Below, piece after piece: positions 1 to 49,125 of a DNA stretch of 49,125 bases. This DNA is from Dehalococcoidales bacterium (GTDB taxonomy: Bacteria; Chloroflexota; Dehalococcoidia; Dehalococcoidales; RBG-16-60-22). The stretch spans positions 1-49,125 of the forward strand of contig DAOUEP010000027.1 of NCBI GenBank assembly GCA_034430515.1, in the 5' to 3' direction. The translations under genes and the position numbers were made by a program. The notes beneath the pieces are model-generated. The model saw only the letters and a list, made by a program, of their open reading frames with translations, was not told the origin of the DNA and made no database searches. How positions within the stretch are numbered: the first letter of the stretch is position 1; each line of letters begins with the position of its first letter.

Positions 1-80
1 CGCTAGCCCCTCTCAAAATAATCTTCCCCCTTCCCCCAGGGGAAGGGGGATAAAGGGGGATGGGGGAACAGAGATTAAGG
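1..80. repeat. Edge-truncated copy of the hairpin-module intergenic repeat family
   Basis: It starts with half of the GAGGGGC-nnnn-GCCCCTC palindrome also seen at 33583-33604 and 45635-45655. A perfect 12-nt-arm hairpin follows, TCCCCCTTCCCC (25-36) / GGGGAAGGGGGA (39-50). Confidence 0.6.
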
Positions 81-81
81 G

Positions 82-1605
82 CTAATCGTCGGCGCGGCGC
101 GGGCGGTACTGGACGGCCTCGGCAACGTGGTGGGTCTTAATTATATCGCTGGCCTCCAGGTCGGCGATGGTCAGCGCCAGCTTGAGGATGCGGTGGAAGG
201 CGCGGGCGGAAAGATGCAGCTGGTTCATGGCCGTCTTGAGCAGCCCCTGGGCGGCCTCCTCCACCTGGCACAGCTCGCGTATCTCGGCGGGGGTCATCTC
301 GGCGTTGCTGGTAAGAGCCGTCTCCTTAAAGCGCTTGAGCTGTCGGGCGCGGGCCGCCGCCACCCTGGCCTGCACGGCTTGCGAAGGCTCGCCGAGACGG
401 TCGTCGGTGAGCTTTTCGTAGTCGATGTGGGGCACCTCGACGAAGATGTCCACCCGGTCGAGGAAAGGCCCGCTGATGCGCCGCTGGTAGCGCGCCACCA
501 GCCCCGGCGGGCAGGTGCAGACGTGGAAGGGGTCGCCGTGGAAACCGCAGGGGCAGGGATTCATCGCCCCCACCAGCATGAAGCTGGCCGGGAAGGTTAC
601 CCGCCCCTGGGCGCGCGAGATGGTGACGACCTTGTCCTCCAGCGGCTGGCGCAGCACCTCCAGCAGGGAGTGCCCGAACTCGGGCAGCTCGTCGAGGAAG
701 AGCACGCCGCGGTGGGAGAGGCTGATTTCCCCCGGGTGCGGCCAGTGCCCCCCGCCCACCAGCCCGGCGTTGGAGATGGTGTGGTGTGGGGCGCGGAAGG
801 GCCGCTGGCGTATCAGAGAGCTGTCCGCCGGCAGCAGCCCGCTGACGCTGTAGATTTTGGTTACCTCCAGCGACTCGCCGGCGGTCATCGGCGGCAGGAT
901 GGTGGGCAGCGAGCGGGCCAGCAGGGTCTTGCCGCTGCCCGGCGGGCCGCACATAATCATGTTGTGGGCCCCGGCGGCGGCCACTTCCAAAGCGCGCTTG
1001 ACGTGCTCCTGCCCCTTGATGTCGCTTAGGTCGGTGAGGTGGGACAGGGACGCCGGTTCGATTTCGGATGCCTCCGGCCGGTACTCCGGGGCGGCTGTCT
1101 CGCCGCGCAGGTAGCTCACCAGCTGGGTCAGCGATTTCATGGGGATAATCCTGATACCTTCGATGACCGAGGCCTCGGCGGCGTCGGCATCTGGCACGAT
1201 GACGCTGGGGATGCCTTCCGCCTGGGCCAGGGCCACCATGGGCAGGACGCCGTTGGTGTGGCGCAGGCCGCCGTCCAGGGAAAGCTCGCCGAGGAACATT
1301 GTATCGCTTACGTCGGCGCTGACCTGCCCCGAACTCAGCAGGATGCCCACGGCGATGGGCAGGTCGTAGGCGGGGCCGGCCTTCTTGAGGTTGGCGGGGG
1401 CCAGGTTGACGACGATGCGCCGGGTGGGGAAGCTGCCGCCGGAGTTGCGGATGGCGGCGCGGACGCGCTCGCGGGCCTCCTGCACGGCGGCGTCCGGCAG
1501 GCCGACGATGGTAAAGGACGGCAGCCCGGCGGAGATGTCCACCTCCACCTCGACGACGGCCCCGTCCAGCCCCACGATGGCGCCGCTGCGTACCTTGGCT
1601 AACAT
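82..1605 (-). CDS. comM: Mg-chelatase-like AAA+ protein, YifB/ComM family
   Basis: 507-aa ORF. The N-terminal Lon-protease-like domain reads MLAKVRSGAIVGLDG..VEVEVD. The Walker A is GPPGSGKT, and the C-terminal Mg-chelatase subunit ChlI-like region is present. Confidence 0.9.
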   Translation of the reverse strand: MLAKVRSGAIVGLDGAVVEVEVDISAGLPSFTIVGLPDAAVQEARERVRAAIRNSGGSFPTRRIVVNLAPANLKKAGPAYDLPIAVGILLSSGQVSADVSDTMFLGELSLDGGLRHTNGVLPMVALAQAEGIPSVIVPDADAAEASVIEGIRIIPMKSLTQLVSYLRGETAAPEYRPEASEIEPASLSHLTDLSDIKGQEHVKRALEVAAAGAHNMIMCGPPGSGKTLLARSLPTILPPMTAGESLEVTKIYSVSGLLPADSSLIRQRPFRAPHHTISNAGLVGGGHWPHPGEISLSHRGVLFLDELPEFGHSLLEVLRQPLEDKVVTISRAQGRVTFPASFMLVGAMNPCPCGFHGDPFHVCTCPPGLVARYQRRISGPFLDRVDIFVEVPHIDYEKLTDDRLGEPSQAVQARVAAARARQLKRFKETALTSNAEMTPAEIRELCQVEEAAQGLLKTAMNQLHLSARAFHRILKLALTIADLEASDIIKTHHVAEAVQYRPRRADD

Positions 1606-1663
1606 CGGCCCTATTGTAGCTTAAAGACGGGCCAGATGGCAAAGAGGAGGTGGTATCTACGGC

Positions 1664-1729
1664 ATAAGCCGAGGATGTGCCGAGGGTGGTTTGGGTGGGA
1701 ATAGATAACTCCGAGGGGCGGGGGCTGGA
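1664..1729 (+). repeat. Solo arm copy of the repeat family (core GGGTGGGAATAGATA at 1693-1707)
   Basis: ATAAGCCGAGGATGTGCCGAGGGTGGTTTGGGTGGGAATAGATAACTCCGAGGGGCGGGGGCTGGA is near-identical to the reverse complement of 10264-10332. Confidence 0.85.
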
Positions 1730-1748
1730 AAATTAAGCCAGAAAGAAA

Positions 1749-1824
1749 TGGAGCGGAAGACGAGATTCGAACTCGCGACCTTCTCCTTGGCAAGGAGACG
1801 TTCTAGCCACTGAACTACTTCCGC
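1749..1824 (-). tRNA. tRNA-Gly (anticodon GCC), CCA encoded
   Basis: The reverse complement reads GCGGAAGTAGTTCAGTGG...CTCCTTGCCAAGGAG...GGTTCGAATC...CTTCCGCTCCA. The cloverleaf folds and the anticodon loop is TTGCCAA. Confidence 0.92.
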
Positions 1825-1833
1825 CCGCTGGCG

Positions 1834-1909
1834 TGGTGCCGAGGCCCAGATTTGAACTGGGGACACCTTGATTTTCAGTCAAGTGCTCTACCAACTGAGC
1901 TACCTCGGC
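1834..1909 (-). tRNA. tRNA-Phe (anticodon GAA), CCA encoded
   Basis: The reverse complement reads GCCGAGGTAGCTCAGTTGGTAGAGC ACTTGACTGAAAATCAAG ... GGTTCAAATCTGGGCCTCGGCACCA. Confidence 0.92.
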
Positions 1910-1919
1910 AAACAGCTAT

Positions 1920-1948
1920 ATTTTACTTGAGAACAGGGTTGCAGTCAA
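1920..1948 (-). promoter_or_regulatory. Sigma70-type promoter for the tRNA-Phe/tRNA-Gly unit
   Basis: The minus strand reads TTGACT, a 17-nt spacer, then TAAAAT. The -10 ends 10 nt before the mature tRNA-Phe 5' end. Confidence 0.7.
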
Positions 1949-1972
1949 GAATGAAGCGCGCGGTAAAAATCC

Positions 1973-2368
1973 TCATCGCAATTTCCATATATCCAGCCAG
2001 TGGAGCGGCAGGAGCTCCTTCAGGGTAATCGTTTCCTGCTGGCTGAGGATTATCTTCGTCGCCGCGTTGGCCGGGTTAATCTGGTAAATCAGCTCCCGGC
2101 ACCTCCCGCAGGGCGTGGCGGGCTCTTTTTTCAGGTTAACGGCGGCCAGCATCTCGATTTCCGACTCGTGGTGCTTGAGCATCTCGGCGATGGCAGAGTG
2201 CTCGGCGCAGAAGCCGATGCCGCAGGACGCATCGATGCAAACGCCGGTATACACGTTACCGGCCCTGGTCAGTATCGCCGCCCCTACGGAGCCGCTTTCA
2301 CACTCGCGGCTGGGCTTATAGACGCCGGTTACGCTATGGGCTTTATCAATCAGTTCCGGTATGGTCAT
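1973..2368 (-). CDS. cdd: Cytidine deaminase
   Basis: The zinc motifs CAEHSAIAEM and PCGRCRELI are present. I chose the ATG at 2368 (MTIPELIDKA) because AGGAG sits 7 nt upstream; the ORF track start at 2398 has no SD. Confidence 0.85.
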   Translation of the reverse strand: MTIPELIDKAHSVTGVYKPSRECESGSVGAAILTRAGNVYTGVCIDASCGIGFCAEHSAIAEMLKHHESEIEMLAAVNLKKEPATPCGRCRELIYQINPANAATKIILSQQETITLKELLPLHWLDIWKLR

Positions 2369-2481
2369 TGTTGAGTCTCCTGTTCTTGTTATCAGCACTA
2401 TTATACCTTATCCCCCGATTGACAACCTTATTCCGATATGTAATGATATATCGTTATAATTTGCCGGCGAGGGTGGAGCGC

Positions 2482-3729
2482 ATGTCTGACCAGGTCGCTG
2501 CCGAGGCTAGCCACAGGAAAATCTGGGGCATGCACCACAATATCTTCTTCCTGGGGCTGGTCAGCCTCCTCACCGATACTTCCAGCGAGATGATTTTCAC
2601 CCTCGTTCCCCTCTTTGTCTTTAATGTCCTCGGTGCCGGTGCCCTGGTGGTTGGTCTTATCGGCGGCCTCTCCGAGAGCTTCGATGCCATTTTCCGTATC
2701 TTCAGCGGCCGGCTCAGCGACCGCATTAAAAAGCGCAAGCTACTGGCGGTGCTCGGCTACGGTTTCTCCACCCTGTGCAAGCCCTTCATGCTGCTGGCCT
2801 CGGTATGGGGCGGGGTGCTGGCCGTCCGCTTCGGCGACCGGGTCGGCAAAGGTATCCGTACCTCGCCGCGCGATGCCCTCATCGCCGATTCCGTCGGTCT
2901 GGACAAAAGGGGCAAAGGCTTTGGCATCCACCGCGCCATGGATACCGCCGGGGCGGTCATCGGCCTGGCCATCGCCGCCGTCATCATCTACGCTATCCAG
3001 GGCGGCAGCCTCGACCTCGGTAAGGAGTCTTACCGCTGGCTGGTAATCGTGGGGGTGATACCCGCCGTGCTGGCGGTGCTGGTCCTGCTGGCCTTCGTCC
3101 ACGAAAGGGGCCTGCCGAAAAGCTCCGCACCGAAGGCCGCCGACCTCGTGGCGCCGGCAGCCGCCTTCAGCACCCGGTTCAAGCTTTACCTGGCTATCAT
3201 GGCTATCTTTACCCTGGGCAACTCCAGCGATTTTTTCGTCATCCTGCGGGCGCAGAACCTGGGCACTAACGTTCTGAACATCACCCTGATGCTCGTCCTG
3301 TTCAATGTTACCTACGTCGCCACCTCGGTGCCGGCGGGCATACTCTCCGACCGCCTCGGGCGGCGGGGGCTTATCGCCCTGGGCTGGACAATCTACGCCC
3401 TCGTCTATCTCGGCTTCGCCCTGGCGACGAATATATGGCAGGTCTGGGTGCTCTTCGCCGGTTACGGCGTCTATTACGGCATCGTGGAGGGCGTGGCCCG
3501 CGCCTTTGTCGCCGACCTCGTCCCCCCGGCCAGAAGGGGCACGGCCTACGGCTATTATCACGGCGTGGTAGGGCTGACGCTGCTGCCGGCGAGCGTCCTG
3601 GCCGGTTGGCTGTGGAGTGTTTTAAGCCCGGCGGCGCCGTTCTATCTGGGGGCCGGTATGGCCTTCCTGGCGTTGCTGGCGTTGCTGGCGCTGCTGAAGG
3701 AGCCGCGTAGAAGCGCTATTCCAGTATAA
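2482..3729 (+). CDS. MFS transporter
   Basis: The protein has about 12 hydrophobic segments and an MFS-like loop GRLSDRIKKRK. The ATG at 2482 is preceded by GGTGGAG. The track extension to 2368 runs through the AT-rich promoter region (TTGACA at 2419-2424). Confidence 0.8.
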   Translation: MSDQVAAEASHRKIWGMHHNIFFLGLVSLLTDTSSEMIFTLVPLFVFNVLGAGALVVGLIGGLSESFDAIFRIFSGRLSDRIKKRKLLAVLGYGFSTLCKPFMLLASVWGGVLAVRFGDRVGKGIRTSPRDALIADSVGLDKRGKGFGIHRAMDTAGAVIGLAIAAVIIYAIQGGSLDLGKESYRWLVIVGVIPAVLAVLVLLAFVHERGLPKSSAPKAADLVAPAAAFSTRFKLYLAIMAIFTLGNSSDFFVILRAQNLGTNVLNITLMLVLFNVTYVATSVPAGILSDRLGRRGLIALGWTIYALVYLGFALATNIWQVWVLFAGYGVYYGIVEGVARAFVADLVPPARRGTAYGYYHGVVGLTLLPASVLAGWLWSVLSPAAPFYLGAGMAFLALLALLALLKEPRRSAIPV

Positions 3730-4546
3730 CGTTATCAATGAGCCTCGTTTTACCTATCTTCACCGCCAGCGATACCAGCGCCGGGGGCCGGAGGCGGTGC
3801 ATCTCCTTGAGGGTGATGGCATCGGCCACGGAGACGTAGTCGATGTCGGCCAGGGGCTCTTTCTCGATAAGCTCGGTCATCTCGCGGCGGATGGCGCCGG
3901 CGTCCTTCTCGCCCCGCGCCCAGTGCCGCCGGGCCAGCTCCAGCGCCCGGTAGAGGACGGCAGCGGCCTGACGCTGCTCGGCGTTGAGGTAGGTATTGCG
4001 GCTGCTCATGGCCAGGCCGTCGGACTCGCGCACGGTGGGGCAGGCCACCACCGCCAGGTTCATGTTGAGGTCGCCGACCATCTTCTTGATGACGGCCAGC
4101 TGCTGGGCGTCCTTCTGGCCGAAGTAGGCCTTGTCCGGGCTGACGATATTGAACAGTTTGGCGACGACGGTGGCCACGCCGCGAAAGTGGCCGGGGCGGC
4201 TGGCGCCTTCCAGCCGGCTGGCAACGTCGCCCGGCGTTACCCAGGTATCGCCGCCCTCCGGGTACATCTCCTCGACTTCCGGCATGAAGCAAATATCGGT
4301 CAGCGGCTCTAAAAGCCCCAGGTCGCGCTCGGTATCGCGGGGATAGCCCCGGAAGTCTTCCTTGGGGCCGAACTGGGTGGGGTTGACGAAGATGCTGGCG
4401 ACGACGGTCGGGCACTCTTCCCGGGCGCGTCTTACCAGCGCCAGGTGGCCTTCGTGGAGGTAGCCCATAGTGGGGACGAAGCCGACCGGCGCGGCGGCCT
4501 GGAGCCGCATTGCCCGCATCTCTGGAATTGTCTTGATGACCTGCAT
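3716..4546 (-). CDS. panC: Pantoate--beta-alanine ligase
   Basis: The sequence GFVPTMGYLHEGHLALVRRA matches the HIGH-type motif of PanC, and the protein is full length at 276 aa. Confidence 0.95.
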   Translation of the reverse strand: MQVIKTIPEMRAMRLQAAAPVGFVPTMGYLHEGHLALVRRAREECPTVVASIFVNPTQFGPKEDFRGYPRDTERDLGLLEPLTDICFMPEVEEMYPEGGDTWVTPGDVASRLEGASRPGHFRGVATVVAKLFNIVSPDKAYFGQKDAQQLAVIKKMVGDLNMNLAVVACPTVRESDGLAMSSRNTYLNAEQRQAAAVLYRALELARRHWARGEKDAGAIRREMTELIEKEPLADIDYVSVADAITLKEMHRLRPPALVSLAVKIGKTRLIDNVILE

Positions 4547-4571
4547 TTGGTTGTCTATCTGAGGGGGATTT

Positions 4572-5399
4572 TTACTCCAACCCTTTCAAGACGCTCTCGT
4601 CCATGGGGAAGCTCTGGGCGTCGGTGGGGAACTGGCGGGCCTTGACCTCCTGGTGGTACTGGGAGATAGCTGTTGACATAATATTGGCAAGCCTGGCGTA
4701 CTGCTTGGCGTGCTTGGGGACGAAGTCGGTATAGGAGCCGAGGATATCGTTGATGACCTGCACCTGGCCGTCGCAGCCGGCCCCGGCGCCGATGCCGATG
4801 GTGGGGATGCTTATCCTGCGGGTTATCAGGGTGGCCAGGGGGGCGGGGACGGTCTCCAGCACCACGGCGAAGGCTCCGGCCCGGTCGAGGGCGATGGCGT
4901 CGTCGAGGAGCTTTTTGGCCGCCTCCGGGGTCTTGCCCTGGATTTTATGCCCGCCGAGGGCGTTGATGGACTGGGGCGTGAGGCCGATGTGCCCCATCAC
5001 CGGGATGCCGCAGTCGACGATGCGCCGCACCTTATCGGCGACGGTGACGCCGCCTTCCAGCTTGACGGCCTGACAGCCGGTCTCCTGGAGGAAGCGCCCG
5101 GCGTTGCCCAGGGCCTGCTCGGCGCTGAGGTGGTAGGTCATGAAGGGCATGTCGCCGACGACGAGGGCGTTTTTAGCTCCGCGCACCACCGCCCTGGTGT
5201 GGTGCAGCATGACTTCCAGCGTCACCGGGATAGTAGAATCGTAGCCGAGGACGACCATCCCCAGCGAGTCGCCGACGAGGATAAGGGGCACGCCCGCTTC
5301 GTCGACGATGCGGGCGGTGGTGTAATCGTAAGCGGTGAGCATGGTAATCGGCTCGCCCTTACGTTTCATTTCCCGGATGGTACCGACGTTGACTCTCAC
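4572..5399 (-). CDS. panB: 3-methyl-2-oxobutanoate hydroxymethyltransferase
   Basis: The sequence reads ITMLTAYDYTTARIVDEAGVPLILVGDSLGMVVLGYDST. Confidence 0.95.
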   Translation of the reverse strand: MRVNVGTIREMKRKGEPITMLTAYDYTTARIVDEAGVPLILVGDSLGMVVLGYDSTIPVTLEVMLHHTRAVVRGAKNALVVGDMPFMTYHLSAEQALGNAGRFLQETGCQAVKLEGGVTVADKVRRIVDCGIPVMGHIGLTPQSINALGGHKIQGKTPEAAKKLLDDAIALDRAGAFAVVLETVPAPLATLITRRISIPTIGIGAGAGCDGQVQVINDILGSYTDFVPKHAKQYARLANIMSTAISQYHQEVKARQFPTDAQSFPMDESVLKGLE

Positions 5400-5408
5400 G
5401 GTGTCTCC

Positions 5409-5780
5409 TTAGCTGAAAATGCGCTCGTCCACCGGCTCGATAATCTCGTTGCGCTCGTTAACGTGGATGATGATGGGCCGGTAGCCGGGGATGGCCTCCT
5501 CCGGCACCTCGTGGTAGGTGAGGATGATGCAGAGGTCGCCGGGGACGGCCAGGCGGGCCGCGGCCCCGTTGAGGCAGATTTCACCGCTGCCGGCCTTCCC
5601 CTCGATGGCGTAGGTAGTGAAGCGGGCGCCGTTATTGATGTTGAGCACCTGCACCTGCTCGTAGGGGACGATGTCGGCGGCCTGCATCAATCTGGTGTCG
5701 ATGGTGATGCTGCCCTCGTAGTTGATGTTGGCGTCGGTGACGGTGGCCCGGTGGATTTTGCTTTTGAGCATGTTTCTCAT
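5409..5780 (-). CDS. panD: Aspartate 1-decarboxylase
   Basis: The sequence reads [25 protein letters not shown], containing the pyruvoyl-forming G-S site. Confidence 0.95.
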
Positions 5781-5805
5781 TGGACTTCCCCCTCAAGGTA
5801 TTTGG

Positions 5806-6654
5806 TCAATCGGCCTGGAGAACGGCCTCCAATTGCTTCGCCTGCTCGGCGTCTATCTTTCCCTTGGCCCGGGCGATGGGTACGGTCTGCAAGCCCAGCT
5901 CGCGGTAGGGGGCCAGCAGGGCCGGGGCCTGGTCGCCCAGGGCCTTGAGGTGCTTACTGATGGTGCCGGTATCCCCGCGGGCGATGGGCCCGGTGAGGCA
6001 GCCGGGGATGCCGATGGTCTCGATGTTGTGGAGGGTGCCGCGGATGAGAGGGAGGAGGGCCTGGGTGGCCCGGTCGGGGGGGATATTAAAGGTCTGCCAG
6101 AGGTCGGTGGCCATTTTGACCAGGGTGACCAGGTAGTTGCAGGCGAAGACGGCGGCGGCGTGGTAGGCCACTTTGTCTCCGGCCTCAAGCCTTATCCAGT
6201 GCCCGCCCAGGGCCTCGGCCATGGCCTTGAGGGTGGTCAGCAGGGGCTCTTCGGCCTCGATGCCGAAGGTGGAGCCGGGGATGTTGGCCACGGCCTCGCG
6301 GATGCCGGCGAAGGTCTGGAGGGGGTGGAAACCGCCGACCTGTGCTCCGGCCTTTCGCGCCGGCTCCAGGATGGCCACCGAATCGGCGCCGGAGCAGTGG
6401 ACGACGCTCTGGCCGCGCCGCCACTTTGCTTCGTTGGCGACGGTGCCGATGGCGTCGTCCGGCGTGGTTATAAAGATTAAGTCGGCGGCGTTGGCCACGG
6501 CCTGGTTGCTGTCCATGATGTGCAGGTTGCTGACCGCGCCGGAGGGCCGGCGCCCGCGCCGGGACGCCCCGACGAACTGGTAGCCCTTCTGGCTGAGGAG
6601 CAGCGCCAGTGCGGTTCCTACAGTACCGGCCCCGATGAATCCTATCTTGAGCAT
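5806..6654 (-). CDS. Rossmann-fold oxidoreductase (DUF2520-type); putative PanG-like ketopantoate reductase
   Basis: The N-terminus MLKIGFIGAGTVGTAL is a dinucleotide-binding fold. It is the first gene of the pan operon. The ATG at 6654 follows GAGAGG. The functional call is inferred from context and family memory. Confidence 0.6.
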   Translation of the reverse strand: MLKIGFIGAGTVGTALALLLSQKGYQFVGASRRGRRPSGAVSNLHIMDSNQAVANAADLIFITTPDDAIGTVANEAKWRRGQSVVHCSGADSVAILEPARKAGAQVGGFHPLQTFAGIREAVANIPGSTFGIEAEEPLLTTLKAMAEALGGHWIRLEAGDKVAYHAAAVFACNYLVTLVKMATDLWQTFNIPPDRATQALLPLIRGTLHNIETIGIPGCLTGPIARGDTGTISKHLKALGDQAPALLAPYRELGLQTVPIARAKGKIDAEQAKQLEAVLQAD

Positions 6655-6664
6655 CTTACCTCTC

Positions 6665-6698
6665 AAATAAAAAACCCTCTCAGCTAGACTGAGAGGGC
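6665..6698 (-). terminator. Intrinsic terminator inside the pan operon leader (attenuator)
   Basis: The minus strand reads GCCCTCTCAG-TCTAG-CTGAGAGGG-TTTTTTATTT, a 9-bp stem with a 5-nt loop and a U tract. It ends about 11 nt before the panG-like start. No minus-strand gene lies upstream that it could terminate. Confidence 0.75.
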
Positions 6699-6811
6699 AA
6701 AAGTGACAGGGTTGTATTGGTGCCGTCTCGGTCGTTGCCGATCCAAGCGACTTATTTTATTAAGGTCAATACTCCCGGCTCACCGCCATTACGGTCGGTG
6801 GCCTACTATAA

Positions 6812-6841
6812 ATTCTACGCCTGTTCTTTCTCTCCTGTCAA
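6812..6841 (-). promoter_or_regulatory. Candidate promoter of the pan operon
   Basis: The minus strand reads TTGACA, an 18-nt spacer, then TAGAAT. This gives a leader of about 140 nt. Confidence 0.5.
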
Positions 6842-6846
6842 GTGGA

Positions 6847-6874
6847 TTGATATCACAAAACGGTATGTTATAAT
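6847..6874 (+). promoter_or_regulatory. Promoter of hisA-hisI
   Basis: TTGATA, a 16-nt spacer, then TGtTATAAT (extended -10). Confidence 0.65.
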
Positions 6875-6922
6875 GAAAATACCATTGATTTTTGCCCGAT
6901 TTCCCCGCTGAGGAGGCCCCAA

Positions 6923-7642
6923 ATAGAAGTAATACCGGCCATCGACCTGCGCGGCGGGCGCTGCGTGCGCCTCTACCAGGGCGATTACAACCAGGAGACA
7001 GTCTTCGCCGACGACCCGCTGGAGGTAGCCCTCCGGTGGCAGTCGCTGGGGGCGCCGCGCCTGCACGTGGTTGACCTCGACGGCGCCGCCTCCGGCCGGG
7101 TGGAGAACCTGGAAATCATCCGCGACATCGCCCGGGCTATACTCATCCCCGTCCAGATGGGCGGCGGCATCCGCGACCTGGCCACCGTCGAGAGCCTGCT
7201 TAAGGAGGGCATCGAGCGCGTGATACTGGGGACGGCCGCCGCCGAAGACCACGACCTCATCAAAGATGCCTGCCGGCGCTTCCGCGACTCGCTCGTCGTC
7301 GGCATCGACGCCCGCGAAGGTCTGGTCGCCACGCGGGGCTGGCTCAAGGACACCGGCCAGCCGGCGCTGGAGCTGGCCCGGGATATGGCCGACCTAGGCG
7401 TACGGCGCTTCGTCTATACCGATATTGGCCGCGACGGCACCCTGACCGAGCCGAACTTCGCCGCCATCGCCGAGATAATCGAGGCGCTGCGGGTGCCGGT
7501 CATCGCCGCCGGCGGCATTACCACCATCAACCACCTCCAGATGCTGGACAAGCTCGGCGCCGAGGGGGCCATCGTGGGACGGGCGCTCTATACCGGGGAT
7601 ATCGAGTTCAAGGCGGCGCTTAAGGCGACCAGCCGGCTGTAA
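6923..7642 (+). CDS. hisA: ProFAR isomerase HisA
   Basis: The conserved N-terminus [22 protein letters not shown] lies upstream of the track start at 6965. There is no in-frame ATG/GTG/TTG, and AGGAGG (6911-6916) sits 6 nt before the ATA at 6923. Confidence 0.85.
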
Positions 7643-7671
7643 AAGATAAGATACGAGGAAGGGTTATATCC

Positions 7672-7995
7672 GTGAGCAAGCTTAAATTCAACGATAAGGG
7701 CCTGATACCGGCCATCGTCCAGGACGAGGCCACCGGCGAGGTGCTCATGCTGGGCTACATGAACGCGGAGTCCATCCGGCGCACGCTTGCCAGCGGCGAG
7801 GTGTGGTTCTTCAGCCGCTCGCGCCAGGAGCTCTGGCACAAGGGGGAGACCTCCGGCAACAAGCTCCTGGTGCGCCAGCTCTGGCGCGACTGCGATAACG
7901 ATACTATCCTGGTGAAGGCCAGGCCCACCGGGCCGGTCTGCCACACCGGGAATAAGACGTGCTTTTTTGAGGAGCTGACGCAAGAGGATTTGTAG
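7672..7995 (+). CDS. hisI: Phosphoribosyl-AMP cyclohydrolase
   Basis: The sequence contains GLIPAIVQD...MLGYMN...[17 protein letters not shown]...DCD.D..L....GP.CHTG. Confidence 0.93.
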
Positions 7996-8270
7996 TTTTC
8001 TTGAAGGCGGGGTAGTTTTTTACCTCGCCCTCTTTGTCCCTGTGAGGAAATCCCCCTTAATCCCCCTTTTTCAAAGGGGGAAACTGTGAAAGAAAGATAA
8101 GACGTTATAGCTTCTCCCTTTGGCAAAGGGAGAACGAGAGGGATTTTGGAGGGGAGGGGCAAAACCCTCGCGCTAAGCGGCGGATGCCGCGAGGGTGTTT
8201 ACCCGCCGAAGCTTCAGCGCAGGCGGGGCTAGGGTGGGAATAGATAACACCGAGGGGCGGAGAGGAGATA
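7993..8270 (+). repeat. Composite repeat element (modules M1, M2, M3 and M4 with insert; core at 8232-8246)
   Basis: It shares TAGTTTTCTTnAAGnCGGGGTAG...TACCTC with 33468-33505. Its hairpins CCCCCTTTTTCAAAGGGGG and CTCCCTTTGGCAAAGGGAG, and GCTAAGCGGCGGATGCCGCGAGGG...GGGTGGGAATAGATA, are shared with the 25.6, 33.7 and 45.8 kb copies. Confidence 0.9.
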
Positions 8271-8289
8271 AGATTACCCCCGGCCACGA

Positions 8290-8318
8290 TTGACGCCTGG
8301 CCCTAAAACTGGTATAAT
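8290..8318 (+). promoter_or_regulatory. Promoter of rplU-rpmA(-rpmE)
   Basis: TTGACG (8290-8295), a 17-nt spacer, then TGgTATAAT (TATAAT at 8313-8318). Confidence 0.8.
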
Positions 8319-8338
8319 ATTACCTTTGGAGGCCCAAA

Positions 8339-8809
8339 ATTTACGCAATCATCGAAACCGGCGGCAAGCAGTATAAAGTAACCGAAGGCCAGACCCTCAA
8401 CGTCGACCTCCTGGAGAAGGCCAGCGGCCCGGTGGAGCTGGACAAAGTCCTGCTCATCGCCGACGGCGCTGACGTCACCGTGGGGAAGCCGGCCATCGCG
8501 GGCGCCAGGGTGCTGGCTACGGCCAAGGAAAACGGCCGCGCCCGAAAGATAATCGTCTTTAAATACAAGGCCAAGGTACGCTACCGCCGCAAGACCGGCC
8601 ACCGCCAGCCCTACACCACCATCAGCATCGATAAGATACTCCCGCCGGGGGCGGAGGCGCCCAAGCCGGTCGCCAAGAAAGCAGCTCCCAAGCCGACCGC
8701 AGAGAAGGCTTCGCCTAAACCGGCCGCAAAGAAAGCGTCGCCCAAGCCGGTCGCCAAGAAGGCGGCCCCGCGGCCCAAGAAAACAGAGGTAACCCCCGAT
8801 GGCGCATAA
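8339..8809 (+). CDS. rplU: 50S ribosomal protein L21 with Lys/Ala/Pro-rich C-terminal extension
   Basis: The canonical L21 N-terminus (I)[17 protein letters not shown] begins at the ATT at 8339, 6 nt after GGAGG (8328-8332). The track ORF from the GTG at 8432 is N-terminally truncated. Confidence 0.88.
8657..8785 (+). repeat. In-frame 27-bp tandem repeat (about 4.5 units) encoding (A/S)PKPxAKKA
   Basis: The units are gcgcccaagccggtcgccaagaaagca / gctcccaagccgaccgcagagaaggct / tcgcctaaaccggccgcaaagaaagcg / tcgcccaagccggtcgccaagaaggcg / a partial unit. Confidence 0.85.
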
Positions 8810-9053
8810 AAAAGGAGGCGGCACCAGCCGCAACGGCAGGGACTCTCAGGGCCAGCGGCTCGGCGTCAAGCGGTTCGCCGGGCAGCAGGTCAACGCGGGC
8901 ACCATTCTGGTGCGCCAGCGCGGCACGCGCATTCACCCCGGCCTTAACGTGGGCATGGGCAAAGACCACACTATCTACGCCACCATCGACGGCGTCGTCA
9001 AGTTCGAGCCTATCGCCAATAACCGCCGCAAGGTCAGCGTTTACAGCAGCTAA
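8799..9053 (+). CDS. rpmA: 50S ribosomal protein L27
   Basis: The sequence reads [29 protein letters not shown]. It overlaps the rplU stop by 11 nt. Confidence 0.95.
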
Positions 9054-9057
9054 GATT

Positions 9058-9264
9058 ATGAAAGAGAAGATTCATCCCCAGTATTATACCGACGCCGAGG
9101 TCGTCTGCGCCTGCGGCCACCGCTTCACCACCGGCTCCACCCGCAAGGAGCTTAGAGTGGAGGTGTGCTCCAACTGCCACCCCTTCTTCACCGGCGAGCG
9201 GCGCATGCTGGACACCACCGGGCGCGTCGAGCGCTTTAAGAAGCGCTACAAGCTGGATGACTAG
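9058..9264 (+). CDS. rpmE: 50S ribosomal protein L31 (Zn-ribbon type)
   Basis: The sequence reads [10 protein letters not shown]...CACGH...[10 protein letters not shown]. Confidence 0.95.
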
Positions 9265-9286
9265 CCGGCAAATCAGAAAGGAAGGC

Positions 9287-9320
9287 AGGAGCGGGCTTTT
9301 TCTACCGCTCCTTTTTCTTT
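9287..9320 (+). terminator. Intrinsic terminator after rpmE
   Basis: AGGAGCGG, a 10-nt loop, CCGCTCCT, followed by TTTTTCTTT. Confidence 0.6.
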
Positions 9321-9326
9321 AGATAG

Positions 9327-10250
9327 ATGGCGGCGGATAAAATAAAGTACAACTACGGCGGGCAGGCGGTTCTCGAGGGTGTGATGATACGCGGGCGTAC
9401 CGCCGTGGTCACCTCCGTGCGCCGCGCCGACGGCGAAATCACCACCGACGTCCGCCCCCTGCACGCCCTCACCACCGGCCGGCTGCGCCACATCCCCCTG
9501 ATACGCGGCATCGTCGTCCTCATCGAGGCCATGGTCATCGGCATCCAGAGCCTGATGTACTCGGCCAGCGCCGCCGTGGAGGAAGAGGGCGAGGAAGTCC
9601 CCACCAAGGCCCTCTGGCTCATGGTGGGCGTGGGGGTGGTGCTGGTGGTGCTGCTCTTCTTTCTGGTGCCGCTCTTCCTGACCAACCTCCTCAACCAGTA
9701 CCTGCCCAACACGATTGTCTTTAACCTCGTCGAGGGCGTTATCCGCATCATCATCTTCCTGGGCTATCTCAAACTCATCGGGCTGATGCCGGATATCAAG
9801 CGGGTCTTTACCTACCACGGCGCCGAGCACAAGACGGTCAACGCCTACGAGGCGGGCGAGCCCCTGGAAGTGGACGCCATCCGCAAGTACGGCACCGCCC
9901 ACGTGCGCTGCGGCACCAGCTTTCTCTTTCTGGTGCTTATCATCGCCATCATTGTCTTCGCCTTCATCGGGCGGGACATCTTCTGGCTGATGATTGTGGG
10001 GCGCATCGTGCTTATCCCGGTGATTATGGCGCTGGGATACGAGGTCATCTACTTCGGCGCCAAGCACAGCCGCAACTGGCTGATGCGCGCCCTGCTCTGG
10101 CCGGGGCTGCTTTTACAGTCGATGACCACCGGCGAGCCGGACGACAGCCAGATTGAGGTGGCCATCGCCTCCATGACTAGGGCGATAGAAATAGACCGGG
10201 CCGACGAAGCCGCCACTGCTGAAGGGGCTACCGAAACGGCTTCGGCCTAG
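9327..10250 (+). CDS. DUF1385 family membrane-associated protein (YqhQ-like)
   Basis: The sequence contains YGGQAVLEGVMIRG and YHGAEHK motifs plus a TM core. This family typically neighbours rpmE. Confidence 0.85.
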   Translation: MAADKIKYNYGGQAVLEGVMIRGRTAVVTSVRRADGEITTDVRPLHALTTGRLRHIPLIRGIVVLIEAMVIGIQSLMYSASAAVEEEGEEVPTKALWLMVGVGVVLVVLLFFLVPLFLTNLLNQYLPNTIVFNLVEGVIRIIIFLGYLKLIGLMPDIKRVFTYHGAEHKTVNAYEAGEPLEVDAIRKYGTAHVRCGTSFLFLVLIIAIIVFAFIGRDIFWLMIVGRIVLIPVIMALGYEVIYFGAKHSRNWLMRALLWPGLLLQSMTTGEPDDSQIEVAIASMTRAIEIDRADEAATAEGATETASA

Positions 10251-10263
10251 TTTAGATAAAGAA

Positions 10264-10332
10264 TCCAGCCCCCTCCGCCCCTCGGAGGTATCTATTCCCA
10301 CCCAAGCCGCCCTCGGCACATCCGCGGCTTAT
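10264..10332 (-). repeat. Solo arm copy of the repeat family (core complement at 10289-10303)
   Basis: Its reverse complement matches 1664-1729 almost base for base. Confidence 0.85.
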
Positions 10333-10351
10333 CCCGTAGCAGAAAAGTGTC

Positions 10352-10371
10352 ATTCCCGCGGAAGCGGGAAT
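10352..10371 (-). terminator. Hairpin ATTCCCGC-nnnn-GCGGGAAT downstream of coaE (possible terminator)
   Basis: It has an 8-bp stem. The minus strand continues GACACTTTTCTGC. A similar hairpin follows xerC at 30241-30266. Confidence 0.4.
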
Positions 10372-10380
10372 CCAGTTTCT

Positions 10381-10983
10381 CTATCCCATCCTCTCCATCA
10401 GCTTGTGCCACTCTTCTTTAACCTGCGCCTTTAGCTCCTCCGGCGTGCCGGCGTTCTCGATGACCACGTCGGCGTGGGGCAGGCGCGCTGCGGAAGAGAG
10501 CTGGTTATGGATACGCAGCCGGGCCTCCGCCTCGGAGTAGCCCCGCTGGGCGGCCAGCCTCTTGAGCACGGCGTCTTCCGGGGCCGTCGTCACCCAGAGC
10601 TCCTCGGCGCGGGGGTCGCCGCCGGCCTGCGGCATGGCCGCCGCCTCCAGCACCACCACCTTCACCCCCCGGCGGCGGCGATCGGCCAGGCGTTTGTCCA
10701 CCAGACTATCAATGACGGGGTGCAGGATGCCGATGAGCCGCTCCAGGGCGGCGGGGTCATTGAAGACCTTTTCGCCGAGGCGGGCGCGGTCGATTTGGCC
10801 GCTCTTGTCTACGATGTCCGGGCCGAAGGCCAGGATAACCGCCTCGCGGGCGGCACCGCCCCGCGCCAGCGTCTCGTGGCCGACCTTGTCCAGGTCGATG
10901 ACGCTGGCCCCCAGCTCCTTGAGGTAAGCGGCCACGGCGCTCTTGCCGGTGCCGATGCCGCCGGTCAGCCCGATGACCTTCAT
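10381..10983 (-). CDS. coaE: Dephospho-CoA kinase
   Basis: The sequence reads MKVIGLTGGIGTGKSAVAAYL, the P-loop typical of CoaE. Confidence 0.92.
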   Translation of the reverse strand: MKVIGLTGGIGTGKSAVAAYLKELGASVIDLDKVGHETLARGGAAREAVILAFGPDIVDKSGQIDRARLGEKVFNDPAALERLIGILHPVIDSLVDKRLADRRRRGVKVVVLEAAAMPQAGGDPRAEELWVTTAPEDAVLKRLAAQRGYSEAEARLRIHNQLSSAARLPHADVVIENAGTPEELKAQVKEEWHKLMERMG

Positions 10984-11065
10984 GGCTTTACCATCCCGCC
11001 GTAAACTGACCTCCGCTAACGCCGGTTTCTCCCATTATAGCCCAAGATGCGCCGCAGGGGAACGG

Positions 11066-12310
11066 CTAGCTGGTGCGCACCGTCAGCACGGCGTCCAGGG
11101 AGAGGCTCTGGCCATCCCGGAGAATGCCCAGGCGGCAGGTATCGCCGGGGCCCTTGAGCTCGCCCAGGTAAGCGGTAAGCCCGGCGGTATCGCGGACGGG
11201 CACGCCGTCCAGGGAGACGATGATATCATCAACGCGCAGGCCGGCAACCTGGGCCGGGTCGCCGGGAAAGACGTCGGCCACCAGCACGCCGTTGGCCGAG
11301 GCCAGCCCCCTGGCCTCGACGAGGTCGGGGGTGAGGTCGCCGGCGCTGACGCCCAGCCAGGGATAGGCGAAGGAGCCGCTGGCGATGATGGCCTCGGCGA
11401 CGCGCTTGACCTTGTTGGCGGCCACGGCGTAGTAGATGCCGTCGCCCTCGGTGGCGTCGATACGGGCGATGACGATGCCGAGCAGCTCGCCGGCGGCGTT
11501 GACCAGCGGGCAGCCCGAGTTGCCGGGGTTGACGGGGGCATCGAACTGAATCAGATTGGCTACCGAGCGGCTCTCGGTGGTGTAGTCTATCTCTTCGAAG
11601 CGGTCGACCTGGCTGACGATGCCGGCGGTGAGCGTGCCGGGGAGGTTGAAGGGATTGCCCACGGCCACCACCGGCGCGCCGATGGCTACCACGCTGGAGT
11701 CGGCCACCGGCAGGGGCGCGATGCCGGGGTTATTATCCAACTGGATAACGGCGATGTCCGAATAGAGGCAGGAGCCGGTGACGCTGGCCCGCGAGACCAG
11801 CCCGTCGGCGGTGACGACGTATATCGGGGAGAGGCCATCGATGACGTGATAGGCGGTGACCACGTGCCCGGCCGTGTCCCAGATGACCCCGGAGGCGACG
11901 GTGCTTTCGCCATCGGTAATCCGCACCGTGACCCGGCTGACCTGCTGGTAGACGGCGCTGGCACTAAAATCGGATATCCCGGCCACCTGGTCTCCGAGGC
12001 GGGCAAGCTCCGCCCGGCCCGCTTCCAGGGCCGCATCCAGCGTATCCAGCCCGGCCTGTGTCTCGCCGAGCTGCGCTTCCAGGCCGGCGAGGGCGTCGGC
12101 AGTCTCCTGGCGCAGGCCGGACAGGACGCCGGTGGTTTCCTGCCGCAGGTCGGCAATCTCCTGGCCGGCGGCGCTTTGCTCCGTGGCCAGCGACGTCAGT
12201 TGCCCGCTGAGGTCGTCCAGCTGGCGGTTGAGGGTGTAGCTGTAGTAGCCCAGGCCCGCCGCGAGCAGCACCAGCAGCGCCAGGATAGCGGCCGTTAGCT
12301 TATTCATCAT
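11066..12310 (-). CDS. S1C (HtrA/DegP-like) serine protease with N-terminal TM/coiled coil and C-terminal PDZ
   Basis: The sequence contains TAYHVI (His), DIAVIQL (Asp), GNSGCPLVN (Ser) and a PDZ-like tail. Confidence 0.88.
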   Translation of the reverse strand: MMNKLTAAILALLVLLAAGLGYYSYTLNRQLDDLSGQLTSLATEQSAAGQEIADLRQETTGVLSGLRQETADALAGLEAQLGETQAGLDTLDAALEAGRAELARLGDQVAGISDFSASAVYQQVSRVTVRITDGESTVASGVIWDTAGHVVTAYHVIDGLSPIYVVTADGLVSRASVTGSCLYSDIAVIQLDNNPGIAPLPVADSSVVAIGAPVVAVGNPFNLPGTLTAGIVSQVDRFEEIDYTTESRSVANLIQFDAPVNPGNSGCPLVNAAGELLGIVIARIDATEGDGIYYAVAANKVKRVAEAIIASGSFAYPWLGVSAGDLTPDLVEARGLASANGVLVADVFPGDPAQVAGLRVDDIIVSLDGVPVRDTAGLTAYLGELKGPGDTCRLGILRDGQSLSLDAVLTVRTS

Positions 12311-12458
12311 GCAGGCTCTCCTTCTCCAGCTTCCGCGCCACGATGGCGTTGCGACCGCCGCCCCTGGCCGCGTCCAGGGCGCGCCCCGCCGGCGGCAAAG
12401 CGATATTTTCCCGGAGGAACGCCGCCGGTTGGGAGGAATGTTGGTGGTGGGGCGTCAA
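12300..12458 (-). CDS. Small bridging ORF (52 aa) resembling the extreme C-terminus of a GGDEF domain
   Basis: A TTG start overlaps the upstream TGA (ATTGA), and the stop overlaps the htrA ATGATG. The peptide is MTPHHQHSSQPAAFLRENIALPPAGRALDAARGGGRNAIVARKLEKESLHDE and contains the pattern AL..A[KR]..GRN.[VI]. GC3 is high. It is absent from the ORF track because it is under 60 aa. Confidence 0.35.
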   Translation of the reverse strand: MTPHHQHSSQPAAFLRENIALPPAGRALDAARGGGRNAIVARKLEKESLHDE

Positions 12459-12931
12459 TGCGCCGCCAGCTGCCGCTTGATTTCGGTAAGCTGCCGGAGG
12501 TGGAACTTCTCCTCGGCGATAATCCGGCCGATGACGGCGGCGGCGGCGGGCATGGCGTCGCGCATCTCGTAGTAGAAGAGGACGGAGTCCTTCTCGGCGG
12601 CGATGGCCAGCTCCAGGGCCCTGACGTCGCTGTCGGCCTCGGTGGCCATCTCGGAGGTAATCAGGTCGTCGGTGAAGACGGCGCTGTCGATCAGCGCCTG
12701 GAGATAGCCGGAGTATTCCGGGGCGGCGGCCTCCGACGGCCCGCCGGTCGCCTCCAGCATGGCCTGAAAGATGCGGATGTGCTCGCGCTCCATGACGACG
12801 AGTCCCTCGAAGACGGCCCGGACCGACGCGTCGTCGCTGGACTTGGCCATGATGTCGTAGAAGGTGATGCCCCGCCGCTCGATGCCGACGGCGATATTAA
12901 TCAGCTCGCTGCCGGGATAAACGTCTGCCAT
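12455..12931 (-). CDS. Ferritin-like (rubrerythrin-family) diiron protein
   Basis: It has two ExxH motifs (MEREH, AEEKFH) in a predicted four-helix protein of 158 aa. Confidence 0.75.
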   Translation of the reverse strand: MADVYPGSELINIAVGIERRGITFYDIMAKSSDDASVRAVFEGLVVMEREHIRIFQAMLEATGGPSEAAAPEYSGYLQALIDSAVFTDDLITSEMATEADSDVRALELAIAAEKDSVLFYYEMRDAMPAAAAVIGRIIAEEKFHLRQLTEIKRQLAAH

Positions 12932-12967
12932 GGCACGCTCCTTGCCCTGGTCTATCGGGTTCGGGCT

Positions 12968-13318
12968 TTAAAGCTCGACGAGGATATCGCCGCCGTCCAC
13001 CCGGACGTTATACACCTTGAGCCGGCGCGCCGGCCGCAGGACTTTGCTCAGGGCCGTCATCAGGCCGGCGCCTTTCGTCCAGCGGATGACCCGGCCGTCG
13101 CGGATATCGAACCGCGAGCCGTGGAGCGGGCAGGTGATAACCGTCCCGTCGAGCTTGCCCGCCGCCAGGTTGCCGCCCAGGTGCGGGCAGCGGCCGGCCA
13201 CGGCGTAGTAATGCTCGCCCACCCGCACCAGCATGATATCCTGCCCCTCAACCTTGACGCGATGCTTGCCGCCTTCGGGCAGGTCTTTGGCGGCGGCGGC
13301 CTTAACGTAATTTCCCAT
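12968..13318 (-). CDS. Rieske [2Fe-2S] ferredoxin-type protein
   Basis: The sequence reads CPHLGGNL ...17... CPLHGSRF, a CxH...CxxH motif, in 116 aa. Confidence 0.88.
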   Translation of the reverse strand: MGNYVKAAAAKDLPEGGKHRVKVEGQDIMLVRVGEHYYAVAGRCPHLGGNLAAGKLDGTVITCPLHGSRFDIRDGRVIRWTKGAGLMTALSKVLRPARRLKVYNVRVDGGDILVEL

Positions 13319-13323
13319 GGTCT

Positions 13324-14205
13324 TTAACCGGAGTCGGGGAGGTTTCCGCCCGTCAGCGGGCCCCGGCCGCCTTCCTCGTCTTCCAGCAGGTCGTTGAAGA
13401 CCTCGATGTGGTAGCGCTCGTTATCGCGGATGCGCAGCAGCAGCTTCTTAAGGCCGGCGTCGTCAACCTCTTTGGCGGCCTTGTCGTAAGCGTCGGCGAC
13501 CTCTTTTTCTGTCTTGATGTCTTCCTTGAGCATGTCCGAGGTGCGCAGCGACTGGTCGGGCTTGTCGTGCTCGATGCGGGGGCTGCCGCCGCCGCCCACC
13601 ATCTCCTCGGCCAGCCAGCCCAGGTGCTGCATCTCGTTGATGGCCTGGTCTTCCAGCTGTTTGCACGCCTGGGAGTTCTCGGTCATGTAGGAGTGGAAGA
13701 GGTACTGCAATATCACCGTGTACTCGTGCTCGATGCCCCAGTTGAGTATCTTGGCCACGCCGTCCTTGCGCTCGCCGCGCTTGTCCTTGAGACCCTCCCG
13801 GGCGGTCTTGTCGACGAAGTGCTCGAAGTCGCCGCGGTGCGAGCGCTCGTCGTCCAAGATGCGCCGCAGCAAGCGATTGATTTTGGGGTCGTCAATCAGC
13901 TTTATGTGCTCCTTGTACTGGTCGATGGCACCCTGCTCCAGCTTGACGTCGTCGGCCATCCAGTCGGGGACGGTCTTGCCGGCCATGTTCATCGTGCCGC
14001 GTTTCAAGCTGGGCTGGCCCCCCAGCGCCACGATGGTCTCCGCCAGCCAGTCCAGGTGGCGCATCTCCTCGCGCGCCAGGGCCTCGACCTCGCAGGTCAC
14101 CTCGCCCTCGCCCATGCCGTAGGCGTGGAGGAGGTACTGGATGATGGCGCCGTGCTCGTTCTCCAGGTCTTTGTTAAGTAGCTCGATGACTTTCTCGTTA
14201 TCCAT
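13324..14205 (-). CDS. Tandem ferritin-like (bacterioferritin-type) diiron protein
   Basis: It has two ferritin-like domains, each with paired ExxH motifs (EEMRH, DERSH; NEMQH, NERYH). Confidence 0.75.
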   Translation of the reverse strand: MDNEKVIELLNKDLENEHGAIIQYLLHAYGMGEGEVTCEVEALAREEMRHLDWLAETIVALGGQPSLKRGTMNMAGKTVPDWMADDVKLEQGAIDQYKEHIKLIDDPKINRLLRRILDDERSHRGDFEHFVDKTAREGLKDKRGERKDGVAKILNWGIEHEYTVILQYLFHSYMTENSQACKQLEDQAINEMQHLGWLAEEMVGGGGSPRIEHDKPDQSLRTSDMLKEDIKTEKEVADAYDKAAKEVDDAGLKKLLLRIRDNERYHIEVFNDLLEDEEGGRGPLTGGNLPDSG

Positions 14206-14276
14206 TCGGTTGCCTCCGCGGTTAGTTCTCTATTCATTTTAGGCCGATACCGTTATTACGGCAAGCTCTTTTCAGG

Positions 14277-14435
14277 TTAAATTTTCTTAAACTCGCTCTT
14301 GGCCGCCCCGCAGACGGGGCAGACCCAGCCGCCGGGAATCTTGTTGAAGGGCGTCCCCGGCGCGATACCGCCGTCCGGGTCGCCCGCTTCGGGGTCGTAG
14401 ATGTAGCCGCAGACGGTGCACTCGTATTTATCCAT
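14277..14435 (-). CDS. Rubredoxin (52 aa; not in the ORF track)
   Basis: The reverse-complement translation is [52 protein letters not shown]. It has CxxC...CPxC motifs, and GGAGG lies upstream overlapping the preceding stop. Confidence 0.92.
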
Positions 14436-14960
14436 TTAAGGCTTACCTCCTTTTTCCGGGGGTATGTAGCTGGGGGCGGTCTTGGGGGTGGTGCCCCGCT
14501 TGACCTGGTGGTAGTAGTCGTAGGTCATGCAGACGTCCTCGGTGAGGATTTCCGCGGCCACGATTTTGCCGATGAAGATGGTGTGCGTGCCGACCTCGAC
14601 GGACTGGATGACCTCGGCCTCCAGGTAGGCGGTGGCGTTGTCGAGGACGACGGGGGCGCCGGTCTGGCCGATTTTATAATTGACGCCCTTGAGCTTATCG
14701 GTATCGCGACCCGACTTGAAGCCGAAACCGCCGATGAAAGGCAGGGGTGTGGTCTGGCAGAGGACGGAGGCGCTGAAGACCTTGCTTGCCTTGATGTATT
14801 CGTTGGTGAGGTTCTGCTTGTTGATGCTCACGGCCACGGTGGGCGGCTCCGAGGTTATCTGGAAGACGGTGTTGGCGGTCTGGGCGTTGAGCTTTTCGCC
14901 CTTATGTGAGCCGACGACGTACATCCCGTAGCCGAGCTTGTGCAGGGCGTTAAAATTCAT
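14436..14960 (-). CDS. Flavin reductase-like FMN-binding protein
   Basis: The sequence has flavin_reduct-domain features (GMYVVGS...NAQTANTVFQITSEPP). In clostridial high-molecular-weight rubredoxin the same domain is fused to rubredoxin. Confidence 0.75.
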   Translation of the reverse strand: MNFNALHKLGYGMYVVGSHKGEKLNAQTANTVFQITSEPPTVAVSINKQNLTNEYIKASKVFSASVLCQTTPLPFIGGFGFKSGRDTDKLKGVNYKIGQTGAPVVLDNATAYLEAEVIQSVEVGTHTIFIGKIVAAEILTEDVCMTYDYYHQVKRGTTPKTAPSYIPPEKGGKP

Positions 14961-14988
14961 TTTTTGCCTCCGGGAAGCAGTTACCCGC

Positions 14989-16224
14989 TTACATTACTTC
15001 TTTTTCGCTGGCATCCACGGCCCGCTTGAGCTCCTCGGCCAAAATCGGCGGCAGGCCCTCGATGTCCACGCGCAGGAAACCCCGTACGATGGCGGCGGTG
15101 GCCTGGTCGTGGGTGAGGCCGCGGGCCATGAGGTATTCCACCTCTTCCTCGGCAATCTTGCCCACGGCGGCCTCGTGGGAGAGGTCGATGCCGGCCAGGG
15201 TGCCCTTGAGCTCGGGGATGGCTTGGATGACGCCTTTATCGCCCAGAATCAGGCCGCGGCACTCCAGGTGGCCCTTGCAGTCGGGGGCGTTGCCCTCGAT
15301 ATAGCCGCGGGCGACGATGCTGCCGCCGGTGGTGATGGCGCGGGAGACGATTTCCGTCCGCGAGCCTTTACCGTCTAAAATAACGCGCGAGCCGACGTCC
15401 AGCGAGGAGCCGGCCCCGGTGACCAGAACGCTGTTGAAGCGGGCCGTGGCGCCCTCGCCGGTACATCTGGCCAGCGGGTTCATCTGGAGCGACTTTACCG
15501 GCTTCATCAGCAGGTAGTTGCTCAGGAAGAGGCCGCCGTCCTCGATGACGACGGCGCTGCGGGGGCGCACCGCCGTGGCCGGGCTCCAGGCGTGTATCAT
15601 CGTAAAGGTTACCCTGGCGCCTTTTTTAATGTAAAACTCGGAGACGCCCAGGTGCAGCCCCGGCTCGTCGGCGGTGGCGGTGGTGCAGCCGGTGATGATG
15701 TGCAGCTCCGAGCCGGCCTCGGCGATGATGATATTATGGACGTTCTGCATCAGCTTGTCTTTGGCCAGATAGAGGCAGGCCTGTACCGGAAAGAGCGTCT
15801 TCTGCCCCGGCAGCGCCCGGATAAAATAGCCGCTGTACTGGTTGAGCTCCACGTTGGCGGTGTACTTGTCCTGGTCGACGGGCACGGCCCGCCACCAGTA
15901 GTCGGCCATCCAGTCGTACTTGGCCATGGCCTGGCCGACCGGCATGACCTCAACGCCGTCCTGGCTGACCGAGCTGTGCACCGGGGTGTTGTCCATCTGG
16001 ATGTACGTCCCCGAGCGCTGGCTGGGGTCGTCCAGCATGACGCCGGCGGTGAGCATCTGCTCCTTGGCCTGCGATGGGAGTTTAGATGGGTCTGCTTGAT
16101 AGGGTAGCTCGTCGGACGAGGCGTCGTAGCGGCTCAGGTCGATGTCCTCGCCCAGGGCGGCCTTTTTCGCTGCCGCGGCGCGGGCTTTGTCCCTGTCGGC
16201 GGGGGAAGTCCCGGTTTCAGTCAC
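14989..16224 (-). CDS. sufB: SufB/SufD-family Fe-S cluster assembly scaffold
   Basis: It has a beta-helix SufBD core (ITGCTTA..., SRAITTGGSIVARG, KGHLECRGLIL, IPEL...DLSHEAAVGKI). Confidence 0.85.
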   Translation of the reverse strand: MTETGTSPADRDKARAAAAKKAALGEDIDLSRYDASSDELPYQADPSKLPSQAKEQMLTAGVMLDDPSQRSGTYIQMDNTPVHSSVSQDGVEVMPVGQAMAKYDWMADYWWRAVPVDQDKYTANVELNQYSGYFIRALPGQKTLFPVQACLYLAKDKLMQNVHNIIIAEAGSELHIITGCTTATADEPGLHLGVSEFYIKKGARVTFTMIHAWSPATAVRPRSAVVIEDGGLFLSNYLLMKPVKSLQMNPLARCTGEGATARFNSVLVTGAGSSLDVGSRVILDGKGSRTEIVSRAITTGGSIVARGYIEGNAPDCKGHLECRGLILGDKGVIQAIPELKGTLAGIDLSHEAAVGKIAEEEVEYLMARGLTHDQATAAIVRGFLRVDIEGLPPILAEELKRAVDASEKEVM

Positions 16225-16975
16225 TTAGCGGCAGCCTCCCCAGGTAGCATTGAATGCACTCGTCGTAGCCCTTCTCCCGGATGGTCGCCAGCATCTCGTG
16301 GGGGTCGCCGGTGCAGCCGATGGTGCCGCCGCACATGACGTAGCCGGTGCGGGCGTTGACGTAGTCCAGGATGTGGCCGGTGTGGGTGATGATGAGCCCC
16401 ATGCACCGGCGCTCCTGGATGGGGCAGTTCTTTTCCAGCAGGTCGTTCATCAGCTCGCCGATGAGGGCGATGTTGACCAGGTCGACGCCGGACTCCGGCT
16501 CGTCGAGCAGGGTCAGCTCCGGCTTTTGCGCCAGGAGCTGCATCAGCTCGGAGCGCTTGATTTCTCCGCCGGAGAAGCCGTAGTTGATATCGCGCTCCAG
16601 GAAGTCCTCCAGGTCGGCCCGCTCGGCCAGCTGGTTGATTTCGGCGTCGTCTTCGGTCTCGCTTTTCAGGCAGGCGGCCACCATGTCGCGTGTCTTGACG
16701 CCCCGCACCACCGGCGGCCGCTGGAAGGACATGCCGATGCCCATTCGCGCCCGCTCGTCGATGGAGAGATGGGTGATGTCCTTGCCCTTGAAGTGGATGG
16801 AGCCCCGGGTGACCTGGTACTTGGGGAAGCCCATGATGGTCATCAGCAGGGTGCTCTTGCCGGCCCCGTTGGGGCCGAAGAGGACGTGGGTCTCGCCATT
16901 CTGGATGGTCAGGTTGACGTCGTGGATGATTTCCTTGCCGCCCACGGCTACGGAGAGGTCTTTTATCTTCAGCAT
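16217..16975 (-). CDS. sufC: Fe-S cluster assembly ATPase SufC
   Basis: Walker A is GPNGAGKST, the signature is FSGGEIKR, and Walker B is LTLLDEPESGVD. Confidence 0.92.
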   Translation of the reverse strand: MLKIKDLSVAVGGKEIIHDVNLTIQNGETHVLFGPNGAGKSTLLMTIMGFPKYQVTRGSIHFKGKDITHLSIDERARMGIGMSFQRPPVVRGVKTRDMVAACLKSETEDDAEINQLAERADLEDFLERDINYGFSGGEIKRSELMQLLAQKPELTLLDEPESGVDLVNIALIGELMNDLLEKNCPIQERRCMGLIITHTGHILDYVNARTGYVMCGGTIGCTGDPHEMLATIREKGYDECIQCYLGRLPLSD

Positions 16976-16999
16976 CGTTTCACCATGCCAGCGGGTATT

Positions 17000-17530
17000 T
17001 TAACCGCCGTCGAGGGAGTGGTGCTCCGCCCGGGTAAACCAGTCCGCCGGGTCCTCGAGGAACTCAAAGTAGTCCAGCAGGGTGCTGTGGTGGACGGCCT
17101 CCTGGGCGGCCAGTTCCTCGTAAAACTCCTTTTCGCCGTCGTGGGTGGCGGCGGCGGCCTGCTCCTTGTAGAAATCGTAGGTCTTGTTTTCCATTTTCAT
17201 GGCCGTCTGGATGGCGTCCATCTCGGTGGGCAGGGCCTTATAGTCCCGGCCCATTTGCTTGATGGCCTCGGAGAAGACCGTCGCCAGCCCTTTACCGCCG
17301 TCGTGGGGGATGTGGGCCGGGGGCCAGCCCTTCTTCTGGCTCAGGGATGCATATATTTTTTCGAAGACCTGGCGGTGGATGTCCTCCTCTTCGGCCAGCT
17401 TGTTGAGGAGCTTCTGGCCCAGTTCGTTGGTGGCGGCCCGCGCCGCCTTGAGGTAGTACTCCTTGCCGTCTATTTCCATCTGCAGGGCCTGCTTGAGGGC
17501 CGCCAGCGTGGTTGCCTGGTCTTTTGCCAT
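17000..17530 (-). CDS. Ferritin-like (rubrerythrin-family) diiron protein
   Basis: It has ExxH motifs (EEDIH, QEAVH). I chose the ATG at 17530 (MAKDQ) because GGAGG precedes it. Confidence 0.75.
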   Translation of the reverse strand: MAKDQATTLAALKQALQMEIDGKEYYLKAARAATNELGQKLLNKLAEEEDIHRQVFEKIYASLSQKKGWPPAHIPHDGGKGLATVFSEAIKQMGRDYKALPTEMDAIQTAMKMENKTYDFYKEQAAAATHDGEKEFYEELAAQEAVHHSTLLDYFEFLEDPADWFTRAEHHSLDGG

Positions 17531-17790
17531 GAGCTGCCTCCTTGCGCTATGGGGTGAATTATCCGCCTCGCCGGGGCCGCCTACGCATGATAAAGCCAAA
17601 CGGCGGTGCTGTCAATCCGGTCGCGATGTCACACATATTGTACTGGCGCCGCCCGGCGCTGTATGTGATAAAAGTTGCATTAATCACACCGGGGCGATAG
17701 TAAAATATAGAATAAATGCTCTGCTAAGTATAGCATATCCCGCCCGGTATTGCCCGGCGGGACGGGCACTAATCACCGAAAGGAAGGGAA

Positions 17791-18039
17791 ATGACCGAGA
17801 AGAAAGTAGTTATCTATTCCACGCCCACCTGACCTTACTGTGGAAAGGCGAAGGAGTATCTTTCGCAAAAGGGAATCAAGTACACGGAATACAACGTGGC
17901 CGCCGACCGGGATAAAGCTAAAGAGATGGTGGCCCTGACCAAACAGATGGCGGTGCCGGCCATCATCATCGATGACAAGGATATCGTCATCGGCTTCAAC
18001 GTCGCCAAGCTGGACGAGCTGCTGTCAGCCAAGAAATAA
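17791..18039 (+). CDS. Glutaredoxin-like protein with in-frame UGA (putative selenocysteine) in the U-P-Y-C redox motif
   Basis: The translation is MTEKKVVIYSTPT[TGA 17830-17832]PYCGKAKEYLSQKGIKYTEYNVAADRDKAKEMVALTKQMAVPAIIIDDKDIVIGFNVAKLDELLSAKK. GGAAGGGA precedes the ATG. It is not in the ORF track because the TGA splits it. Confidence 0.75.
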
Positions 18040-18047
18040 GGCCGCCT

Positions 18048-18131
18048 TTAGAGGTCTTTCTTTAGCTGCTCAAACTCTTCACGGGTTATTTCGCCCTTGG
18101 AGTAGCGCTCCCGCGCTATGTCCAGGGGCAT
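18048..18131 (-). CDS. Possible 27-aa SHOCT-domain mini-ORF
   Basis: MPLDIARERYSKGEITREEFEQLKKDL resembles the SHOCT consensus. No clear SD is present. Confidence 0.25.
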   Translation of the reverse strand: MPLDIARERYSKGEITREEFEQLKKDL

Positions 18132-18240
18132 TGGCTTAGGGCATAATAGTTAAAATTTCATGTGATTTTAGTTACATACACCCCGAGGACGGAAAAATTA
18201 AAATTATACTAGTGGTTCCAACAAATCAAGGAGGTAGGCA

Positions 18241-18699
18241 ATGAATTTGACCAGAATCCTGATCATCGGTATTATCGTGCTGGGCGTGATTGGCATCGGC
18301 ATCGGCGGGGTCTTTGTACAGCAGGGGTTCGCCAAGGACAACCTGCTCAAAACAGCTATGGAGCAGGAGAAGATTACCCTGGGCATCCCCAGCGACAAGC
18401 TGGCGGCCGGTGAGGTTATCGATACGGCCAAAGAGGCCCAGATTGCCGGCGATACCGTCCGCGAGCACCGTCACAGCATCGCCCCCACCTACGGCGACCT
18501 GCTGGGGGGCAAGCAGTTCGACCCCACCAACCCGGAGCAGCTGACCTACGCCCAGGCGCTCAACCTGGAGAACTACCTGTACCTGGCCGTGCTCGGCTTC
18601 GGCGTGACGCAGATTGCCATGGGGGCGGGGGCGGCGATGATTGTCCTGGGGCTGGCCCTGGTGGCCACCGGCGTCGTCCTCGTTCGCCACAGGCACTAG
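18241..18699 (+). CDS. Hypothetical membrane protein (N- and C-terminal TM helices)
   Basis: AAGGAGG lies 6 nt upstream. The protein has a TM helix at each end and a soluble middle. Confidence 0.7.
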   Translation: MNLTRILIIGIIVLGVIGIGIGGVFVQQGFAKDNLLKTAMEQEKITLGIPSDKLAAGEVIDTAKEAQIAGDTVREHRHSIAPTYGDLLGGKQFDPTNPEQLTYAQALNLENYLYLAVLGFGVTQIAMGAGAAMIVLGLALVATGVVLVRHRH

Positions 18700-18773
18700 C
18701 GTTTCCCGGCTTCCGGCTCTTATGCTATACTGGGGGGCGTATCCGACTAAACGCCCCCCGGGAGGAAAGCCCC

Positions 18774-19079
18774 GTGCCCAAGCGCGTCAGCCTGGCGGTG
18801 AACCACGTGCCCGTTGACCTGGACTACTTCGTGGCGGGCTATATCGAGCGTGTCGTCGGCGGCATCATCGCCAGCCTGCACGATACCGGCGAGATTGAGG
18901 CGCTGGAGCTAATCGTGGATAGCGAGGGACGGGTCAGAATTAGCCTCAACAACGCCGACGTCTCCCTCAAGGAGTTTCCCGTGGAGATTATCCGGAGCAC
19001 CCTGGAGGGCGTGGTGGCGCCCCTCAAGGGCGTAGAGCGGGTGCTTAACCCCATCGAAATCCGGATAGAGACTGGCTAA
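18774..19079 (+). CDS. Hypothetical protein (101 aa)
   Basis: It starts at GTG after GGGAGGAAAG, and its codon usage matches the neighbours. I recognise no family. Confidence 0.6.
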   Translation: MPKRVSLAVNHVPVDLDYFVAGYIERVVGGIIASLHDTGEIEALELIVDSEGRVRISLNNADVSLKEFPVEIIRSTLEGVVAPLKGVERVLNPIEIRIETG

Positions 19080-19816
19080 GTCCCCGTCTCGCAGAGGCTG
19101 ACATCGCCCCAGGCCCCCACCCTGTCCCCCACGATGATGACCAGGCCGGTGAGGCCGGCTATCCCCTGTCCGAACTCGATGGCCGCCTCGATGTCGTCCG
19201 CCCCGCCGACCCGGTTGGCGATGGCCGTGGCCGCGGCGTCGGCCAGGGTGGTGTCCGGGGCGACGGCCACCACGGCGTCGGCCTTACCGAAGCTCAGCGA
19301 GGGCCCCACCGTCCCCGAGGAGGTGCAGACCCCCAGCGGCGTGGCCTCCGGCGGGATGACCAGCCCGATTTTGCCGGTCAGCGGCGAGTCCCCGGCGTAG
19401 ATGCCGACCGTTCTTTTACGGCTGATTTTGAGGAAAATGTCGCCGCCGTTTTCCACGATAACTTCCGGGGAAAACTCTAAAAGCTCCCGCCCGACCTCCT
19501 GCGCCACCGCTCCGGCCACCGCTGCCATCGGCCCCACGCCGGCCAGCCGTCCGGCCGCCAGCATTGCCAGCACGATGGGCGGGGCGCTCGGGGGAACGGG
19601 GAGGGGTTTCAGTGAGGTCAGGAACTCCGGGTCTTTTTTAATATAGTCTTCCAGCTGCTTGCGGTACTTAAGGACGCTGCGGCGGGCCTGGCGGGAGAGG
19701 TCGGAGGCGGCGCGGATATAGAGGTCGGTCTCCTTGATGGTGACGTTAAAGGCGGTCAGGTCTTTCCCCTCCACCCAGTGGCGGTAGGTGCGCGGCTGGT
19801 AGGCGGTTTTTTTCAT
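19076..19816 (-). CDS. UPF0280 / COG2122 ApbE-like protein
   Basis: The N-terminus reads YRHWVEGKDLTAFNVTIKETDLYI, and the C-terminal half is glycine-rich, typical of UPF0280. Confidence 0.75.
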   Translation of the reverse strand: MKKTAYQPRTYRHWVEGKDLTAFNVTIKETDLYIRAASDLSRQARRSVLKYRKQLEDYIKKDPEFLTSLKPLPVPPSAPPIVLAMLAAGRLAGVGPMAAVAGAVAQEVGRELLEFSPEVIVENGGDIFLKISRKRTVGIYAGDSPLTGKIGLVIPPEATPLGVCTSSGTVGPSLSFGKADAVVAVAPDTTLADAAATAIANRVGGADDIEAAIEFGQGIAGLTGLVIIVGDRVGAWGDVSLCETGT

Positions 19817-19819
19817 GGA

Positions 19820-20230
19820 CTAAAAGTGAACTTCCATCGCCCGCGGCGGGCAGGCGGTGATGCACAGCCCGCAGCCGATGCACTTCTCGTCCTCAAAGAT
19901 TATCCTCATCGTCCGGGGCTCCACCCGGAAGGCCCCGGCGGGGCAGACGGTGACGCAGGCCCCGCAGTGGGTACAGCGCGCCTCGTTGCGGGTCACGTCC
20001 TGCGAGAGCGCCTGTATCTTGACGCCCGCCTTCACCAGGAACTCGATGCCCCGGTCGTACTCTTTCTGGTTGCCTTTAAGCTCCAGCACCAGCAGGCCTT
20101 CCTGCTCCGGCGTGATGGAGGCCTTGAGGATGTTGAACTCCAGGTCGTAGTCCTTGACCAGCCGGTAGACGATGGGGCGCTCCACCAGGCGCCGGGGGAA
20201 CCGCAGCACTATCTTTTTGGATACGGGCAT
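19820..20230 (-). CDS. NIL-domain / 2x[4Fe-4S] ferredoxin protein
   Basis: The N-terminal NIL-like domain is followed by CTHCGACVTVCP and CIGCGLCITACP. Confidence 0.8.
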   Translation of the reverse strand: MPVSKKIVLRFPRRLVERPIVYRLVKDYDLEFNILKASITPEQEGLLVLELKGNQKEYDRGIEFLVKAGVKIQALSQDVTRNEARCTHCGACVTVCPAGAFRVEPRTMRIIFEDEKCIGCGLCITACPPRAMEVHF

Positions 20231-20247
20231 TTAGCTTACCTCCGCGG

Positions 20248-21465
20248 CTACAGGTCGCTCTCCTCGATGGGGCGCTCGTTGAGGGGCTTGCACTTCACGT
20301 CCGACTCCGCCCCCGGCAGTGGCGCCACGGCCCGGGTAAGCTCGAAGCGCCCCTCGGCGAGCCACCCCTTGATGATGGCGGCGATTTCCACCGCCAGCGG
20401 GTAGCTGGAGCGCGAGGCGGTGGGCACGTCCTTGCCTTTTACCTTAATCTTGCCGCTCTTGAGTTCGGCGTAGCTGACCTCGCCCAGCCTGTCCGGCTTG
20501 AGCTGGGGGAAGGCGTCGGAATAGTCGATGACTGGCGCCAGGATGTCGGCGTCGGTCACCGTGGTGTAGGCCAGTATCTCCTCGTCGAGAATGGGAATGG
20601 GCACGCCGATACCCACCGTCAGGCTGCACCCGTAGCCGACGACGCTCGTCCCCACCAGCCAGCGCGGGCTCATCTGCTTTAAGTCGCCGATGACGGCCAG
20701 CGTCCCGGCGCCCTCTTTGGGGATGCCTTTATCGGTGCGGGGCACGGCGGGATTGTGCTGGGTGCCCTGCCAGGCTACGTAGCCCACGCCGCCCCCCAGG
20801 AAGATGCGCGTGCCGATGCCGATGGTCTGGTAGTACGGGTCGTTGAAGAGCGGCGAAAGCTGCCCCGCCGACGAGTAGTTGGCGTTGCCCAGGCGCGGCT
20901 TGAGGATGCCCATGTAGGTATAGATGGTCTTCTCCGACGTGTTCACCGCCACGTTGTAGTTCTGGTAGGCGTTGCGCACGTTGAAGAGCACCGCCTCGTT
21001 GAGGTCTTTGATATTGAGCCAGGTCTCCAGCCGCTTGCGGGGGTAGCAGTCCGTCCCGTAGGCGGCGGCGACCAGCCGCACGTCCTTGCCGGCCACCAGC
21101 TCCTCGATGACGTGACCGCCGCCGTAGATGAATTCGCCGGGGTGGATGCGGTTGCGCGGGTCGTCGTCGGGGAGGGCATTGGCCCCCAGGAATAAATCGG
21201 CGGCGGCCAGGCCGGTATAGGCCGGGACGTCGTTAAGATAAGCGTGCCCGCCGCCCAGCTTGATACGCGGCCGGGTATGGCCGATGTTGAAATAGGCCCC
21301 GGAGGAGCACATGATGCCGAAGGTGCCGGTGGTGACCACATCCACCTCGCGGGCGGCCTGCTTGAGGCCTTTTTCACGGACGACGTCAATAATCTCCTCG
21401 GCGGTGAAGACCACCGCCTGTCCCTTTTTGATTTTCTGGTTGATTTCCTCGATTGTCTTGGCCAC
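20248..21465 (-). CDS. COG1900 (DUF39) homocysteine biosynthesis protein
   Basis: VDVVTTGTFGIMCSSGAYFN and the overall sequence are typical of COG1900. It starts at GTG. Confidence 0.8.
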   Translation of the reverse strand: MAKTIEEINQKIKKGQAVVFTAEEIIDVVREKGLKQAAREVDVVTTGTFGIMCSSGAYFNIGHTRPRIKLGGGHAYLNDVPAYTGLAAADLFLGANALPDDDPRNRIHPGEFIYGGGHVIEELVAGKDVRLVAAAYGTDCYPRKRLETWLNIKDLNEAVLFNVRNAYQNYNVAVNTSEKTIYTYMGILKPRLGNANYSSAGQLSPLFNDPYYQTIGIGTRIFLGGGVGYVAWQGTQHNPAVPRTDKGIPKEGAGTLAVIGDLKQMSPRWLVGTSVVGYGCSLTVGIGVPIPILDEEILAYTTVTDADILAPVIDYSDAFPQLKPDRLGEVSYAELKSGKIKVKGKDVPTASRSSYPLAVEIAAIIKGWLAEGRFELTRAVAPLPGAESDVKCKPLNERPIEESDL

Positions 21466-21540
21466 GGCGCGCTCCCTGTCTCCCGCGCTAAAGCGGGATT
21501 ACATAACAGTCTAGCACGATACCACATCCTTGTACAACAT

Positions 21541-21606
21541 CCCCCCGCCCCCCTCGTTGTTATCTTTTCCCACCCACCCGCCCCCGGTGAAGCCACGGCT
21601 TAGCCC
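21541..21606 (-). repeat. Degenerate solo arm copy of the repeat family
   Basis: The reverse complement GGGCTAAGCCGTGGCTTCACCGGGGGCGGGTGGGTGGGAAAAGATAACAACGAGGGGGGCGGGGGG aligns with the 1664-1729 type. Confidence 0.7.
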
Positions 21607-21676
21607 GGAGGTTTACCACCCCTACCCCTATAAGCTATAATCAAAGTAGGGCCTTTTTCTCAATAAGGAGTCAACT

Positions 21677-23461
21677 TTGCTCAGAACCCATTCCTGCGGC
21701 GAGCTGCGTAAGGAGCATGCGGGCACCCGGGTGACCCTGGCCGGCTGGGTCAACCGCCGCCGTGACCACGGCGGCCTTATTTTTATCGACCTGCGCGACC
21801 GCGAGGGACTGGTGCAGGCGGTCTTCAACCCGGAGACGGCCGGCGACTGCCTGAAAACCGCCGAGGAGATGCGCAACGAGTACGTGGTCAAGCTCACCGG
21901 CGAGGTGGCGGCCCGCCCGGCGGGCACCGAGAACGCAAAGATGCCCACCGGCGAAATCGAGGTCATCGTGAGCGGGGCCGAGATACTCAACACCTCGCTG
22001 ACGCCGCCCTTTTACATCAACGAGGAAGTCGAGGTGGATGAGAACCTGCGCCTCAAGTACCGCTACCTTGACCTGCGCCGCCCCCGCATGAAAGAGAACC
22101 TGATGCTGCGCCACCGCATCATCCGGTTTATGCGCGACTTTCTGGACGCCCGCGGCTTCGTGGAAGTGGAGACGCCCGTCCTCATCAAGAGCACCCCGGA
22201 GGGGGCGCGCGACTACCTGGTGCCCTCGCGCCTGCACCCCGGCGAGTTCTACGCCCTGCCGCAGTCGCCGCAGCAGCTCAAGCAGCTCCTCATGGTGGCC
22301 GGGCTGGAGAAGTACTACCAGATTGCCCGCTGCTTCCGCGACGAGGACAGCCGCGCCGACCGCCAGCCGGAGTTCACCCAGCTAGACATCGAAATGAGCT
22401 TTGTTGACGAGGAGGACGTCCTCGGCCTGCTGGAGGAGATGTTCGCCGCGATGATACCGGCCCTCAAGCCGGAGAAGCGCATGATGCTTCCCTTCCCCCG
22501 CCTGACCTACGCCGAGGCGATGCGCCGCTTCGGCACCGACAAGCCCGACCTGCGCTACGGGATGGAAATCCAGGACCTCTCCGGCGTCGCCAGCGGCACC
22601 GAATTCGCCGTTTTCAACCGGGCGCTGGAATCTGGCGGCTGCGTCAGGGGTATCGCCGTCCCCGGCTGCGCCGGCTACTCGCGCAAGCAGCTGGACGCCC
22701 TCAACGACATGGTACGGGAGATGGGCGGCGGCGGGGTGGTCACCATCGCGCTGACCGCCGGCCTGGAAGACCTCACCGCCGAGACGGTCAAGTCCAACGC
22801 CGCCAAGTTCCTGACGCTGGCGCAAATCAAGGCGCTGGCGCAAAAGCTGGAAGCCAGCCAGGGCGACCTGCTGCTGGTGGTGGCCGGTAATGATGACATG
22901 GTAAGCGAGGCCCTGGGCGGGCTGCGCCGCGAGATGGCCGGGCGGCTCAAACTGGCCGACCCCGACCTGCTCGCCTTCGCCTTCGTGGTGGACTTTCCGC
23001 TGTTCACCAAAGACGCCCGGACGGGGCGGCTGGACGCGGTGCACCACCCCTTCACCATGCCCCGCGTCGAGGACGTGCCGCTGCTGGATACGGCGCCGGA
23101 GAAGGTACTCTCCCAGGCCTACGATTTTATCTGCAACGGCAGCGAGCTTTCCAGCGGCAGCATCCGAATCCACACCGCCGCCATGCAGCGCCGCATCTTT
23201 AACCTGCTGGGCTACAGCGACGCCGAGGTCGAGGCGCGTTTCGGCCACCTGCTGGAGGCCTTTGACTACGGGGCGCCGCCCCACGGCGGCATCGCCCCCG
23301 GCATCGACCGCATCGTCGCGCTGCTGGCCGGCGAGGCGACCATCCGCGAGGTCATCGCCTTCCCCAAGACGCAGAGCGCCCAGGATTTGACCTTCGGCGC
23401 GCCGGCGCCGGTTACCGAGGAGCAGCTTAAAGAGCTGAATATCCGCCGGCGCGACGACTAG
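21677..23461 (+). CDS. aspS: Aspartate--tRNA ligase
   Basis: It has class IIb motifs (FYALPQSPQ, CFRDED, GGIAPGIDR). The TTG start follows AAGGAG. Confidence 0.95.
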   Translation: MLRTHSCGELRKEHAGTRVTLAGWVNRRRDHGGLIFIDLRDREGLVQAVFNPETAGDCLKTAEEMRNEYVVKLTGEVAARPAGTENAKMPTGEIEVIVSGAEILNTSLTPPFYINEEVEVDENLRLKYRYLDLRRPRMKENLMLRHRIIRFMRDFLDARGFVEVETPVLIKSTPEGARDYLVPSRLHPGEFYALPQSPQQLKQLLMVAGLEKYYQIARCFRDEDSRADRQPEFTQLDIEMSFVDEEDVLGLLEEMFAAMIPALKPEKRMMLPFPRLTYAEAMRRFGTDKPDLRYGMEIQDLSGVASGTEFAVFNRALESGGCVRGIAVPGCAGYSRKQLDALNDMVREMGGGGVVTIALTAGLEDLTAETVKSNAAKFLTLAQIKALAQKLEASQGDLLLVVAGNDDMVSEALGGLRREMAGRLKLADPDLLAFAFVVDFPLFTKDARTGRLDAVHHPFTMPRVEDVPLLDTAPEKVLSQAYDFICNGSELSSGSIRIHTAAMQRRIFNLLGYSDAEVEARFGHLLEAFDYGAPPHGGIAPGIDRIVALLAGEATIREVIAFPKTQSAQDLTFGAPAPVTEEQLKELNIRRRDD

Positions 23462-23477
23462 ACCACCGGGAGGAAAC

Positions 23478-24863
23478 TTGAAAGTAACCAGAGAGAAAAT
23501 CGAGAACCGCCAGGCCTATCTCACCGTGGCCATGGAGCCCGCCGAGATGGAAGCGGCCAAGACCGACGCCTACAAGCGCCTGGCGCAGCGGGCCGATATC
23601 CCCGGCTTCCGCAAGGGCAAGGCCCCCCGGGCGGTGGTGGAGCGCCACCTGGGCAAAGACCGCCTCCTCGAAGAGGCCGTCGAGCACCTGCTCCCCCAGG
23701 CCTACGAGCAGGCCGTCAAGGAGGACGCCATCGAGCCGTACGCCCGCCCGGAGGTGGAGATAACCCAGAGCGACCCGCTGGTCTTCAAGGCGGTGGTGCC
23801 GCTGGAGCCTACCGTGGAGCTAGGGGATTATCAATCTATCCGCATGAAGCCGGATAAGGTTGACATAACCAAGGACAAGATAAACGGCGTCCTCGAGGAG
23901 CTGCGCCACCAGCACGCCACCTGGGAGCCGGTGGAGCGGGCGCTGGCCTATGATGATTTAGCCGTCATCGATATCGACGCCACCGCCGACGACAAGCCCC
24001 TCATCAAGCGCCTCGACGTGCAGTACCAGGCGCTCCAGGACGCCACCACGCCGGTGCCGGGCTTCGTGGAACAGATTATCGGCATGAAGAAGGACGAGGC
24101 AAAAGAATTCAACCTCACCTTCCCGGCGGAATACCCCTCCGGCCCCGACCTGGCCGGCAAGGAGGCCCATTTCAAGGTAAAGCTCACCGAGATTAAAGAA
24201 GAAAAGCTGCCGCCCCTGGACGATAACCTGGCGGTGCAGGTAGGGGCGGAGTTCACCACGCTGGAACGCCTCCGCGAGGAGGTGGTTAAGAGCCTCCAGG
24301 TGCGCGGCGAGGAAAACGCCCGCATGGACCTGGAGGAGCGGGTTATCAACGCCGTTATCGACCAGTCGCAAGTTGAATACCCGCCGGTGCTGGTGGCGAT
24401 GGAGACCGAGCGCATCCTGAGCGAGCAGGAGCGGCGGCTCCAGCAGTCGGGGAAGGGGATGGACGACTATTTAAAGAGCCTCAACAAGACCGCCGAGCAG
24501 CTCCAGGAGGGCATCAAGCCGGTGGCCGCCAAGAACGTGGCCGCCTCGCTGGTGCTGAGCAAGGTGGCCGAGGCGGAGAAAATAGAGGTCAGCGACGAGG
24601 ACGTCCTCAACGGCATCCGCAACATGGCCCGGGGCGTCGCCGAGGACAAGCGCGAGGACATGGTCAAAATGCTGGATACGCCGCAGACCCGCCAGTCGCT
24701 CACCTCGTCCCTCAAGACGCGCAAGACCATTGAGCGGCTCACCGAGATAGCCCGCGGCCCGGCCAGGAAAACCAAGCCAGCCACCGGGGGCAAGACCGCC
24801 AAGCCCAAGGCGGCCAAACCCCGTAAGACTACCAAGAAGGAGACCAAGGAGGAGGAGAAATGA
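23478..24863 (+). CDS. tig: Trigger factor (with Lys-rich C-terminal tail)
   Basis: The GFRKGKAP ribosome-binding signature is present, with a PPIase-like middle domain. It ends in a TGA that overlaps the clpP ATG. Confidence 0.93.
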
Positions 24864-25486
24864 ATATAAATCCTACTAACGTCATACCGATGGTCATCGA
24901 GAGCGGCACCCGGGGCGAGCGCGCCTTTGATATCTACTCGCTCTTGCTCCGCGAGCGCATCGTCATGCTGGGCACGCCCATCAACGACCAGGTGGCCAAC
25001 GTTATCATCGCCCAGCTGCTCTACCTGGAGCGCGAAGACCCGGACAAGGACATCTCGCTCTACATCCACTCGCCCGGCGGCGTCATCAGCGCCGGTCTGG
25101 CTATCTACGACACGATGCAGCTCATCCGCCCCGCCGTAAGCACCATCTGCGTGGGTCTGGCGGCCAGCATGGGCACGGTGCTCCTCTGCGCCGGCGCCAA
25201 GGGCAAGCGCTACGCCTTGCCCAACGCCACCATCCACATGCATCAAGCCATGGGCGGCGCCCAGGGGCAGGCCTCCGATATCGTCATCGCCGCCCGCGAG
25301 ATAACGCGCCAGCAGGACACCATCAAGGACATCATCGTCAAGCATACCGGCCAGCCGCTGGACAAGGTCACCCACGATACCGACCGCGACTTCTACCTGA
25401 ACCCGGTGCAGGCGGTGGAGTACGGCATCGTCGACGAGGTGCTCCACAAGCCCGCCGAGGATAAGGAAAAGAAAGAGAAGAAATAA
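24860..25486 (+). CDS. clpP: ATP-dependent Clp protease proteolytic subunit
   Basis: The sequence contains YIHSPGG, GLAASMG (Ser) and IHMHQ (His). Confidence 0.95.
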
Positions 25487-25504
25487 GCCCGGTTTCTGCG
25501 GGGC

Positions 25505-25835
25505 TTAATCTCTAAGGGGTTCAAGGGGGACTCTCACCTCCCCCTTGCCCCCCCCGCCCGGAGATTTTTTATCCCACCCGGCCCGCCCGTTGGCATTCCG
25601 CCACTACTCACTGGTGTTTCCCCGTCCCGCCCCGGGAAAATCCTCCTTTAGTCCCCCTTTGCAAAGGGGGACAAACGTATGGGTTGCCGGCGGTGATTCT
25701 AAAGGAAAGTGGTATCGTCTCCCTTTCGTAAAGGGAGACGGAGAGGGATTTTGGTGGGGTAGGGGAAACTAAGAGATAAGCGGCGGATGCCGCGAGGGTG
25801 GCCAGGGTGGGAATAGATAACACCGATAGGGTGGG
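25505..25835 (+). repeat. Full-length composite repeat element with inverted terminal arms (core at 25805-25819; inverted core at 25570-25579)
   Basis: The left arm TTTTTTATCCCACCCGGCCCGCCCGTTGGCATTCCGCC is an imperfect inverted copy of the right arm GGCGGATGCCGCGAGGGTGGCCAGGGTGGGAATAGATAA. Internal hairpins are GTCCCCCTTTGCAAAGGGGGAC and GTCTCCCTTTCGTAAAGGGAGAC. Confidence 0.88.
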
Positions 25836-25908
25836 GCAAAGAGGTGTGAGGTAAGTTATTGCCTCCATTCTAAAGACAATTTAGCACTAAAGTACCACCC
25901 CGACCAAA

Positions 25909-25937
25909 TTGTCATCGCCATACCCCTGTGCTAGAAT
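25909..25937 (+). promoter_or_regulatory. Promoter of dprA-topA
   Basis: TTGTCA (25909-25914), a 17-nt spacer, then TGcTAGAAT (TAGAAT at 25932-25937). Confidence 0.65.
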
Positions 25938-25947
25938 TAAAACTGCT

Positions 25948-27066
25948 TTGAAAGAGGATACCAAATACCGGGTGGCCTTCAGCCGCATCCCCGGCATCGG
26001 GCGGGTGCGGCTGGGGCAGCTGGAAAAACACTTCGGCGGGCTGGCGGCGGCCTGGCGCGCCCCGGACGCGGAGCTGGCGCGGGCGGGGCTGGACGCCAGC
26101 ACGCAGCGGGCCATCGGGCGCTACCGCGGCGAAATCTCGCCGGACGCCGAGATGGAACAGCTGGCGCGCCTCGACATTAAGGCGCTTACCCCTGACAACG
26201 ACGCCTACCCGGCCCGGCTCAAGGAAATCTACGACTGCCCGCCGGTGCTTTATATGAAAGGCGAGCTCAAGCCGGATGACGACTGGTCCCTGGCCGTAGT
26301 CGGCACGCGGCGGGCCACCGCCTACGGGCGGCAGGTCACCGAGGAACTCGTCACCGACCTGGCGCGCCACCGCATCACCATTGTTAGCGGGCTGGCCCGG
26401 GGCATCGATACCGTCGCCCACCGGAGCGCCCTGGCGGCGGGCGGGCGCACCATCGCCGTCTTCGGCTGCGGGCTGGACATCATCTACCCGGCCGAGAACG
26501 CCAAGCTCGCCCGCGAAATTATGGCGCGCGGCGCCCTCCTCAGCGAGCAGCCCCCCGGCACGCGGCCCCGCCCGGAGAACTTCCCCCGCCGCAACCGCAT
26601 CATGAGCGGGCTGAGCCGGGGCGTGCTGGTGACCGAGGCGCCCGAGGGCAGCGGGGCGCTCTTCACGGCCAACTACGCCGTGGAGCAGAACCGCGAGGTC
26701 TTCGCCGTGCCCGGCAGCATCCTGGCGGCGGGCAGCCGCATGACCAACAAGCTCATCCAGGAGGGGGCCAAGCTGGTGCGCGGCTGCGCCGATATTTTAG
26801 AGGAACTCAACCTGACGGCGGTGGCGCAGCAGATTGAGATGCGGGAGATACTGCCGCCGACGGAGACGGAGGCGCTCCTTATAAAGCAGTTGGGCGCCGA
26901 GCCGGTCCACATCGACGAGGTCTGCCGCGCCGCTAACCTGCCGGCGGCCACGGTCAGCGGGACGCTGGCGATGATGGAGCTTAAAGGGATGGTGCGGCAG
27001 GTGGAGGCGATGAGCTACGTGCTGGTACGCGAGATGCGCCCGGAATATAGAGTGAGAGTTGATTAG
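25948..27066 (+). CDS. dprA: DNA processing protein DprA (Smf)
   Basis: It has a Rossmann-like DprA core (IVSGLARGIDTVAH, PRRNRIMSG, VVTEAPEGSGAL). The start is uncertain: TTG at 25948 or GTG at 25972. The track start at 25909 coincides with the -35 box. Confidence 0.85.
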   Translation: MKEDTKYRVAFSRIPGIGRVRLGQLEKHFGGLAAAWRAPDAELARAGLDASTQRAIGRYRGEISPDAEMEQLARLDIKALTPDNDAYPARLKEIYDCPPVLYMKGELKPDDDWSLAVVGTRRATAYGRQVTEELVTDLARHRITIVSGLARGIDTVAHRSALAAGGRTIAVFGCGLDIIYPAENAKLAREIMARGALLSEQPPGTRPRPENFPRRNRIMSGLSRGVLVTEAPEGSGALFTANYAVEQNREVFAVPGSILAAGSRMTNKLIQEGAKLVRGCADILEELNLTAVAQQIEMREILPPTETEALLIKQLGAEPVHIDEVCRAANLPAATVSGTLAMMELKGMVRQVEAMSYVLVREMRPEYRVRVD

Positions 27067-27071
27067 ACAAG

Positions 27072-29183
27072 ATGAGTAAGAAACTGGTTATCGTGGAATC
27101 CCCGGCCAAGGCCAGAACGCTGGGCAAGATACTGGGCCGGGGCTACAGCCTCAAGGCGTCGTTGGGGCACGTGCGCGACCTTCCCCGGGGCCAGATGGGG
27201 GTGGATATCGAAAACGGCTTTTCGCCCCGCTACGTGATACCTCGCGTCAAGACCAAGCTCGTCAACGAGCTCAAGCAGGCGGCCAAAGAGGCCAAGGAGA
27301 TTTACCTGGCCACCGACCCCGACCGCGAGGGCGAGGCCATCGCCTGGCACCTGGCCGAGCTTATCCGCAGCGACGACAAACCCTACCACCGCGTCGTCTT
27401 CCGCGAGATTACCGAGGAGGCCGTCCGGAGCGCCTTCGCCAGCCCGCGCGATATCGACATGCAGCTGGTGGACGCCCAGCAGGCGCGCCGCGTCCTGGAT
27501 AGACTGGTCGGCTATAAAATCTCGCCCCTGCTCTGGAGCAAGGTGCGCAAGCGCCTCTCCGCCGGGAGGGTGCAGTCGGTGGCGGTGAAAATCATCGCCG
27601 ACCGCGAGCGCGAGATTACGGCCTTCAAGCCGGTGGAGTACTGGGTCATCGAGGCCGAGCTCCGTCAGCCGAAGGATAGGACCGTCTTCCGCGCCACGCT
27701 CGTCGGGCTCTGCGGCGGCGGCAAGCTGGAGATTCATAACGAAAAAGAGGCGGACAAGATTGAAGCGGCGCTGAAAGACGCCGCCTACGGCGTGCTCAAC
27801 GTCGCCACCAAGAAGGCCGCCCGCCAGCCGGCGCCCCCCTTCACCACCAGCACCTTGCAGCAGGAGGCCTGGCGCAAGCTGAGATTTTCGGCCAAGCAAA
27901 CCATGGCCGTCGCCCAGCAGCTCTACGAGGGCCTGCCCCTGGGCAGCGAGGGCAGCGTCGGCCTGATTACCTACATGCGCACCGACTCCACCCGCATCGC
28001 CGGGTCGGCCATCGCCGAGACGCGCCAGTTCATCGGCGAGAAGTACGGCCCTAAATACCTGCCGCCGCGCCCCCGCGCCTTCACCGCCCGCAGCCGCGGC
28101 GCCCAGGAGGCTCACGAGGCCATCCGCCCCACCCGCACCTACCGCGAGCCGGGCGCCGTCAGGAGTTTCCTCAATAACAACCAGTTCCGCCTCTACGACC
28201 TCATCTGGAAGCGGCTGGTGGCCAGCCAGATGGCGGCGGCCCTCTTCAATAACACCACCGTGGACATCGAGGCCAGCGACGGCGACGACTACCTGCTGCG
28301 CACGGCGGCCTCGGTCAATACCTTCCCCGGCTTTATGACCCTCTACAGCGAGGGCAAGGACGAGGAAGAAGACGAGGCCAAAAAGACCCTCCCCGAGCTT
28401 GCCAAAGACGATAAGCTGGATCTCATTGATGTCCACCCCGACCGGCGCTTCACCCAGCCGCCGCCCCGCTATACCGAGGCCACCCTGGTGAAGACCCTGG
28501 AGCAGAACGGCATCGGCCGCCCCTCCACCTACGCCCCCACCATCGCCACCATCCAGGATCGGGAGTACGTCGTCAAGAGCAAGGGCGTATTCCAGCCCAC
28601 CGAGCTGGGTCTGGCCGTCAACGACCTGCTCGTTGAGCACTTTCCGGACATCATCAACGTCAAGTTTACCGCCGATATGGAAAACGAGCTGGACGACATC
28701 GCCAGCGCCGAGCGCGACTGGCCCGGCGTCATCGGCAAATTTTACGCCCCCTTCGACAGGGACTTGCAGAAGGCGCTGGCCACGGCGGAGCGGGTCAAGC
28801 TGGAGGACGAAAAGACCGGCGACGCCTGCCCCAAGTGCGGTAAGCCCCTCATCGTCAAGACGGGCCGCTTCGGCAAGTTCGTCGCCTGCTCCGGCTATCC
28901 GGAATGCCGCTACACGCAATCTTTCCAGGTGAAGACCGGCGTGAAATGCCCCCAGTGCGGCGGCGACCTGGTGCAGCGCATCTCCAAGAAGCGCCGGACC
29001 TTCTACGGCTGCGCCAACTATCCGGAGTGCACCTTCGCCACCAACTTAAAGCCCCTGCCCACCCCCTGCCCCAAGTGCGGCGGCCTGCTTACTCAGCGGG
29101 GGAAGCAGGCTATCTGTAATAAATGTGATTATAAAGGGAAGATACCGCAGGAAGAAAAAGAGGCGGAGAAAACTACGGGATAA
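27072..29183 (+). CDS. topA: DNA topoisomerase I
   Basis: It has a TOPRIM N-terminus ([10 protein letters not shown]), the active-site region ITYMRTDS, and C-terminal Zn ribbons (CPKCG, CPQCG). Confidence 0.96.
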
Positions 29184-29185
29184 GC

Positions 29186-29268
29186 CGTTGATGATGCAGG
29201 GCGGTTCACCCGCCGAAGCTTTAGCGTAGGCAGGCCGGGTGGGAATAGATAACATGGATGGGGCGGGG
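29186..29268 (+). repeat. Solo arm copy of the repeat family (core at 29237-29251)
   Basis: The sequence is GGTTCACCCGCCGAAGCTTTAGCGTAGGCAGGCCGGGTGGGAATAGATAAC. Confidence 0.8.
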
Positions 29269-29276
29269 TGGTTATC

Positions 29277-30233
29277 ATGGAAGATGATTGGGACAAATAT
29301 ATAAAGCTGTTTCTTGATTATCTTAAGGCGGAACGCAACGCGTCTCCGTACACCATGCGCAATTACCTGATATCACTCGGTGCGTTTGAGAGCTTCTGCA
29401 AAAAGGATAATACCTACACGCCTAAAAAGGTTGAAAAACCATTAGTACGCAGTTTTCTCAACCATCTCAATGAAACGGGAATTGCCCGTTCCAGCATCGC
29501 CCGTAATATGTCAGCGATACGCTCTTTCTTTAGGTATCTGCAGAGAGAAGAAATCGTGCCCAAGAACCCTGCAGCCAATATCACATCGCCCAAGCTAGAC
29601 CGCCGTTTACCCTCCTTTCTTACCAGGGAAGAGGTCAAGCATATTGTAGAATCACCAGGTTTGCCCAAACAACCTAATAAGATGTCATATCCGGTATTAC
29701 TACGCGATATTAGCTTGCTAGAATTACTTTACGCCTCCGGCCTGCGGGTAAGCGAGGTTGTCAGTATAGATTTGGAACAGATGAATCTTGACTATAATGA
29801 AATCCGGGTTAAAGGCAAAGGATCAAAAGAGAGAAACGTGTTGATTGGCGAGCCGGCAGCGCGAACCTTGAGGACTTATCTTAAAGAGGCCCGCCCGGTG
29901 CTTGCTGGAGATAAGAAGTCCCGGGCAGTTTTTATTACCAGCTACCAGGATGAAGACGGTATCCAGTCCGGCGAGCGTCTGACCGTGCGCCGGGTTCAGA
30001 AAATCATCAAGAAGTATTCTAGGGACATAGGTAAAAGGGTGCACCCGCATATCCTCCGCCACACCTTCGCCACCCACCTCCTCGACGGCGGCGCCGACCT
30101 CAAGGTGGTGCAGGAGCTTTTAGGCCACGCCGACCTGGCCTCGACGCAGATTTACACCCACGTCAGCCAGACTCGCGCCCGCCAGATTTACCTGGCCGCC
30201 CACCCCATGGCCAGGGGCAAGGGAGAAGAATAA
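29277..30233 (+). CDS. xerC: Tyrosine recombinase XerC/XerD family
   Basis: The N-terminal SAM-like core-binding domain reads YLKAERNASPYTMRNY. The catalytic residues are R...HILRHTFATHLL...GHADLASTQIYTHV. The dprA-topA-xerC synteny is conserved. Confidence 0.88.
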   Translation: MEDDWDKYIKLFLDYLKAERNASPYTMRNYLISLGAFESFCKKDNTYTPKKVEKPLVRSFLNHLNETGIARSSIARNMSAIRSFFRYLQREEIVPKNPAANITSPKLDRRLPSFLTREEVKHIVESPGLPKQPNKMSYPVLLRDISLLELLYASGLRVSEVVSIDLEQMNLDYNEIRVKGKGSKERNVLIGEPAARTLRTYLKEARPVLAGDKKSRAVFITSYQDEDGIQSGERLTVRRVQKIIKKYSRDIGKRVHPHILRHTFATHLLDGGADLKVVQELLGHADLASTQIYTHVSQTRARQIYLAAHPMARGKGEE

Positions 30234-30240
30234 ATAATAT

Positions 30241-30266
30241 GTCATTCCCGCTTTCACGGGAATGAC
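30241..30266 (+). terminator. Perfect 10-bp hairpin GTCATTCCCG-ctttca-CGGGAATGAC after xerC
   Basis: It lies immediately 3' of the xerC stop and has no clear T tract. Confidence 0.4.
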
Positions 30267-30317
30267 CGGATATGGTAGATTTAGAAATATATTTCGCTCA
30301 CAACAGGACTAACCGAC

Positions 30318-31406
30318 ATGACTCCCAAACAAAACGATAGACTCATCCGACTGCGCGCCCGCTTCGCCGCAAGTGAAATTGACGCCATGCTCGTCTCGCG
30401 GGCGGAGAACCGGCGCTACCTCTCCGGCTTTCACGGCTCGGCGGGTTTCCTGCTGATAACGGCGGCCAAGGCGGTGCTGGCCACCGATTTCCGCTATACC
30501 GAGCAGGCGCTGGCCCAGGCGCCGGACTTTGAAATTCTGCGCATCGCCAATAACCTGGCCGACTGGTTCCCCGGTCTGGTGGCCGACCTGGGCGTAAAGA
30601 GCCTGGGTTTCGAGGAGGATGACGTCACCTACCACTGCTACCGCCAGCTGACCGACACCCTGGGAAAGAAATCCTCCGCCGCCCGCCTGATTCCCCTGGA
30701 CGGCCTGGTGGAGCAGTTACGTCTGGTAAAAGAGCCGGGGGAAATCGAGCTTATCGCCCGCGCCGCCGCCATTACCGATACGGCTTACGAGGCCGTCGAG
30801 AGCGCCATCCGGCCCGGCGTCTCGGAGCTTGCGATAGCCTGGGAGATGGAGAAGGCCCTCCGCGAGAACGGCAGCCAGGCGCTGCCCTTCGAGATTATCG
30901 TCGCCTCCGGCCCCAACGCGGCTCTGCCCCACGCCCGCCCCTCCGGGCGCATTATCGAAGCGGGCGAGCCGGTCGTCGTCGACATGGGCGCCTGCTACGA
31001 GGGCTACGCCGCCGACCTCAGCCGCACCGTCTGCGCCGGTAATCCGGACGCTACTTACAAAAAGGTCTACCAGACCGTCCTTGACGCCCAGACGGCGGCC
31101 GTGGCTATAATAGCGGAGGGGGTCACCGGCCACCGCGCCGACGCCGCCGCCCGCAACGTTATCACCAGGGCCGGCTACGGCGAGGAGTTCGGGCACTCCC
31201 TGGGGCACGGCGTCGGGCTGGCCGCCCACGAGCTGCCCCGTCTCAGCCCCGGCGCGGAGGAGCCGCTCGGCAACGGCATGGTCTTCACCGTGGAGCCGGG
31301 CATTTACATCTCCGGGTGGGGCGGCGTGCGCATCGAAGACCTGATGACGATGGAAAACGGGAGGGTCAAACCCCTCTCGCAGGCGAGAAAGGCGAGCTAT
31401 GATTAA
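30318..31406 (+). CDS. pepP: M24 family Xaa-Pro aminopeptidase
   Basis: It has a creatinase-like N-terminal domain plus metal ligands ([33 protein letters not shown]). Confidence 0.88.
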
Positions 31407-31959
31407 CGCGACCGAACTGAGAAAGGGAGTTATCATTGAGTTCGAAGGCAAGCTCTACCAGGTCATCGATCACCAGCACGTCAAGATGAAGCGGACGGCG
31501 CTGGCCAAGGTAAAGATGCGCGACATCACCGGCGGCCATACCATCGAGCGGTCTTTCCAGTCGGACGAGCGGCTGGTGCGGGCGCGCCTGGACGAGCGGC
31601 CGATGCAGTACCTCTACCACGACGGCGGGCTTTACTACTTCATGGACCAGGAGAGCTTCGAGCAGACGCCGCTGGCCGCCGAGCAGCTCGGCGACGGGGT
31701 GAATTATCTCAAGGAGGGCGTCACCATCGTCGAGGTGGCCAGCTACAAGGGCGACATCGTTGGCGTGACGCTGCCCATCACCGTCGAGCTGGCCGTCACC
31801 GATACCGATCCCGGCTTCAAGGGCGATACCGCCACCGGCGGCAGCAAGCCGGCCACGCTGGAGACGGGACTCTCCGTCCAGGTGCCCCTCTTCGTCAACG
31901 AGGGCGACATCATCAAGGTGGATACCCGCAGCGGCACCTACATCGAGAGGAGCGGCTAG
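31399..31959 (+). CDS. efp: Elongation factor P
   Basis: The sequence contains [27 protein letters not shown] and PGFKGDTATGG.KPA.LETG. Confidence 0.95.
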   Translation: MINATELRKGVIIEFEGKLYQVIDHQHVKMKRTALAKVKMRDITGGHTIERSFQSDERLVRARLDERPMQYLYHDGGLYYFMDQESFEQTPLAAEQLGDGVNYLKEGVTIVEVASYKGDIVGVTLPITVELAVTDTDPGFKGDTATGGSKPATLETGLSVQVPLFVNEGDIIKVDTRSGTYIERSG

Positions 31960-31962
31960 CCC

Positions 31963-32625
31963 GTGCTCAAGGCCGACCTGCATATCCACAGCGAGTATTC
32001 CCTGGACTGCACCACGCCCCTGGAGCGCATCGTCGAGCGCTGCCGGGCGCTGGGGATAAACTGCATCGCCATCGCCGACCACGGCACCGCCGAAGGAGCG
32101 CTCAAGATGGCCAGAATCGCCCCCTTCCGCGTCATCGTCGCCGAGGAAATCCTGACCACCCAGGGTGAAATCATGGGCATGTTCCTCAAGGAGACCATTC
32201 CCAGCGGGCTCACCCCCGACGAGACGGTCAAGCGCATCAAGGCCCAGGGCGCTCTGGTGAACATCCCCCACCCCTTCGAGACGATGCGCGGCTCCGCCCT
32301 CAAAGACTGGTGCATCGAGGAAATCGCCAAATACATCGACCTCATGGAGGTCTTAAACTCGCGCAGCCCCTTCCCGGCCAACACCGAGCGGGCCAAGGCC
32401 TTCGCCGCCAAGCACGGCATCCCCGGCAGCGCCGGGTCGGACGCCCACTCCGTCCGCGAAATCGGCAACGCCTACGTGGAGATGCTGGAGTTTAACACCC
32501 CGCAGGAGTTCCTCCAGGCCCTGGCGCGGGGGCGCATCGGCGGGAGGCGCTCCAGCCCCCTGGTGCACTTCTACTCCACCTGGGCCAGATTACGGGGCAA
32601 GCTCTTCCCGCGGAGGCGGGCTTGA
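31963..32625 (+). CDS. PHP-domain metal-dependent phosphoesterase
   Basis: The sequence contains DLHIHSEYSLDC, IADHGT and GSDAHS. Confidence 0.8.
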   Translation: MLKADLHIHSEYSLDCTTPLERIVERCRALGINCIAIADHGTAEGALKMARIAPFRVIVAEEILTTQGEIMGMFLKETIPSGLTPDETVKRIKAQGALVNIPHPFETMRGSALKDWCIEEIAKYIDLMEVLNSRSPFPANTERAKAFAAKHGIPGSAGSDAHSVREIGNAYVEMLEFNTPQEFLQALARGRIGGRRSSPLVHFYSTWARLRGKLFPRRRA

Positions 32626-33455
32626 GCCGCTACCGCATCGGCTGGTTCGCCACCGGCCGGGGCACCGGCTCGCGGGCGCTGCTGCGGGCCGCCTGGGAAG
32701 CCATTGCCTCCGGCCGGCTCGACGCCGAGATAAATTTCGTCTTCTGCAACCGCGGGCGCGGCGAGACCGAGGCCACCGACGGCTTTCTGGATATGGTCGA
32801 GGGCTACGGCCTGCCGCTTATCACCTGTTCTTACCGGGACTACCGTAAACAGGTAGGCGCGCCACGCCCCGACCCCGCTGCCCCGATGCCCCAATGGCGC
32901 ATCGACTACGACCGCGAGGTAATGAAGCGCCTTAAGGGATACCACCCCGATTTGTGCCTGCTGGCGGGCTACATGCTGATTAACGGCCCGGAGCTTTCCT
33001 ATAAGTACGACTTCCTCAACCTGCACCCCGCCGCCCCGGACGGGCCCGCCGGCACCTGGCAGCAGGTCATCTGGAAACTCATCGAGAGCGGCGCCGCTAC
33101 CCAGGGGGTGAAGCTGCACGTGGCCATCCCGGAGCTGGACGTGGGCCCCACGGCCGCTTACTGCCTCTTTCCCATCCGCGGCAAGCCTTTTGATAAGCTC
33201 TGGGAGGAAATTGAGGGTAAGTCCGTGGCCGAAGTTAAGGAAACACAGGGCGAGGATAACGCCCTCTTTAAGGAAATCCGCCGCCACGGCGCGGCGCGGG
33301 AACTGCCGCTGGTGGTGGCCACGCTGCGGGCCTTCAGCCAGGGGCGGGTGAAAATCACGCCCGATAAAAAAGTGGCCGATTCTTCGGGTAAGCTTATCGG
33401 GGGGTATGACCTCACCGCCGAGATTGATGAAGCTGTCAAAGGCGAGCTGGGCTAG
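32622..33455 (+). CDS. Formyltransferase-fold (PurN-like) protein
   Basis: The N-terminal domain resembles Formyl_trans_N (IGWFATGRGTGSRALL, LLAGYMLI, NLHPA). The specific function is not supported. Confidence 0.55.
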   Translation: MSRYRIGWFATGRGTGSRALLRAAWEAIASGRLDAEINFVFCNRGRGETEATDGFLDMVEGYGLPLITCSYRDYRKQVGAPRPDPAAPMPQWRIDYDREVMKRLKGYHPDLCLLAGYMLINGPELSYKYDFLNLHPAAPDGPAGTWQQVIWKLIESGAATQGVKLHVAIPELDVGPTAAYCLFPIRGKPFDKLWEEIEGKSVAEVKETQGEDNALFKEIRRHGAARELPLVVATLRAFSQGRVKITPDKKVADSSGKLIGGYDLTAEIDEAVKGELG

Positions 33456-33467
33456 CTGTAATTTTTA

Positions 33468-33818
33468 GTTTTCTTTAAGACGGGGTAGATTCTTTACCTC
33501 ACCCCCTGTATCCCCCTCTCCAAACTCAGTATCAGGAAAAACCATTTGTTCTTTGTTTGGAGAGGGGGAATTTTCATTAAGAGGGGCTAGCGCCCCTCTT
33601 CGCGGGCTACTCCCTGTAGTTAAATCCTTCTCACTCTCCCTTTACGAAAGGGAGACGATAGCCTTGTTCTTAAGGATTACCACCGGCAACCCGTTGGTTT
33701 GTCCCCCTTTGTAAAGGGGGATTAAAGGAGGATTTCAGAGGGGTAAAGGGGTGGCATCTCCGAGCTAAGCGGCGGATGCCGCGAGGGCGGCCAGGGTGGG
33801 AATAGATATCTAAGTGGG
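33468..33818 (+). repeat. Composite repeat element with modules M2 and M3 inverted relative to the other copies (core at 33794-33808)
   Basis: 33617-33662 is the reverse complement of the CGTCTCCCTTT..AAAGGGAGAGTGAGAAGGATTT module of 45.8 kb. 33676-33750 is the reverse complement of the 25630-25700 module. The terminal GCTAAGCGGCGGATGCCGCGAGGGCGGCCAGGGTGGGAATAGATA keeps the usual orientation. Confidence 0.88.
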
Positions 33819-33909
<91 letters not shown>

Positions 33910-33951
33910 GCTCTTATTGTAGCAGATTACGATAGCGGTTGAGTAGATTGG

Positions 33952-34043
33952 TGGCGGAGAGGGTGGGATTCGAACCCACGCTACGCTTGCACGTAGACCG
34001 CTTTTCGAGAGCGGCACCATAAACCACTCGGACACCTCTCCGC
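33952..34043 (-). tRNA. tRNA-Ser (anticodon CGA), long variable arm, CCA encoded
   Basis: The reverse complement reads GCGGAGAGGTGTCCGAGTGG...CCGCTCTCGAAAAGCGG...GGTTCGAATCCCACCCTCTCCGCCA. Confidence 0.9.
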
Positions 34044-34052
34044 GGCTACTAA

Positions 34053-34081
34053 ATTTTAACGGAAAAGGGGGCGGAGAGCAA
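34053..34081 (-). promoter_or_regulatory. Promoter of the tRNA-Ser pair
   Basis: The minus strand reads TTGCTC, a 17-nt spacer, then TAAAAT, ending 9 nt before the tRNA 5' end. Confidence 0.65.
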
Positions 34082-34095
34082 GGGTGGGCTTGCCG

Positions 34096-34560
34096 TTACG
34101 TCATCCGGTACAGGCGGTGCAGGTAAGCCTTAAAGCCGTGTTTCTTCCAGAAAGGGTAGCCTACTTGATTTGCCGCGGCCACATCCAGCTCAATCATGTC
34201 GATGTCCCGGGTCTTGAACCAGTCGAGTATCGCCGCCATCAGGTTGGAGCCGACGCCGCGGCGGCGGTAGTCGGCCCTGACCGCCATTTCGTCGATGAAT
34301 CCGTATTTTTCTCTTTTAAAGGCCGGAGATGAGTTTTTCACCTGGGCAATGGCGTGGCCGATGACCTGGCCTCCCTCTAGGGCGACCAGGACGAGGTTAT
34401 TCTCGCCGGCCATGATTTCTCTGAGGTGCTCCCCGAAACCCTCGCGGACGTTGGTCACCATGGGGTAGCGCGGGTCGATATTCTCATGAAAGCGGGCGAA
34501 CTCTTCCCAGCAGTCGATAATGCCGGGGACGTGAGAGTCCTCCGCCGGGACTATCTCCAT
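34096..34560 (-). CDS. GNAT family N-acetyltransferase
   Basis: The acetyl-CoA binding motif reads RRRGVGSNLM. Confidence 0.85.
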   Translation of the reverse strand: MEIVPAEDSHVPGIIDCWEEFARFHENIDPRYPMVTNVREGFGEHLREIMAGENNLVLVALEGGQVIGHAIAQVKNSSPAFKREKYGFIDEMAVRADYRRRGVGSNLMAAILDWFKTRDIDMIELDVAAANQVGYPFWKKHGFKAYLHRLYRMT

Positions 34561-34564
34561 CCCG

Positions 34565-35047
34565 CTACCCCGTCTCGCCGATGAAATTGACCGTGGCTGG
34601 CTTCTGCACCTTGAGGTCTTCCTCGAAGTAGGCGTCGCGGGTGCCGCCCTCGCCGACGAGCATGATTTCCAGCTGGATAATGGGCCTATCCACGCGGGTA
34701 ATCTCCAGCGGGCAGTGGGGGAAGCCCTCCGGCAGGTAGACGATGGTGGGGCTGGTGAAGACGTGCTTTTCCATCTCCTCGCCCAGGTAGATGACCACCT
34801 CCGCCCCGAAATCCTCCGGGTCGTTGGGGTTGCCGCCGTACCAGCAGAGCAGCTCGTGGAAGTTGTGGGTGTGGCAGGGGTTATCCGAGACGAACGGCCT
34901 GGTGACGAACTGGAGGCCCATCGACATATTAAAGCCGAGCTGGTCGTGGCGCGCCATCAGCCCGTCGAAGACGACCCGGCCGTCGTCGCCGGCGCATACC
35001 TGGATGTGGGGCGGGTGGGTCACGTATTTATCGTATTTCTTCGCCAT
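34565..35047 (-). CDS. Cupin-like hypothetical protein
   Basis: The HTHNFHE (HxHx3E) motif sits in a beta-rich 160-aa protein. Confidence 0.6.
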   Translation of the reverse strand: MAKKYDKYVTHPPHIQVCAGDDGRVVFDGLMARHDQLGFNMSMGLQFVTRPFVSDNPCHTHNFHELLCWYGGNPNDPEDFGAEVVIYLGEEMEKHVFTSPTIVYLPEGFPHCPLEITRVDRPIIQLEIMLVGEGGTRDAYFEEDLKVQKPATVNFIGETG

Positions 35048-35145
35048 GGGGGGCCTCCTGTAAGGTATTTTGCTAACGGGGCGCTAACGGGAGAATTCTA
35101 GTCTATCGGTTTCGCCGCTGTCAACGCGGCGCGGCGCCCGTCCGG

Positions 35146-35790
35146 CTACCCGTCCGGCGCTGAGTCGTCGGCGGGAGCCTCGGCCTGCTCGCGCTCGCGG
35201 AGCCAGCGCTTGAGCTCGTCGAGGGCGGGCGGGGCCACGTAGAATAGCTGGATATCCGGCGGGAAGTTAACCTGGTGTCCCTCCCGCATCAGCAGCAGGC
35301 CGATTTCGTCGGCCCCGAGCGTTTTGTCTATCCGGGCGGCCAGGTGCTCCGTCCGCTTCCGGGCGGCCTCCTGGTAGGCCTCGTAGACTTTGGTGACGAC
35401 CCTGGGGTTCTGCAGGCCGATGAGGAGGCAGCGGCTCCAGTCCATGAACTCGCTGAGGATGTCGGCGTCCTCCAGCGCCTCCAGCTGCGCCTTTTGCTGG
35501 CGGCAGGCCTGGACGAGATTGTGGCTGGCCTCGTTCAGCCCGGCGACGGTCTTATCTCCCTCGTCCCCGGCGACGGCCACCAGCTCGTGGTAGACGCGCT
35601 TGACCTCCCCCAGCTTGGCGGCCAGGTCGCTAATCTGGCCGTTTACCTGCTGCCAGTACCTGGCGAAGATGGCCAGGTATTCTTCCGGCGCGTCCTCGGT
35701 GCGGTAGATCAGGGGGACGAAAAGGAGCTTGCGCCCCTTTTTAAAGTCCGCCGCCGGCGGTTTTTCTATCTTTCCCAGTTCCTCGGGCAT
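35146..35790 (-). CDS. Hypothetical protein (214 aa, helical)
   Basis: It is a long ORF with host-like codon usage. I recognise no family. Confidence 0.6.
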   Translation of the reverse strand: MPEELGKIEKPPAADFKKGRKLLFVPLIYRTEDAPEEYLAIFARYWQQVNGQISDLAAKLGEVKRVYHELVAVAGDEGDKTVAGLNEASHNLVQACRQQKAQLEALEDADILSEFMDWSRCLLIGLQNPRVVTKVYEAYQEAARKRTEHLAARIDKTLGADEIGLLLMREGHQVNFPPDIQLFYVAPPALDELKRWLREREQAEAPADDSAPDG

Positions 35791-35838
35791 GGTTCCTCCA
35801 CCGTCCTTTCCCGGAAAGGCGTTTCGGGCCGGGCTGAG

Positions 35839-36024
35839 CTAGTGTATCTTGCGGGCGCAGCCGCGGCAGACGATGACCACCGGCGAGAAGCGGTTAAGAC
35901 GGGTCATCTCTTCCAGGGGCCTTTCCTGCTGGCACCACTGGCACCGGAAGGTAATGCTGTCGGTCGGGGTCTTTTTAGCGGCTGTCTTCGCCCTAGTCTT
36001 GGGCTTGGGCTTGGCTTCGGTCAT
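35839..36024 (-). CDS. Small zinc-ribbon protein with Lys-rich N-terminus
   Basis: The sequence is MTEAKPKPKTRAKTAAKK...CQWC...CRGC. Confidence 0.6.
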   Translation of the reverse strand: MTEAKPKPKTRAKTAAKKTPTDSITFRCQWCQQERPLEEMTRLNRFSPVVIVCRGCARKIH

Positions 36025-36038
36025 GGTATCTCCTCGCT

Positions 36039-37037
36039 TTATAGTGTCAGCGGCGCGCGCTTGTCCGGCGTTACCACCGCGCCGTCGATTTTCTCGTTTG
36101 GGGCGATACGGCCGCCGGAGCTGACGATGCAGTTATGCAGCCGGGCCCCTTCGGCCACGGTGACGCCGTCCCAGAGGATGGCGTTTTCCAGCCGGGCGTT
36201 CTGGCCGATGCGGCTGCCGGCGCCGATGACGACCGGCGCTTTGAGCGCCGCCGACGGGTGCACGACGACGTCCTCGCCGCGGATGATGCCGTCGCTATCT
36301 ATGTCCCCCAGCAGCGGGCTGCGGGTGCGGCCCGCCATCAGGTCAGCGTTGAGGGCGAAGTACTTGGCCGGGGTGCCCATGTCCAGCCAGTAGCCCCGGA
36401 AGGGATAGCCGTAGACGGGGCGGCCCATCTCCAACAGGGCGGGGAAAAGCCCCCGCTCGAACATATAGTGCCCCTCCGGGATGTAGCCGAGCACCTCCGG
36501 CTCCAGGATGTAAGTACCGGCGTTTATCCAGTGAGTGGTGGCCTCCTCGCGGGGCGGCTTCTCGATGAAGGCCCGGACGCGGTTATCATCGTCCGTCTCC
36601 ACCACGCCGAAGGCGCTGGGGTCTTCCACCCAGGTCAGCGAGATGCTGGCGGCGGCCTGGCGGGCGCGGTGGGTGGCCAGCATATCGGCCAGGTCGAGGT
36701 CGGTGAAGACATCACCGTTGAGGACGAAGAAGGTGCTCCCCAGGTGCGCCTCGGCGTTCTTGACCGCCCCGGCGGTGCCCCGCGGCGGCTCCTCCAGGCA
36801 GTAGGAAAGCCGCACGCCGAAGTCGCCCCCGTCGCCGAAATAGCCCCGGATGGCGTCGGGGAGGTAGCTCAACGTGAGGATAATGTCCTCGATGCCGAAG
36901 TGCCGCAGGCAGGCGATGGTGTGCTCCAGGAAGGGCCGGTTGAGCACCGGCACCATCGGCTTGGGACGCCCGTCGGTGAGCGGCTGGAGCCGCGTCCCCG
37001 GGCCGCCTACCAGAATCACCGCCGCCAGCTTTTGCAA
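36039..37037 (-). CDS. Sugar-1-phosphate nucleotidyltransferase (NDP-sugar pyrophosphorylase) with C-terminal left-handed beta-helix
   Basis: The sequence contains AVILVGGPGTRLQPLT..RPKPMVPV and hexapeptide repeats at the C-terminus. Confidence 0.85.
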   Translation of the reverse strand: MQKLAAVILVGGPGTRLQPLTDGRPKPMVPVLNRPFLEHTIACLRHFGIEDIILTLSYLPDAIRGYFGDGGDFGVRLSYCLEEPPRGTAGAVKNAEAHLGSTFFVLNGDVFTDLDLADMLATHRARQAAASISLTWVEDPSAFGVVETDDDNRVRAFIEKPPREEATTHWINAGTYILEPEVLGYIPEGHYMFERGLFPALLEMGRPVYGYPFRGYWLDMGTPAKYFALNADLMAGRTRSPLLGDIDSDGIIRGEDVVVHPSAALKAPVVIGAGSRIGQNARLENAILWDGVTVAEGARLHNCIVSSGGRIAPNEKIDGAVVTPDKRAPLTL

Positions 37038-37103
37038 AAGTGCCTCCCTTTCACGCCGTTATCAGGTTTCGGGACTTGCTTCCGGATTGATTATAGCATC
37101 AGT

Positions 37104-38117
37104 TCAGGCCAGGACGAAACTGAGGTAGGTGCTGGCCAGAAAGAGGACGATAAGGCTTAAGTTGCACCAGTTGAGGCGCAGGAACCGCCGCGGCCGGAGA
37201 TGCAGCCCCACCAGAAAGACGATGGTCATCAGGGCGACGGCCCCCGCCGTGACGGCGTTGCCCTCGGAGACCTCCGCCAGGATAGGGCCGCGGGTGTAAA
37301 TCAGGTCGATGACGGGGATTATCGTCAGGTTGAAGAGGTTAGAGCCGATGAGGTTGGCCACGGCCATATCGGTAGCCCCGATGCGCATGGCCGTGAAGGA
37401 AACGGTTATCTCTGGCAGGGTGGTGGTGAAGGCCAGAAAGAGGCTCCCCACGAAGCTCTGCCCCCAGCCGGTGGCCGCCGCCAGGTCGTTGCCGATGGTG
37501 GCCAGCCAGATGCCGGCGCCGATGATGAACGCCGCCGAGATGGCAAAATAGATGTAGACCCGCCGCATGGGCGTGTCTTCCGGGTAGAGGCTGATTGCCT
37601 CTTCTTTCGGCTGCTTCTTATCGAACTTGAAGATACGCCAGACCGCCACCACGTAAAAGACGATGATGATGGGGGTGTACCAGCCTATCCAGCCCAGCGC
37701 CATCGCCGAGAAGTGGGTGCTGATGAAGATGAAAAGGCCCACCAGCACCACCAGCCCCAGGCTGAACCAGGCGGTGGGCCGGTGCGCCGGGCTGGCCTGC
37801 GAGATGATGGAGCCGTTACGGTGGGCGATGTCCAGCGCCGCCAGGTTGAAGAGATTGAAGGCGTTGGCCCCGATGAGGTCGCCCACGGTGAGATTGGGGG
37901 CGCTGATCAAAGTGACGGAGCTGATGCCGGTAAAAAGCTCGGGGAGGGAGGTGATGATGGAGATGGCGATGACACCCATCCACACCTGGCCGATGCCGGT
38001 GCGGTCGGCGATGATATCCCCGTACCTGGCGACGTTGCGTCCGGCAACCAGAATGACCAGTATGCAGACGACCAGCTTCAGCCAGACCAGATACGCATCC
38101 ATCATACCGTTACCCAT
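37104..38117 (-). CDS. Ca2+/cation antiporter (CaCA, YrbG-like) family protein
   Basis: It has two alpha-repeat regions (GISSVTLISAPNLTVGDLIGANAFNL and GATDMAVANLIGSNLFNL) and about 10 TM helices. Confidence 0.82.
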   Translation of the reverse strand: MGNGMMDAYLVWLKLVVCILVILVAGRNVARYGDIIADRTGIGQVWMGVIAISIITSLPELFTGISSVTLISAPNLTVGDLIGANAFNLFNLAALDIAHRNGSIISQASPAHRPTAWFSLGLVVLVGLFIFISTHFSAMALGWIGWYTPIIIVFYVVAVWRIFKFDKKQPKEEAISLYPEDTPMRRVYIYFAISAAFIIGAGIWLATIGNDLAAATGWGQSFVGSLFLAFTTTLPEITVSFTAMRIGATDMAVANLIGSNLFNLTIIPVIDLIYTRGPILAEVSEGNAVTAGAVALMTIVFLVGLHLRPRRFLRLNWCNLSLIVLFLASTYLSFVLA

Positions 38118-38218
38118 ACTTTAAGATGGCGGCCCGGTAATGTCAATATTTGCGGGCGGCGTGCCATACCTGATACAATAGATTGCCGGTTCGTGGTCCG
38201 GGCCGGCGTGCTTTGACT

Positions 38219-39574
38219 ATGGAACTGAGCCAAATTCTGGCCATCATCATCTTCGCCGTAATGCTCGGCGTTATCATCAGCGATAAAATCCCCCGCTATA
38301 TCCCGGCGCTCATCGGCGGCGCGCTGATGATATTCGTCGTCTTCCTGGGGGTGATGCGGAGCGCCGACTCGGTCTGGCACGTCCTCAACCTGGCCCAGCT
38401 GGGCGAGGCCGTCTTCTGGTTCCCCGGCAGCCAGCACGTGGAGTCCTACGGCGTCAACTGGCAGACCATCATCTTCATCGGCGGGATGATGATAATGGTG
38501 GCCGGCATGGAGCGGGTGGGCTTTTTCCGCTGGATTTGCCTCTTCGCGGCGCGCCTGGTGGGCTGCCGGGTCATTCCGCTGCTGATTGCCTTCATGCTCA
38601 TCTCCGGCTTTCTCTCCATGTTCATCGATTCCATCACGGTGCTCCTCTTCCTGAGCATGGTGACCATCGAGCTGGCGCGGCTGCTCAAGTTCGACCCGGT
38701 GCCGGTCATCGTCGCCGAGATATTCGCCGCCAATACCGGCGGCGCCGCTACCATGAGCGGCGACCCCCCCAATATCATCATCGGCACCGCGCTGGGCTAT
38801 AATTTCTTCGATTTCGCCGCCAATACCGGCGTCATCGCCTGGGCAGGTATGGTCTTTATCATCGGCTATTTCTACTTCATCTTCCGCCGCAGCCTCAAGC
38901 AGGATACAACCCCCGCCGAAATCATGCAGGTCTGCCCGGTGCCCTCCGCCGCCATCACCAACCGCCGCCTCTTCTACATCGTCAGCGGCCTCTTTTTGGT
39001 CATCGTCGTCCTCATCGTCACCCACGCCGAGTCGGGCCTCTCGGTGGCCAGCATCGGCGTCATCGCCGCCATCCTGACGCTGCTGGTGGATTTAAAGAGC
39101 GCCAGGGAGGTCTTCAGGGGCGTCAACTGGCAAACACTGGTCTTTTTCCTGGGGCTTTTCGTGGCCGTGGGCGGGCTGGAGGAGACCGGCATCCTGGAGA
39201 TGATTGCCAAATTCATCGGCGACGCCTCCGGCGGCAACATCACCGTGGCCATACCCTTTATCCTGTGGATATCGGCCTTCGCCTCGGCGGTGGTGGATAA
39301 TATCCCCTTCGCCGCCACTATGGTGCCCGTCATTAAAGATTTAGCCCTGGTCGGCGGGATGAGCCTGCCGACGCTCGCCTGGACGCTGGCCCTGGGCACC
39401 GACCTCGGCGGCAACGCCACCCCCATCGGCGCCTCCGCCAACGTGGTGGGCACCTCAATTTCCGCCAAGGAGGGCTATCCCATCAGCTGGGGGCGGTTCA
39501 TCAAGTTAGCCCTGCCGCCGATGATCATCGTGGTGGCCATTTCCCACCTCCTCCTCGTCCTGCGCTACGCCTAA
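38219..39574 (+). CDS. ArsB/NhaD-superfamily (citrate-transporter-like) permease
   Basis: It is polytopic with duplicated halves, and its N-terminus MELSQILAIIIFAVMLGVII is typical of the family. I chose the ATG at 38219. Confidence 0.78.
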   Translation: MELSQILAIIIFAVMLGVIISDKIPRYIPALIGGALMIFVVFLGVMRSADSVWHVLNLAQLGEAVFWFPGSQHVESYGVNWQTIIFIGGMMIMVAGMERVGFFRWICLFAARLVGCRVIPLLIAFMLISGFLSMFIDSITVLLFLSMVTIELARLLKFDPVPVIVAEIFAANTGGAATMSGDPPNIIIGTALGYNFFDFAANTGVIAWAGMVFIIGYFYFIFRRSLKQDTTPAEIMQVCPVPSAAITNRRLFYIVSGLFLVIVVLIVTHAESGLSVASIGVIAAILTLLVDLKSAREVFRGVNWQTLVFFLGLFVAVGGLEETGILEMIAKFIGDASGGNITVAIPFILWISAFASAVVDNIPFAATMVPVIKDLALVGGMSLPTLAWTLALGTDLGGNATPIGASANVVGTSISAKEGYPISWGRFIKLALPPMIIVVAISHLLLVLRYA

Positions 39575-39598
39575 ACCGCGTTAAAACTCCCCGGCAGG

Positions 39599-39628
39599 TT
39601 GTCAGATACGGAGATTTTATAGTAAAAT
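39599..39628 (+). promoter_or_regulatory. Promoter upstream of tRNA-Arg (and probably the por operon)
   Basis: TTGTCA, an 18-nt spacer, then TAAAAT, ending 9 nt before the tRNA. Confidence 0.6.
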
Positions 39629-39637
39629 TTAATGATT

Positions 39638-39710
39638 GCCCCTGTAGCTCAGGTGGATAGAGCACCGGCCTCCGGAGCCGGGCGCGAGCGTTCAAGTCGC
39701 TCCAGGGGCG
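39638..39710 (+). tRNA. tRNA-Arg (anticodon CCG), no encoded CCA
   Basis: The sequence is GCCCCTGTAGCTCAGGTGGATAGAGC ACCGGCCTCCGGAGCCGG ... GAGCGTTCAAGTCGCTCCAGGGGCG. Confidence 0.9.
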
Positions 39711-39731
39711 TTTTTAGTTACGGAGACAAAG

Positions 39732-40304
39732 ATGACGAAAGCAAAAAGCCTTATAGAAATCCGCTGGCACGGGCGGGGCGGCCAGGGGGCGGTTACCTCG
39801 GCGGAGATTCTGGCCCAGGGGGCCATCGGCGAGGGCAAGTTCGCCCAGGCCTTCCCCTCTTTCGGGCCGGAGCGCCGCGGGGCGCCGGTGCAGGCCTTTA
39901 ACCGCGTGGACAGCGCTTCTCCGGTGCGCATCCGGGCCGATGTCACCGACCCGGACGTCGTCGTCGTCCTCGACCCCTCGCTGCTCGATAAGGTCAACGT
40001 TACCTCCGGGCTGAAGCGGGACGGGCTGGTGGTCATCAACACCCGCAAGACGGCGGCTGAAATCAAGAGCGAGTTCGGCATCAAGCACCCGGTGGCCACC
40101 GTCAACGCCGCCAAGATCGCCCGCGAGAAGCTGGGCGTGCCCATCGTCAACACCACCATGCTCGGCGCCGTCATCAAGGCCACCGGGATTATCGACAGAA
40201 AATCCGCTTACGCCCCGCTGGAAAAGCGTTTCGGCCGGCTGGGCGAGCGCAATATCAACGCCATGGAAACGGCCTACGCCGAAGTTGCGATTGAGGAGCG
40301 ATAA
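39732..40304 (+). CDS. porG: Pyruvate:ferredoxin oxidoreductase gamma subunit
   Basis: The sequence reads IRWHGRGGQGAVTSAEILA..A...GK.AQAFPSFGPERRGAP. Confidence 0.92.
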   Translation: MTKAKSLIEIRWHGRGGQGAVTSAEILAQGAIGEGKFAQAFPSFGPERRGAPVQAFNRVDSASPVRIRADVTDPDVVVVLDPSLLDKVNVTSGLKRDGLVVINTRKTAAEIKSEFGIKHPVATVNAAKIAREKLGVPIVNTTMLGAVIKATGIIDRKSAYAPLEKRFGRLGERNINAMETAYAEVAIEER

Positions 40305-40598
40305 ATGGCCAAGTCCGATAACGAGCTTACCTGGAAAGACCTGGAGATTGGCGGCATCGTCGTCGCCCCGGGCAGCGCCAGCCAGTACGAGAGCGGCACC
40401 TGGCGCTCGCAGCGGCCCACCTACGACTTTAAGAAATGCATCAAGTGCGGCATCTGCGCCCTTTTCTGCCCCGAAGGCTGCATCGGCCCCAACGAGGAGG
40501 GCCATTTTGAGGCCAACCTCTTTTACTGCAAGGGCTGCGGCATCTGCGCCCGCGAGTGCTGGCCCAGGGTGATAACGATGGTCGAGGAGGTGGAATAA
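40305..40598 (+). CDS. porD: Pyruvate:ferredoxin oxidoreductase delta subunit (2x[4Fe-4S])
   Basis: The sequence contains CIKCGICALFCPEG and CKGCGICARECW. Confidence 0.92.
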   Translation: MAKSDNELTWKDLEIGGIVVAPGSASQYESGTWRSQRPTYDFKKCIKCGICALFCPEGCIGPNEEGHFEANLFYCKGCGICARECWPRVITMVEEVE

Positions 40599-41773
40599 TG
40601 ACGACGCGAGTAGGCATTGAGGTCTCCATCGCCCTGGCCGACGCCGTCAAGCTGGCCAACCCCGACGTCGTCGCCGCCTACCCCATTACCCCCCAGACCC
40701 ATATCGTCGAGCACCTGGCCGACCTGGTGGCCAACGGCGAGCTCGATGCCGAGTACATCCCGGTGGAGTCCGAGCACTCGGCGATGAGCGCCTGCCTGGG
40801 CTCGGCGGCCGCCGGGGCGCGCACCTTTACCGCCACCGCCAGCCAGGGGCTGGCCCTGATGAACGAGGTGGTCTACGTCGCCCCGGCCATGCGGCTGCCC
40901 ATCGTCATGGCCGTGGCCAACCGCGCCCTCTCCTCGCCGCTGAGCATCTGGTGCGACCACTCCGACATGATGTCCGTCCGGGACACCGGCTGGGTACAGA
41001 TAATCTCCGAGAACGGCCAGCAGGCCGTGGACAACACCATCTGCGCCTTCCGCATCGCCGAAGACCGGCGCGTGCTGCTGCCGGTGATGGTGCACCTCGA
41101 CGGCTTCAGCCTGACCCACGTTATCGAGCCGATTACCTTCCCCGCGCAGGAAGAGGTGGACAAATTCCTGCCCCGCAACAATTTCCCCCTGCCCCTCGAC
41201 CCCGACAATCCGGTGGCCATGGGCGACTTCGCCCCGCCGTTTATCTTCACCGAGATGAAATGGGCGCAGGAGATGGCCCTCCGCGATTCCAAAAAGGTCG
41301 TTCTGGAGGTCTGGGACGAGTTCGCCAGGACCTTCGGGCGGGCCTACCACCCGGTGGAGAAGTACCACAGCGACGGGGCCAAAGTAGTCCTGATGACCAT
41401 GGGCAGCGTCGGCGAGACGGCCTCCGTCGCCATTGACGAGATGCGCGCCGAAGGCCAGAACGTCGGCCAGGTAAGGCTGCGCCTCTGGCGGCCCTTCCCC
41501 TTTGAAGAATTGCGCCAGGCGCTGGCGGGCGCCGAGGTAATCATCGTCCTCGACCGCGCCATCTCCTTCGGCGGCCCCGGCGGGCCGCTGGCCTCCGAGG
41601 TCAAGGCCGCCCTCTACGACCAGCCCGATAAGCCCAAGATTGTCAGCTTCGTGGGGGCGCTCGGCGGGCGGGATATTACCGTCAGCGGCTTTAAGGAGAT
41701 AATCAACCAGGGCATCGAGATTGCCCGCACCGGCAGCGCCCGCGAATACGAGATATACGGGGTGAGGGAATAA
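40598..41773 (+). CDS. porA: Pyruvate:ferredoxin oxidoreductase alpha subunit
   Basis: The sequence contains AAYPITPQTHIVE and ESEHSAMSAC. The ATG overlaps the porD TAA (TAATG). Confidence 0.92.
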   Translation: MTTRVGIEVSIALADAVKLANPDVVAAYPITPQTHIVEHLADLVANGELDAEYIPVESEHSAMSACLGSAAAGARTFTATASQGLALMNEVVYVAPAMRLPIVMAVANRALSSPLSIWCDHSDMMSVRDTGWVQIISENGQQAVDNTICAFRIAEDRRVLLPVMVHLDGFSLTHVIEPITFPAQEEVDKFLPRNNFPLPLDPDNPVAMGDFAPPFIFTEMKWAQEMALRDSKKVVLEVWDEFARTFGRAYHPVEKYHSDGAKVVLMTMGSVGETASVAIDEMRAEGQNVGQVRLRLWRPFPFEELRQALAGAEVIIVLDRAISFGGPGGPLASEVKAALYDQPDKPKIVSFVGALGGRDITVSGFKEIINQGIEIARTGSAREYEIYGVRE

Positions 41774-42723
41774 TGGAAAAATACGCCGTTTACGTACCCA
41801 GGCTGATACCCAAGAAAGAGAATCTCGCCCCGGGGCACCGCGCCTGCATCGGCTGCGGCGAGGCCCTGGCGCTGCGGCAGGCGTTCAAGGCCATCGGCAA
41901 TAACGTTATCGTCGTCAACGCCACCGGCTGCATGGAAATTTTCACCTCGCAGCTGCCGCTCACTTCCTGGCGGCTCCCCTGGATACATACCCTGTTCGAG
42001 AACGCCGCGGCGGTGGCCTCCGGCATCGAGGCGGGCTACAAGGCAATGCGGCGCAAGGGCGTGCCGTTGCCGGAGAACACCAAGGTGGTCGCCATCGGCG
42101 GCGACGGCGCCACCAGCGATATCGGCCTGCAGGCTATTTCCGGGGCGCTGGAGCGGGGGCACGATTTTACCTATATCTGCTTCGATAACGAGGCCTACAT
42201 GAACACCGGCATCCAGCGCTCGTCGGCCACGCCCTTCGGGGCGGTTACCACCACCTCGCCGGCCGGGAAAAAGAGCTTCGGCCAGTTCAGCTGGAAGAAG
42301 AACATGCCGGAGATTGCCGCCGCCCACAACATCCCCTACGTGGCCACCGCCACCCACGGCTACCCCTTCGACCTGATGGCCAAGGTCAAGCGGGCGGTCA
42401 ACACGCCCGGGCCGACTTACGTCCATATCCTCGCGGTCTGCCCCACCGGCTGGCGCAGCGCCACCGATACCGTCAACCGCCAGTCGCGCCTGGCCGTGGA
42501 GACCGGGATCTTCCCCCTCTACGAGGTAATCGACGGTGAATATAAGATGAGCCTGGATTTGCCCCGGCTGCGGCCGGTACAGGACTACCTCAAGGGGCAG
42601 GGGCGGTTCCGCCACCTCAGCGACGACCTCATCGCCCAGATACAGCGGCGGGTGAAACTGGAATATAAAAAGCTAACGGAGAAGGCGAAAGATGGCACCG
42701 GAAGAGCAAAAAGCAAAGGTTAA
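41773..42723 (+). CDS. porB: Pyruvate:ferredoxin oxidoreductase beta subunit (TPP-binding)
   Basis: The sequence contains CIGCGEALA and GGDGATSDIGLQA. The start overlaps the porA stop. Confidence 0.92.
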   Translation: MEKYAVYVPRLIPKKENLAPGHRACIGCGEALALRQAFKAIGNNVIVVNATGCMEIFTSQLPLTSWRLPWIHTLFENAAAVASGIEAGYKAMRRKGVPLPENTKVVAIGGDGATSDIGLQAISGALERGHDFTYICFDNEAYMNTGIQRSSATPFGAVTTTSPAGKKSFGQFSWKKNMPEIAAAHNIPYVATATHGYPFDLMAKVKRAVNTPGPTYVHILAVCPTGWRSATDTVNRQSRLAVETGIFPLYEVIDGEYKMSLDLPRLRPVQDYLKGQGRFRHLSDDLIAQIQRRVKLEYKKLTEKAKDGTGRAKSKG

Positions 42724-43156
42724 TCAGGTACTCAAGAAGCATCAGCGCGATAAGGCCCGGCTGGTGGACATCCTCCAGGATATCCAGGCGGCCATCGGCT
42801 ACCTGCCCCAGAAGGCGCTGGAAGAGGCCAGCCGGGGGCTGGACGTGCCGCTGAGCCGCGTCTATAGCGTGGCCACCTTCTTCAAGGCCTTCAGCCTGAC
42901 GCCGCGGGGGCGATACCTCATCAACGTCTGCATGGGGACGGCCTGCCACGTGCGCGGCGCCGACAAGGTGCTGGAGAGCATCGAGAAGGAGCTCAGAATC
43001 AAGACCGGCCAGACCACCAAAGACTTACGCTTCACCCTGGAGACGGTCAACTGCGTGGGCGCCTGCGCCCTGGGGCCGATGGTCATCGTCGGCGAAGATT
43101 ATCACGGCGAGATGACGCCGGAGGGCGTTACCGCCGTGCTCAAGGAATATAACTAA
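42692..43156 (+). CDS. NuoE/HydC-like thioredoxin-fold [2Fe-2S] subunit
   Basis: The sequence contains VCMGTACHVRG and NCVGACALGP. Confidence 0.88.
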   Translation: MAPEEQKAKVNQVLKKHQRDKARLVDILQDIQAAIGYLPQKALEEASRGLDVPLSRVYSVATFFKAFSLTPRGRYLINVCMGTACHVRGADKVLESIEKELRIKTGQTTKDLRFTLETVNCVGACALGPMVIVGEDYHGEMTPEGVTAVLKEYN

Positions 43157-43174
43157 GAGCGGAGGGAGTCACTA

Positions 43175-44866
43175 GTGACGAAACTGAAATCCGCAGGTGA
43201 ACTGGAGACCCTGAGAAAGCAAATAACCGGGAAGCGCGACCCCAACAAGGCCGTCGTCACCGTCTGCAACGGGACGGGCTGCCACGCCCACGGCTGCCTG
43301 GCCGTTACCGCCGCCTTTCGGGACGAAATCGCCAAAAAGAAGCTGACCGCCAAAGTGGACGTGCGCGCCACCGGCTGCCACGGCTTCTGCGAGCGGGGGC
43401 CGCTGGTGGTCATCCAGCCGCAGGGCATCTTCTACCAGCGCGTCCGCGTCAAGGACGTGCCGGAAATCCTCAGCGAGACAGTCGCCAGGGGCAACCCCGT
43501 CGAGCGGCTGCTCTATACGGACAGGGCCTCCGGCCGGAAGATTACCCAGGAGCACGACGTCCCCTTCTACAAGCTCCAGAAGCGCCTCGTCTTCGGCAAT
43601 AACGGCGCTATTGACCCCACCTCCATCGAGGACTACATCGCCGTCGGCGGCTACGCCGCCCTGGCCAAGGCCCTCGGCATGAAGCCGGAGGCCATCATCG
43701 CCGAGGTCAAGAAGGCCGGCCTGCGCGGGCGCGGCGGCGGCGGTTTCCCCACCGCCGACAAGTGGCGGAGCACCCGCGACGCCGCGGGCGACATCAAATA
43801 CGTCATCTGCAACGCCGACGAGGGCGACCCCGGCGCCTACATGGACAGGAGCCTGGCCGAGGGCAACCCCCACAGCTTTCTGGAGGGGATGATTATCGGG
43901 GCCTACGCCATCGGCGCCCACGAGGGCTACGTCTACATCCGCAACGAGTACCCCTTGGCGGTGCGCCACGTGGCCGCCGCCATCGAGGCCGCCGAGAAGC
44001 TGGGGCTGCTGGGCCAGAATATTTTAGGCTCCGGCTTCGATTTCAGCATCCGCATCCAGCGCGGCGGCGGCGCCTTTATCTGCGGCGAGTCCACCGCCCT
44101 GATGGCCTCGCTGGAGGGCAAGGTCGGCGAGCCGCGCGCCAAGTACATCCACACCTCGGAGCAGGGACTCTGGGGGCGGCCGACCAACCTCAACAATGTG
44201 GAGACCTGGGCCAACGTGCCCATCATTATCAATAACGGCGCCGACTGGTACGCCAAAATCGGTACCGCGGGCAGCAAGGGCACCAAGATATTCTCGCTGG
44301 TGGGCAACATCGTCAATACCGGCCTGGTCGAGGTGCCCATGGGCATCACCCTGCGCGAAATCATCTTCGACCTGGGCGGGGGCATCCCCAAGGGGCGCGC
44401 CTTCAAGGCCGTCCAGACGGGCGGGCCCTCCGGCGGCGTCATCCCCGAGAGCCTGCTCGACCTGACGGTAGACTTCGACGAGCTGACCAAGGCCGGCTCG
44501 ATGATGGGCTCCGGCGGCATGATTGTCATGGACGACAAGGCCTGCATGGTGGACGTCGCCAAGTACTTCGTCACCTTCCTGGAGGGCGAGTCCTGCGGCA
44601 AGTGCCTGCCCTGCCGCGAGGGACTCCAGCAGATGAAGGCCATCCTCACCCGCATTACCGAAGGCAAGGGCAAGCCCGGCGACCTGGCGCTGCTGGAGGA
44701 GCTGGCCGCCACGCTGCAGGCCGCCTCGCTCTGCGCCCTGGGCCAGCAGGCCCCCAACCCGGTCCTGAGCACACTGCGCCACTTCCGCGCCGAGTACGAG
44801 GCGCACATCAAGAATAAAAAGTGCCCCGCCGGCGTCTGCAAGCTGGGGGCGGCCAAAAAGAAGTAA
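43175..44866 (+). CDS. NuoF/HydB-like NAD(P)H-binding FMN flavoprotein with N-terminal [2Fe-2S] domain
   Basis: The sequence contains [31 protein letters not shown] and [12 protein letters not shown]. The N-terminus carries [11 protein letters not shown]...[10 protein letters not shown]. Confidence 0.9.
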
Positions 44867-44873
44867 GGATGCG

Positions 44874-45611
44874 ATGCCAATGGTAAAACTGACGATAAAC
44901 GGACGCCAAATCCAGGCCGAGGCGGGCACCCCCGTGCTGGCCGCCGCCCGGGCGCACAACATCTATATCCCCACCCTCTGCGAGAACGAGGCCGTCGCCC
45001 CTTACGGCGCCTGCCGGCTCTGCCTGGTGGAAATCAGGACGGCCAAGGGCCGCGAGCGGCTGGTGACCTCCTGCATTTACCAGGTGGAAGAAGGGCTGAC
45101 CGTAACCACCGATACCGAGCGCATCCGGGCCATCCGCAAGGTGCTCCTGGAGCTATTGCTGGCGCGCTGCCCCGAGTCCGAAGTTATCCGCGATATGGCC
45201 GCCGCTGCCGGCGTCACCAAAACGCGCTTCGAGGAGCAGAAAGGCAATAACAAGTGCATCCTCTGCGCCAACTGCGTGCGTACCTGCGAGGAGGTGGTCG
45301 GGGTGGCCGCCATCTCGCTGGCCCGACGCGGCGTGGAGAGGGAGATGACCACGCCCTTCAACGAAGACTTCTCGGCGGCCTGCATCGGCTGCGGCTCGTG
45401 CGCCTATAGCTGCCCCACCGGCGCCATCACCCTCACCGACAAGGGCGGCGTGAGGACGATTAGCTGGCCGCACAACCGGATGAAGTTCGCCCTCAAGAAG
45501 TGCTCCGTCTGCGGCAACTACTGGGCGCCCCAGAAGCAGATTGAGTACATCGCCGAGCTGTCCGGTACGCCGCTTTCCGATTACGATAATTGCCCCGACT
45601 GCCGCGAGTAG
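44874..45611 (+). CDS. NuoG/HydA N-terminal-like Fe-S protein ([2Fe-2S] plus 2x[4Fe-4S]), no catalytic domain
   Basis: The sequence contains LTINGRQIQAEAGTPVL...IPTLC...GACRLCLVE, CILCANCVRTC and CIGCGSCAYSCP. It is only 245 aa. Confidence 0.82.
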   Translation: MPMVKLTINGRQIQAEAGTPVLAAARAHNIYIPTLCENEAVAPYGACRLCLVEIRTAKGRERLVTSCIYQVEEGLTVTTDTERIRAIRKVLLELLLARCPESEVIRDMAAAAGVTKTRFEEQKGNNKCILCANCVRTCEEVVGVAAISLARRGVEREMTTPFNEDFSAACIGCGSCAYSCPTGAITLTDKGGVRTISWPHNRMKFALKKCSVCGNYWAPQKQIEYIAELSGTPLSDYDNCPDCRE

Positions 45612-45634
45612 ATTATCTTTAGTAGGATTTCCTG

Positions 45635-45663
45635 AGAGGGGCTTAACGCCCCTCTTTTCTTTT
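45635..45663 (+). terminator. Intrinsic terminator of the por-nuoEF-like operon
   Basis: AGAGGGGC-ttaac-GCCCCTCT followed by TTTTCTTTT. Confidence 0.8.
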
Positions 45664-45975
45664 ACCCCCTAACCCCCACTCCGCAGAGTTTTTCTTTCCC
45701 ACCCGGCCCGCCCTGTGGCATCCTGCCACCACTCGCTGGGGGTTTCCCCACCCCGCTCCGGTGAAAATCCTCCTTAATCCCCCTTTATGAAAGGGGGACA
45801 ATAGTTCTGGCACGATGGGTCGTCTCCCTTTGTAAAAGGGAGAGTGAGAAGGATTTTGGAGTGGGGTGGAGAAAACTCCGGGCTAAGCGGCGGATGCCGC
45901 GAGGGCAGTTTACCCGCCAGAGCCTTGGCGCAGGCGGGGCCAGGGTGGGAATAGATAGCTCCGGCAGGGTGGGGT
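45664..45975 (+). repeat. Full-length composite repeat element with inverted terminal arms (core at 45943-45957; inverted core at 45695-45704)
   Basis: It is collinear with 25546-25835 along its whole length, apart from one ~20-nt and one ~28-nt indel. Confidence 0.88.
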
Positions 45976-45988
45976 GGAGCCTACACTC

Positions 45989-46017
45989 TTGCGCGCCGTG
46001 ATGGCCTCGGCTATACT
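45989..46017 (+). promoter_or_regulatory. Promoter of tRNA-Pro
   Basis: TTGCGC, a 17-nt spacer, then TATACT, ending 8 nt before the tRNA. Confidence 0.6.
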
Positions 46018-46025
46018 GTAGCCGT

Positions 46026-46104
46026 CGGGGTGTGGCGCAGTCTGGTTTAGCGCGCAGCGTTTGGGACGCTGAGGTCGGTGGTTCAAATCCACTCACCCCG
46101 ACCA
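46026..46104 (+). tRNA. tRNA-Pro (anticodon TGG), CCA encoded
   Basis: The sequence is CGGGGTGTGGCGCAGTCTGG...CAGCGTTTGGGACGCTG...GGTTCAAATCCACTCACCCCGACCA. Confidence 0.88.
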
Positions 46105-46188
46105 GCCCGACCAAGTGGACATAATATCCACTTCACCCCGTGCATCGTTTTACCCTCAAATAGCCCGGGTTCCTGGCCGTATTCGCCG

Positions 46189-46217
46189 TTGACAATTTTT
46201 ATTGATGCGTGTAAAAT
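46189..46217 (+). promoter_or_regulatory. Promoter of nrpR
   Basis: TTGACA (46189-46194), a 17-nt spacer, then TAAAAT (46212-46217), in an AT-rich intergenic region. Confidence 0.7.
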
Positions 46218-46229
46218 TTCTAAGAATAC

Positions 46230-46243
46230 GGAAAACGGTTTCC
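46230..46243 (+). promoter_or_regulatory. Candidate NrpR operator GGAA-N6-TTCC
   Basis: GGAAAACGGTTTCC lies 13 nt downstream of the -10 box and 23 nt upstream of the nrpR ATG. It matches the palindromic operator consensus described for methanogen NrpR. Confidence 0.6.
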
Positions 46244-46266
46244 TATTACCTTATTTTGGAGCAACC

Positions 46267-47307
46267 ATGCCCTTTGAGTCGCAAGAGGTAGAGCGTAAGG
46301 AGCTGGCCATCCTCAGAATCCTGGGCGACTCCGCCGAGCCGGTCGGCGCCCGCGTCATCGCCCAGCGCCTCCACGAGCACGGCTACGAGCTGGGCGAGCG
46401 GGCGGTGCGCTACCACCTGCGTCTCATGGACGAGCGCGGTCTCACCTTCCTGGTCGGCCAGCGCGACGGACGCATCCTCACCGACAAGGGCATGGCCGAG
46501 GTGCAGTCGGCCCTGGTGGGCGATAAAGTCGGCTTCGCCAGCTCCCGCATCGAGACGCTCTCCTTCCGCACCTCTTTCGACAGCGCCGTCCGCCGCGGCC
46601 TGGTGCCGGTCAACCTGTCCTTCTACGCCCGGGAAGACTTCGAGCGGGCGCTCCGGGCGATGCGGCCCGCCTTCGAGGCCGGTTACGCCGCCAGCGACCT
46701 GGTAGCCGTGGCTGCCGAGGGCAAGCCCCTGGGCGACATGACGGTGCCGCCGGGCAAGATAGGGCTGGCCACCGTCTGCTCTCTGGTCTTTAACGGGGTG
46801 CTCCTCAAGGCGGGCGTGCCCATGGACTCGCGTTTCGGGGGGATTTTGCAGCTGCGCGGCCGCCAGGCCCGCCGCTTTACCGAGCTTATCGACTACGCCG
46901 GCTGCTCGCTGGACCCGTCGATGATTTTCATCAAGGCGCGGATGACCTCGGTGACCGACGTCGTCGCCACCGGCGACGGCGAGGTTCTGGCCAACTTCCG
47001 CGAGATTCCGGCGGTCTGCCGCCCCGTGGCCGAGGCGGTTATCGGGGGGCTGGAGGAGGCCGGTCTCCGGGGTCTGGCCGTCATGGGCGAGGCCAGCCAG
47101 CCGGTCTGCGAGATACCGGTGGGCCTCAACAAGATAGGCGTCGTCCTGCTGGGCGGCCTCAACCCGGTGGCCGCCGCCGAGGAGGCCGGTATCGCCGCCG
47201 ATAACCTGCCGATGAGCACCGTCATGGAATACGGCGACCTCGTTCCCTTCCGCGACGCCGTCATCGAGTACCGCGACCTGGTGCGTTTCTGGGAGACCTC
47301 AAGGTAG
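46267..47307 (+). CDS. nrpR: NrpR-family (winged-HTH plus DUF128) nitrogen regulatory repressor
   Basis: LAILRILGDSAEPVGARVIAQRLHEHGYELGERAVRYHLRLMDERGLT is the typical NrpR N-terminus. I chose the ATG at 46267; the track ORF runs back through tRNA-Pro. Confidence 0.8.
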   Translation: MPFESQEVERKELAILRILGDSAEPVGARVIAQRLHEHGYELGERAVRYHLRLMDERGLTFLVGQRDGRILTDKGMAEVQSALVGDKVGFASSRIETLSFRTSFDSAVRRGLVPVNLSFYAREDFERALRAMRPAFEAGYAASDLVAVAAEGKPLGDMTVPPGKIGLATVCSLVFNGVLLKAGVPMDSRFGGILQLRGRQARRFTELIDYAGCSLDPSMIFIKARMTSVTDVVATGDGEVLANFREIPAVCRPVAEAVIGGLEEAGLRGLAVMGEASQPVCEIPVGLNKIGVVLLGGLNPVAAAEEAGIAADNLPMSTVMEYGDLVPFRDAVIEYRDLVRFWETSR

Positions 47308-47368
47308 CCAACCACGGGACAGCCGCCCGAGATTATATCAAAAAGTCGGAAAGGAGTAACCAAATCCC

Positions 47369-48961
47369 ATGAACCTGCAACGCCCCAATGCCAATGACGC
47401 CACCCGTACCGCCAACCGCTCGCGCAGCGTCTCGCCGATGAGCGGCCTCTGCACCCGTTGTATCGACGGCTGCACCGGCAACTGCGAGGTCTTTAAGGCG
47501 ACCTTCCGCGGCCGCGAGCTGATTTACCCCGGCCCGTTCGGCGAGATCACCGCCGGAGGCGATAAGGACTACCCGGTCGACTACTCGCACCTCAACATCC
47601 AGGGGTACGCCCTGGGCGCCCGCGGCCTGCCCGAAGGCGTGGAGGGCAATCCGGACACGGCCACCTTCCCCTCGGTGAGCACCGAGACGGACTACGGCTG
47701 GGATATCAAGGTCAAGATGAAGACGCCCATCTTCACCGGGGCACTGGGCTCCACCGAAATCGCCCGCAAGAACTGGGAGCACTTCGCCATCGGGGCGGCC
47801 CTGAGCGGCGTGACGCTGGTCTGCGGCGAGAACGTCTGCGGCATCGACCCCAAGCTGGTGCGCAACAAGAACGGCCTGGTCACCTCCGCCCCGGACATGG
47901 ACCGCCGCATCGAGACCTACCGACGCTACCACCAGGGCTACGGGGAAATTCTGGTGCAGATGAACGTGGAGGATACCCGCCTGGGCGTGGCCGAGTACGT
48001 CCACAACAAGCACGGCCTGGAGACCATCGAGCTCAAGTGGGGCCAGGGCGCCAAGTGCATCGGCGGGGAAATCAAGGTCAACTCGCTGGAGCGGGCTTTA
48101 GAGCTGCAAAAGCGCGGCTACATCGTCACGCCCGACCCATCCAACCCGGTCAACCAGGCCGCCTTCAAGGACGGCGCCATCAGGGAGTTCGAGCGACACT
48201 CCCGCCTGGGCTTCATCGACGAAGAAGGCTTCTACGCCGAGGTCGAACGGCTGCGCAACATCGGCTTCAAGCGCGTCACCCTCAAGACGGGCGCCTACGG
48301 CCTGCGCGAGCTGGCCATGGCCATCAAGTGGAGCTCCAAGGCTAAAATTGATTTACTCACCATCGACGGCGCCCCCGGCGGCACCGGCATGAGCCCCTGG
48401 CGCATGATGGAGGAGTGGGGCATGCCCTCGCTCTACCTGCACGCCGCCGCCTGCGATTTCTGCCAGAAGCTGGCCGATAAGGGCGAGCGCGTGCCCGATA
48501 TCGCCTTCGCCGGGGCGTTCTCCAGCGAGGACGGCGTCTTTAAGGCGCTGGCGATGGGGTCGCCTTTCTGCAAGGCCGTCTGCATGGGCCGCGCCCTGAT
48601 GATTCCCGGCATGGTGGGCAAGAACATCGGCCTGTGGCTCAAGGACGGCAAGCTGCCCAACACCGTCAGCCAGTTCGGCTCCACGCCGGAGGAAATCTTC
48701 ATCAACTACGAGGACGTCAAGAACATCGTCGGCGCCGGCGAAATCAAGAATATCCCGCTGGGGGCCATCGGCATCTACAGCTACAGCGAGAAGATAAGGG
48801 TGGGGCTGCAGCAGCTCATGGCCGGGGCGCGCTGCTTCTCCATCCCGGCCATCTCCCGCCGCGAGCTGATGAGCCTTACCGAGGAATGCGCCAAAGTTAC
48901 CGGCATCCCGTACCTGATGGAGGCCTACCGCGAGGAGGCGATGGAGATTCTGAACGGGTAG
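47369..48961 (+). CDS. Glutamate synthase-related FMN-binding protein (archaeal-type GltB domain)
   Basis: The N-terminal Cys cluster reads CTRCIDGCTGNCEV. It has a TIM-barrel FMN domain (DGAPGGTG, GRALM). Confidence 0.78.
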   Translation: MNLQRPNANDATRTANRSRSVSPMSGLCTRCIDGCTGNCEVFKATFRGRELIYPGPFGEITAGGDKDYPVDYSHLNIQGYALGARGLPEGVEGNPDTATFPSVSTETDYGWDIKVKMKTPIFTGALGSTEIARKNWEHFAIGAALSGVTLVCGENVCGIDPKLVRNKNGLVTSAPDMDRRIETYRRYHQGYGEILVQMNVEDTRLGVAEYVHNKHGLETIELKWGQGAKCIGGEIKVNSLERALELQKRGYIVTPDPSNPVNQAAFKDGAIREFERHSRLGFIDEEGFYAEVERLRNIGFKRVTLKTGAYGLRELAMAIKWSSKAKIDLLTIDGAPGGTGMSPWRMMEEWGMPSLYLHAAACDFCQKLADKGERVPDIAFAGAFSSEDGVFKALAMGSPFCKAVCMGRALMIPGMVGKNIGLWLKDGKLPNTVSQFGSTPEEIFINYEDVKNIVGAGEIKNIPLGAIGIYSYSEKIRVGLQQLMAGARCFSIPAISRRELMSLTEECAKVTGIPYLMEAYREEAMEILNG

Positions 48962-49077
48962 GGTTTTTAGGTTAATTCAGGGATAAGAGAACGGGCTCCG
49001 AGAAATCGGGGCACGTTTTTATTTGTATATCATTGGATATAAAATAAAGCGTGGTATCCTAACAAGGAGGTGCTGCT

Positions 49078-49125
49078 ATGTTTAAAGGAGTTTATGAAAA
49101 ACTAGAGCGCGCTAAGTACTTCCTC
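49078..49125 (+). CDS. 5' end of an unidentified low-GC ORF (truncated by the window)
   Basis: AAGGAGG lies 8 nt before the ATG and the peptide begins MFKGVYEKLERAKYFL. Only 16 codons are visible. Confidence 0.3.
   Translation, partial: MFKGVYEKLERAKYFL

Follow-up and report, generated by a model that had tools for sequence, protein, structure and literature searches.

The intergenic repeats of this Dehalococcoidales contig are probably non-coding, non-autonomous elements resembling REP/BIME, REPIN and MITE repeats, carried by certain Dehalococcoidia lineages. A preliminary description of the window (the whole 49,125-nt stretch analysed) had reported a dense family of hairpin repeats with seven exact copies of the 15-mer GGGTGGGAATAGATA, and both the count and the strands are borne out: copies lie at 1693, 8232, 25805, 29237, 33794 and 45943 on the plus strand and at 10289 on the minus strand, against none in shuffled sequence. 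The three further degenerate inverted copies it had noted are a one-mismatch copy at 21561(-) and two degenerate inverted arms, at about 25554-25589 and 45678-45723. Three-mismatch matches at 17811, 40988 and 44962 were rejected as intergenic family copies; the first falls within a small glutaredoxin-like ORF. All of the loci listed at that stage contain family sequence, and a repeat search of the window recovers the modules common to them (Table 1). On a GC3-based gene map, mosaic repeat sequence lies in nine intergenic gaps, out of some 13 non-coding gaps longer than 80 nt, and tRNA genes adjoin three of the loci. Most of the names given to the neighbouring genes also stand (PRA-CH for hisI, ClpP, a Toprim/topoisomerase for topA, DUF1385, and Formyl_trans_N for the PurN-like gene), but the supposed por operon is a ferredoxin-domain protein. 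The GC content of the window is 63%.

Table 1. Repeat features of the window. L numbers denote loci compared with the window.
Position	Strand	Feature	Evidence	Context
1..80		Partial mosaic, cut by window start: 3' half of GAGGGGC...GCCCCTC palindrome, hairpin CTTCCCCCTTCCCCCAGGGGAAGGGGGA, G-rich tail	Sequence; inverted match to 33559-33592	
1650..1729	+	Solo type A arm, variant GCCGAGGATGTGCCGAGGG	nhmmer E = 3.5e-17	Outer end toward tRNA-Gly 3' end; 91% complementary to 10272-10339
7996..8159	+	Module mosaic: end GGCGGGGTAGTTTTTTACCTCGCCC, TCCCCCTTTTTCAAAGGGGGA hairpin, CTCCCTTTGGCAAAGGGAG hairpin, GAGGGATTTTGG	Repeat families D1, D3, D4	After hisI stop
8160..8262	+	Type A arm with nested 30-nt hairpin insert (8197-8226)	nhmmer	41 nt upstream of rplU promoter TTGACG-N17-TATAAT
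10264..10344	-	Solo type A arm	nhmmer E = 1e-17	Convergent DUF1385/coaE gap
10349..10376	+	CGTC-type REP hairpin TGTC-ATTCCCGC-GGAA-GCGGGAAT-CCA	Sequence; fits the definition in PMC3733652	
21535..21624	-	Type A arm, core variant GGGTGGGAAAAGATAAC	nhmmer E = 1.8e-10	Divergent promoter region
25536..25612	-	Diverged inverted arm (A'), left arm of post-clpP foldback	Repeat family D13	Pairs with 25765-25837 in DNA fold, z = -6.1
25613..25764		Internal hairpin modules TCCCCCTTTGCAAAGGGGGA, CGTCTCCCTTTCGTAAAGGGAGACG, GAGGGATTTTGG, in this order	Sequence; repeat search	
25765..25837	+	Type A arm, variant GCGGCGGATGCCGCGAGGG, right arm of post-clpP foldback	nhmmer E = 1.9e-15	
29167..29269	+	Type A arm with nested hairpin insert	nhmmer; repeat families D5, D9	Fills gap between topA and XerC/CodV-like tyrosine recombinase gene
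30237..30266		CGTC-like hairpin ATGTCATTCCCGCTTTCACGGGAATGAC	Sequence	Downstream of recombinase gene
33468..33750		Mosaic: end GGGGTAGATTCTTTACCTCACCCCC, long hairpin CCCCCTCTCCAAAC...GTTTGGAGAGGGGG, GAGGGGCTAGCGCCCCTC palindrome and two small hairpins	Sequence; repeat search	After PurN-like gene; architecture recurs in L005, L006
33751..33818	+	Type A arm abutting tRNA-Ser(GGA) 3' end	nhmmer E = 6.3e-17	Core-to-tRNA distance 12 nt, equal in L007 from another MAG
45634..45657		Palindrome GAGAGGGGCTTAACGCCCCTCTT	Sequence	After ferredoxin-domain gene
45665..45745	-	Diverged inverted arm (A'), left arm of foldback	Repeat family D13	End-to-end fold of foldback, z = -6.3
45746..45868		Internal hairpin modules and GAGAAGGATTTTGG	Repeat families D1, D3, D4	
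45869..45975	+	Type A arm with nested hairpin insert	nhmmer; D5, D9	Upstream of tRNA-Pro promoter

The principal building block is an arm rich in G and about 75 nt long, CTACGGGMTAAGCC..GATG..GAGGGYGG-N1-3-GGGTGGGAAWAGATAAC..GGGGYGGGG, whose near-invariant 21-nt core is conserved far above the rest. Dehalococcoidales also have a shorter arm type, in which a hairpin is followed by CTACCTTAAA and then by the core of the 75-nt arm, and several small REP-type hairpins serve as further building blocks. Arms occur solo or as inverted pairs around small hairpins, the pairs forming foldback elements of 170-350 nt whose two arms belong to different subfamilies; single-strand folds of two composites in the window join the arms end to end. 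Nested hairpin insertions are also present, and three arms carry a 28-30-nt CCCGCC...GGCGGG insert. Could such likeness be chance, or the generic terminator hairpins of a GC-rich genome? Some modules are plain GC-rich palindromes and possible bidirectional terminators (GAGGGGC-n4/5-GCCCCTC, for example). This reading is nevertheless refuted, its probability practically nil, by seven exact 15-mers where none is expected, by shared blocks of 68-114 nt at 85-91% identity, and by an arm consensus whose invariant non-palindromic blocks are found again in dozens of other genomes. The common sequence extends past generic hairpins, and one 114-nt internal block is inverted between two composites (25638-25751 and 33622-33735).

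The early picture of a hairpin family holds for the small modules and the arm pairs only; what is conserved in the main arm is its sequence, and neither a conserved hairpin nor covariation was seen there. That the arm is a multicopy structured RNA gene or a cis-regulatory RNA (riboswitch, ribozyme or sRNA) is largely refuted and very improbable. A hand-drawn AAGCCGC/GCGGCTT stem has a few compensatory changes (e.g. in L103, L012 and L061), and G-U pairs would favour the G-rich strand. However, 73.3% of the cells of this stem are paired against 71.5% after shuffling, RNAalifold yields no consensus structure for 72 copies, and Rfam gives no match at gathering or permissive thresholds. Copies also lack orientation bias relative to either neighbouring gene (++ 13, -- 17, -+ 14, +- 8).

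Far from being limited to the window, the family is found in at least 28 further Dehalococcoidia species-level MAGs, at about one copy per 4-8 kb. The arm HMM gives 166 matches at E <= 1 across 113 genome loci and the window, 76 of them near full length, and many have AAAAGATAA instead of the exact 15-mer. Loci picked independently of the motif contain it too: four arms in 16.2 kb (L236) and two to three in 16.3 kb (L237). Only two of 75 scored copies fall inside ORFs. No arm occurs in 428 kb of contigs encoding ClpP of 75-92% identity, where a single composite was found (L147). The elements are lineage-restricted, specific to a set of Dehalococcoidia lineages.

Comparison with species whose CoaE is 77-83% identical reveals elements that are gained, decay and are deleted over time. 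Some copies are kept at orthologous sites: the arm upstream of the rplU promoter is present in three species (window, L236, L237), the 30-nt insert being missing from the latter two, and the arrangement of the arm at 1650..1729 with tRNA-Gly/Phe recurs in the sister species L236. Other sites differ between the species, one of them being filled versus empty. The DUF1385|hisI junction measures 3 nt in L237 and L238 and holds a 267-nt composite in L236, with a direct TAAAGAA at its borders. Only a single site suggests target-site duplication. In the panB|panC spacer, the arm is intact in L236, has decayed in L237 (where a different hairpin accompanies it) and is reduced to the last 9 core nucleotides in the window, while at the orthologous end of DUF1385 the presence of a 23-nt hairpin related to 10349..10376 varies. 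Arms also serve as substrates for homologous recombination, as both breakpoints of a 2-kb inversion of rplU-DUF1385 lie within two inverted arms. The gene order shows the inversion, and both arms have chimeric flanks. The arm at 10264..10344 is a recombinant copy at an inversion breakpoint: its flanking sequence is that of L236 arm A1 on the 5' side and that of L236 arm A2 on the 3' side.

Retention at the rplU promoter, tRNA-Gly/Phe and tRNA-Ser sites could also reflect selection. An alternative that is possible, if doubtful, makes the arms host-selected cis elements, kept by selection on a functional G-rich core and not by transposition; the core could be a DNA or RNA signal, G-quadruplex-forming or bound by protein, through which transcription between operons is insulated, terminated or activated. 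Core variation is indeed confined largely to the spacers between (nearly) invariant G runs, a two-tier G4 (-9.7 kcal/mol) is predicted for the core on its own, canonical promoters lie 5-75 nt past several arms, and the retained sites include the tRNA-Ser spacing common to two MAGs. The lack of orientation bias argues against such a role, as does the decay or disappearance of single copies without replacement and the near absence of the family from the 428 kb of ClpP-encoding contigs. G4Hunter-positive stretches are common across the GC-rich window, coding DNA included, and G4 formation leaves the invariant AAWAGAT unexplained.

The core has a wider distribution than the arms: GGGYGG(N0-3)GGGTGGGAAWAGAT is also found in a Bacteroides plasmid, 32 viral contigs and other phyla, at promoter-proximal positions, often directly after a promoter-like -10 or beside origin-like features. 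An element that is purely selfish and belongs to Dehalococcoidia would leave this recurrence unexplained. Of 27 distinct viral contexts, 13 (at least six of them unrelated) have a TTGACA-like -35 and a TANNNT -10 that stop 2-4 nt short of the core, compared with 2.5% at control positions. After the core come extremely AT-rich sequence, iteron-like tandem repeats (L213) or, in L207, three perfect DnaA boxes next to a gene for replication initiation. In the Bacteroides fragilis plasmid CP103159, the region from PRPP-kinase/SLOG genes to an SSB gene contains a tandem array of three units of about 210 nt; the core opens two of them and a degenerate copy opens the third. In type B arms, promoter-like TTGAAA/TTAAGA-N17-19-TACCTT ends 2-4 nt ahead of the core. 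These placements are consistent with a core that is primarily a signal of mobile replicons, a site at a transcript start or an origin, serving phages and plasmids in priming, in starting replication or in controlling transcription; the Dehalococcoidia arms would then have arisen secondarily, when a captured copy was amplified. This seems unlikely: several viral copies adjoin terminase genes or occupy structured-looking ORF-free DNA and not origin-like sites, promoter-like sequence is found in none of 28 type A arms, and a genome with hundreds of copies cannot use every one of them as an origin.

Among known systems, the likeness to BIME, REP and nested-MITE architecture drawn in the preliminary description stands for the modular, nested intergenic copies, the inverted pairs (z about -6) and the orthologous presence and absence, but not for the best-conserved 75-nt arm, which is no conserved hairpin. 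Enterobacterial REP/BIME and REPIN-RAYT systems (Bertels & Rainey 2011, PMC3116915; work of Nunvar and Ton-Hoang as related in PMC3733652) share repeats that are short, scattered and confined to extragenic DNA, mosaics in which different repeat types alternate in orientation, inverted doublets folding to long hairpins, long vertical persistence and a conserved CTAC/GTAG beside the repeat. They differ in that the main unit here is a non-palindromic G-rich arm and not a 20-40-nt palindrome, the composites are larger, a RAYT was not found, and the core is common to phages and other phyla. Bacterial MITEs such as Correia/NEMIS of Neisseria (reviewed in PMC10969869) are likewise non-coding intergenic foldbacks with terminal inverted repeats, nested insertions, insertion polymorphism between related genomes and a part in rearrangements; unlike them, the repeats here lack a detected parent IS with the same ends, suggest target-site duplication at a single site and combine arms from different subfamilies.

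The preliminary description recognised no described family, but at least one module, the hairpin at 10349-10376, fits the CGTC REPs, so the elements are not entirely new to the literature. The CGTC- and GTAG-tagged palindromic superfamilies (Di Nocera, De Gregorio & Rocco 2013, BMC Genomics 14:522, PMC3733652) include Neisseria dRS3 (CGTC-1) and Thermomicrobium roseum GTAG-23, and CGTC repeats are reported there from five phyla, Chloroflexi not among them. The 10349-10376 hairpin bears the TGTC tag and a CCA tail, and its 8-bp stem, which starts with AT, has a loop of 4 nt. The TCCCCCTTT and CTCCCTTT hairpins have (C/T)GTC at one end, although their stems do not begin with AT. CGTC REPs lack a dedicated transposase, as the repeats here seem to, and both cluster with other repeat families in mosaic intergenic regions; the G-rich arm belongs to none of the CGTC/GTAG families. 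TIRtrons, in which TIR families with the motif GGGG[AT][CG]A[CG] flank genes for TIRYT, a RAYT-like Y1 enzyme (PMC3733652; subclass 2.1 in Quentin et al. 2018, PMC6006769), offer a lead from the literature that may connect to the arms. They too are moderately abundant long inverted repeats found as singles, dimers and clusters, and 12% of arms end in GGGGTGAGGTAA-type sequence fitting the motif, against 1.3% of random 80-mers. The GGGGYGGGG ends of most arms miss it, however, and a TIRYT gene was not seen.

How might such elements move? A search for a cognate RAYT/IS200-like or other transposase had been proposed from the outset. A regex search over 868 kb and tblastn with approximate query sequences over 1.6 Mb, both crude, found no Y1/HUH-like ORF, no ORF-bearing parent element was found between inverted arms, and these searches identified no RAYT, IS200-like or other transposase gene. 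The reading as non-autonomous REP- or MITE-like elements would have them spreading as DNA, mobilised in trans by an enzyme that the host encodes, most plausibly a single-copy Y1/HUH transposase of RAYT or TIRYT type acting on single-stranded DNA, with the 21-nt core as its putative recognition site. Within the window, likeness between any two copies stays at or below 91%, so there is no sign of recent transposition. The repeat family is old and probably selfish, and any effects on neighbouring genes would be by-products.

The 15-mer GGGTGGGAATAGATA occurs seven times in the window, six times on the forward strand and once on the reverse, as the preliminary description had counted, against an expectation of zero in dinucleotide-preserving shuffles of this sequence of about 63% GC. 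A further copy carries one mismatch, and the degenerate inverted copies are the left arms of two larger elements (table). The repeating unit is a G-rich arm of about 75 nt, found solo or as an inverted pair enclosing hairpins (a foldback composite), and arms occur at a density of 9 per 49 kb. On a GC3-based gene map, supplemented with Pfam and the genes called in identical contigs, family sequence occupies about 9 of the 13 non-coding gaps longer than 80 nt: after hisI, clpP, topA, a PurN-like gene and a ferredoxin-domain gene, in the DUF1385/coaE interval, in the divergent region between an HcyBio-family gene and aspS, and adjoining tRNA-Gly, tRNA-Ser and tRNA-Pro. Summing the coordinates of the parts gives about 1.8 kb, roughly 4% of the window and one third of its non-coding DNA. 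The reusable modules proposed at the outset were recovered by reading each locus and by a repeat search, and the family is real and more than a set of generic hairpins. One stretch that resembles a 641-nt gap is a glutaredoxin-like ORF split in the ORF listing, which from its reading frame is a candidate selenocysteine protein.

Coordinates of repeat elements and neighbouring features; locations without a prefix are in the window, L-numbers are loci fetched from other sequences
Location	Strand	Feature	Detail
6719-6803	-	Rfam pan motif RF01749	41.7 bits; gathering score 36.2
8432-10250		Inverted rplU-rpmA-rpmE-DUF1385 block	Counterparts L236:6501-8333 and L237:9540-11320
10349-10376		CGTC hairpin	TGTC-ATTCCCGC-GGAA-GCGGGAAT-CCA
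12311-12454		Rubrerythrin/htrA interval	144-nt gap only; a 178-aa methyltransferase gene lies here in L236:3776-4312 and L237:6728-7264
17791-18039	+	Glutaredoxin-like ORF, 82 codons	In-frame TGA at first Cys of CPYC (MTEKKVVIYSTPT, the TGA, then PYCGK...)
17811; 40988; 44962		Three-mismatch 15-mer matches	Rejected as intergenic family copies; 17811 falls within the small glutaredoxin-like ORF
21561	-	15-mer copy with one mismatch	
25536-25840		Composite	End-to-end fold -75.9 kcal/mol, z = -6.1; left arm ~25540-25612
25638-25751; 33622-33735		Internal blocks, invertible between composites	114 nt, 85% complementarity (repeat search)
27072-29183; 44874-45611		Coding stretches	No exact protein on record for either product (database look-up)
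29268-30233	+	XerC/CodV-type tyrosine recombinase gene (Pfam)	After dprA-topA; third-position GC 0.58, neighbours 0.8-0.9
30237-30266		Hairpin, partial CGTC fit only	7-bp stem, 6-nt loop
45660-45975		Composite	End-to-end fold -84.4 kcal/mol, z = -6.3; left arm ~45665-45745
L147:8675-8875		Type B composite	
L043:7300-7800 (Helicobacter saguini); L237:14750-14790; L019; L105		Recurrent core-adjoining hairpins	GTCATTGCGAG...GCAATC and GTCATTCC[CT]GC...GGAATGAC
L041 (whole contig); L098:1800-2472; L018:1851-2567		Core, then ~150-nt structured-looking stretch	Shared GAGGAC...GUCCGAGC
L201:9880-10910; also L198, L202, L203 (IMG/VR)		Conserved ~1-kb ORF-free region of AT-rich phages	Core between apparent helices and a possible pseudoknot (ATCGGCA/TGCCGAT, TTCGGCA/TGCCGAA); no Rfam match
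L240:2790-3400 (~46930-47540 of CP103159)		Three tandem ~210-nt repeats, Bacteroides fragilis plasmid	Core-type sequence GGGCGGTGGG

Searching a 596-Gb collection with the 15-mer gave at least 113 loci. At a rough estimate any 15-mer is expected about a thousand times by chance in a collection of this size, and about 45 of the 113 listed loci are chance matches; the remainder have much more in common than the 15-mer. The family is carried by at least 28 other species-representative assemblies assigned to Dehalococcoidia, Dehalococcoidales or Dehalococcoidaceae, so that it is not confined to the window, a point that the preliminary description had wanted checked. Its arms come in two types: type A, the type of the window, reads CTACGGGMTAAGCCGCGGATGATRCGAGGGCGGC-N1-3-GGGTGGGAATAGATAAC-N5-8-GGGGYGGGG, and type B reads AAAGGGGGC-nnn-GCCCCCTTT-CTACCTTAAA-GGGCGGCGGGTGGGAATAGATAAAATCGGGGTGGGG. 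Searched against the listed 15-mer loci and the window, an HMM trained on 16 type A copies finds 166 matches at E <= 1, 76 of them near full length, and many of these arms lack the exact 15-mer, GGGTGGGAAAAGATAA being the usual variant. In an alignment of 72 copies, invariant or nearly invariant columns are those of the G runs, of the T that separates the last two of them, of AA-AGATA and, toward the 5' edge, of GGG and TAAGC; the spacer that separates the second G run from the third differs among copies in length and in sequence. REP units have a conserved GTAG (CTAC) at one end; here the 5' edge of type A has the consensus CTACGGG (variants CTCC, CTGC and TTAC), and type B arms have CTAC, ATAC or TTAC directly after a hairpin.

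RNAalifold finds no consensus structure in the 72 copies, and in the best stem that could be drawn by hand (AAGCCGC/GCGGCTT) 73.3% of cells are paired, compared with 71.5% after shuffling; the arm is thus a sequence motif and not a structured RNA. No covariation supports an arm fold, and Rfam has no family for any element, whether in the window, taken singly, or at the other-phylum, viral and plasmid loci. Several other identities were considered and set aside. Twister-like (AAGCC..GAGGG..GCGG), hammerhead (CUGAUGA) and box C-like, k-turn (UGAUGA) blocks get no Rfam support and show no covariation. The core, the near-invariant 21-24 nt of the arm, resembles the reverse complement of the 3' half of tRNA-Ser (GGCGG-NNN-GGGTGGGA), which could point to a tRNA-derived origin; the T-loop positions do not fit, and a tRNA gene lies within 150 nt of 9 of the 113 listed cores, about what intergenic location predicts. 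Likeness to the RfaH ops element (GGTGGTAGGGTG against GGCGGTAGCGTG) is restricted to one viral subgroup. A two-tier G-quadruplex is predicted for the core, and is not a distinguishing property, G4Hunter matches being common across the window. A literature search with the sequence returned a single item, an unrelated primer.

Composites, in the window and in other genomes, consist of a diverged left arm with the C-rich strand on top, small hairpins, and a right arm. The left arms are degenerate reverse complements of the right arms, with ends CCCCACC...GGTGGGG, and as single strands the two composites folded here pair arm to arm from end to end. Further inverted arm pairs are found in Dehalococcoidales loci and in a metagenome locus recovered through a ClpP relative (L147); the type B composites of one MAG are alignable between a left-hand CCCCACC... 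and a right-hand ...GGGGTGGGG, where similarity ends. Three window arms contain a nested hairpin of 28-30 nt (families D5 and D9 of the repeat search) at an identical position, and the orthologous arms of sister species lack it.

One hairpin module belongs to a described superfamily. Di Nocera et al. 2013 (PMC3733652), who define the GTAG- and CGTC-tagged REP superfamilies, characterise CGTC repeats by a (C/T)GTC tag, a CCA tail, and a hairpin whose stem of 8-9 bp opens with AT and whose loop measures 4-5 nt. They present these repeats as lacking a dedicated transposase, and report that those of Neisseria cluster with other repeats in mosaic intergenic regions. The hairpin at the DUF1385/coaE interval has all four features; the TCCCCCTTT and CTCCCTTT hairpins have the (C/T)GTC tag and lack the AT-first stem. 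Two further types of hairpin recur beside the G-rich core in very different phyla (table), which is consistent with the cross-phylum CGTC-type repeats treated in that paper.

Of the type A copies outside the window, 75 were placed relative to genes: long ORFs contain 2, locus edges account for 21, and the remaining 52, classed by a crude ORF-based gene call, show no orientation bias (++ 13, -- 17, -+ 14, +- 8). Among loci chosen without the motif, the sister-species locus L236 has 4 arms in 16.2 kb and L237 has 2-3 in 16.3 kb. Eighty metagenome loci around ClpP relatives (75-92% ClpP identity, 428 kb in total, 47-58% GC) hold no arm and one type B composite. Many copies are close to a contig end, at a distance of up to about 300 nt (L001, L002, L008, L009, L018, L036, L047, L084, L107 and others), which suggests that the repeats break short-read MAG assemblies.

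The history of the elements can be followed in sister species, through loci found by CoaE and syntenic with the window: L236 (MAG GCA_034420195.1, 83% identity) and L237 and L238 (77%). Some positions are retained. An arm stands directly 5' of the conserved rplU promoter (TTGACGCC...TATAAT) in three of three species (window, L236, L237), an arm faces the tRNA-Gly/Phe 3' end in the window and L236, and 12 nt separate tRNA-Ser from an arm both in the window and in the fetched locus L007. Others have been rearranged. L236 and L237 share the order htrA-coaE, a forward arm (A1 in L236), rplU-rpmA-rpmE-DUF1385; L236 then has a second arm, A2, pointing backward, followed by hisI. In the window the rplU-to-DUF1385 block is inverted relative to both, with breakpoints in two inverted arms. 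By alignment, the window arm at 10289(-) is flanked on its 5' side as A1 is (by coaE and the CGTC hairpin) and on its 3' side as A2 is, and the sequence 3' of the arm at 8232(+) corresponds to that of A1. Chimeric flanks of this sort are expected from an exchange between two inverted arms by recombination.

Gain and loss are visible at two orthologous sites, in the comparison of related genomes that the preliminary description had proposed. Between DUF1385 and hisI, L236 carries a 267-nt composite with a direct TAAAGAA on both sides, while in L237 and L238 the genes are 3 nt apart with no arm at the junction. The panB-panC spacer contains a hairpin and an intact arm in L236, a different hairpin and a decayed arm (GGTCGGGAATAAAT) in L237, and in the window only AAATCCCCCTCAG, ATAGACAAC and CAA in succession, where the left flank runs straight into the final 9 nt of the core. 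A 23-nt hairpin with ATTC flanks in L236 is missing from the same site in the window. The direct TAAAGAA of the filled DUF1385/hisI site in L236 may be a target-site duplication, the empty sites of L237 and L238 being too diverged for confirmation; around the type B composites none is clear by eye. Strain-level polymorphism is not seen, contigs with identical ClpP or CoaE all having identical elements; the exact proteins of the window are also on contig CAZXIL010000005.1 of GCA_964640715.1 and in several JGI sediment metagenomes, the population being present in salt-marsh or sediment samples (JGI 3300031274-3300031653). The same comparison touches two other features. The pan motif lies 5' of a panD-panB-panC operon and of an F420_oxidored/DUF2520-family gene situated ahead of panD, and the corresponding hisF-to-pan-operon spacer is also present in L236; the rubrerythrin/htrA interval differs in gene content between the window and both L236 and L237.

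What, then, moves the repeats? REPIN systems have a cognate RAYT, a Y1/HUH gene present once in the same genome and usually bordered by the repeats. The preliminary description had proposed looking for a cognate RAYT/IS200-like or other transposase, and the fetched loci yielded none: neither an HUH...Y regular expression (868 kb) nor tblastn (1.6 Mb), both crude searches with approximate queries, finds a Y1/HUH-like ORF. No parent IS with the same ends was found either; only 6 inverted core pairs lie 0.5-3.5 kb apart, and in the best pair (L016) the enclosed 310-aa ORF is not transposase-like by eye. We do not link the recombinase gene of the window to the repeats, because it occupies its usual dprA-topA neighbourhood; its low third-position GC suggests a recent acquisition or replacement. 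According to PMC3733652 and Quentin et al. 2018 (PMC6006769), families of terminal inverted repeats flanking RAYT-like "TIRYT" genes carry GGGG[AT][CG]A[CG]. Of 114 arms, 14 have this motif no more than 20 nt from the core, usually as GGGGTGAGGTAA at the outer end; among random 80-mers the share is 1.3%. The resemblance may be taken as a lead rather than a demonstrated link.

Compared with known systems, the composites share with REPINs the inverted doublets that form a long hairpin, and with MITEs both terminal inverted repeats enclosing non-coding DNA and presence/absence at orthologous sites (DUF1385/hisI and panB/panC). An autonomous parent IS with the same ends and a transposase, as expected of a MITE family, was not found for them in the fetched loci; and unlike a REP unit, a short (20-40 bp) imperfect palindrome, the arm is not palindromic, only the small accessory hairpins being so. 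The family is dispersed, restricted to intergenic DNA and of foldback architecture, and has undergone gain, decay, loss, nested insertion and inter-copy recombination. The best-supported explanation, and on balance a probable one, is that of REP/BIME-REPIN-MITE-like repeats, a family that is non-autonomous and long-lived. Its members would be moved in trans by a single-strand Y1-type enzyme, with the core as the recognition site of that enzyme. As a whole the family appears to be undescribed.

The trait that sets it apart is the wide occurrence of its core, which is also found in phages, on a plasmid and in other phyla, in promoter-proximal or origin-like settings. An extended core, (A)GGGYGGYGGGTGGGAATAGATAA, with 8-9 matched bases beyond the searched 15-mer, is found among the listed matches in Cloacimonadota (L028, L049, L067), on a Selenomonadaceae contig with two copies (L060), in Peptococcaceae, Desulfosarcina, Helicobacter saguini and a deltaproteobacterial MAG, and on two nearly identical contigs binned as Falkowbacteria and Nitrospirae. 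These two (L041 and L098) differ little across the flanks compared, some 460 nt around the core; read by eye, the neighbours of such cores include an excisionase-like HTH gene (L098) and an RHH and DUF4433/DarT-like pair (L018).

Among viruses, GGGYGG(N0-3)GGGTGGGAAWAGAT is present in at least 32 IMG/VR contigs of 31-56% GC. A TTGACA-like -35 and a TANNNT -10 ending 2-4 nt 5' of the core occur in 13 of 27 distinct contexts, at least 6 of the promoter-like ones unrelated, as against 2.5% of control positions. Type B arms have the same geometry (TTGAAA/TTAAGA-N17-19-TACCTT), and type A arms do not: a -35/-10 match is found in 0 of 28, and by eye their spacings misfit sigma-28, sigma-54 and ECF promoters as well. 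On the 3' side of viral cores are (TA)-rich tracts, iteron-like tandem repeats (L213), or three perfect DnaA boxes beside a replication-initiation gene (L207; phrog_942, E = 3.8e-57); other cores adjoin terminase genes or sit in ORF-free regions of about 1 kb. One such conserved region, of the L201 type, may be a phage non-coding RNA. The viral contexts match no annotated phage record, apparent Klebsiella phage matches being 17-nt chance matches, and a tRNA scan of the viral loci found none. On plasmid CP103159 of Bacteroides fragilis BFG-481, the first of the three tandem repeats starts with a degenerate copy of the core, GGGGAAAGAGGG, and the other two start with AAAGGGCGGTGGGTGGGAATAGAGGG; each repeat contains a second core-like half-site (AGGGTGGTGGGAGTATGA). 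The repeats fall within 1 kb free of ORFs, with PRPP-kinase/SLOG genes on one side and an SSB gene on the other, a region with neither annotation nor Rfam match.

No known family explaining a core of such breadth was found. A bolder reading, which we consider rather unlikely, is that the core may be an undescribed functional signal on mobile DNA across phyla, captured and amplified in Dehalococcoidia as a foldback arm. In phages and plasmids of AT-rich hosts it stands at the predicted transcript start, just 3' of a promoter-like -10 and beside origin-like features; its amplification in Dehalococcoidia would, by extrapolation, reach hundreds of copies per genome. It could serve as the recognition site of a widespread DNA-processing protein (Y1/HUH, Rep or primase-type), or it could be an initial transcribed sequence that forms a G-quadruplex and is used to make primers or R-loops.

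With a copy every 4-8 kb or so, the family is a main driver of local rearrangement, of which the rplU-DUF1385 inversion is a worked example, and it probably fragments MAG assemblies, given the many motif matches within 300 nt of contig ends. It is also a source of lineage markers and a test case for the persistence of repeats without an obvious transposase. Beyond the genomes that carry it, a near-invariant 21-nt G-rich sequence is common to Dehalococcoidia repeats, Cloacimonadota, Selenomonadaceae, candidate-phylum and at least 32 viral contigs, and a Bacteroides plasmid; that the plasmid is cultivable makes the function of the core directly testable.

Follow-up and report, generated by a model that had tools for sequence, protein, structure and literature searches.

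A UGA codon in a small glutaredoxin-like gene of a Dehalococcoidales bacterium very probably encodes selenocysteine

The stretch of DNA analysed here, referred to as the window, is 49,125 nt long (contig DAOUEP010000027.1 of assembly GCA_034430515.1, Dehalococcoidales bacterium), and the in-frame UGA at codon 14 of a small redoxin gene within it very probably encodes selenocysteine (Sec). A selenoprotein hidden at this place had been proposed in a preliminary description made from the letters alone, and every sequence-level check advised there came out in its favour. The proposal gained support from a TGA conserved in orthologues, from homologues with Cys in its place, from purifying selection before and after the codon and from a hairpin specific to the UGA forms; family assignment and the Sec machinery of the lineage were added as further grounds. 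Sec-glutaredoxins are an established, experimentally studied family whose genes are commonly split or mistranslated by gene callers, and the understanding of Sec decoding and of glutaredoxins is unchanged by the finding. What is modestly new lies in the host lineage, in how broad the Sec clade is, in a well-defined SECIS element and in the proof that such proteins are mis-stored in databases.

Gene, product and family

The features of the gene are given below by window position, with the basis of each in brackets.

17791-18039, forward strand: complete gene of the putative Sec redoxin, an 82-residue glutaredoxin-like protein of the YruB/Cp9 type (reading frame, PF00462, TIGR02196, dN/dS)
17780-17788, forward strand: Shine-Dalgarno-like purine tract aaggaaggg, 5' of the ATG (read directly)
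17830-17832, forward strand: UGA, predicted Sec codon of residue 14, at the nucleophilic position of U-P-Y-C (4 assemblies, 16 orthologues)
17839-17841, forward strand: TGT, Cys17, predicted resolving cysteine of UxxC (invariant column in the alignment)
17953-17958, forward strand: Val55-Pro56, predicted cis-Pro loop of thioredoxin-fold redoxins (V55 and P56 invariant in the alignment)

The frame runs over 82 codons from the start ATG (17791-17793) to the stop TAA (18037-18039) and is interrupted by a single in-frame TGA; coordinates, Shine-Dalgarno signal and translation were recovered as first described. Translated directly, the frame reads MTEKKVVIYSTPT*PYCGKAKEYLSQKG...VPAIIIDDKDIVIGFN...SAKK, and with Sec written in, the product reads MTEKKVVIYSTPT-U-PYCGKAKEYLSQKG...MAVPAIIIDDKDIVIGFN...SAKK (81 standard residues and Sec14). 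The gene is split in the ORF listing, as had been noted, and what the listing leaves of it is a 47-aa fragment with a GTG start (17896-18039). Public gene calls on 4 JGI contigs of the same organism likewise retain solely the 47-aa C-terminal fragment. The cis-Pro is conserved across the Cp9, NrdH and BC3987 groups (PMC3720550).

Profile searches were run with U replaced by C in the query protein. The Pfam Glutaredoxin model (PF00462) matched with E=5.5e-20 and 71.8 bits (gathering threshold 22.9) over profile positions 1-59 of 60, and the NCBIfam model TIGR02196 (GlrX_YruB) scored 90.8 bits against a curated cut-off of 88.55, a narrow margin; the initial description of the product as a small glutaredoxin-like protein agrees with both matches. 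Scores fell below the cut-offs of the NrdH-redoxin model TIGR02194 (42 bits against 85.75), of the classical GSH-dependent glutaredoxin 3 model TIGR02181 (63.6 bits against 90) and of the mycoredoxin model. The closest PDB sequence match was 7C10 (E=5.5e-15, about 40% identity over residues 4-79). Taken together, the HMM and PDB sequence matches fix the predicted fold, and by these matches the product is a putative thioredoxin-fold redoxin of the YruB/Cp9 glutaredoxin-like family.

The UXX-star (seleno)proteins are also small Grx-like selenoproteins, and their subfamily model NF041212 was just passed (68.9 against 66 bits, model positions 1-66 of 70, with the C-terminal end missed); scores for the equivalog-level models NF041114, NF041211 and NF047338 lay far under their cut-offs. 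The C-terminal Sec-x-x-stop that was used as the mark of UXX-star, deduced from the family name and a '2 Sec' entry (PMC13188914), is absent from the window protein, which ends ...LLSAKK-TAA and differs from UXX-star in this respect.

Conservation of the UGA codon

The SufC protein of the window led to the 4 JGI contigs, which come from different samples and are 98.6-100% identical to the window over the overlap. The gene matches in all 4 without a single mismatch, codon 14 being TGA throughout, and the contigs differ slightly elsewhere. A protein search with the Cys-substituted query returned 416 relatives. The nearest of these in the alignment (73-85% identity) are recorded with Trp at the catalytic position and slightly remoter ones with Cys. 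For 3 of the 'W' proteins (one each from ENA, NCBI and JGI) the DNA was fetched, and TGA was found at that codon in every case; none of the three loci translates to its database protein. The artefact recurs in 36 of the best 120 database relatives, with the motifs UPYC, UPFC, UPWC and UPHC, and the Trp is most simply explained as a product of gene calling with genetic code 4 on short contigs (<1 kb). A functional redox gene is in this way absent from the gene track, its orthologues being stored as 47-aa fragments or with a spurious catalytic Trp, and database users who mine active-site variation or count Chloroflexota selenoproteins would be misled.

Among GTDB species representatives, a scan turned up another 13 Chloroflexota/Dehalococcoidia genomes with TGA, one of them the closed chromosome CP070645.1, and brought the Sec-form orthologues to 16 (3 database loci and 13 GTDB genomes; 57-85% protein identity). 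TGT or TGC was found at the Sec codon in 59 relatives (other Dehalococcoidales, Patescibacteria and others), where it specifies the first Cys of CxxC, the residue that had been expected in this column. A sequencing or assembly error would require the true codon to be TGC or TGT, each one base away from TGA, and such an error is exceedingly improbable: the TGA was found with an identical gene in 4 independent metagenome assemblies whose contigs differ elsewhere, and again in the 16 diverged orthologues, which were drawn from the ENA, NCBI, JGI and GTDB collections.

Selection on the gene was compared on the two sides of the TGA in 15 Sec-form orthologues. The dN/dS was 0.101 for codons 2-13, 5' of the TGA, and 0.103 for codons 15-60, with synonymous change near saturation (pS 0.7-0.9). 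The frame 3' of the TGA is open in all 15 Sec forms, and the other two frames contain 1-8 stops. Because purifying selection is equal on both sides of the stop, a separately translated C-terminal fragment is ruled out. The same data bear on a pseudogene, that is, a Cys-type glutaredoxin with a nonsense mutation and a decaying 3' frame, for which the stop in frame at codon 14 and the 47-aa remnant left by the gene callers would speak. A nonsense mutation would neither recur at one codon across species nor spare purifying selection, and the TGA is kept in all 16 orthologues, which the synonymous divergence shows not to be one recent clone; a pseudogene has almost no probability.

The Sec forms make up two Dehalococcoidia groups in a neighbour-joining tree, and Cys forms are interspersed in both. 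Because of this interleaving, several switches between Sec and Cys are suggested, for which a tree of so short a protein is only indicative.

A hairpin downstream of the UGA

17848-17866, forward strand: predicted bacterial SECIS hairpin with an 8-bp stem (one G-U pair) and the loop GUA (folding, comparison, codon freeze)

In this hairpin GCGAAGGA (17848-17855) pairs with UCUUUCGC (17859-17866) below the apical loop GUA (17856-17858). Its energy is -8.3 kcal/mol for the isolated stem and -9.7 kcal/mol in a 25-nt context, and the spacing from UGA to loop is 23 nt. The published bSECIS model (PMC13188914 Fig. 2) describes an apical loop of 3-9 nt on an upper stem of 4-16 bp, a G within loop positions 1-2, a distance of 16-37 nt from UGA to loop and an MFE of -7.5 kcal/mol or lower, and the window hairpin lies within all four limits. 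A bacterial SECIS 3' of the TGA had thus been rightly anticipated and wrongly drawn: the pairing put forward earlier, GAAAG (17843-17847) with CUUUC (17860-17864) around a 12-nt loop, neither folds nor is conserved, and folding and comparison give the 8-bp stem with the GUA loop in its place.

The hairpin is a property of the UGA forms. All four limits hold for 13 of the 17 Sec forms and for 2 of the 59 Cys forms, and the other 4 Sec forms have 7-bp stems that are weaker than -7.5 kcal/mol if an isolated perfect stem is scored. In 17/17 Sec forms, a hairpin of 7 bp or more starts 18 nt from the U of UGA. Mean local folding energy was -9.3 kcal/mol in the 17 Sec forms versus -2.5 kcal/mol in the 59 Cys forms (Mann-Whitney p=4e-9). 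Among the Sec forms, codons 20 and 22-25 (GCG GAG TAT CTT TCG) are invariant, and synonymous codons vary almost everywhere else; Leu CTT and Ser TCG, both for six-codon residues, are fixed within the hairpin in 15/15 Sec forms. K21 alone varies among the hairpin codons (AAA or AAG), which turns an A-U pair into a G-U pair. The pS of the hairpin codons is 0.105, compared with the near-saturated values elsewhere. Such a codon freeze is what selection on an RNA structure within a coding region leaves behind, and this comparison among the Sec forms alone, which controls for relatedness, is the strongest evidence. Two loci that encode a divergent peptide (L037 and L075) form a hairpin of 7 bp with a G-initial loop in the same position; their hairpins are one base off the register of the main group and were counted as position-conserved alternatives, not as strict column-by-column covariation.

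Rfam SECIS families gave no match in 17700-18100, either at gathering or at E<=10, where only chance snoRNA and leader hits appeared. Many bacterial SECIS elements are unlike each other and unlike those of E. coli (PMC13188914), and because of this diversity the Rfam result carries little weight.

Across the relatives the SECIS was found in three states, intact, decaying (L005) and fossil (L043), and these states together with the interleaved Sec and Cys forms make an unusually clean natural experiment on Sec/Cys switches. The interleaving in the tree also means that the two forms are functionally interchangeable over evolutionary time, and this would fit a UGA that is translated mostly as Cys, or passed by near-cognate read-through, for example under Se limitation, with an ordinary CPYC redoxin as the product. 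Under such decoding a plain change from TGA to TGY would be favoured, as has evidently happened in L005 and L043, and a SECIS under strong RNA-level selection makes sense only when SelB-dependent decoding is the selected outcome; we regard such decoding as very unlikely and Sec as very probably the residue encoded by this UGA.

Stop codon usage and genetic code

Within the window 49 genes were validated by third-position GC and mostly also by Pfam. TGA ends 6 of the 49, including tig (23478-24863), sufC and a rubrerythrin, and an internal TGA is needed by none of them (0/49). The ending of tig had been cited at the outset as a sign that TGA is a genuine stop in this DNA, and the other five genes bear this out; because TGA terminates these validated genes, the genetic code of the organism is not reassigned. 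For the organism, TGA is the stop of 7/61 validated genes, though it makes up 47% of stop-type trinucleotides (63% GC).

A genome-wide reassignment, which would put Trp (code 4) or Gly (code 25) at residue 14, could appeal to this unusual rarity of TGA stops and to the W with which orthologues are stored in public protein databases. The stored W is most simply the calling artefact described above, in keeping with the 3/3 checked loci that do not translate to their database protein, and the six window genes that end in TGA have full-length Pfam matches. A Trp or Gly that took the place of the nucleophile would moreover abolish the chemistry of a CxxC redoxin, and the UGA-specific hairpin and the freeze of synonymous sites would be left unexplained. 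Reassignment is accordingly given a negligible probability, and the Sec reading is retained.

Pfam searches on about 30 further window genes yielded no second selenoprotein candidate. Separately, a scan of the whole window for coding potential across in-frame TGA codons returned only antisense artefacts, at 4674 and 19613.

Selenocysteine machinery in the lineage

Genes for selA, selB, selD and tRNA-Sec were found neither in the 49-kb window nor in the 10 kb past its left end, which hold ribosomal-protein and EF-Tu genes only. ARAGORN reported six ordinary tRNAs and no tRNA-Sec in the window, and tRNA-Sec was likewise absent from 83 Grx loci. For selD, the tblastn probe was an E. coli SelD sequence, and curated models were used to validate the match. 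In Dehalococcoidales relatives, a distance of 3-4 kb separates the Grx orthologue from selD and selA. The gene order in one Dehalococcoidales MAG (L016) is grx (Cys form), copA, selD, selA; its selD scored 383 bits (cut-off 125) and carries an in-frame TGA where E. coli SelD has Cys17, and its selA scored 546 bits against a cut-off of 268.

A JGI metagenome scan with the SelA of this MAG as probe gave 80 selA loci, with tRNA-Sec(UCA) adjoining in 17. A cluster of selA, selB and tRNA-Sec was found at L113, and selB-selD-selA at L147 on a contig of 62% GC, which comes from the same metagenome as the TGA-form Grx L003 and is not tied to the window genome. Among the fetched contigs, the 80 selA loci included, none joined a TGA-form Grx to sel genes, and none of the 80 came from exactly the five JGI samples known to hold the organism. 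Sec machinery is thus present in related genomes of the lineage, and BSepDB has entries for Dehalococcoidia MAGs with 46-49 selenoproteins (PMC13326102).

Genomic neighbourhood

17000-17530, reverse strand: rubrerythrin gene, divergent from the Grx gene (Pfam PF02915 on the 176-aa call)
17600-17790, no strand assigned: divergent intergenic region with the conserved motif GTATGTGATAAAAGTTGCAT at 17661-17680 (motif comparison, palindromes found)

The rubrerythrin gene heads a cluster on the minus strand that comprises rubrerythrin, SufC, SufB/D, flavin reductase, rubredoxin, ferritin-like, Rieske and rubrerythrin genes, and the redox and oxidative-stress cluster said to lie beside the gene is therefore real. 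The divergent pair of rubrerythrin and Sec-Grx recurs at four further loci (L004, L007, L008 and L017). The motif in the intergenic region is about 20 nt long; L007 and L017 share it with the window, and part of it is conserved in L008 and L004. A sigma-70-like site lies on the minus strand at 17615-17587.

Directly 3' of the Sec-Grx, a 304-aa TrxR/AhpF-C-like gene was found in L004, L008 and L013, and a fragment of one in L002; none stands beside the Grx in the window, L007 or L017. A peroxiredoxin gene was found neither beside the Grx in the window nor adjoining it in the relatives' loci viewed, and nrd genes (nrdIEF or nrdHIEF context) were absent from the surroundings of the window gene.

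Proposed mechanism and role

From the sequence comparisons and from characterised relatives we infer a course of events in which SelB binds, Se is actually incorporated, and a reductant, substrates and a role in stress are proposed. Translation would begin at the ATG at 17791, and the hairpin at 17848-17866 would work as a bacterial SECIS for the UGA at 17830: SelB with Sec-tRNA(Sec) would bind the apical G-U loop, and Sec would be inserted in place of termination. The predicted product is a thioredoxin-fold protein of 82 residues whose active site is U14-P-Y-C17. Analogy with characterised relatives suggests that the selenolate of U14 attacks an oxidised substrate and that C17 resolves the mixed intermediate to give an intramolecular Se-S bond. 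Re-reduction of this bond would most likely fall to a low-Mr TrxR-like flavoprotein and not to glutathione, the partners here being borrowed from relatives.

The role is probably, by the same analogy, a glutathione-independent defence against peroxide and oxygen stress in an anaerobic Dehalococcoidia-type Chloroflexota bacterium, and it is proposed because of the rubrerythrin-led stress cluster, the shared promoter motif and the TrxR-like neighbours in relatives. A wider reading, which we consider unlikely, is that heavy UGA recoding shapes the genome of the lineage and that the Sec-redoxin carries electrons in a Se-dependent, glutathione-independent O2/peroxide defence, co-regulated with the rubrerythrin/Suf/rubredoxin cluster through the motif at 17661-17680; the chain would then run from a TrxR-like flavoprotein to the Sec-redoxin and on to acceptors of the rubrerythrin or peroxiredoxin type.

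Relation to known redoxins

The best solved-structure match to the window protein is cGrx1 of Clostridium (Alkaliphilus) oremlandii, which is of similar length (84 versus 82 aa) and has the landmarks T-x-P-x-C, M-A-V-P and V-G-F in common with it. cGrx1 is a native U-P-X-C selenoprotein that was crystallised as a Sec-to-Cys variant (PDB 7C10, 7C12, 7C13; PMC7642778; see also Kim et al. 2011 Mol Microbiol 79:1194). Its motif is UPHC and its host a Firmicute, whereas the window motif is UPYC; its proposed partner is the selenoprotein MsrA, for which the window showed no gene.

NrdH-redoxin is reduced by thioredoxin reductase. It has a small glutaredoxin-like thioredoxin fold and the VP and GF landmarks in common with the window protein, from which it differs by its motif C-[VMI]-Q-C (UPYC in the window) and by the nrdIEF context that the window gene lacks.

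Cp9 (YruB) of C. pasteurianum passes electrons from the NADH-dependent TrxR-like Cp34 to the peroxiredoxin Cp20 (Reynolds, Meyer and Poole 2002, as cited in PMC3720550), and its homologues are of 75-80 aa and typically have a C-P-[YW]-C-type motif (PMC3720550). The window protein resembles Cp9 in its match to TIGR02196, its 82 aa, its U-P-Y-C motif and its stress-gene neighbours of the rubredoxin/rubrerythrin type, and the TrxR-like gene adjoins the Sec-Grx in L004, L008 and L013 as cp34 adjoins cp9. Cp9 differs in being a Cys protein, and the neighbour of the window gene is a divergent rubrerythrin, with no adjacent TrxR-like or peroxiredoxin gene.

Grx has stood among the catalogued selenoprotein families of bacteria since 2006 at the latest (PMC1794560), and a 2026 review enters 'Grx, PF00462, UxxC' as experimentally supported (PMC13188914). 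The window gene shares with this family the Pfam domain, the single Sec in UxxC and the logic of Sec/Cys pairs. The catalogued members (Geobacter sulfurreducens, Alkaliphilus metalliredigenes and Moorella thermoacetica) belong to Deltaproteobacteria and Clostridia, whereas the gene described here belongs to Chloroflexota/Dehalococcoidia and has at least 13 species-level relatives; a widespread Dehalococcoidia clade is added to a Sec-glutaredoxin family for which the 2026 review gives few species only (PMC13188914).

Database representation and stop-codon usage

Among the best 120 protein relatives of the glutaredoxin-like product (Grx), tryptophan is stored at the catalytic position in 36, including database entries P0001, P0002 and P0005–P0009. 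The DNA of three such relatives was checked and all three carried TGA at the catalytic codon; the tryptophan is most simply explained by the use of genetic code 4 to translate TGA on contigs of less than 1 kb. On longer contigs the gene was cut to a 47-aa fragment instead of being given in the tryptophan form.

This organism, with a GC content of 63%, seldom uses TGA as a stop. The 49 validated genes of the window end in TAA (23), TAG (20) or TGA (6), and TGA stops amount to 7/61 when 12 genes from L088 are added, while TGA accounts for 47% of stop-type trinucleotides in the overall sequence. Three of the six TGA-terminated window genes end in a start/stop overlap (24860-24863, 16217-16224 and 32622-32625). 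The scarcity of TGA stops may reflect avoidance in a lineage rich in selenocysteine (Sec).

Sec genes and possible Sec/Cys switches

Sec-synthesis genes were located 3–4 kb from the Grx orthologue of one related locus, and a Cys form retaining the SECIS hairpin was found in another:

L016:3368-4420, minus strand, selD
L016:4528-5907, plus strand, selA
L043:10037-10075, Cys-form (TGC) Grx orthologue with SECIS hairpin, Syntrophales MAG DAIMEJ010000005.1

In L016, copA lies between the Grx orthologue and selD/selA. The selD of this locus is itself a selenoprotein gene (GAG-U-ASK) with a strong hairpin after it, and was shortened to 304 aa by ORF calling. The selD ORF of L147, another related locus, is also truncated at the N-terminus and matches the model from position 34 on, which is consistent with the same cause.

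The whole SECIS hairpin, GCGAAAGAGUUUCUUUCGC, is still present in L043 despite the TGC codon, and resembles a relic left by a recent switch from Sec to Cys or by a transfer. L005, also of the Cys form, groups within the Sec forms; its hairpin is partly decayed, with 6 of 8 pairs left.

Genes adjoining Grx in related loci

Two kinds of neighbour were recorded:

L004:1531-2445, L008:1019-1930 and L013:10274-11188, thioredoxin-reductase/AhpF-C-terminal-like flavoprotein, 304 aa, directly downstream of Sec-Grx
L006:1327-4017, L009, L013, L020 and L016:786-3266, CopA-type copper P-type ATPase, adjoining the Grx gene

The flavoprotein falls under the equivalog cut-offs of both TrxR and AhpF and is therefore a distinct subtype; it is likely to be the dedicated reductase of Sec-Grx. 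The CopA-type ATPase, which has two N-terminal metal-binding domains, occurs beside Grx in five Dehalococcoidia loci, and its recurrence hints that the redoxin is tied to copper handling.

Sec-Grx and its surroundings in the window

The following features flank the Sec-Grx gene:

17661-17680, motif GTATGTGAYATAAGTTKCAT, between the divergent Sec-Grx and rubrerythrin genes
17664-17688 and 17738-17762, palindromes in the same promoter region
18048-18131, minus strand, SHOCT-domain ORF, 27 aa, convergent with the Grx gene
18241-18699, conserved 152-aa ORF without family match, after the SHOCT-domain ORF
18774-19079, conserved 101-aa ORF without family match, after the 152-aa ORF

GTATGTGAYATAAGTTKCAT is kept in the divergent promoter region of the window, L007 and L017, and in part in L004 and L008. 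The motif shows a loose similarity to operators of the TGTGA-N6-TCACA type and could be the site of a redox regulator.

The Grx gene (17791-18039) has a GC content of 0.51 and a GC3 of 0.72, the window gene mean for GC3 being 0.862 (s.d. 0.051). This low GC3 is in part due to the SECIS codons, which are frozen and T-ending; a horizontal origin of the gene is possible. Its stop is 9 nt from that of the SHOCT-domain ORF. The 101-aa ORF is also found near Grx in L007, L014 and L017.

Other features of the window

Three further features were noted:

6719-6803, minus strand, pan motif, Rfam RF01749 (41.7 bits vs 36.2)
29268-30233, plus strand, tyrosine recombinase/phage-integrase-family gene, GC3 0.58
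46078-47307, plus strand, NrpR-type regulator (PF01995, 257 bits, plus HTH_12 domain)

The pan motif lies upstream of a DUF2520-panD-panB-panC gene run (3716-6666, minus strand), its expected and ordinary context. The GC3 of the recombinase gene is well under that of all other window genes, and the gene lies in the lowest-GC part of the window (28–30 kb, GC 0.57); it is probably foreign DNA. NrpR is a nitrogen repressor best known from methanogenic archaea; here, in a Chloroflexota-like genome, the gene for the NrpR-type regulator adjoins a glutamate-synthase-domain gene (47369-48961).

Follow-up and report, generated by a model that had tools for sequence, protein, structure and literature searches.

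The 422-nt spacer between clpP and dprA, in the stretch of 49,125 nt from a Dehalococcoidales bacterium that is analysed here (the window), contains an element of about 290 bp with inverted ends, which raises the question of whether this is a small transposable element or a repeat of another kind. The Dehalococcoidales, a group without genetics, abound in sediments, have small genomes and are for the most part uncultured. The window derives from a salt-marsh sediment population, present at about 30x in the samples that contain it, has a G+C content of ~63% and carries tightly packed housekeeping genes. We favor, with a probability of about 0.6, the view that the Dehalococcoidales have a family of REP/BIME/REPIN-like interspersed mosaic repeats not described before, to which the element belongs as a composite member. 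This family is built from a unit that we call R, around which optional modules are added in fixed polarity: small hairpins 5' of R, a hairpin (E) inside R and, sometimes, a variant unit (R') head-to-head with R, the cores of both facing outward. The 290-bp element is an R'-hairpin-hairpin-R heterodimer, the R unit being primary and the dimer one mode of assembly, as in REP/BIME systems.

The element of the clpP-dprA spacer (element A) has clpP on one side and a promoter-like site of dprA on the other. A second long copy, element B, is located in the 414-nt spacer between a gene encoding an Fe-S protein and the tRNA-Pro gene, with an intrinsic-terminator-like hairpin that has a T-run at its other border (Table 1). 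Both long copies lie where the initial annotation had put them and are indeed collinear, with identical bases in 243 of 284 ungapped columns (86%) of a global alignment of 25530-25850 with 45655-45990. The two indels that it had counted between them turned out to be several, the major ones being a 31-nt hairpin in the right arm of B and a central spacer from which ~25 nt are missing in B. Arm by arm, A and B share 80% identity on the left and 85% on the right. The whole composite is copied as a unit to at least two loci. In the metagenome, word depth is ~1x over the left arm of A and 7-16x the baseline over the left arm of B.

The inverted ends of ~45 nt attributed to these copies are real, but the symmetry is not limited to the ends and spans the whole element. 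Each arm of A, compared with the reverse complement of the opposite arm, is 78% identical over 36 columns with the earlier coordinates and 71% identical over 97 columns when full arms are used; the corresponding value in B is 76% over 45 columns. This similarity exceeds that of dinucleotide shuffles (z = 8.2 for A and 3.5 for B), and the inverted symmetry of half-elements including the hairpin modules reaches z = 12.6 and 10.8, respectively. Consistently, A and B are each predicted to fold into one hairpin of ~320 nt (-170 and -177 kcal/mol; z of -8.0 and -6.5). When A and B are compared, the long stem has not a single compensatory change, and pairing is disrupted by 12 of the 20 single changes. 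Thus, the palindrome reflects the shared descent of its two halves and not selection for pairing.

The very stable predicted hairpins of A and B might suggest that the long hairpin, or R itself, is a structured RNA whose role in transcripts would be termination, RNase targeting, mRNA stabilisation or that of a small RNA. The small hairpins, TCYCCCTTT-N3-AAAGGGRGA, could be taken in the same sense, since their stems are perfect, their loops are variable and their two variants differ by one compensated change (C-G to T-A), as could the different E stems found at one fixed site within some R copies. Besides the absence of compensatory changes in the long stem, however, RNAalifold returned no pairs for 97 aligned R units on either strand, so that R has no consensus fold, and single R units do not fold better than shuffles (z from -2 to +1). 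No Rfam family matched the elements at gathering or permissive thresholds, and the orientation of R relative to the flanking genes is even, with 31, 26, 30 and 34 copies in the four arrangements. Moreover, element B is preceded by a terminator-like hairpin and followed by a promoter, and palindromic DNA repeats retain stems without any RNA role. We therefore consider an RNA function highly improbable. As to RNA data, no run contains the spacer, and the sole metatranscriptome with the organism is too thin to show transcription.

Table 1. Positions of repeat units, their modules and adjacent features in the window
Feature	Position	Strand	Description
clpP	24860-25486		Gene bordering the spacer of element A
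Composite element A	25530-25852		R' arm, hairpin B, spacer, hairpin C, R arm; quasi-palindrome over whole length
Left arm of A (R')	25541-25644	-	R' profile E=1.9e-16, R profile E=0.2; core GGGTGGGATAAAAAA; small internal hairpin GTGGCGGAATGCCAAC; inverted relative of R
Hairpin module B of A	25638-25675		Stem-loop TCCCCCTTTGCAAAGGGGGA at 25652-25671, flank AAAATCCTCC
Hairpin module C of A	25713-25751		TCTCCCTTTCGTAAAGGGAGA at 25718-25738, flank GGAGAGGGATTTT; inverted relative of module B
Right arm of A (canonical R)	25756-25837	+	nhmmer E=1.3e-17; core 25805-25819; G-rich tail ends at 25837
Promoter-like site of dprA	25909-25937		Flank of element A
Terminator-like hairpin	45634-45656		With T-run; flank of element B
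Composite element B	45660-45985		Module order identical to A
Left arm of B (R')	45666-45771	-	R' profile E=5.2e-17, R profile E=0.001
Hairpin pair of B	45778-45798; 45823-45843		Hairpins B and C, respectively
Right arm of B (canonical R)	45858-45978	+	Split by E hairpin 45908-45940; core 45943-45957
tRNA-Pro	46026-46104		Flank of element B
Solo R	1643-1726	+	23 nt from 3' end of tRNA-Gly (1749-1824, minus strand)
Composite without left arm	8041-8266	+	Hairpins 8061-8081 and 8113-8133, then R with E hairpin
R with E hairpin of this composite	8147-8266	+	Core 8232-8246
Solo R	10269-10346	-	Convergent genes on either side
Different hairpin repeat	10347-10380		CTGGATTCCCGC..GCGGGAATGACA
Solo R, core with one mismatch	21540-21628	-	Divergent promoter region
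R with E hairpin insertion	29161-29271	+	Flanked by topA and a low-GC XerC/D-like recombinase gene
Composite with inverted hairpin block	33622-33824	+	Block 33622-33735, then R
R of this composite	33742-33824	+	Overlaps 3' end of tRNA-Ser (33819-33907, minus strand)

The profile search placed eight canonical R units in the window. There are seven exact occurrences of the core GGGTGGGAATAGATA in the 49 kb and one with a single mismatch, and this 15-mer has 11 matches with up to three mismatches, against 0.9 expected. R is present in eight of the 23 window spacers of at least 60 nt and in all four spacers longer than 350 nt. The short copies that had been described as single arms are real, but they correspond solely to the right arm; the left arm is a distinct variant. 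Two composites had been overlooked, one consisting of two hairpins followed by an R with an E hairpin (8041-8266) and another (33622-33824) whose hairpin block is 85% complementary to 25638-25751, that is, inverted relative to element A. A different hairpin repeat abuts the solo R that lies between convergent genes.

R is a non-palindromic, G-rich module of 70-85 nt with the consensus ACTACGGGCTAAGCCGCGGATGATACGAGGGCGGCCT-GGGTGGGAATAGATA-ACnCCGAGGGGCGGGG; the alignment of 97 units gives the consensus AAAACTACGGGCTAAGCCGnGGATGATnCGAGGGCGGCnnGGGTGGGAATAGATAACACnGAnGGGG.. and its invariant positions are GGG-N5-GGGTGGGAA-AGATA, i.e. the G-runs plus AATAGATA. In this alignment the core sits 10-25 nt inside the ragged and variable G-rich end of R. 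Since loci had been picked by their core, its conservation was rechecked on 43 ascertainment-free copies, which comprise those found via the 5' part that did not meet the search pattern and the window's own copies. The core was exact in 22 of them, had one mismatch in 10 and was worse in 11, whereas identity between copies outside the core is 72-77%. The core is therefore much more strongly constrained than the sequence around it. Identity between R units averages 76.9% within a genome and 71.8% between genomes, and the nearest neighbour of a copy is in the same genome in 28 cases, against 10.6 expected.

In order to follow the family beyond the window, the core plus the G-rich tail was used as a pattern to scan one genome per bacterial or archaeal species. 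At least 108 loci in at least 38 assemblies matched exactly, and nearly all of those listed are labelled Dehalococcoidales, Dehalococcoidaceae or Dehalococcoidia. The R profile gave 184 matches, 168 of them with the core, over ~750 kb of fetched loci; the related sequences all come from fragmented metagenome bins, so that counts per genome are rough. Three bins labelled Deltaproteobacteria might have indicated spread across phyla. However, at least two of them are syntenic with Dehalococcoidales bins (proteins 48-73% identical), and these bins are probably mislabelled. Viral contigs were discarded as hosts of the family, as their 37 matches to the 15-mer are all due to chance, the rest of the unit being absent from each. 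The core has a word depth ~80-100x that of flanking single-copy DNA in the source metagenomes. The distribution is nevertheless patchy: no R was found in 305 kb around clpP of 80 metagenome relatives whose ClpP is 77-92% identical. The literature search returned the core sequence in no relevant context and no report of interspersed repeats in Dehalococcoidia; as far as it shows, we found no description of the R family.

The modules around R follow a grammar. Of 40 small hairpins, 34 are located 5' of an R at no more than 150 nt from it and in its orientation, and the order CCCCCTCTCC/GGAGAGGGGG hairpin, AAGAGGGGC-N4-GCCCCTCTT hairpin, hairpin pair and R recurs in several genomes. There is also a short form ("type 2") in which the AAGAGGGGC-N4-GCCCCTCTT hairpin is joined straight to the core; the idea that this form is a cis-regulatory leader was rejected because the flanking genes are unrelated and the orientations mixed. 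Among the 168 R units, 15 close pairs are direct tandems, several with a period of ~77 nt, and three are inverted. In each of these three the units are arranged head-to-head and their cores point outward, and no tail-to-tail pair was seen among these units.

Two features characterize the R' variant, a small internal hairpin and the altered core GGGTGGGA(T/A)A(A/G)AA; the left arms of A and B share them with loci L133, L102 and L114 of one bin and L055 and L056 of another. In all seven strong matches to the R' profile, from the window and the genomes of two other species, R' is paired head-to-head with a canonical R, over spacers from 13 nt to ~220 nt, and no solo R' was found among these matches. 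A third dimer of the same population, without hairpins and with a 31-nt spacer, lies on a contig of 3982 nt that has equal depth in one sample. The R'/R head-to-head dimer is thus a genuine, conserved assembly mode and not a chance juxtaposition. Perhaps one unit in ten belongs to a dimer. Solo and tandem units outnumber dimers by at least 10:1, form tandem arrays and often keep an exact core, so that solo units are not, as had been proposed, decay products of the long element.

These dimers could be explained in another way, namely that R' and R are the terminal inverted repeats of a classical non-autonomous MITE mobilized by a DDE transposase encoded elsewhere, the solo R units being half-elements that deletion or an abortive transposition had produced. 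The significant inverted repetition of the arms, the cores that always face outward in dimers, the occurrence of the composite at no fewer than two loci and of a third dimer on another contig, the polymorphism between strains described below and the patchy phylogenetic distribution would all be expected of such an element. On the other hand, the longest direct repeat in the flanks of 89 units averages 6.33 nt, against 6.29 nt for unrelated flanks, which shows no excess of target-site duplications in a test that is insensitive to those of 2-3 bp; none is visible at A or B. The best-conserved part of R is not at the tip but inside a ragged end, solo units with an intact core dominate, and direct tandems are more frequent than inverted pairs. 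Furthermore, neither a transposase nor an autonomous element with the same termini was found in ~750 kb around the 168 copies, the 648 clustered neighbour proteins include no recurrent transposase, and the flanks hold no RAYT. Inverted R pairs 3-5 kb apart enclose only housekeeping genes (those for aminoacyl-tRNA synthetases, GroEL, UvrB, MetK and SAH hydrolase). Of the MITE reading, therefore, the dimer with inverted arms and the dynamics stand, and target duplications, sharp ends and a transposase are not supported. We regard a classical MITE as improbable, and cut-and-paste transposition of an element with terminal inverted repeats as less likely than the mosaic-repeat reading.

Evidence for turnover between strains comes from the hisI-rplU spacer. 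In the window this spacer carries a block of 271 nt (7996-8266) made up of a terminator-like hairpin, two further hairpins and an R with an E hairpin. In its place, the strain that dominates one sample and contigs of two JGI samples have 90 nt, a solo R that has a different E stem, is only 67% identical and ends after GGGTGGG. The flanks of the two alleles are 98.8% and 99.8% identical, and the break points fall at the hisI stop codon and at the end of the tail of R. This replacement shows rapid turnover at the DNA level at an occupied site. It is not a clean empty site, and it could also reflect ordinary divergence between alleles of a fast-evolving spacer, transferred from strain to strain by homologous recombination. 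At A and B the alleles were identical in every sample that could be read; short-sided joints detected at these elements in other samples are not alleles, as they derive from other repeat copies. Among 80 metagenome loci at clpP no empty site was found, the gene order 3' of clpP being different and an orthologous spacer absent. Mobility is something that we infer from the copy number, the patchy distribution and this one replacement polymorphism.

With respect to transcription, promoter-like sites lie 3' of both A and B, and a terminator-like hairpin lies 5' of B. Elements A and B occupy the gap between transcription units, with a terminator upstream and a promoter downstream. About 10% of the copies have a -35-like TTGAC box together with a plausible -10 box; these boxes cluster at 26-46 nt on the 3' side of the core and show an orientation bias of 14:3 and variable spacing. 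This position, together with the constraint on the core, would be compatible with R being a site that functions in the host, in which the core and the G-runs (GGG-N6-GGGTGGG-AATAGATA-N6-9-GGGGYGGGG) bind a nucleoid, topology or transcription protein or form a G-quadruplex insulator. Selection, and not selfish spread, would then maintain the copies, an explanation that overlaps with the one we prefer. Indeed, the positions that are invariant are precisely the G-runs and AATAGATA, the core plus tail has a predicted quadruplex score (G4Hunter) of 1.2-1.6, a quadruplex with a long central loop being possible in this segment, and one position, beside tRNA-Ser, is occupied by R both in the window and in L045, a locus of a different species. 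The latter fits old, possibly useful sites as well as selfish spread. However, the spacing to the promoter varies, such a promoter accompanies only about a tenth of the copies, and the relatives that lack R around clpP indicate that it is dispensable. A site maintained solely by host selection thus seems to us rather unlikely.

The family that the mosaic-repeat reading proposes is closest, by organization, to the REP/BIME mosaics of enterobacteria and to REPINs (PMC3733652, PMC3337134). As in the BIMEs of E. coli and other Enterobacteriaceae, the repeats are strictly intergenic, between transcription units and without target duplications; a short unit is found singly, as tandem arrays and as inverted pairs that combine two variants, with variable spacer motifs; and there are tens to hundreds of copies per genome, common to related species. 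The R'/R heterodimers, the fixed polarity of the hairpins, the tandem arrays and the same module order across genomes are all BIME-like, and the ends of R' and R differ like the Y/Z pairs of E. coli BIMEs, or like two transposon ends. On the other hand, the REP unit is a hairpin of 20-40 nt and R has 70-85 nt without a fold, the hairpins (B, C and E) are here separate modules, and most R units are singletons.

REP and REPIN units carry a conserved tetranucleotide, GTAG or CGTC, at one end (PMC3733652). The R consensus starts with ..AACTACGGG, which reads GTAG on the opposite strand; this position is only moderately conserved and not beside a hairpin. REPINs are inverted REP doublets mobilized by RAYT transposases, as described by Bertels and Rainey (PMC3337134). 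Elements A and B resemble them in being head-to-head doublets with a spacer, foldable as one long hairpin, in coexisting with singletons and in lacking target duplications. Nevertheless, REPIN-rich genomes have mostly doublets, with singlets as remnants, whereas here singlets with an intact core dominate, the arms are two variants and the flanks are free of a RAYT gene. The 168 units form 15 direct and three inverted close pairs and ~7 R'/R dimers, which is not the doublet organization of REPs and REPINs. Since R, unlike REP, is not a palindrome, the analogy is one of organization and not of sequence type.

Correia elements of Neisseria, which are MITEs, are also similar in size (100-300 bp), inverted arms, intergenic location near promoters or terminators and polymorphism between strains. 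However, they have sharp terminal repeats of 26 bp and a TA target duplication, in contrast to the ragged ends without duplication found here. The BOX elements of Streptococcus pneumoniae (boxA, boxB and boxC) share with the R family optional or repeated modules in a fixed order and stable predicted folds, but their sequence is unrelated and they have neither an invariant G-rich core nor head-to-head heterodimers. As one hallmark of REPs and two of MITEs are missing, we class the family as a bacterial interspersed mosaic repeat, neither MITE nor REP. It is doubtful, although conceivable, that the core is instead a functional, quadruplex-prone recognition element (GGGTGGG-AATAGATA-N-GGGGYGGGG) conserved throughout this uncultured order, and not a repeat in decay or the analogue of a REP; it would then be either a host site that insulates adjacent transcription units or the end of a new non-autonomous element whose insertion, beside hairpins or terminators, leaves no target duplication.

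The position between terminator and promoter, the lack of orientation preference and of a conserved RNA fold, and the turnover between strains show that the element acts at the level of DNA. Its spread and reshuffling may occur without leaving a target duplication; the candidate mechanisms are recombination or gene conversion between copies and a trans-acting enzyme, either single-strand, REP-type or site-specific. The core would be kept as a recognition site for such an enzyme or for a host protein.

In three other samples, contigs stop 59-187 nt past clpP, at or inside element A, and a repeat present about every 6 kb explains such intergenic breaks in metagenome assemblies of Dehalococcoidales. 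The R family can be used as a lineage marker, and it offers a natural system for understanding the persistence and spread of a unit that is not palindromic and whose 15-nt core hardly varies. Should proteins bind this core, or a quadruplex form in it, the core would provide a handle on chromosome organization or transcription insulation in a group of bacteria that has no genetics.

The spacer between hisI and rplU is polymorphic among strains: the window carries a 271-nt mosaic in this place, whereas the dominant strain of another sample has a 90-nt solo R, a single unit of the G-rich intergenic repeat without a partner arm. The flanks around the replaced mosaic are 98.8% and 99.8% identical between the alleles. 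In its C-terminal part, the reading frame of rplU (L21) also contains four 27-nt tandem repeats.

Element A, a composite of an R' arm, two hairpins and an R arm, has the same sequence in the window and in L040, a contig of a different sample; a short distance downstream of the element, the window and this contig differ by a 17-nt indel. In low-depth contigs from three samples, window position 33613 is joined to 45763, which connects the left edge of the composite at 33.6 kb, an inverted hairpin block followed by R, with the hairpin block of element B, the second composite built like A. These contigs most likely derive from another genomic copy bearing the same modules.

Several hairpin modules occur around R. 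A second hairpin repeat, CTGGATTCCCGC-loop-GCGGGAATGACA, frequently adjoins the R tail or head in several genomes, and the order of the modules CCCCCTCTCC..GGAGAGGGGG, AAGAGGGGC-N4-GCCCCTCTT and GGCGGGGTAG..TACCTCGCC upstream of R is repeated in other genomes; in two cases the last of these directly follows a stop codon. R units also abut two tRNA genes, tRNA-Gly and tRNA-Ser, at the 3' end of each. At the tRNA-Ser junction, which has an identical arrangement in the genome of a different species, the complement of the tRNA 3' end runs into the G-rich tail of R.

Positions of features in the window and, where named, in comparison contigs
Feature	Window	Other contigs
hisI-rplU spacer	7996-8266	L232:569-658, L230, L233
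Tandem repeats in rplU	8658-8769	
Indel downstream of element A	25869-25885	
Hairpin CTGGATTCCCGC-loop-GCGGGAATGACA	10347-10380	many loci, e.g. L149, L059, L147
Further recurrent hairpin modules	33480-33612, 45634-45656, 7996-8035, 33465-33505	
R at tRNA-Gly, tRNA-Ser	1726-1749; 33819-33824	L045:3809-3870 (tRNA-Ser)
XerC/D-like recombinase gene	29268-30233	
Rfam pan motif	6719-6803 (-)	
NrpR-like regulator	46078-47307	

The gene for a XerC/D-like tyrosine recombinase starts directly after an R unit and topA. Its third-position G+C is 0.59, whereas the genes next to it are at about 0.87, and G+C falls to 50% in the surrounding 1-kb bin; the gene may be foreign DNA. A match to the Rfam pan motif (41.7 bits; gathering score 36.2) lies upstream of a minus-strand gene. 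Immediately after tRNA-Pro comes an NrpR-like regulator (HTH_12 and NRD1_2 domains), of a family best known from archaea, and since its listed start overlaps the tRNA, the real one is probably further downstream.

Short-form R units were found in bins labelled Deltaproteobacteria (loci L095, L100, L115, L122 and L137). These labels are probably wrong, judging from synteny and 48-73% protein identity between at least two of the bins and Dehalococcoidales bins.

Follow-up and report, generated by a model that had tools for sequence, protein, structure and literature searches.

A mosaic xerC gene in a Dehalococcoidales bacterium: probable replacement of its 5′ four-fifths by a lower-GC homologue from the same order

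Mosaic core genes, which arise through homologous recombination between lineages and represent a form of in-place orthologous (xenologous) replacement, are familiar from bacteria such as Streptococcus and Neisseria, where the pbp genes are typical examples. Exchange of the chromosomal Xer machinery is likewise familiar: XerS/difSL of streptococci and XerH/difH of epsilonproteobacteria are regarded as horizontally replaced Xer modules, the transfer having been inferred in the literature. A third relevant class comprises the free-standing homing endonucleases, such as the seg and mob genes of the T4 type, whose activity leads to co-conversion of flanking markers.

The locus described here lies in a stretch of 49,125 nucleotides (the window), a 63% GC contig from an uncultivated Dehalococcoidales bacterium (Chloroflexota), and it resembles the mosaic pbp genes most closely. 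As in those genes, a block of a conserved gene appears to have been swapped for a divergent homologue through crossovers where conservation is highest, synteny and the reading frame are kept, and the arrangement is polymorphic within the species. Unlike them, the gene encodes a chromosome-dimer resolvase in an uncultivated Dehalococcoidales lineage, has no known selective agent, and would have received its block from a donor about 17 percentage points of GC apart, such that the block is visible by eye. The similarity to the XerS and XerH modules is that core Xer machinery can be exchanged horizontally; those modules, however, swap a whole recombinase together with its adjacent dif site for a different family, whereas in the window only the 5′ four-fifths of xerC is affected, within one orthologous family and without an adjacent dif. 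The possibility that a dif lies between topA and xerC, as with xerS and xerH, which would make the spot a landing pad for IMEX, was considered and rejected: in most relatives the two genes touch or overlap, and therefore no dif is taken to adjoin the window gene. As with the T4-type seg and mob genes, a small HNH-like open reading frame (ORF) stands beside one of two divergent alleles and the tract has variable ends in flanking genes; unlike in those systems, the ORF stands beside the native allele of another strain and is absent from the window, and its assignment as a nuclease is weak. Events of this kind are well known, and the locus does not amount to a new kind of system; it adds a case for xerC of Dehalococcoidales in which the parental as well as the recombinant haplotypes are available. 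A literature search returned nothing specific on xerC mosaicism or on recombination at the topA-xerC locus in Dehalococcoidia.

Xer systems with double and with single recombinases have been reviewed (PMC5357621). The window gene, an uninterrupted forward-strand ORF of 318 codons (29277-30233; 318 aa), with an alternative in-frame GTG start possible upstream at 29268, encodes a XerC/XerD-type tyrosine recombinase and shares the domain architecture, catalytic residues and housekeeping neighbourhood of such chromosomal recombinases. Pfam assigns residues 9-91 to the N-terminal SAM-like core-binding domain (PF02899, E 8e-19) and residues 115-298 to the C-terminal catalytic domain (PF00589, E 2e-40). 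All expected motifs are intact, namely GLRVSE (R157), GKGSKER (the catalytic Lys), HPHILRH (H258, R261), LGH (H284) and IYTH (Y293), and the columns of these catalytic residues are invariant in an alignment of 20 homologues. The protein passes the NCBIfam "tyrosine recombinase" subfamily model NF001399 (294.5 against a cut-off of 279). It scores below the XerC equivalog cut-off of TIGR02224 (308.3 against 335.15 bits), which the native protein of a conspecific strain passes (338.3), and it carries insertions of 7 and 8 amino acids absent from most Dehalococcoidales XerC proteins. The gene order is dprA-topA-xerC-pepP-efp, with dprA-topA-xerC-pepP kept across Dehalococcoidales (L003-L009, L093-L095 and many GTDB loci), in agreement with the conserved dprA-topA-xerC position proposed in the first-pass annotation of this DNA. 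Some sources name relatives such as P0022 integron integrases; this assignment was rejected for the window protein, which scores 139 bits against a cut-off of 265 for TIGR02249 and 85 against 435 for NF011946. A phage or mobile-element integrase was likewise rejected, as the best match of the N-terminal part (N-part) among phage genomes reaches at most 37% identity and the flanks are housekeeping genes; the same search does not support the idea that phages or elements serve as a reservoir of the allele.

The composition of xerC changes sharply within the gene. Positions 29277-30039 have 46.5% GC (355 of 763 nucleotides) and a third-position GC (GC3) of 0.52, whereas 30040-30233 have 64.9% GC and the C-terminal part (C-part) a GC3 of 0.84-0.86, values comparable to those of the flanking genes (62.6-67.8% GC; GC3 0.81-0.91). 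The first-pass annotation had described about 37% GC over the first ~770 nucleotides, followed by an abrupt return to host level from about 30040. The break and the return are both borne out, but the average is considerably higher than stated: the two 60-nucleotide blocks on which the estimate rested (29281-29340 and 29641-29700) do contain 22 G+C each, and they are local minima, other 60-nucleotide blocks having 48-63% GC. In 600-nucleotide windows over the 49 kb (mean GC 0.631, SD 0.042), the lowest value, 0.448, belongs to the one beginning at 29251 and falls some 4.4 SD short of the mean. When the third codon positions of topA, xerC and pepP were scanned by likelihood for two boundaries, the low-GC3 block was placed at 29111-30035 (GC3 0.50 inside against 0.87 outside; 2*dlnL = 159); the support interval is 29081-29117 for its left boundary and 29954-30056 for its right one. 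The compositional break in xerC is therefore real and abrupt, and it sits, as the first-pass annotation had placed it, at the codons for the catalytic motif HPHILRH, whose HPH begins at 30042, without interruption of the reading frame. On the other side, the low-GC tract begins within the last ~70-100 nucleotides of topA and not at the end of the nearby repeat.

The extent of the exchanged tract can be read at nucleotide resolution from a conspecific strain (L091; JGI contig Ga0307425_1004804), which shares identical flanks with the window and keeps a GC-rich xerC. The two sequences show no mismatch over 27898-28978 and three over 30057-34490, with just one of these (30098, itself segregating) between 30057 and the xerC stop codon. 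Their differences span 28979, in the 3′ end of topA, to 30056, in the L260/R261 codons of HPHILRH. The L091 gene encodes 299 amino acids, and its N-part has 62.1% GC and a GC3 of 0.86; the encoded N-parts of the two strains are only 53.8% identical (255 residues), against 98.4% for the C-parts. On the forward strand, the tract and its surroundings fall into distinct sections. The left section (28979-29204), which extends from the 3′ end of topA into the spacer, carries 24 clustered SNPs over 28979-29202 (~10%), mostly A/T in the window and G/C in L091, and 28985-29183 has 55.3% GC in the window against 60.3% in L091. The alignment is lost after GGGTGGGAATAGAT, following the core of a dispersed repeat at 29251, and the foreign "type A" segment (29252-30056; 46.5% GC, GC3 0.52), which comprises a 25-nucleotide leader and xerC codons 1-260, is unalignable with the native allele. 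The divergence ends with a last mismatch at 30056, and the right junction therefore lies between the codons for L260 and R261. The native 3′ part (30057-30233; codons 261-318), which includes the catalytic R261, H284 and Y293, is host-like in composition and common to both alleles. It has been suggested in the first-pass annotation that the left boundary coincides with the end of a repeat arm. The repeat arm is real (29171-29268), but the exchanged tract starts inside the topA 3′ end at 28979, and the repeat is not its edge. Moreover, a further JGI contig, L002, has the window's xerC plus an additional variant patch in topA (28833-28984), and the left break point therefore varies between strains.

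The relatives of the two alleles indicate which of them is foreign. The window TopA is 75-78% identical to that of many Dehalococcoidales metagenome-assembled genomes (MAGs), and over 100 database sequences are related to the L091 XerC at 76-82% (best 89%), a comparable relatedness. A native-type xerC is also carried by L097, a relative of L003 (pepP 92.8% identical at the nucleotide level), and it is 88.7% identical to that of L091 at the nucleotide level, in line with species divergence and as expected under vertical descent. The only near relatives of the window XerC, by contrast, are those of the sister species L003/L004 (81%), the next reaching at most 69%. In Kimura-distance neighbour-joining trees (200 bootstrap replicates; distance trees only, not maximum likelihood), the N-parts of the window and L003 nest with 96% bootstrap support inside a clade (clade A) of L005, L007, L008 and L027, genomes of 49-57% GC with xerC N-parts of 44-54% GC. 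The pepP tree unites the same four with L019 in a clade that excludes the window and L003, and so does the topA tree for the members with a complete topA (L007, L027 and L019). The N-part phylogeny is thus incongruent with those of both flanking genes. The N-part GC of the window (46.5%) compares with 43.8-47.2% in L005-L007. Since the L091 allele is host-like and apparently vertically inherited and the window allele is phylogenetically misplaced, the low-GC block is best regarded as the import. The donor was probably no distant organism but a different lineage of Dehalococcoidales that shares the gene order. The closest member of the donor clade is only 69% identical to the window XerC in amino acids, a scan of metagenome contigs with the window XerC recovered two loci (one of them L091) and no closer donor, and the source lineage itself is thus unsampled.

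The import itself seems to have a composite history. Within the foreign segment, a sub-mosaic patch on the forward strand (29889-30011; approximately residues 205-245, including the 8-residue insert QDEDGIQS) resembles a third XerC lineage (L093/P0022, P0026): in a sliding comparison of 25 codons, residues 217-241 reach an identity of 0.84 to L093 and only 0.36-0.48 to clade A. The patch is shared by L003 at 0.88, so the imported allele was already mosaic. The sister species L003/L004 also shows the same overall pattern, with an N-part GC3 of 0.46, a C-part GC3 of 0.86 and flanks of 0.82-0.88; its flanks are 84-90% identical to the window at the nucleotide level. The type-A alleles of the window and L003 differ by 19% of nucleotides and the flanks by 10-16%, with no amelioration of GC in either, and the acquisition may go back to one old event or to two independent ones. 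In the clade-A genomes as well, the type-A N-part is GC-poorer than its own flanks (L007, 0.51 against 0.67-0.70; L027, 0.59 against 0.63-0.72), and low GC might conceivably be an intrinsic property of this allele class, or the class might be repeatedly mobile.

On these grounds, it is highly probable that the window xerC is a recombinant allele in which about 1.1 kb (28979-30056) was replaced through homologous recombination by lower-GC Dehalococcoidales DNA. The proposal of the first-pass annotation that most of xerC had been replaced by a foreign low-GC homologue, with a crossover inside the catalytic motif, is accordingly supported by the conspecific strain, the trees, the assembly evidence and the composition. 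The swapped tract would begin ~200 nucleotides before the end of topA and extend through the spacer to xerC codon 260, contributed by a donor with the same topA-xerC-pepP order. The right crossover would have taken place at or just after 30057, at the start of the C-terminal catalytic segment (RHTFATHLLDGGADLKVVQELLGH...Y), and the left one in the conserved 3′ end of topA, at 28979 in the window strain and at 28833 in L002. Such ends at conserved stretches are what RecA-type recombination between diverged homologues would predict, and we infer a mechanism of this type. Throughout the order, the protein sequence of the C-part hardly varies, its columns being invariant in the 20-sequence alignment, and the longest exact nucleotide matches between the native and type-A genes (17-23 nucleotides) all lie inside it. 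Since donor and recipient types hardly differ in their last 58 residues, the product would be a complete and presumably functional type-A-like XerC, with an active site encoded partly by foreign DNA (R157, Lys and H258) and partly by native DNA (R261, H284 and Y293).

The two alleles occur together in nature. The window sequence is found almost exclusively in salt-marsh metagenome runs, and two further JGI contigs, L001 (99.93% nucleotide identity) and L002 (99.48%), which derive from different samples, encode an identical XerC protein. In run X1, the unitig of the window allele has a depth of 21.3, that of the L091 allele 8.3 and the shared downstream contig 34, and the loose end of this contig before 30057 spells the L091 allele exactly; both alleles thus co-occur in single samples. 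The L091 sequence is represented by one JGI contig whose internal junctions are backed by 31-mer unitigs of other runs only, one from X1 covering L091 positions 1419-2577 and others from X2 and X5 bridging the junction of L091 topA with its insert. Since the native GC-rich allele persists in co-occurring and otherwise near-identical strains, the locus is dimorphic in the population, and the mosaic occurs in the sister species as well.

The junction between topA and xerC is unusually plastic, with four states in four related lineages, each containing low-GC DNA. The window spacer (29184-29276) has no ORF. In L091, the junction holds a low-GC insert of 500 nucleotides beside the native allele, with a 98-aa ORF that shows weak HNH/endonuclease VII matches, all of them below curated thresholds (Pfam PF02945, E 0.009; PHROG 1808, E 0.0014; T4 endonuclease VII in the PDB, E 0.035); the stop codon of this ORF is a sense codon in run X8. 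The L003 junction contains a low-GC ORF of 190 aa with a Zn-ribbon, bracketed by repeat copies, and in L097 the initial 8 codons of xerC are joined in one ORF with a topA-like copy of a zinc ribbon. All four states share a dispersed intergenic repeat upstream of xerC (window, L003, L091 and L097). In the window this copy, the repeat arm of the first-pass annotation, extends over 29171-29268 on the forward strand, contains the topA stop codon and has its core GGGTGGGAATAGATAAC at 29237-29253; it marks the point (29252) where the window and L091 alleles turn unalignable. The unit measures ~75-105 nucleotides with an optional 32-nucleotide insert (~29205-29236 in this copy), and the window contains 8 copies, whereas 100 shuffled sequences contained none. 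A search for a known family or a structured RNA gave no Rfam match and no consensus structure in the aligned copies, and the inconsistent orientation of the copies relative to neighbouring genes does not support a promoter role.

These features bear on an explanation in which the replacement was driven or is maintained by a selfish or selective agent, for example homing-type double-strand-break repair, with co-conversion of flanks, through the HNH/endonuclease-VII-like gene of L091, or balancing selection on two Xer types. The four junction states with their low-GC DNA, the weak nuclease matches of the L091 ORF and the sense codon in place of its stop in X8, the presence of both alleles together in several samples and the several left break points, which suggest repeated exchange, are all in its favour. 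However, the nuclease matches are uniformly sub-threshold and the window spacer is devoid of an ORF. The 190-aa ORF of L003 was rejected as a co-transferred homing endonuclease: it has no family matches, and its homologues, intrinsically of 35-36% GC, belong to an ordinary Dehalococcoidales family with a conserved home locus (PHP-[ORF]-plsY, near recA-recX-rny) in other members of the order. Neither this ORF nor the 98-aa ORF of L091 has a match among phage genomes. Such an agent is therefore considered unlikely, and the evidence, which is weak, hints that the topA-xerC junction is a hotspot in which selfish or selected elements might have a part. A broader idea, doubtful but conceivable, is that the chromosome-dimer resolvase of salt-marsh Dehalococcoidales has long been dimorphic, perhaps across species boundaries, with the two xerC forms maybe kept by selection. 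If so, the selection could lie in conflict with mobile elements that exploit Xer or with the HNH-like gene beside the native allele, and the topA-xerC junction would be a recombination hotspot seeded by the dispersed repeat.

The direction of transfer, which we infer to be into the window lineage, could in principle be the opposite, with type A resident in the group of the window and L003 and the GC-rich allele of L091 and L097 (type M) imported from a GC-rich Dehalococcoidales lineage. Type A is indeed the commoner form among the recovered contigs (window, L001, L002, L003 and L004) and the deeper one in run X1 (21.3 against 8.3). Nevertheless, the L091 allele has a host-like GC3 (0.86) and type A does not; the alleles of L091 and L097 are more closely related to each other than to any other and track the divergence of their species; and the relatedness of type M mirrors that of topA, whereas type A is misplaced in the tree. 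This reversal of polarity is accordingly quite unlikely, and import of type A is retained as the preferred reading.

Another explanation dispenses with transfer altogether and assumes that selection or mutation bias, for example throttling of xerC expression by rare codons, lowered the GC content of the 5′ 780 nucleotides in place. It would accommodate the occurrence of the same pattern in L003/L004 and the somewhat lower GC of type-A N-parts relative to flanks in clade-A genomes. It is difficult to reconcile, however, with a conspecific strain that has identical flanks and a GC-rich N-part only 54% identical in protein, which is too divergent for drift in place, or with the abrupt boundary that reaches into topA and the incongruent tree. 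Furthermore, relatives are not uniformly low in xerC GC: across ~30 Dehalococcoidales loci the N-part GC generally follows the host, the sister species L003/L004 being the exception, and GC-rich relatives carry a GC-rich xerC (N-part GC3 of 0.86 in L016, against 0.83 in topA and 0.80 in pepP; 0.83 in L050, against 0.80 and 0.73). Change in place is thus highly improbable, and replacement by recombination accounts for the locus better.

Misassembly, which the first-pass annotation had named as a possible source of the pattern, is excluded. L001, L002, which spans both xerC junctions, and Logan unitigs of six runs agree with the window: in X1, X2, X5 and X6 the unitigs extend from 29154, 29172 or 29260 through 30050 or 30086 with zero differences, and in X3 and X4 the same span is covered in two pieces, this support coming from unitigs as 31-mer contigs and not from raw read pairs. 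A switch of the contig from one organism to another at the conserved 3′ sequence of xerC is extremely improbable: although 30057-30100 is common to unitigs of several species and forms a branch point in 31-mer graphs, the same arrangement recurs in three JGI assemblies made independently and in two MAGs of the sister species from NCBI, unitigs cross 29154-30086 without differences in several runs, a chimera would require two switches with a return to the same strain, and the depths in X1 are roughly additive (21.3 + 8.3 against 34 downstream).

The locus therefore provides a nucleotide-resolved natural case in which a core single-copy housekeeping gene of an uncultivated lineage has very probably been partly overwritten by a divergent homologue, with the crossover pinned to catalytic-motif codons and both alleles coexisting in one habitat. 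For annotation and binning, it cautions against taking every low-GC patch within a core gene of a MAG for contamination or a chimera. It would also constitute a natural domain swap of XerC, in which the C-terminal active-site segment stayed in place and the DNA-binding N-terminal domain was exchanged together with most of the catalytic domain, and it might be used to ask what sets dif recognition in Chloroflexota.

Downstream of the exchanged tract, the arrangement of xerC and pepP also varies. In L003, the two genes overlap without a spacer. In the window, they are separated by a low-GC spacer of 84 nucleotides (30234-30317, forward strand), which is identical in L091, therefore lies outside the exchanged tract, and contains a perfect 10-nucleotide hairpin (30241-30250/30257-30266).

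The 3' end of topA varies between strains. Despite their common xerC allele, the window and the contig of another strain (L002) are separated by 17 clustered differences at 28833-28984 within topA, and the L002 version of this patch is absent from both the window and L091, the contig of a conspecific strain with the native GC-rich xerC. This distribution points to the existence of a third haplotype and to recombination having occurred repeatedly near the end of topA. At the topA-xerC junction of L091, an insert of 30-41% GC (L091 1326-1820) lies between the repeat core and native xerC and contains a small ORF (1357-1653) with sub-threshold HNH/endonuclease-VII matches. The TAA stop codon of this ORF is CAA in the salt-marsh metagenome run X8, a form that would extend the ORF to about 133 aa.

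The same junction is also altered in the sister species. In L003, and also in L004, both with the same mosaic xerC as the window, a 190-aa, Cys-rich, zinc-ribbon-like ORF of 39.8% GC (L003 8705-9277) is inserted between topA and xerC and flanked by two copies of the dispersed repeat. It has few homologues, which usually have a PHP-domain gene on one side and plsY on the other, close to recA-recX-rny; their GC content is 35-36% compared with 55% in their genomes. The L003 ORF has the appearance of an ordinary gene copy that was relocated or transferred. In L097, a relative of L003 with native xerC, an ORF upstream of this gene (77-649, within region 1-720) starts with the first ~8 xerC codons. 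These are followed by a duplicate of the C-terminal zinc ribbons of TopA (71% amino acid identity over TopA residues 577-696) and then by a low-GC tail that contains a further CxxC pair. This composite ORF appears to be a scar left when the same topA-xerC junction was rearranged in the past.

Among lower-GC Dehalococcoidales genomes with a xerC resembling the window allele, GC3 in L007, L027, and L008 is lower than in the flanks across the N-terminal part of the gene (codons ~1-260) and higher than in the flanks across the remaining C-terminal part, with values in L007 of 0.51, 0.67-0.70 (flanks), and 0.79, respectively. This contrast suggests that other Dehalococcoidales may have undergone the same kind of N-terminal exchange more than once. 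L019 carries a mainstream xerC, although its genome falls in the same clade as these three.

The dispersed intergenic repeat has an invariant core, GGGTGGGAATAGATAAC, observed in eight copies in the window versus zero expected: at 1693-1709, 8232-8248, 25805-25821, 29237-29253, 33794-33810, and 45943-45959 on the plus strand, and at 10287-10303 and 21559-21575 on the minus strand. The fuller consensus is CTACGGGaTAAGCcGcGGATGcGCCGAGGGtGG-n3-core-n2-CGAGGGGCGGgG, and the unit spans ~75 nt, or ~105 nt in the three copies with an optional 32-nt insert. The stop codon of topA is provided by the copy at 29171-29268. The repeat had no match in Rfam, no conserved fold was found, and its orientation relative to adjacent genes was not consistent.

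Downstream of xerC, the low-GC, 84-nt spacer before pepP (30234-30317) contains a perfect 10-bp stem (GTCATTCCCG/CGGGAATGAC) and a 12-nt palindrome (GAAATATATTTC). L091 carries this spacer unchanged; the sister species lacks it, its xerC overlapping pepP.

Elsewhere in the window, the sole other stretch below 52% GC (600-nt windows; minimum 0.477) is 17581-18450, which is mostly non-coding, falls between a minus-strand gene that ends at ~17599 and another gene that starts at 18241, and contains a 47-aa ORF (17896-18039). A match to the Rfam pan motif (RF01749) at 6719-6803 on the minus strand exceeds the gathering score (41.7 versus 36.2 bits).
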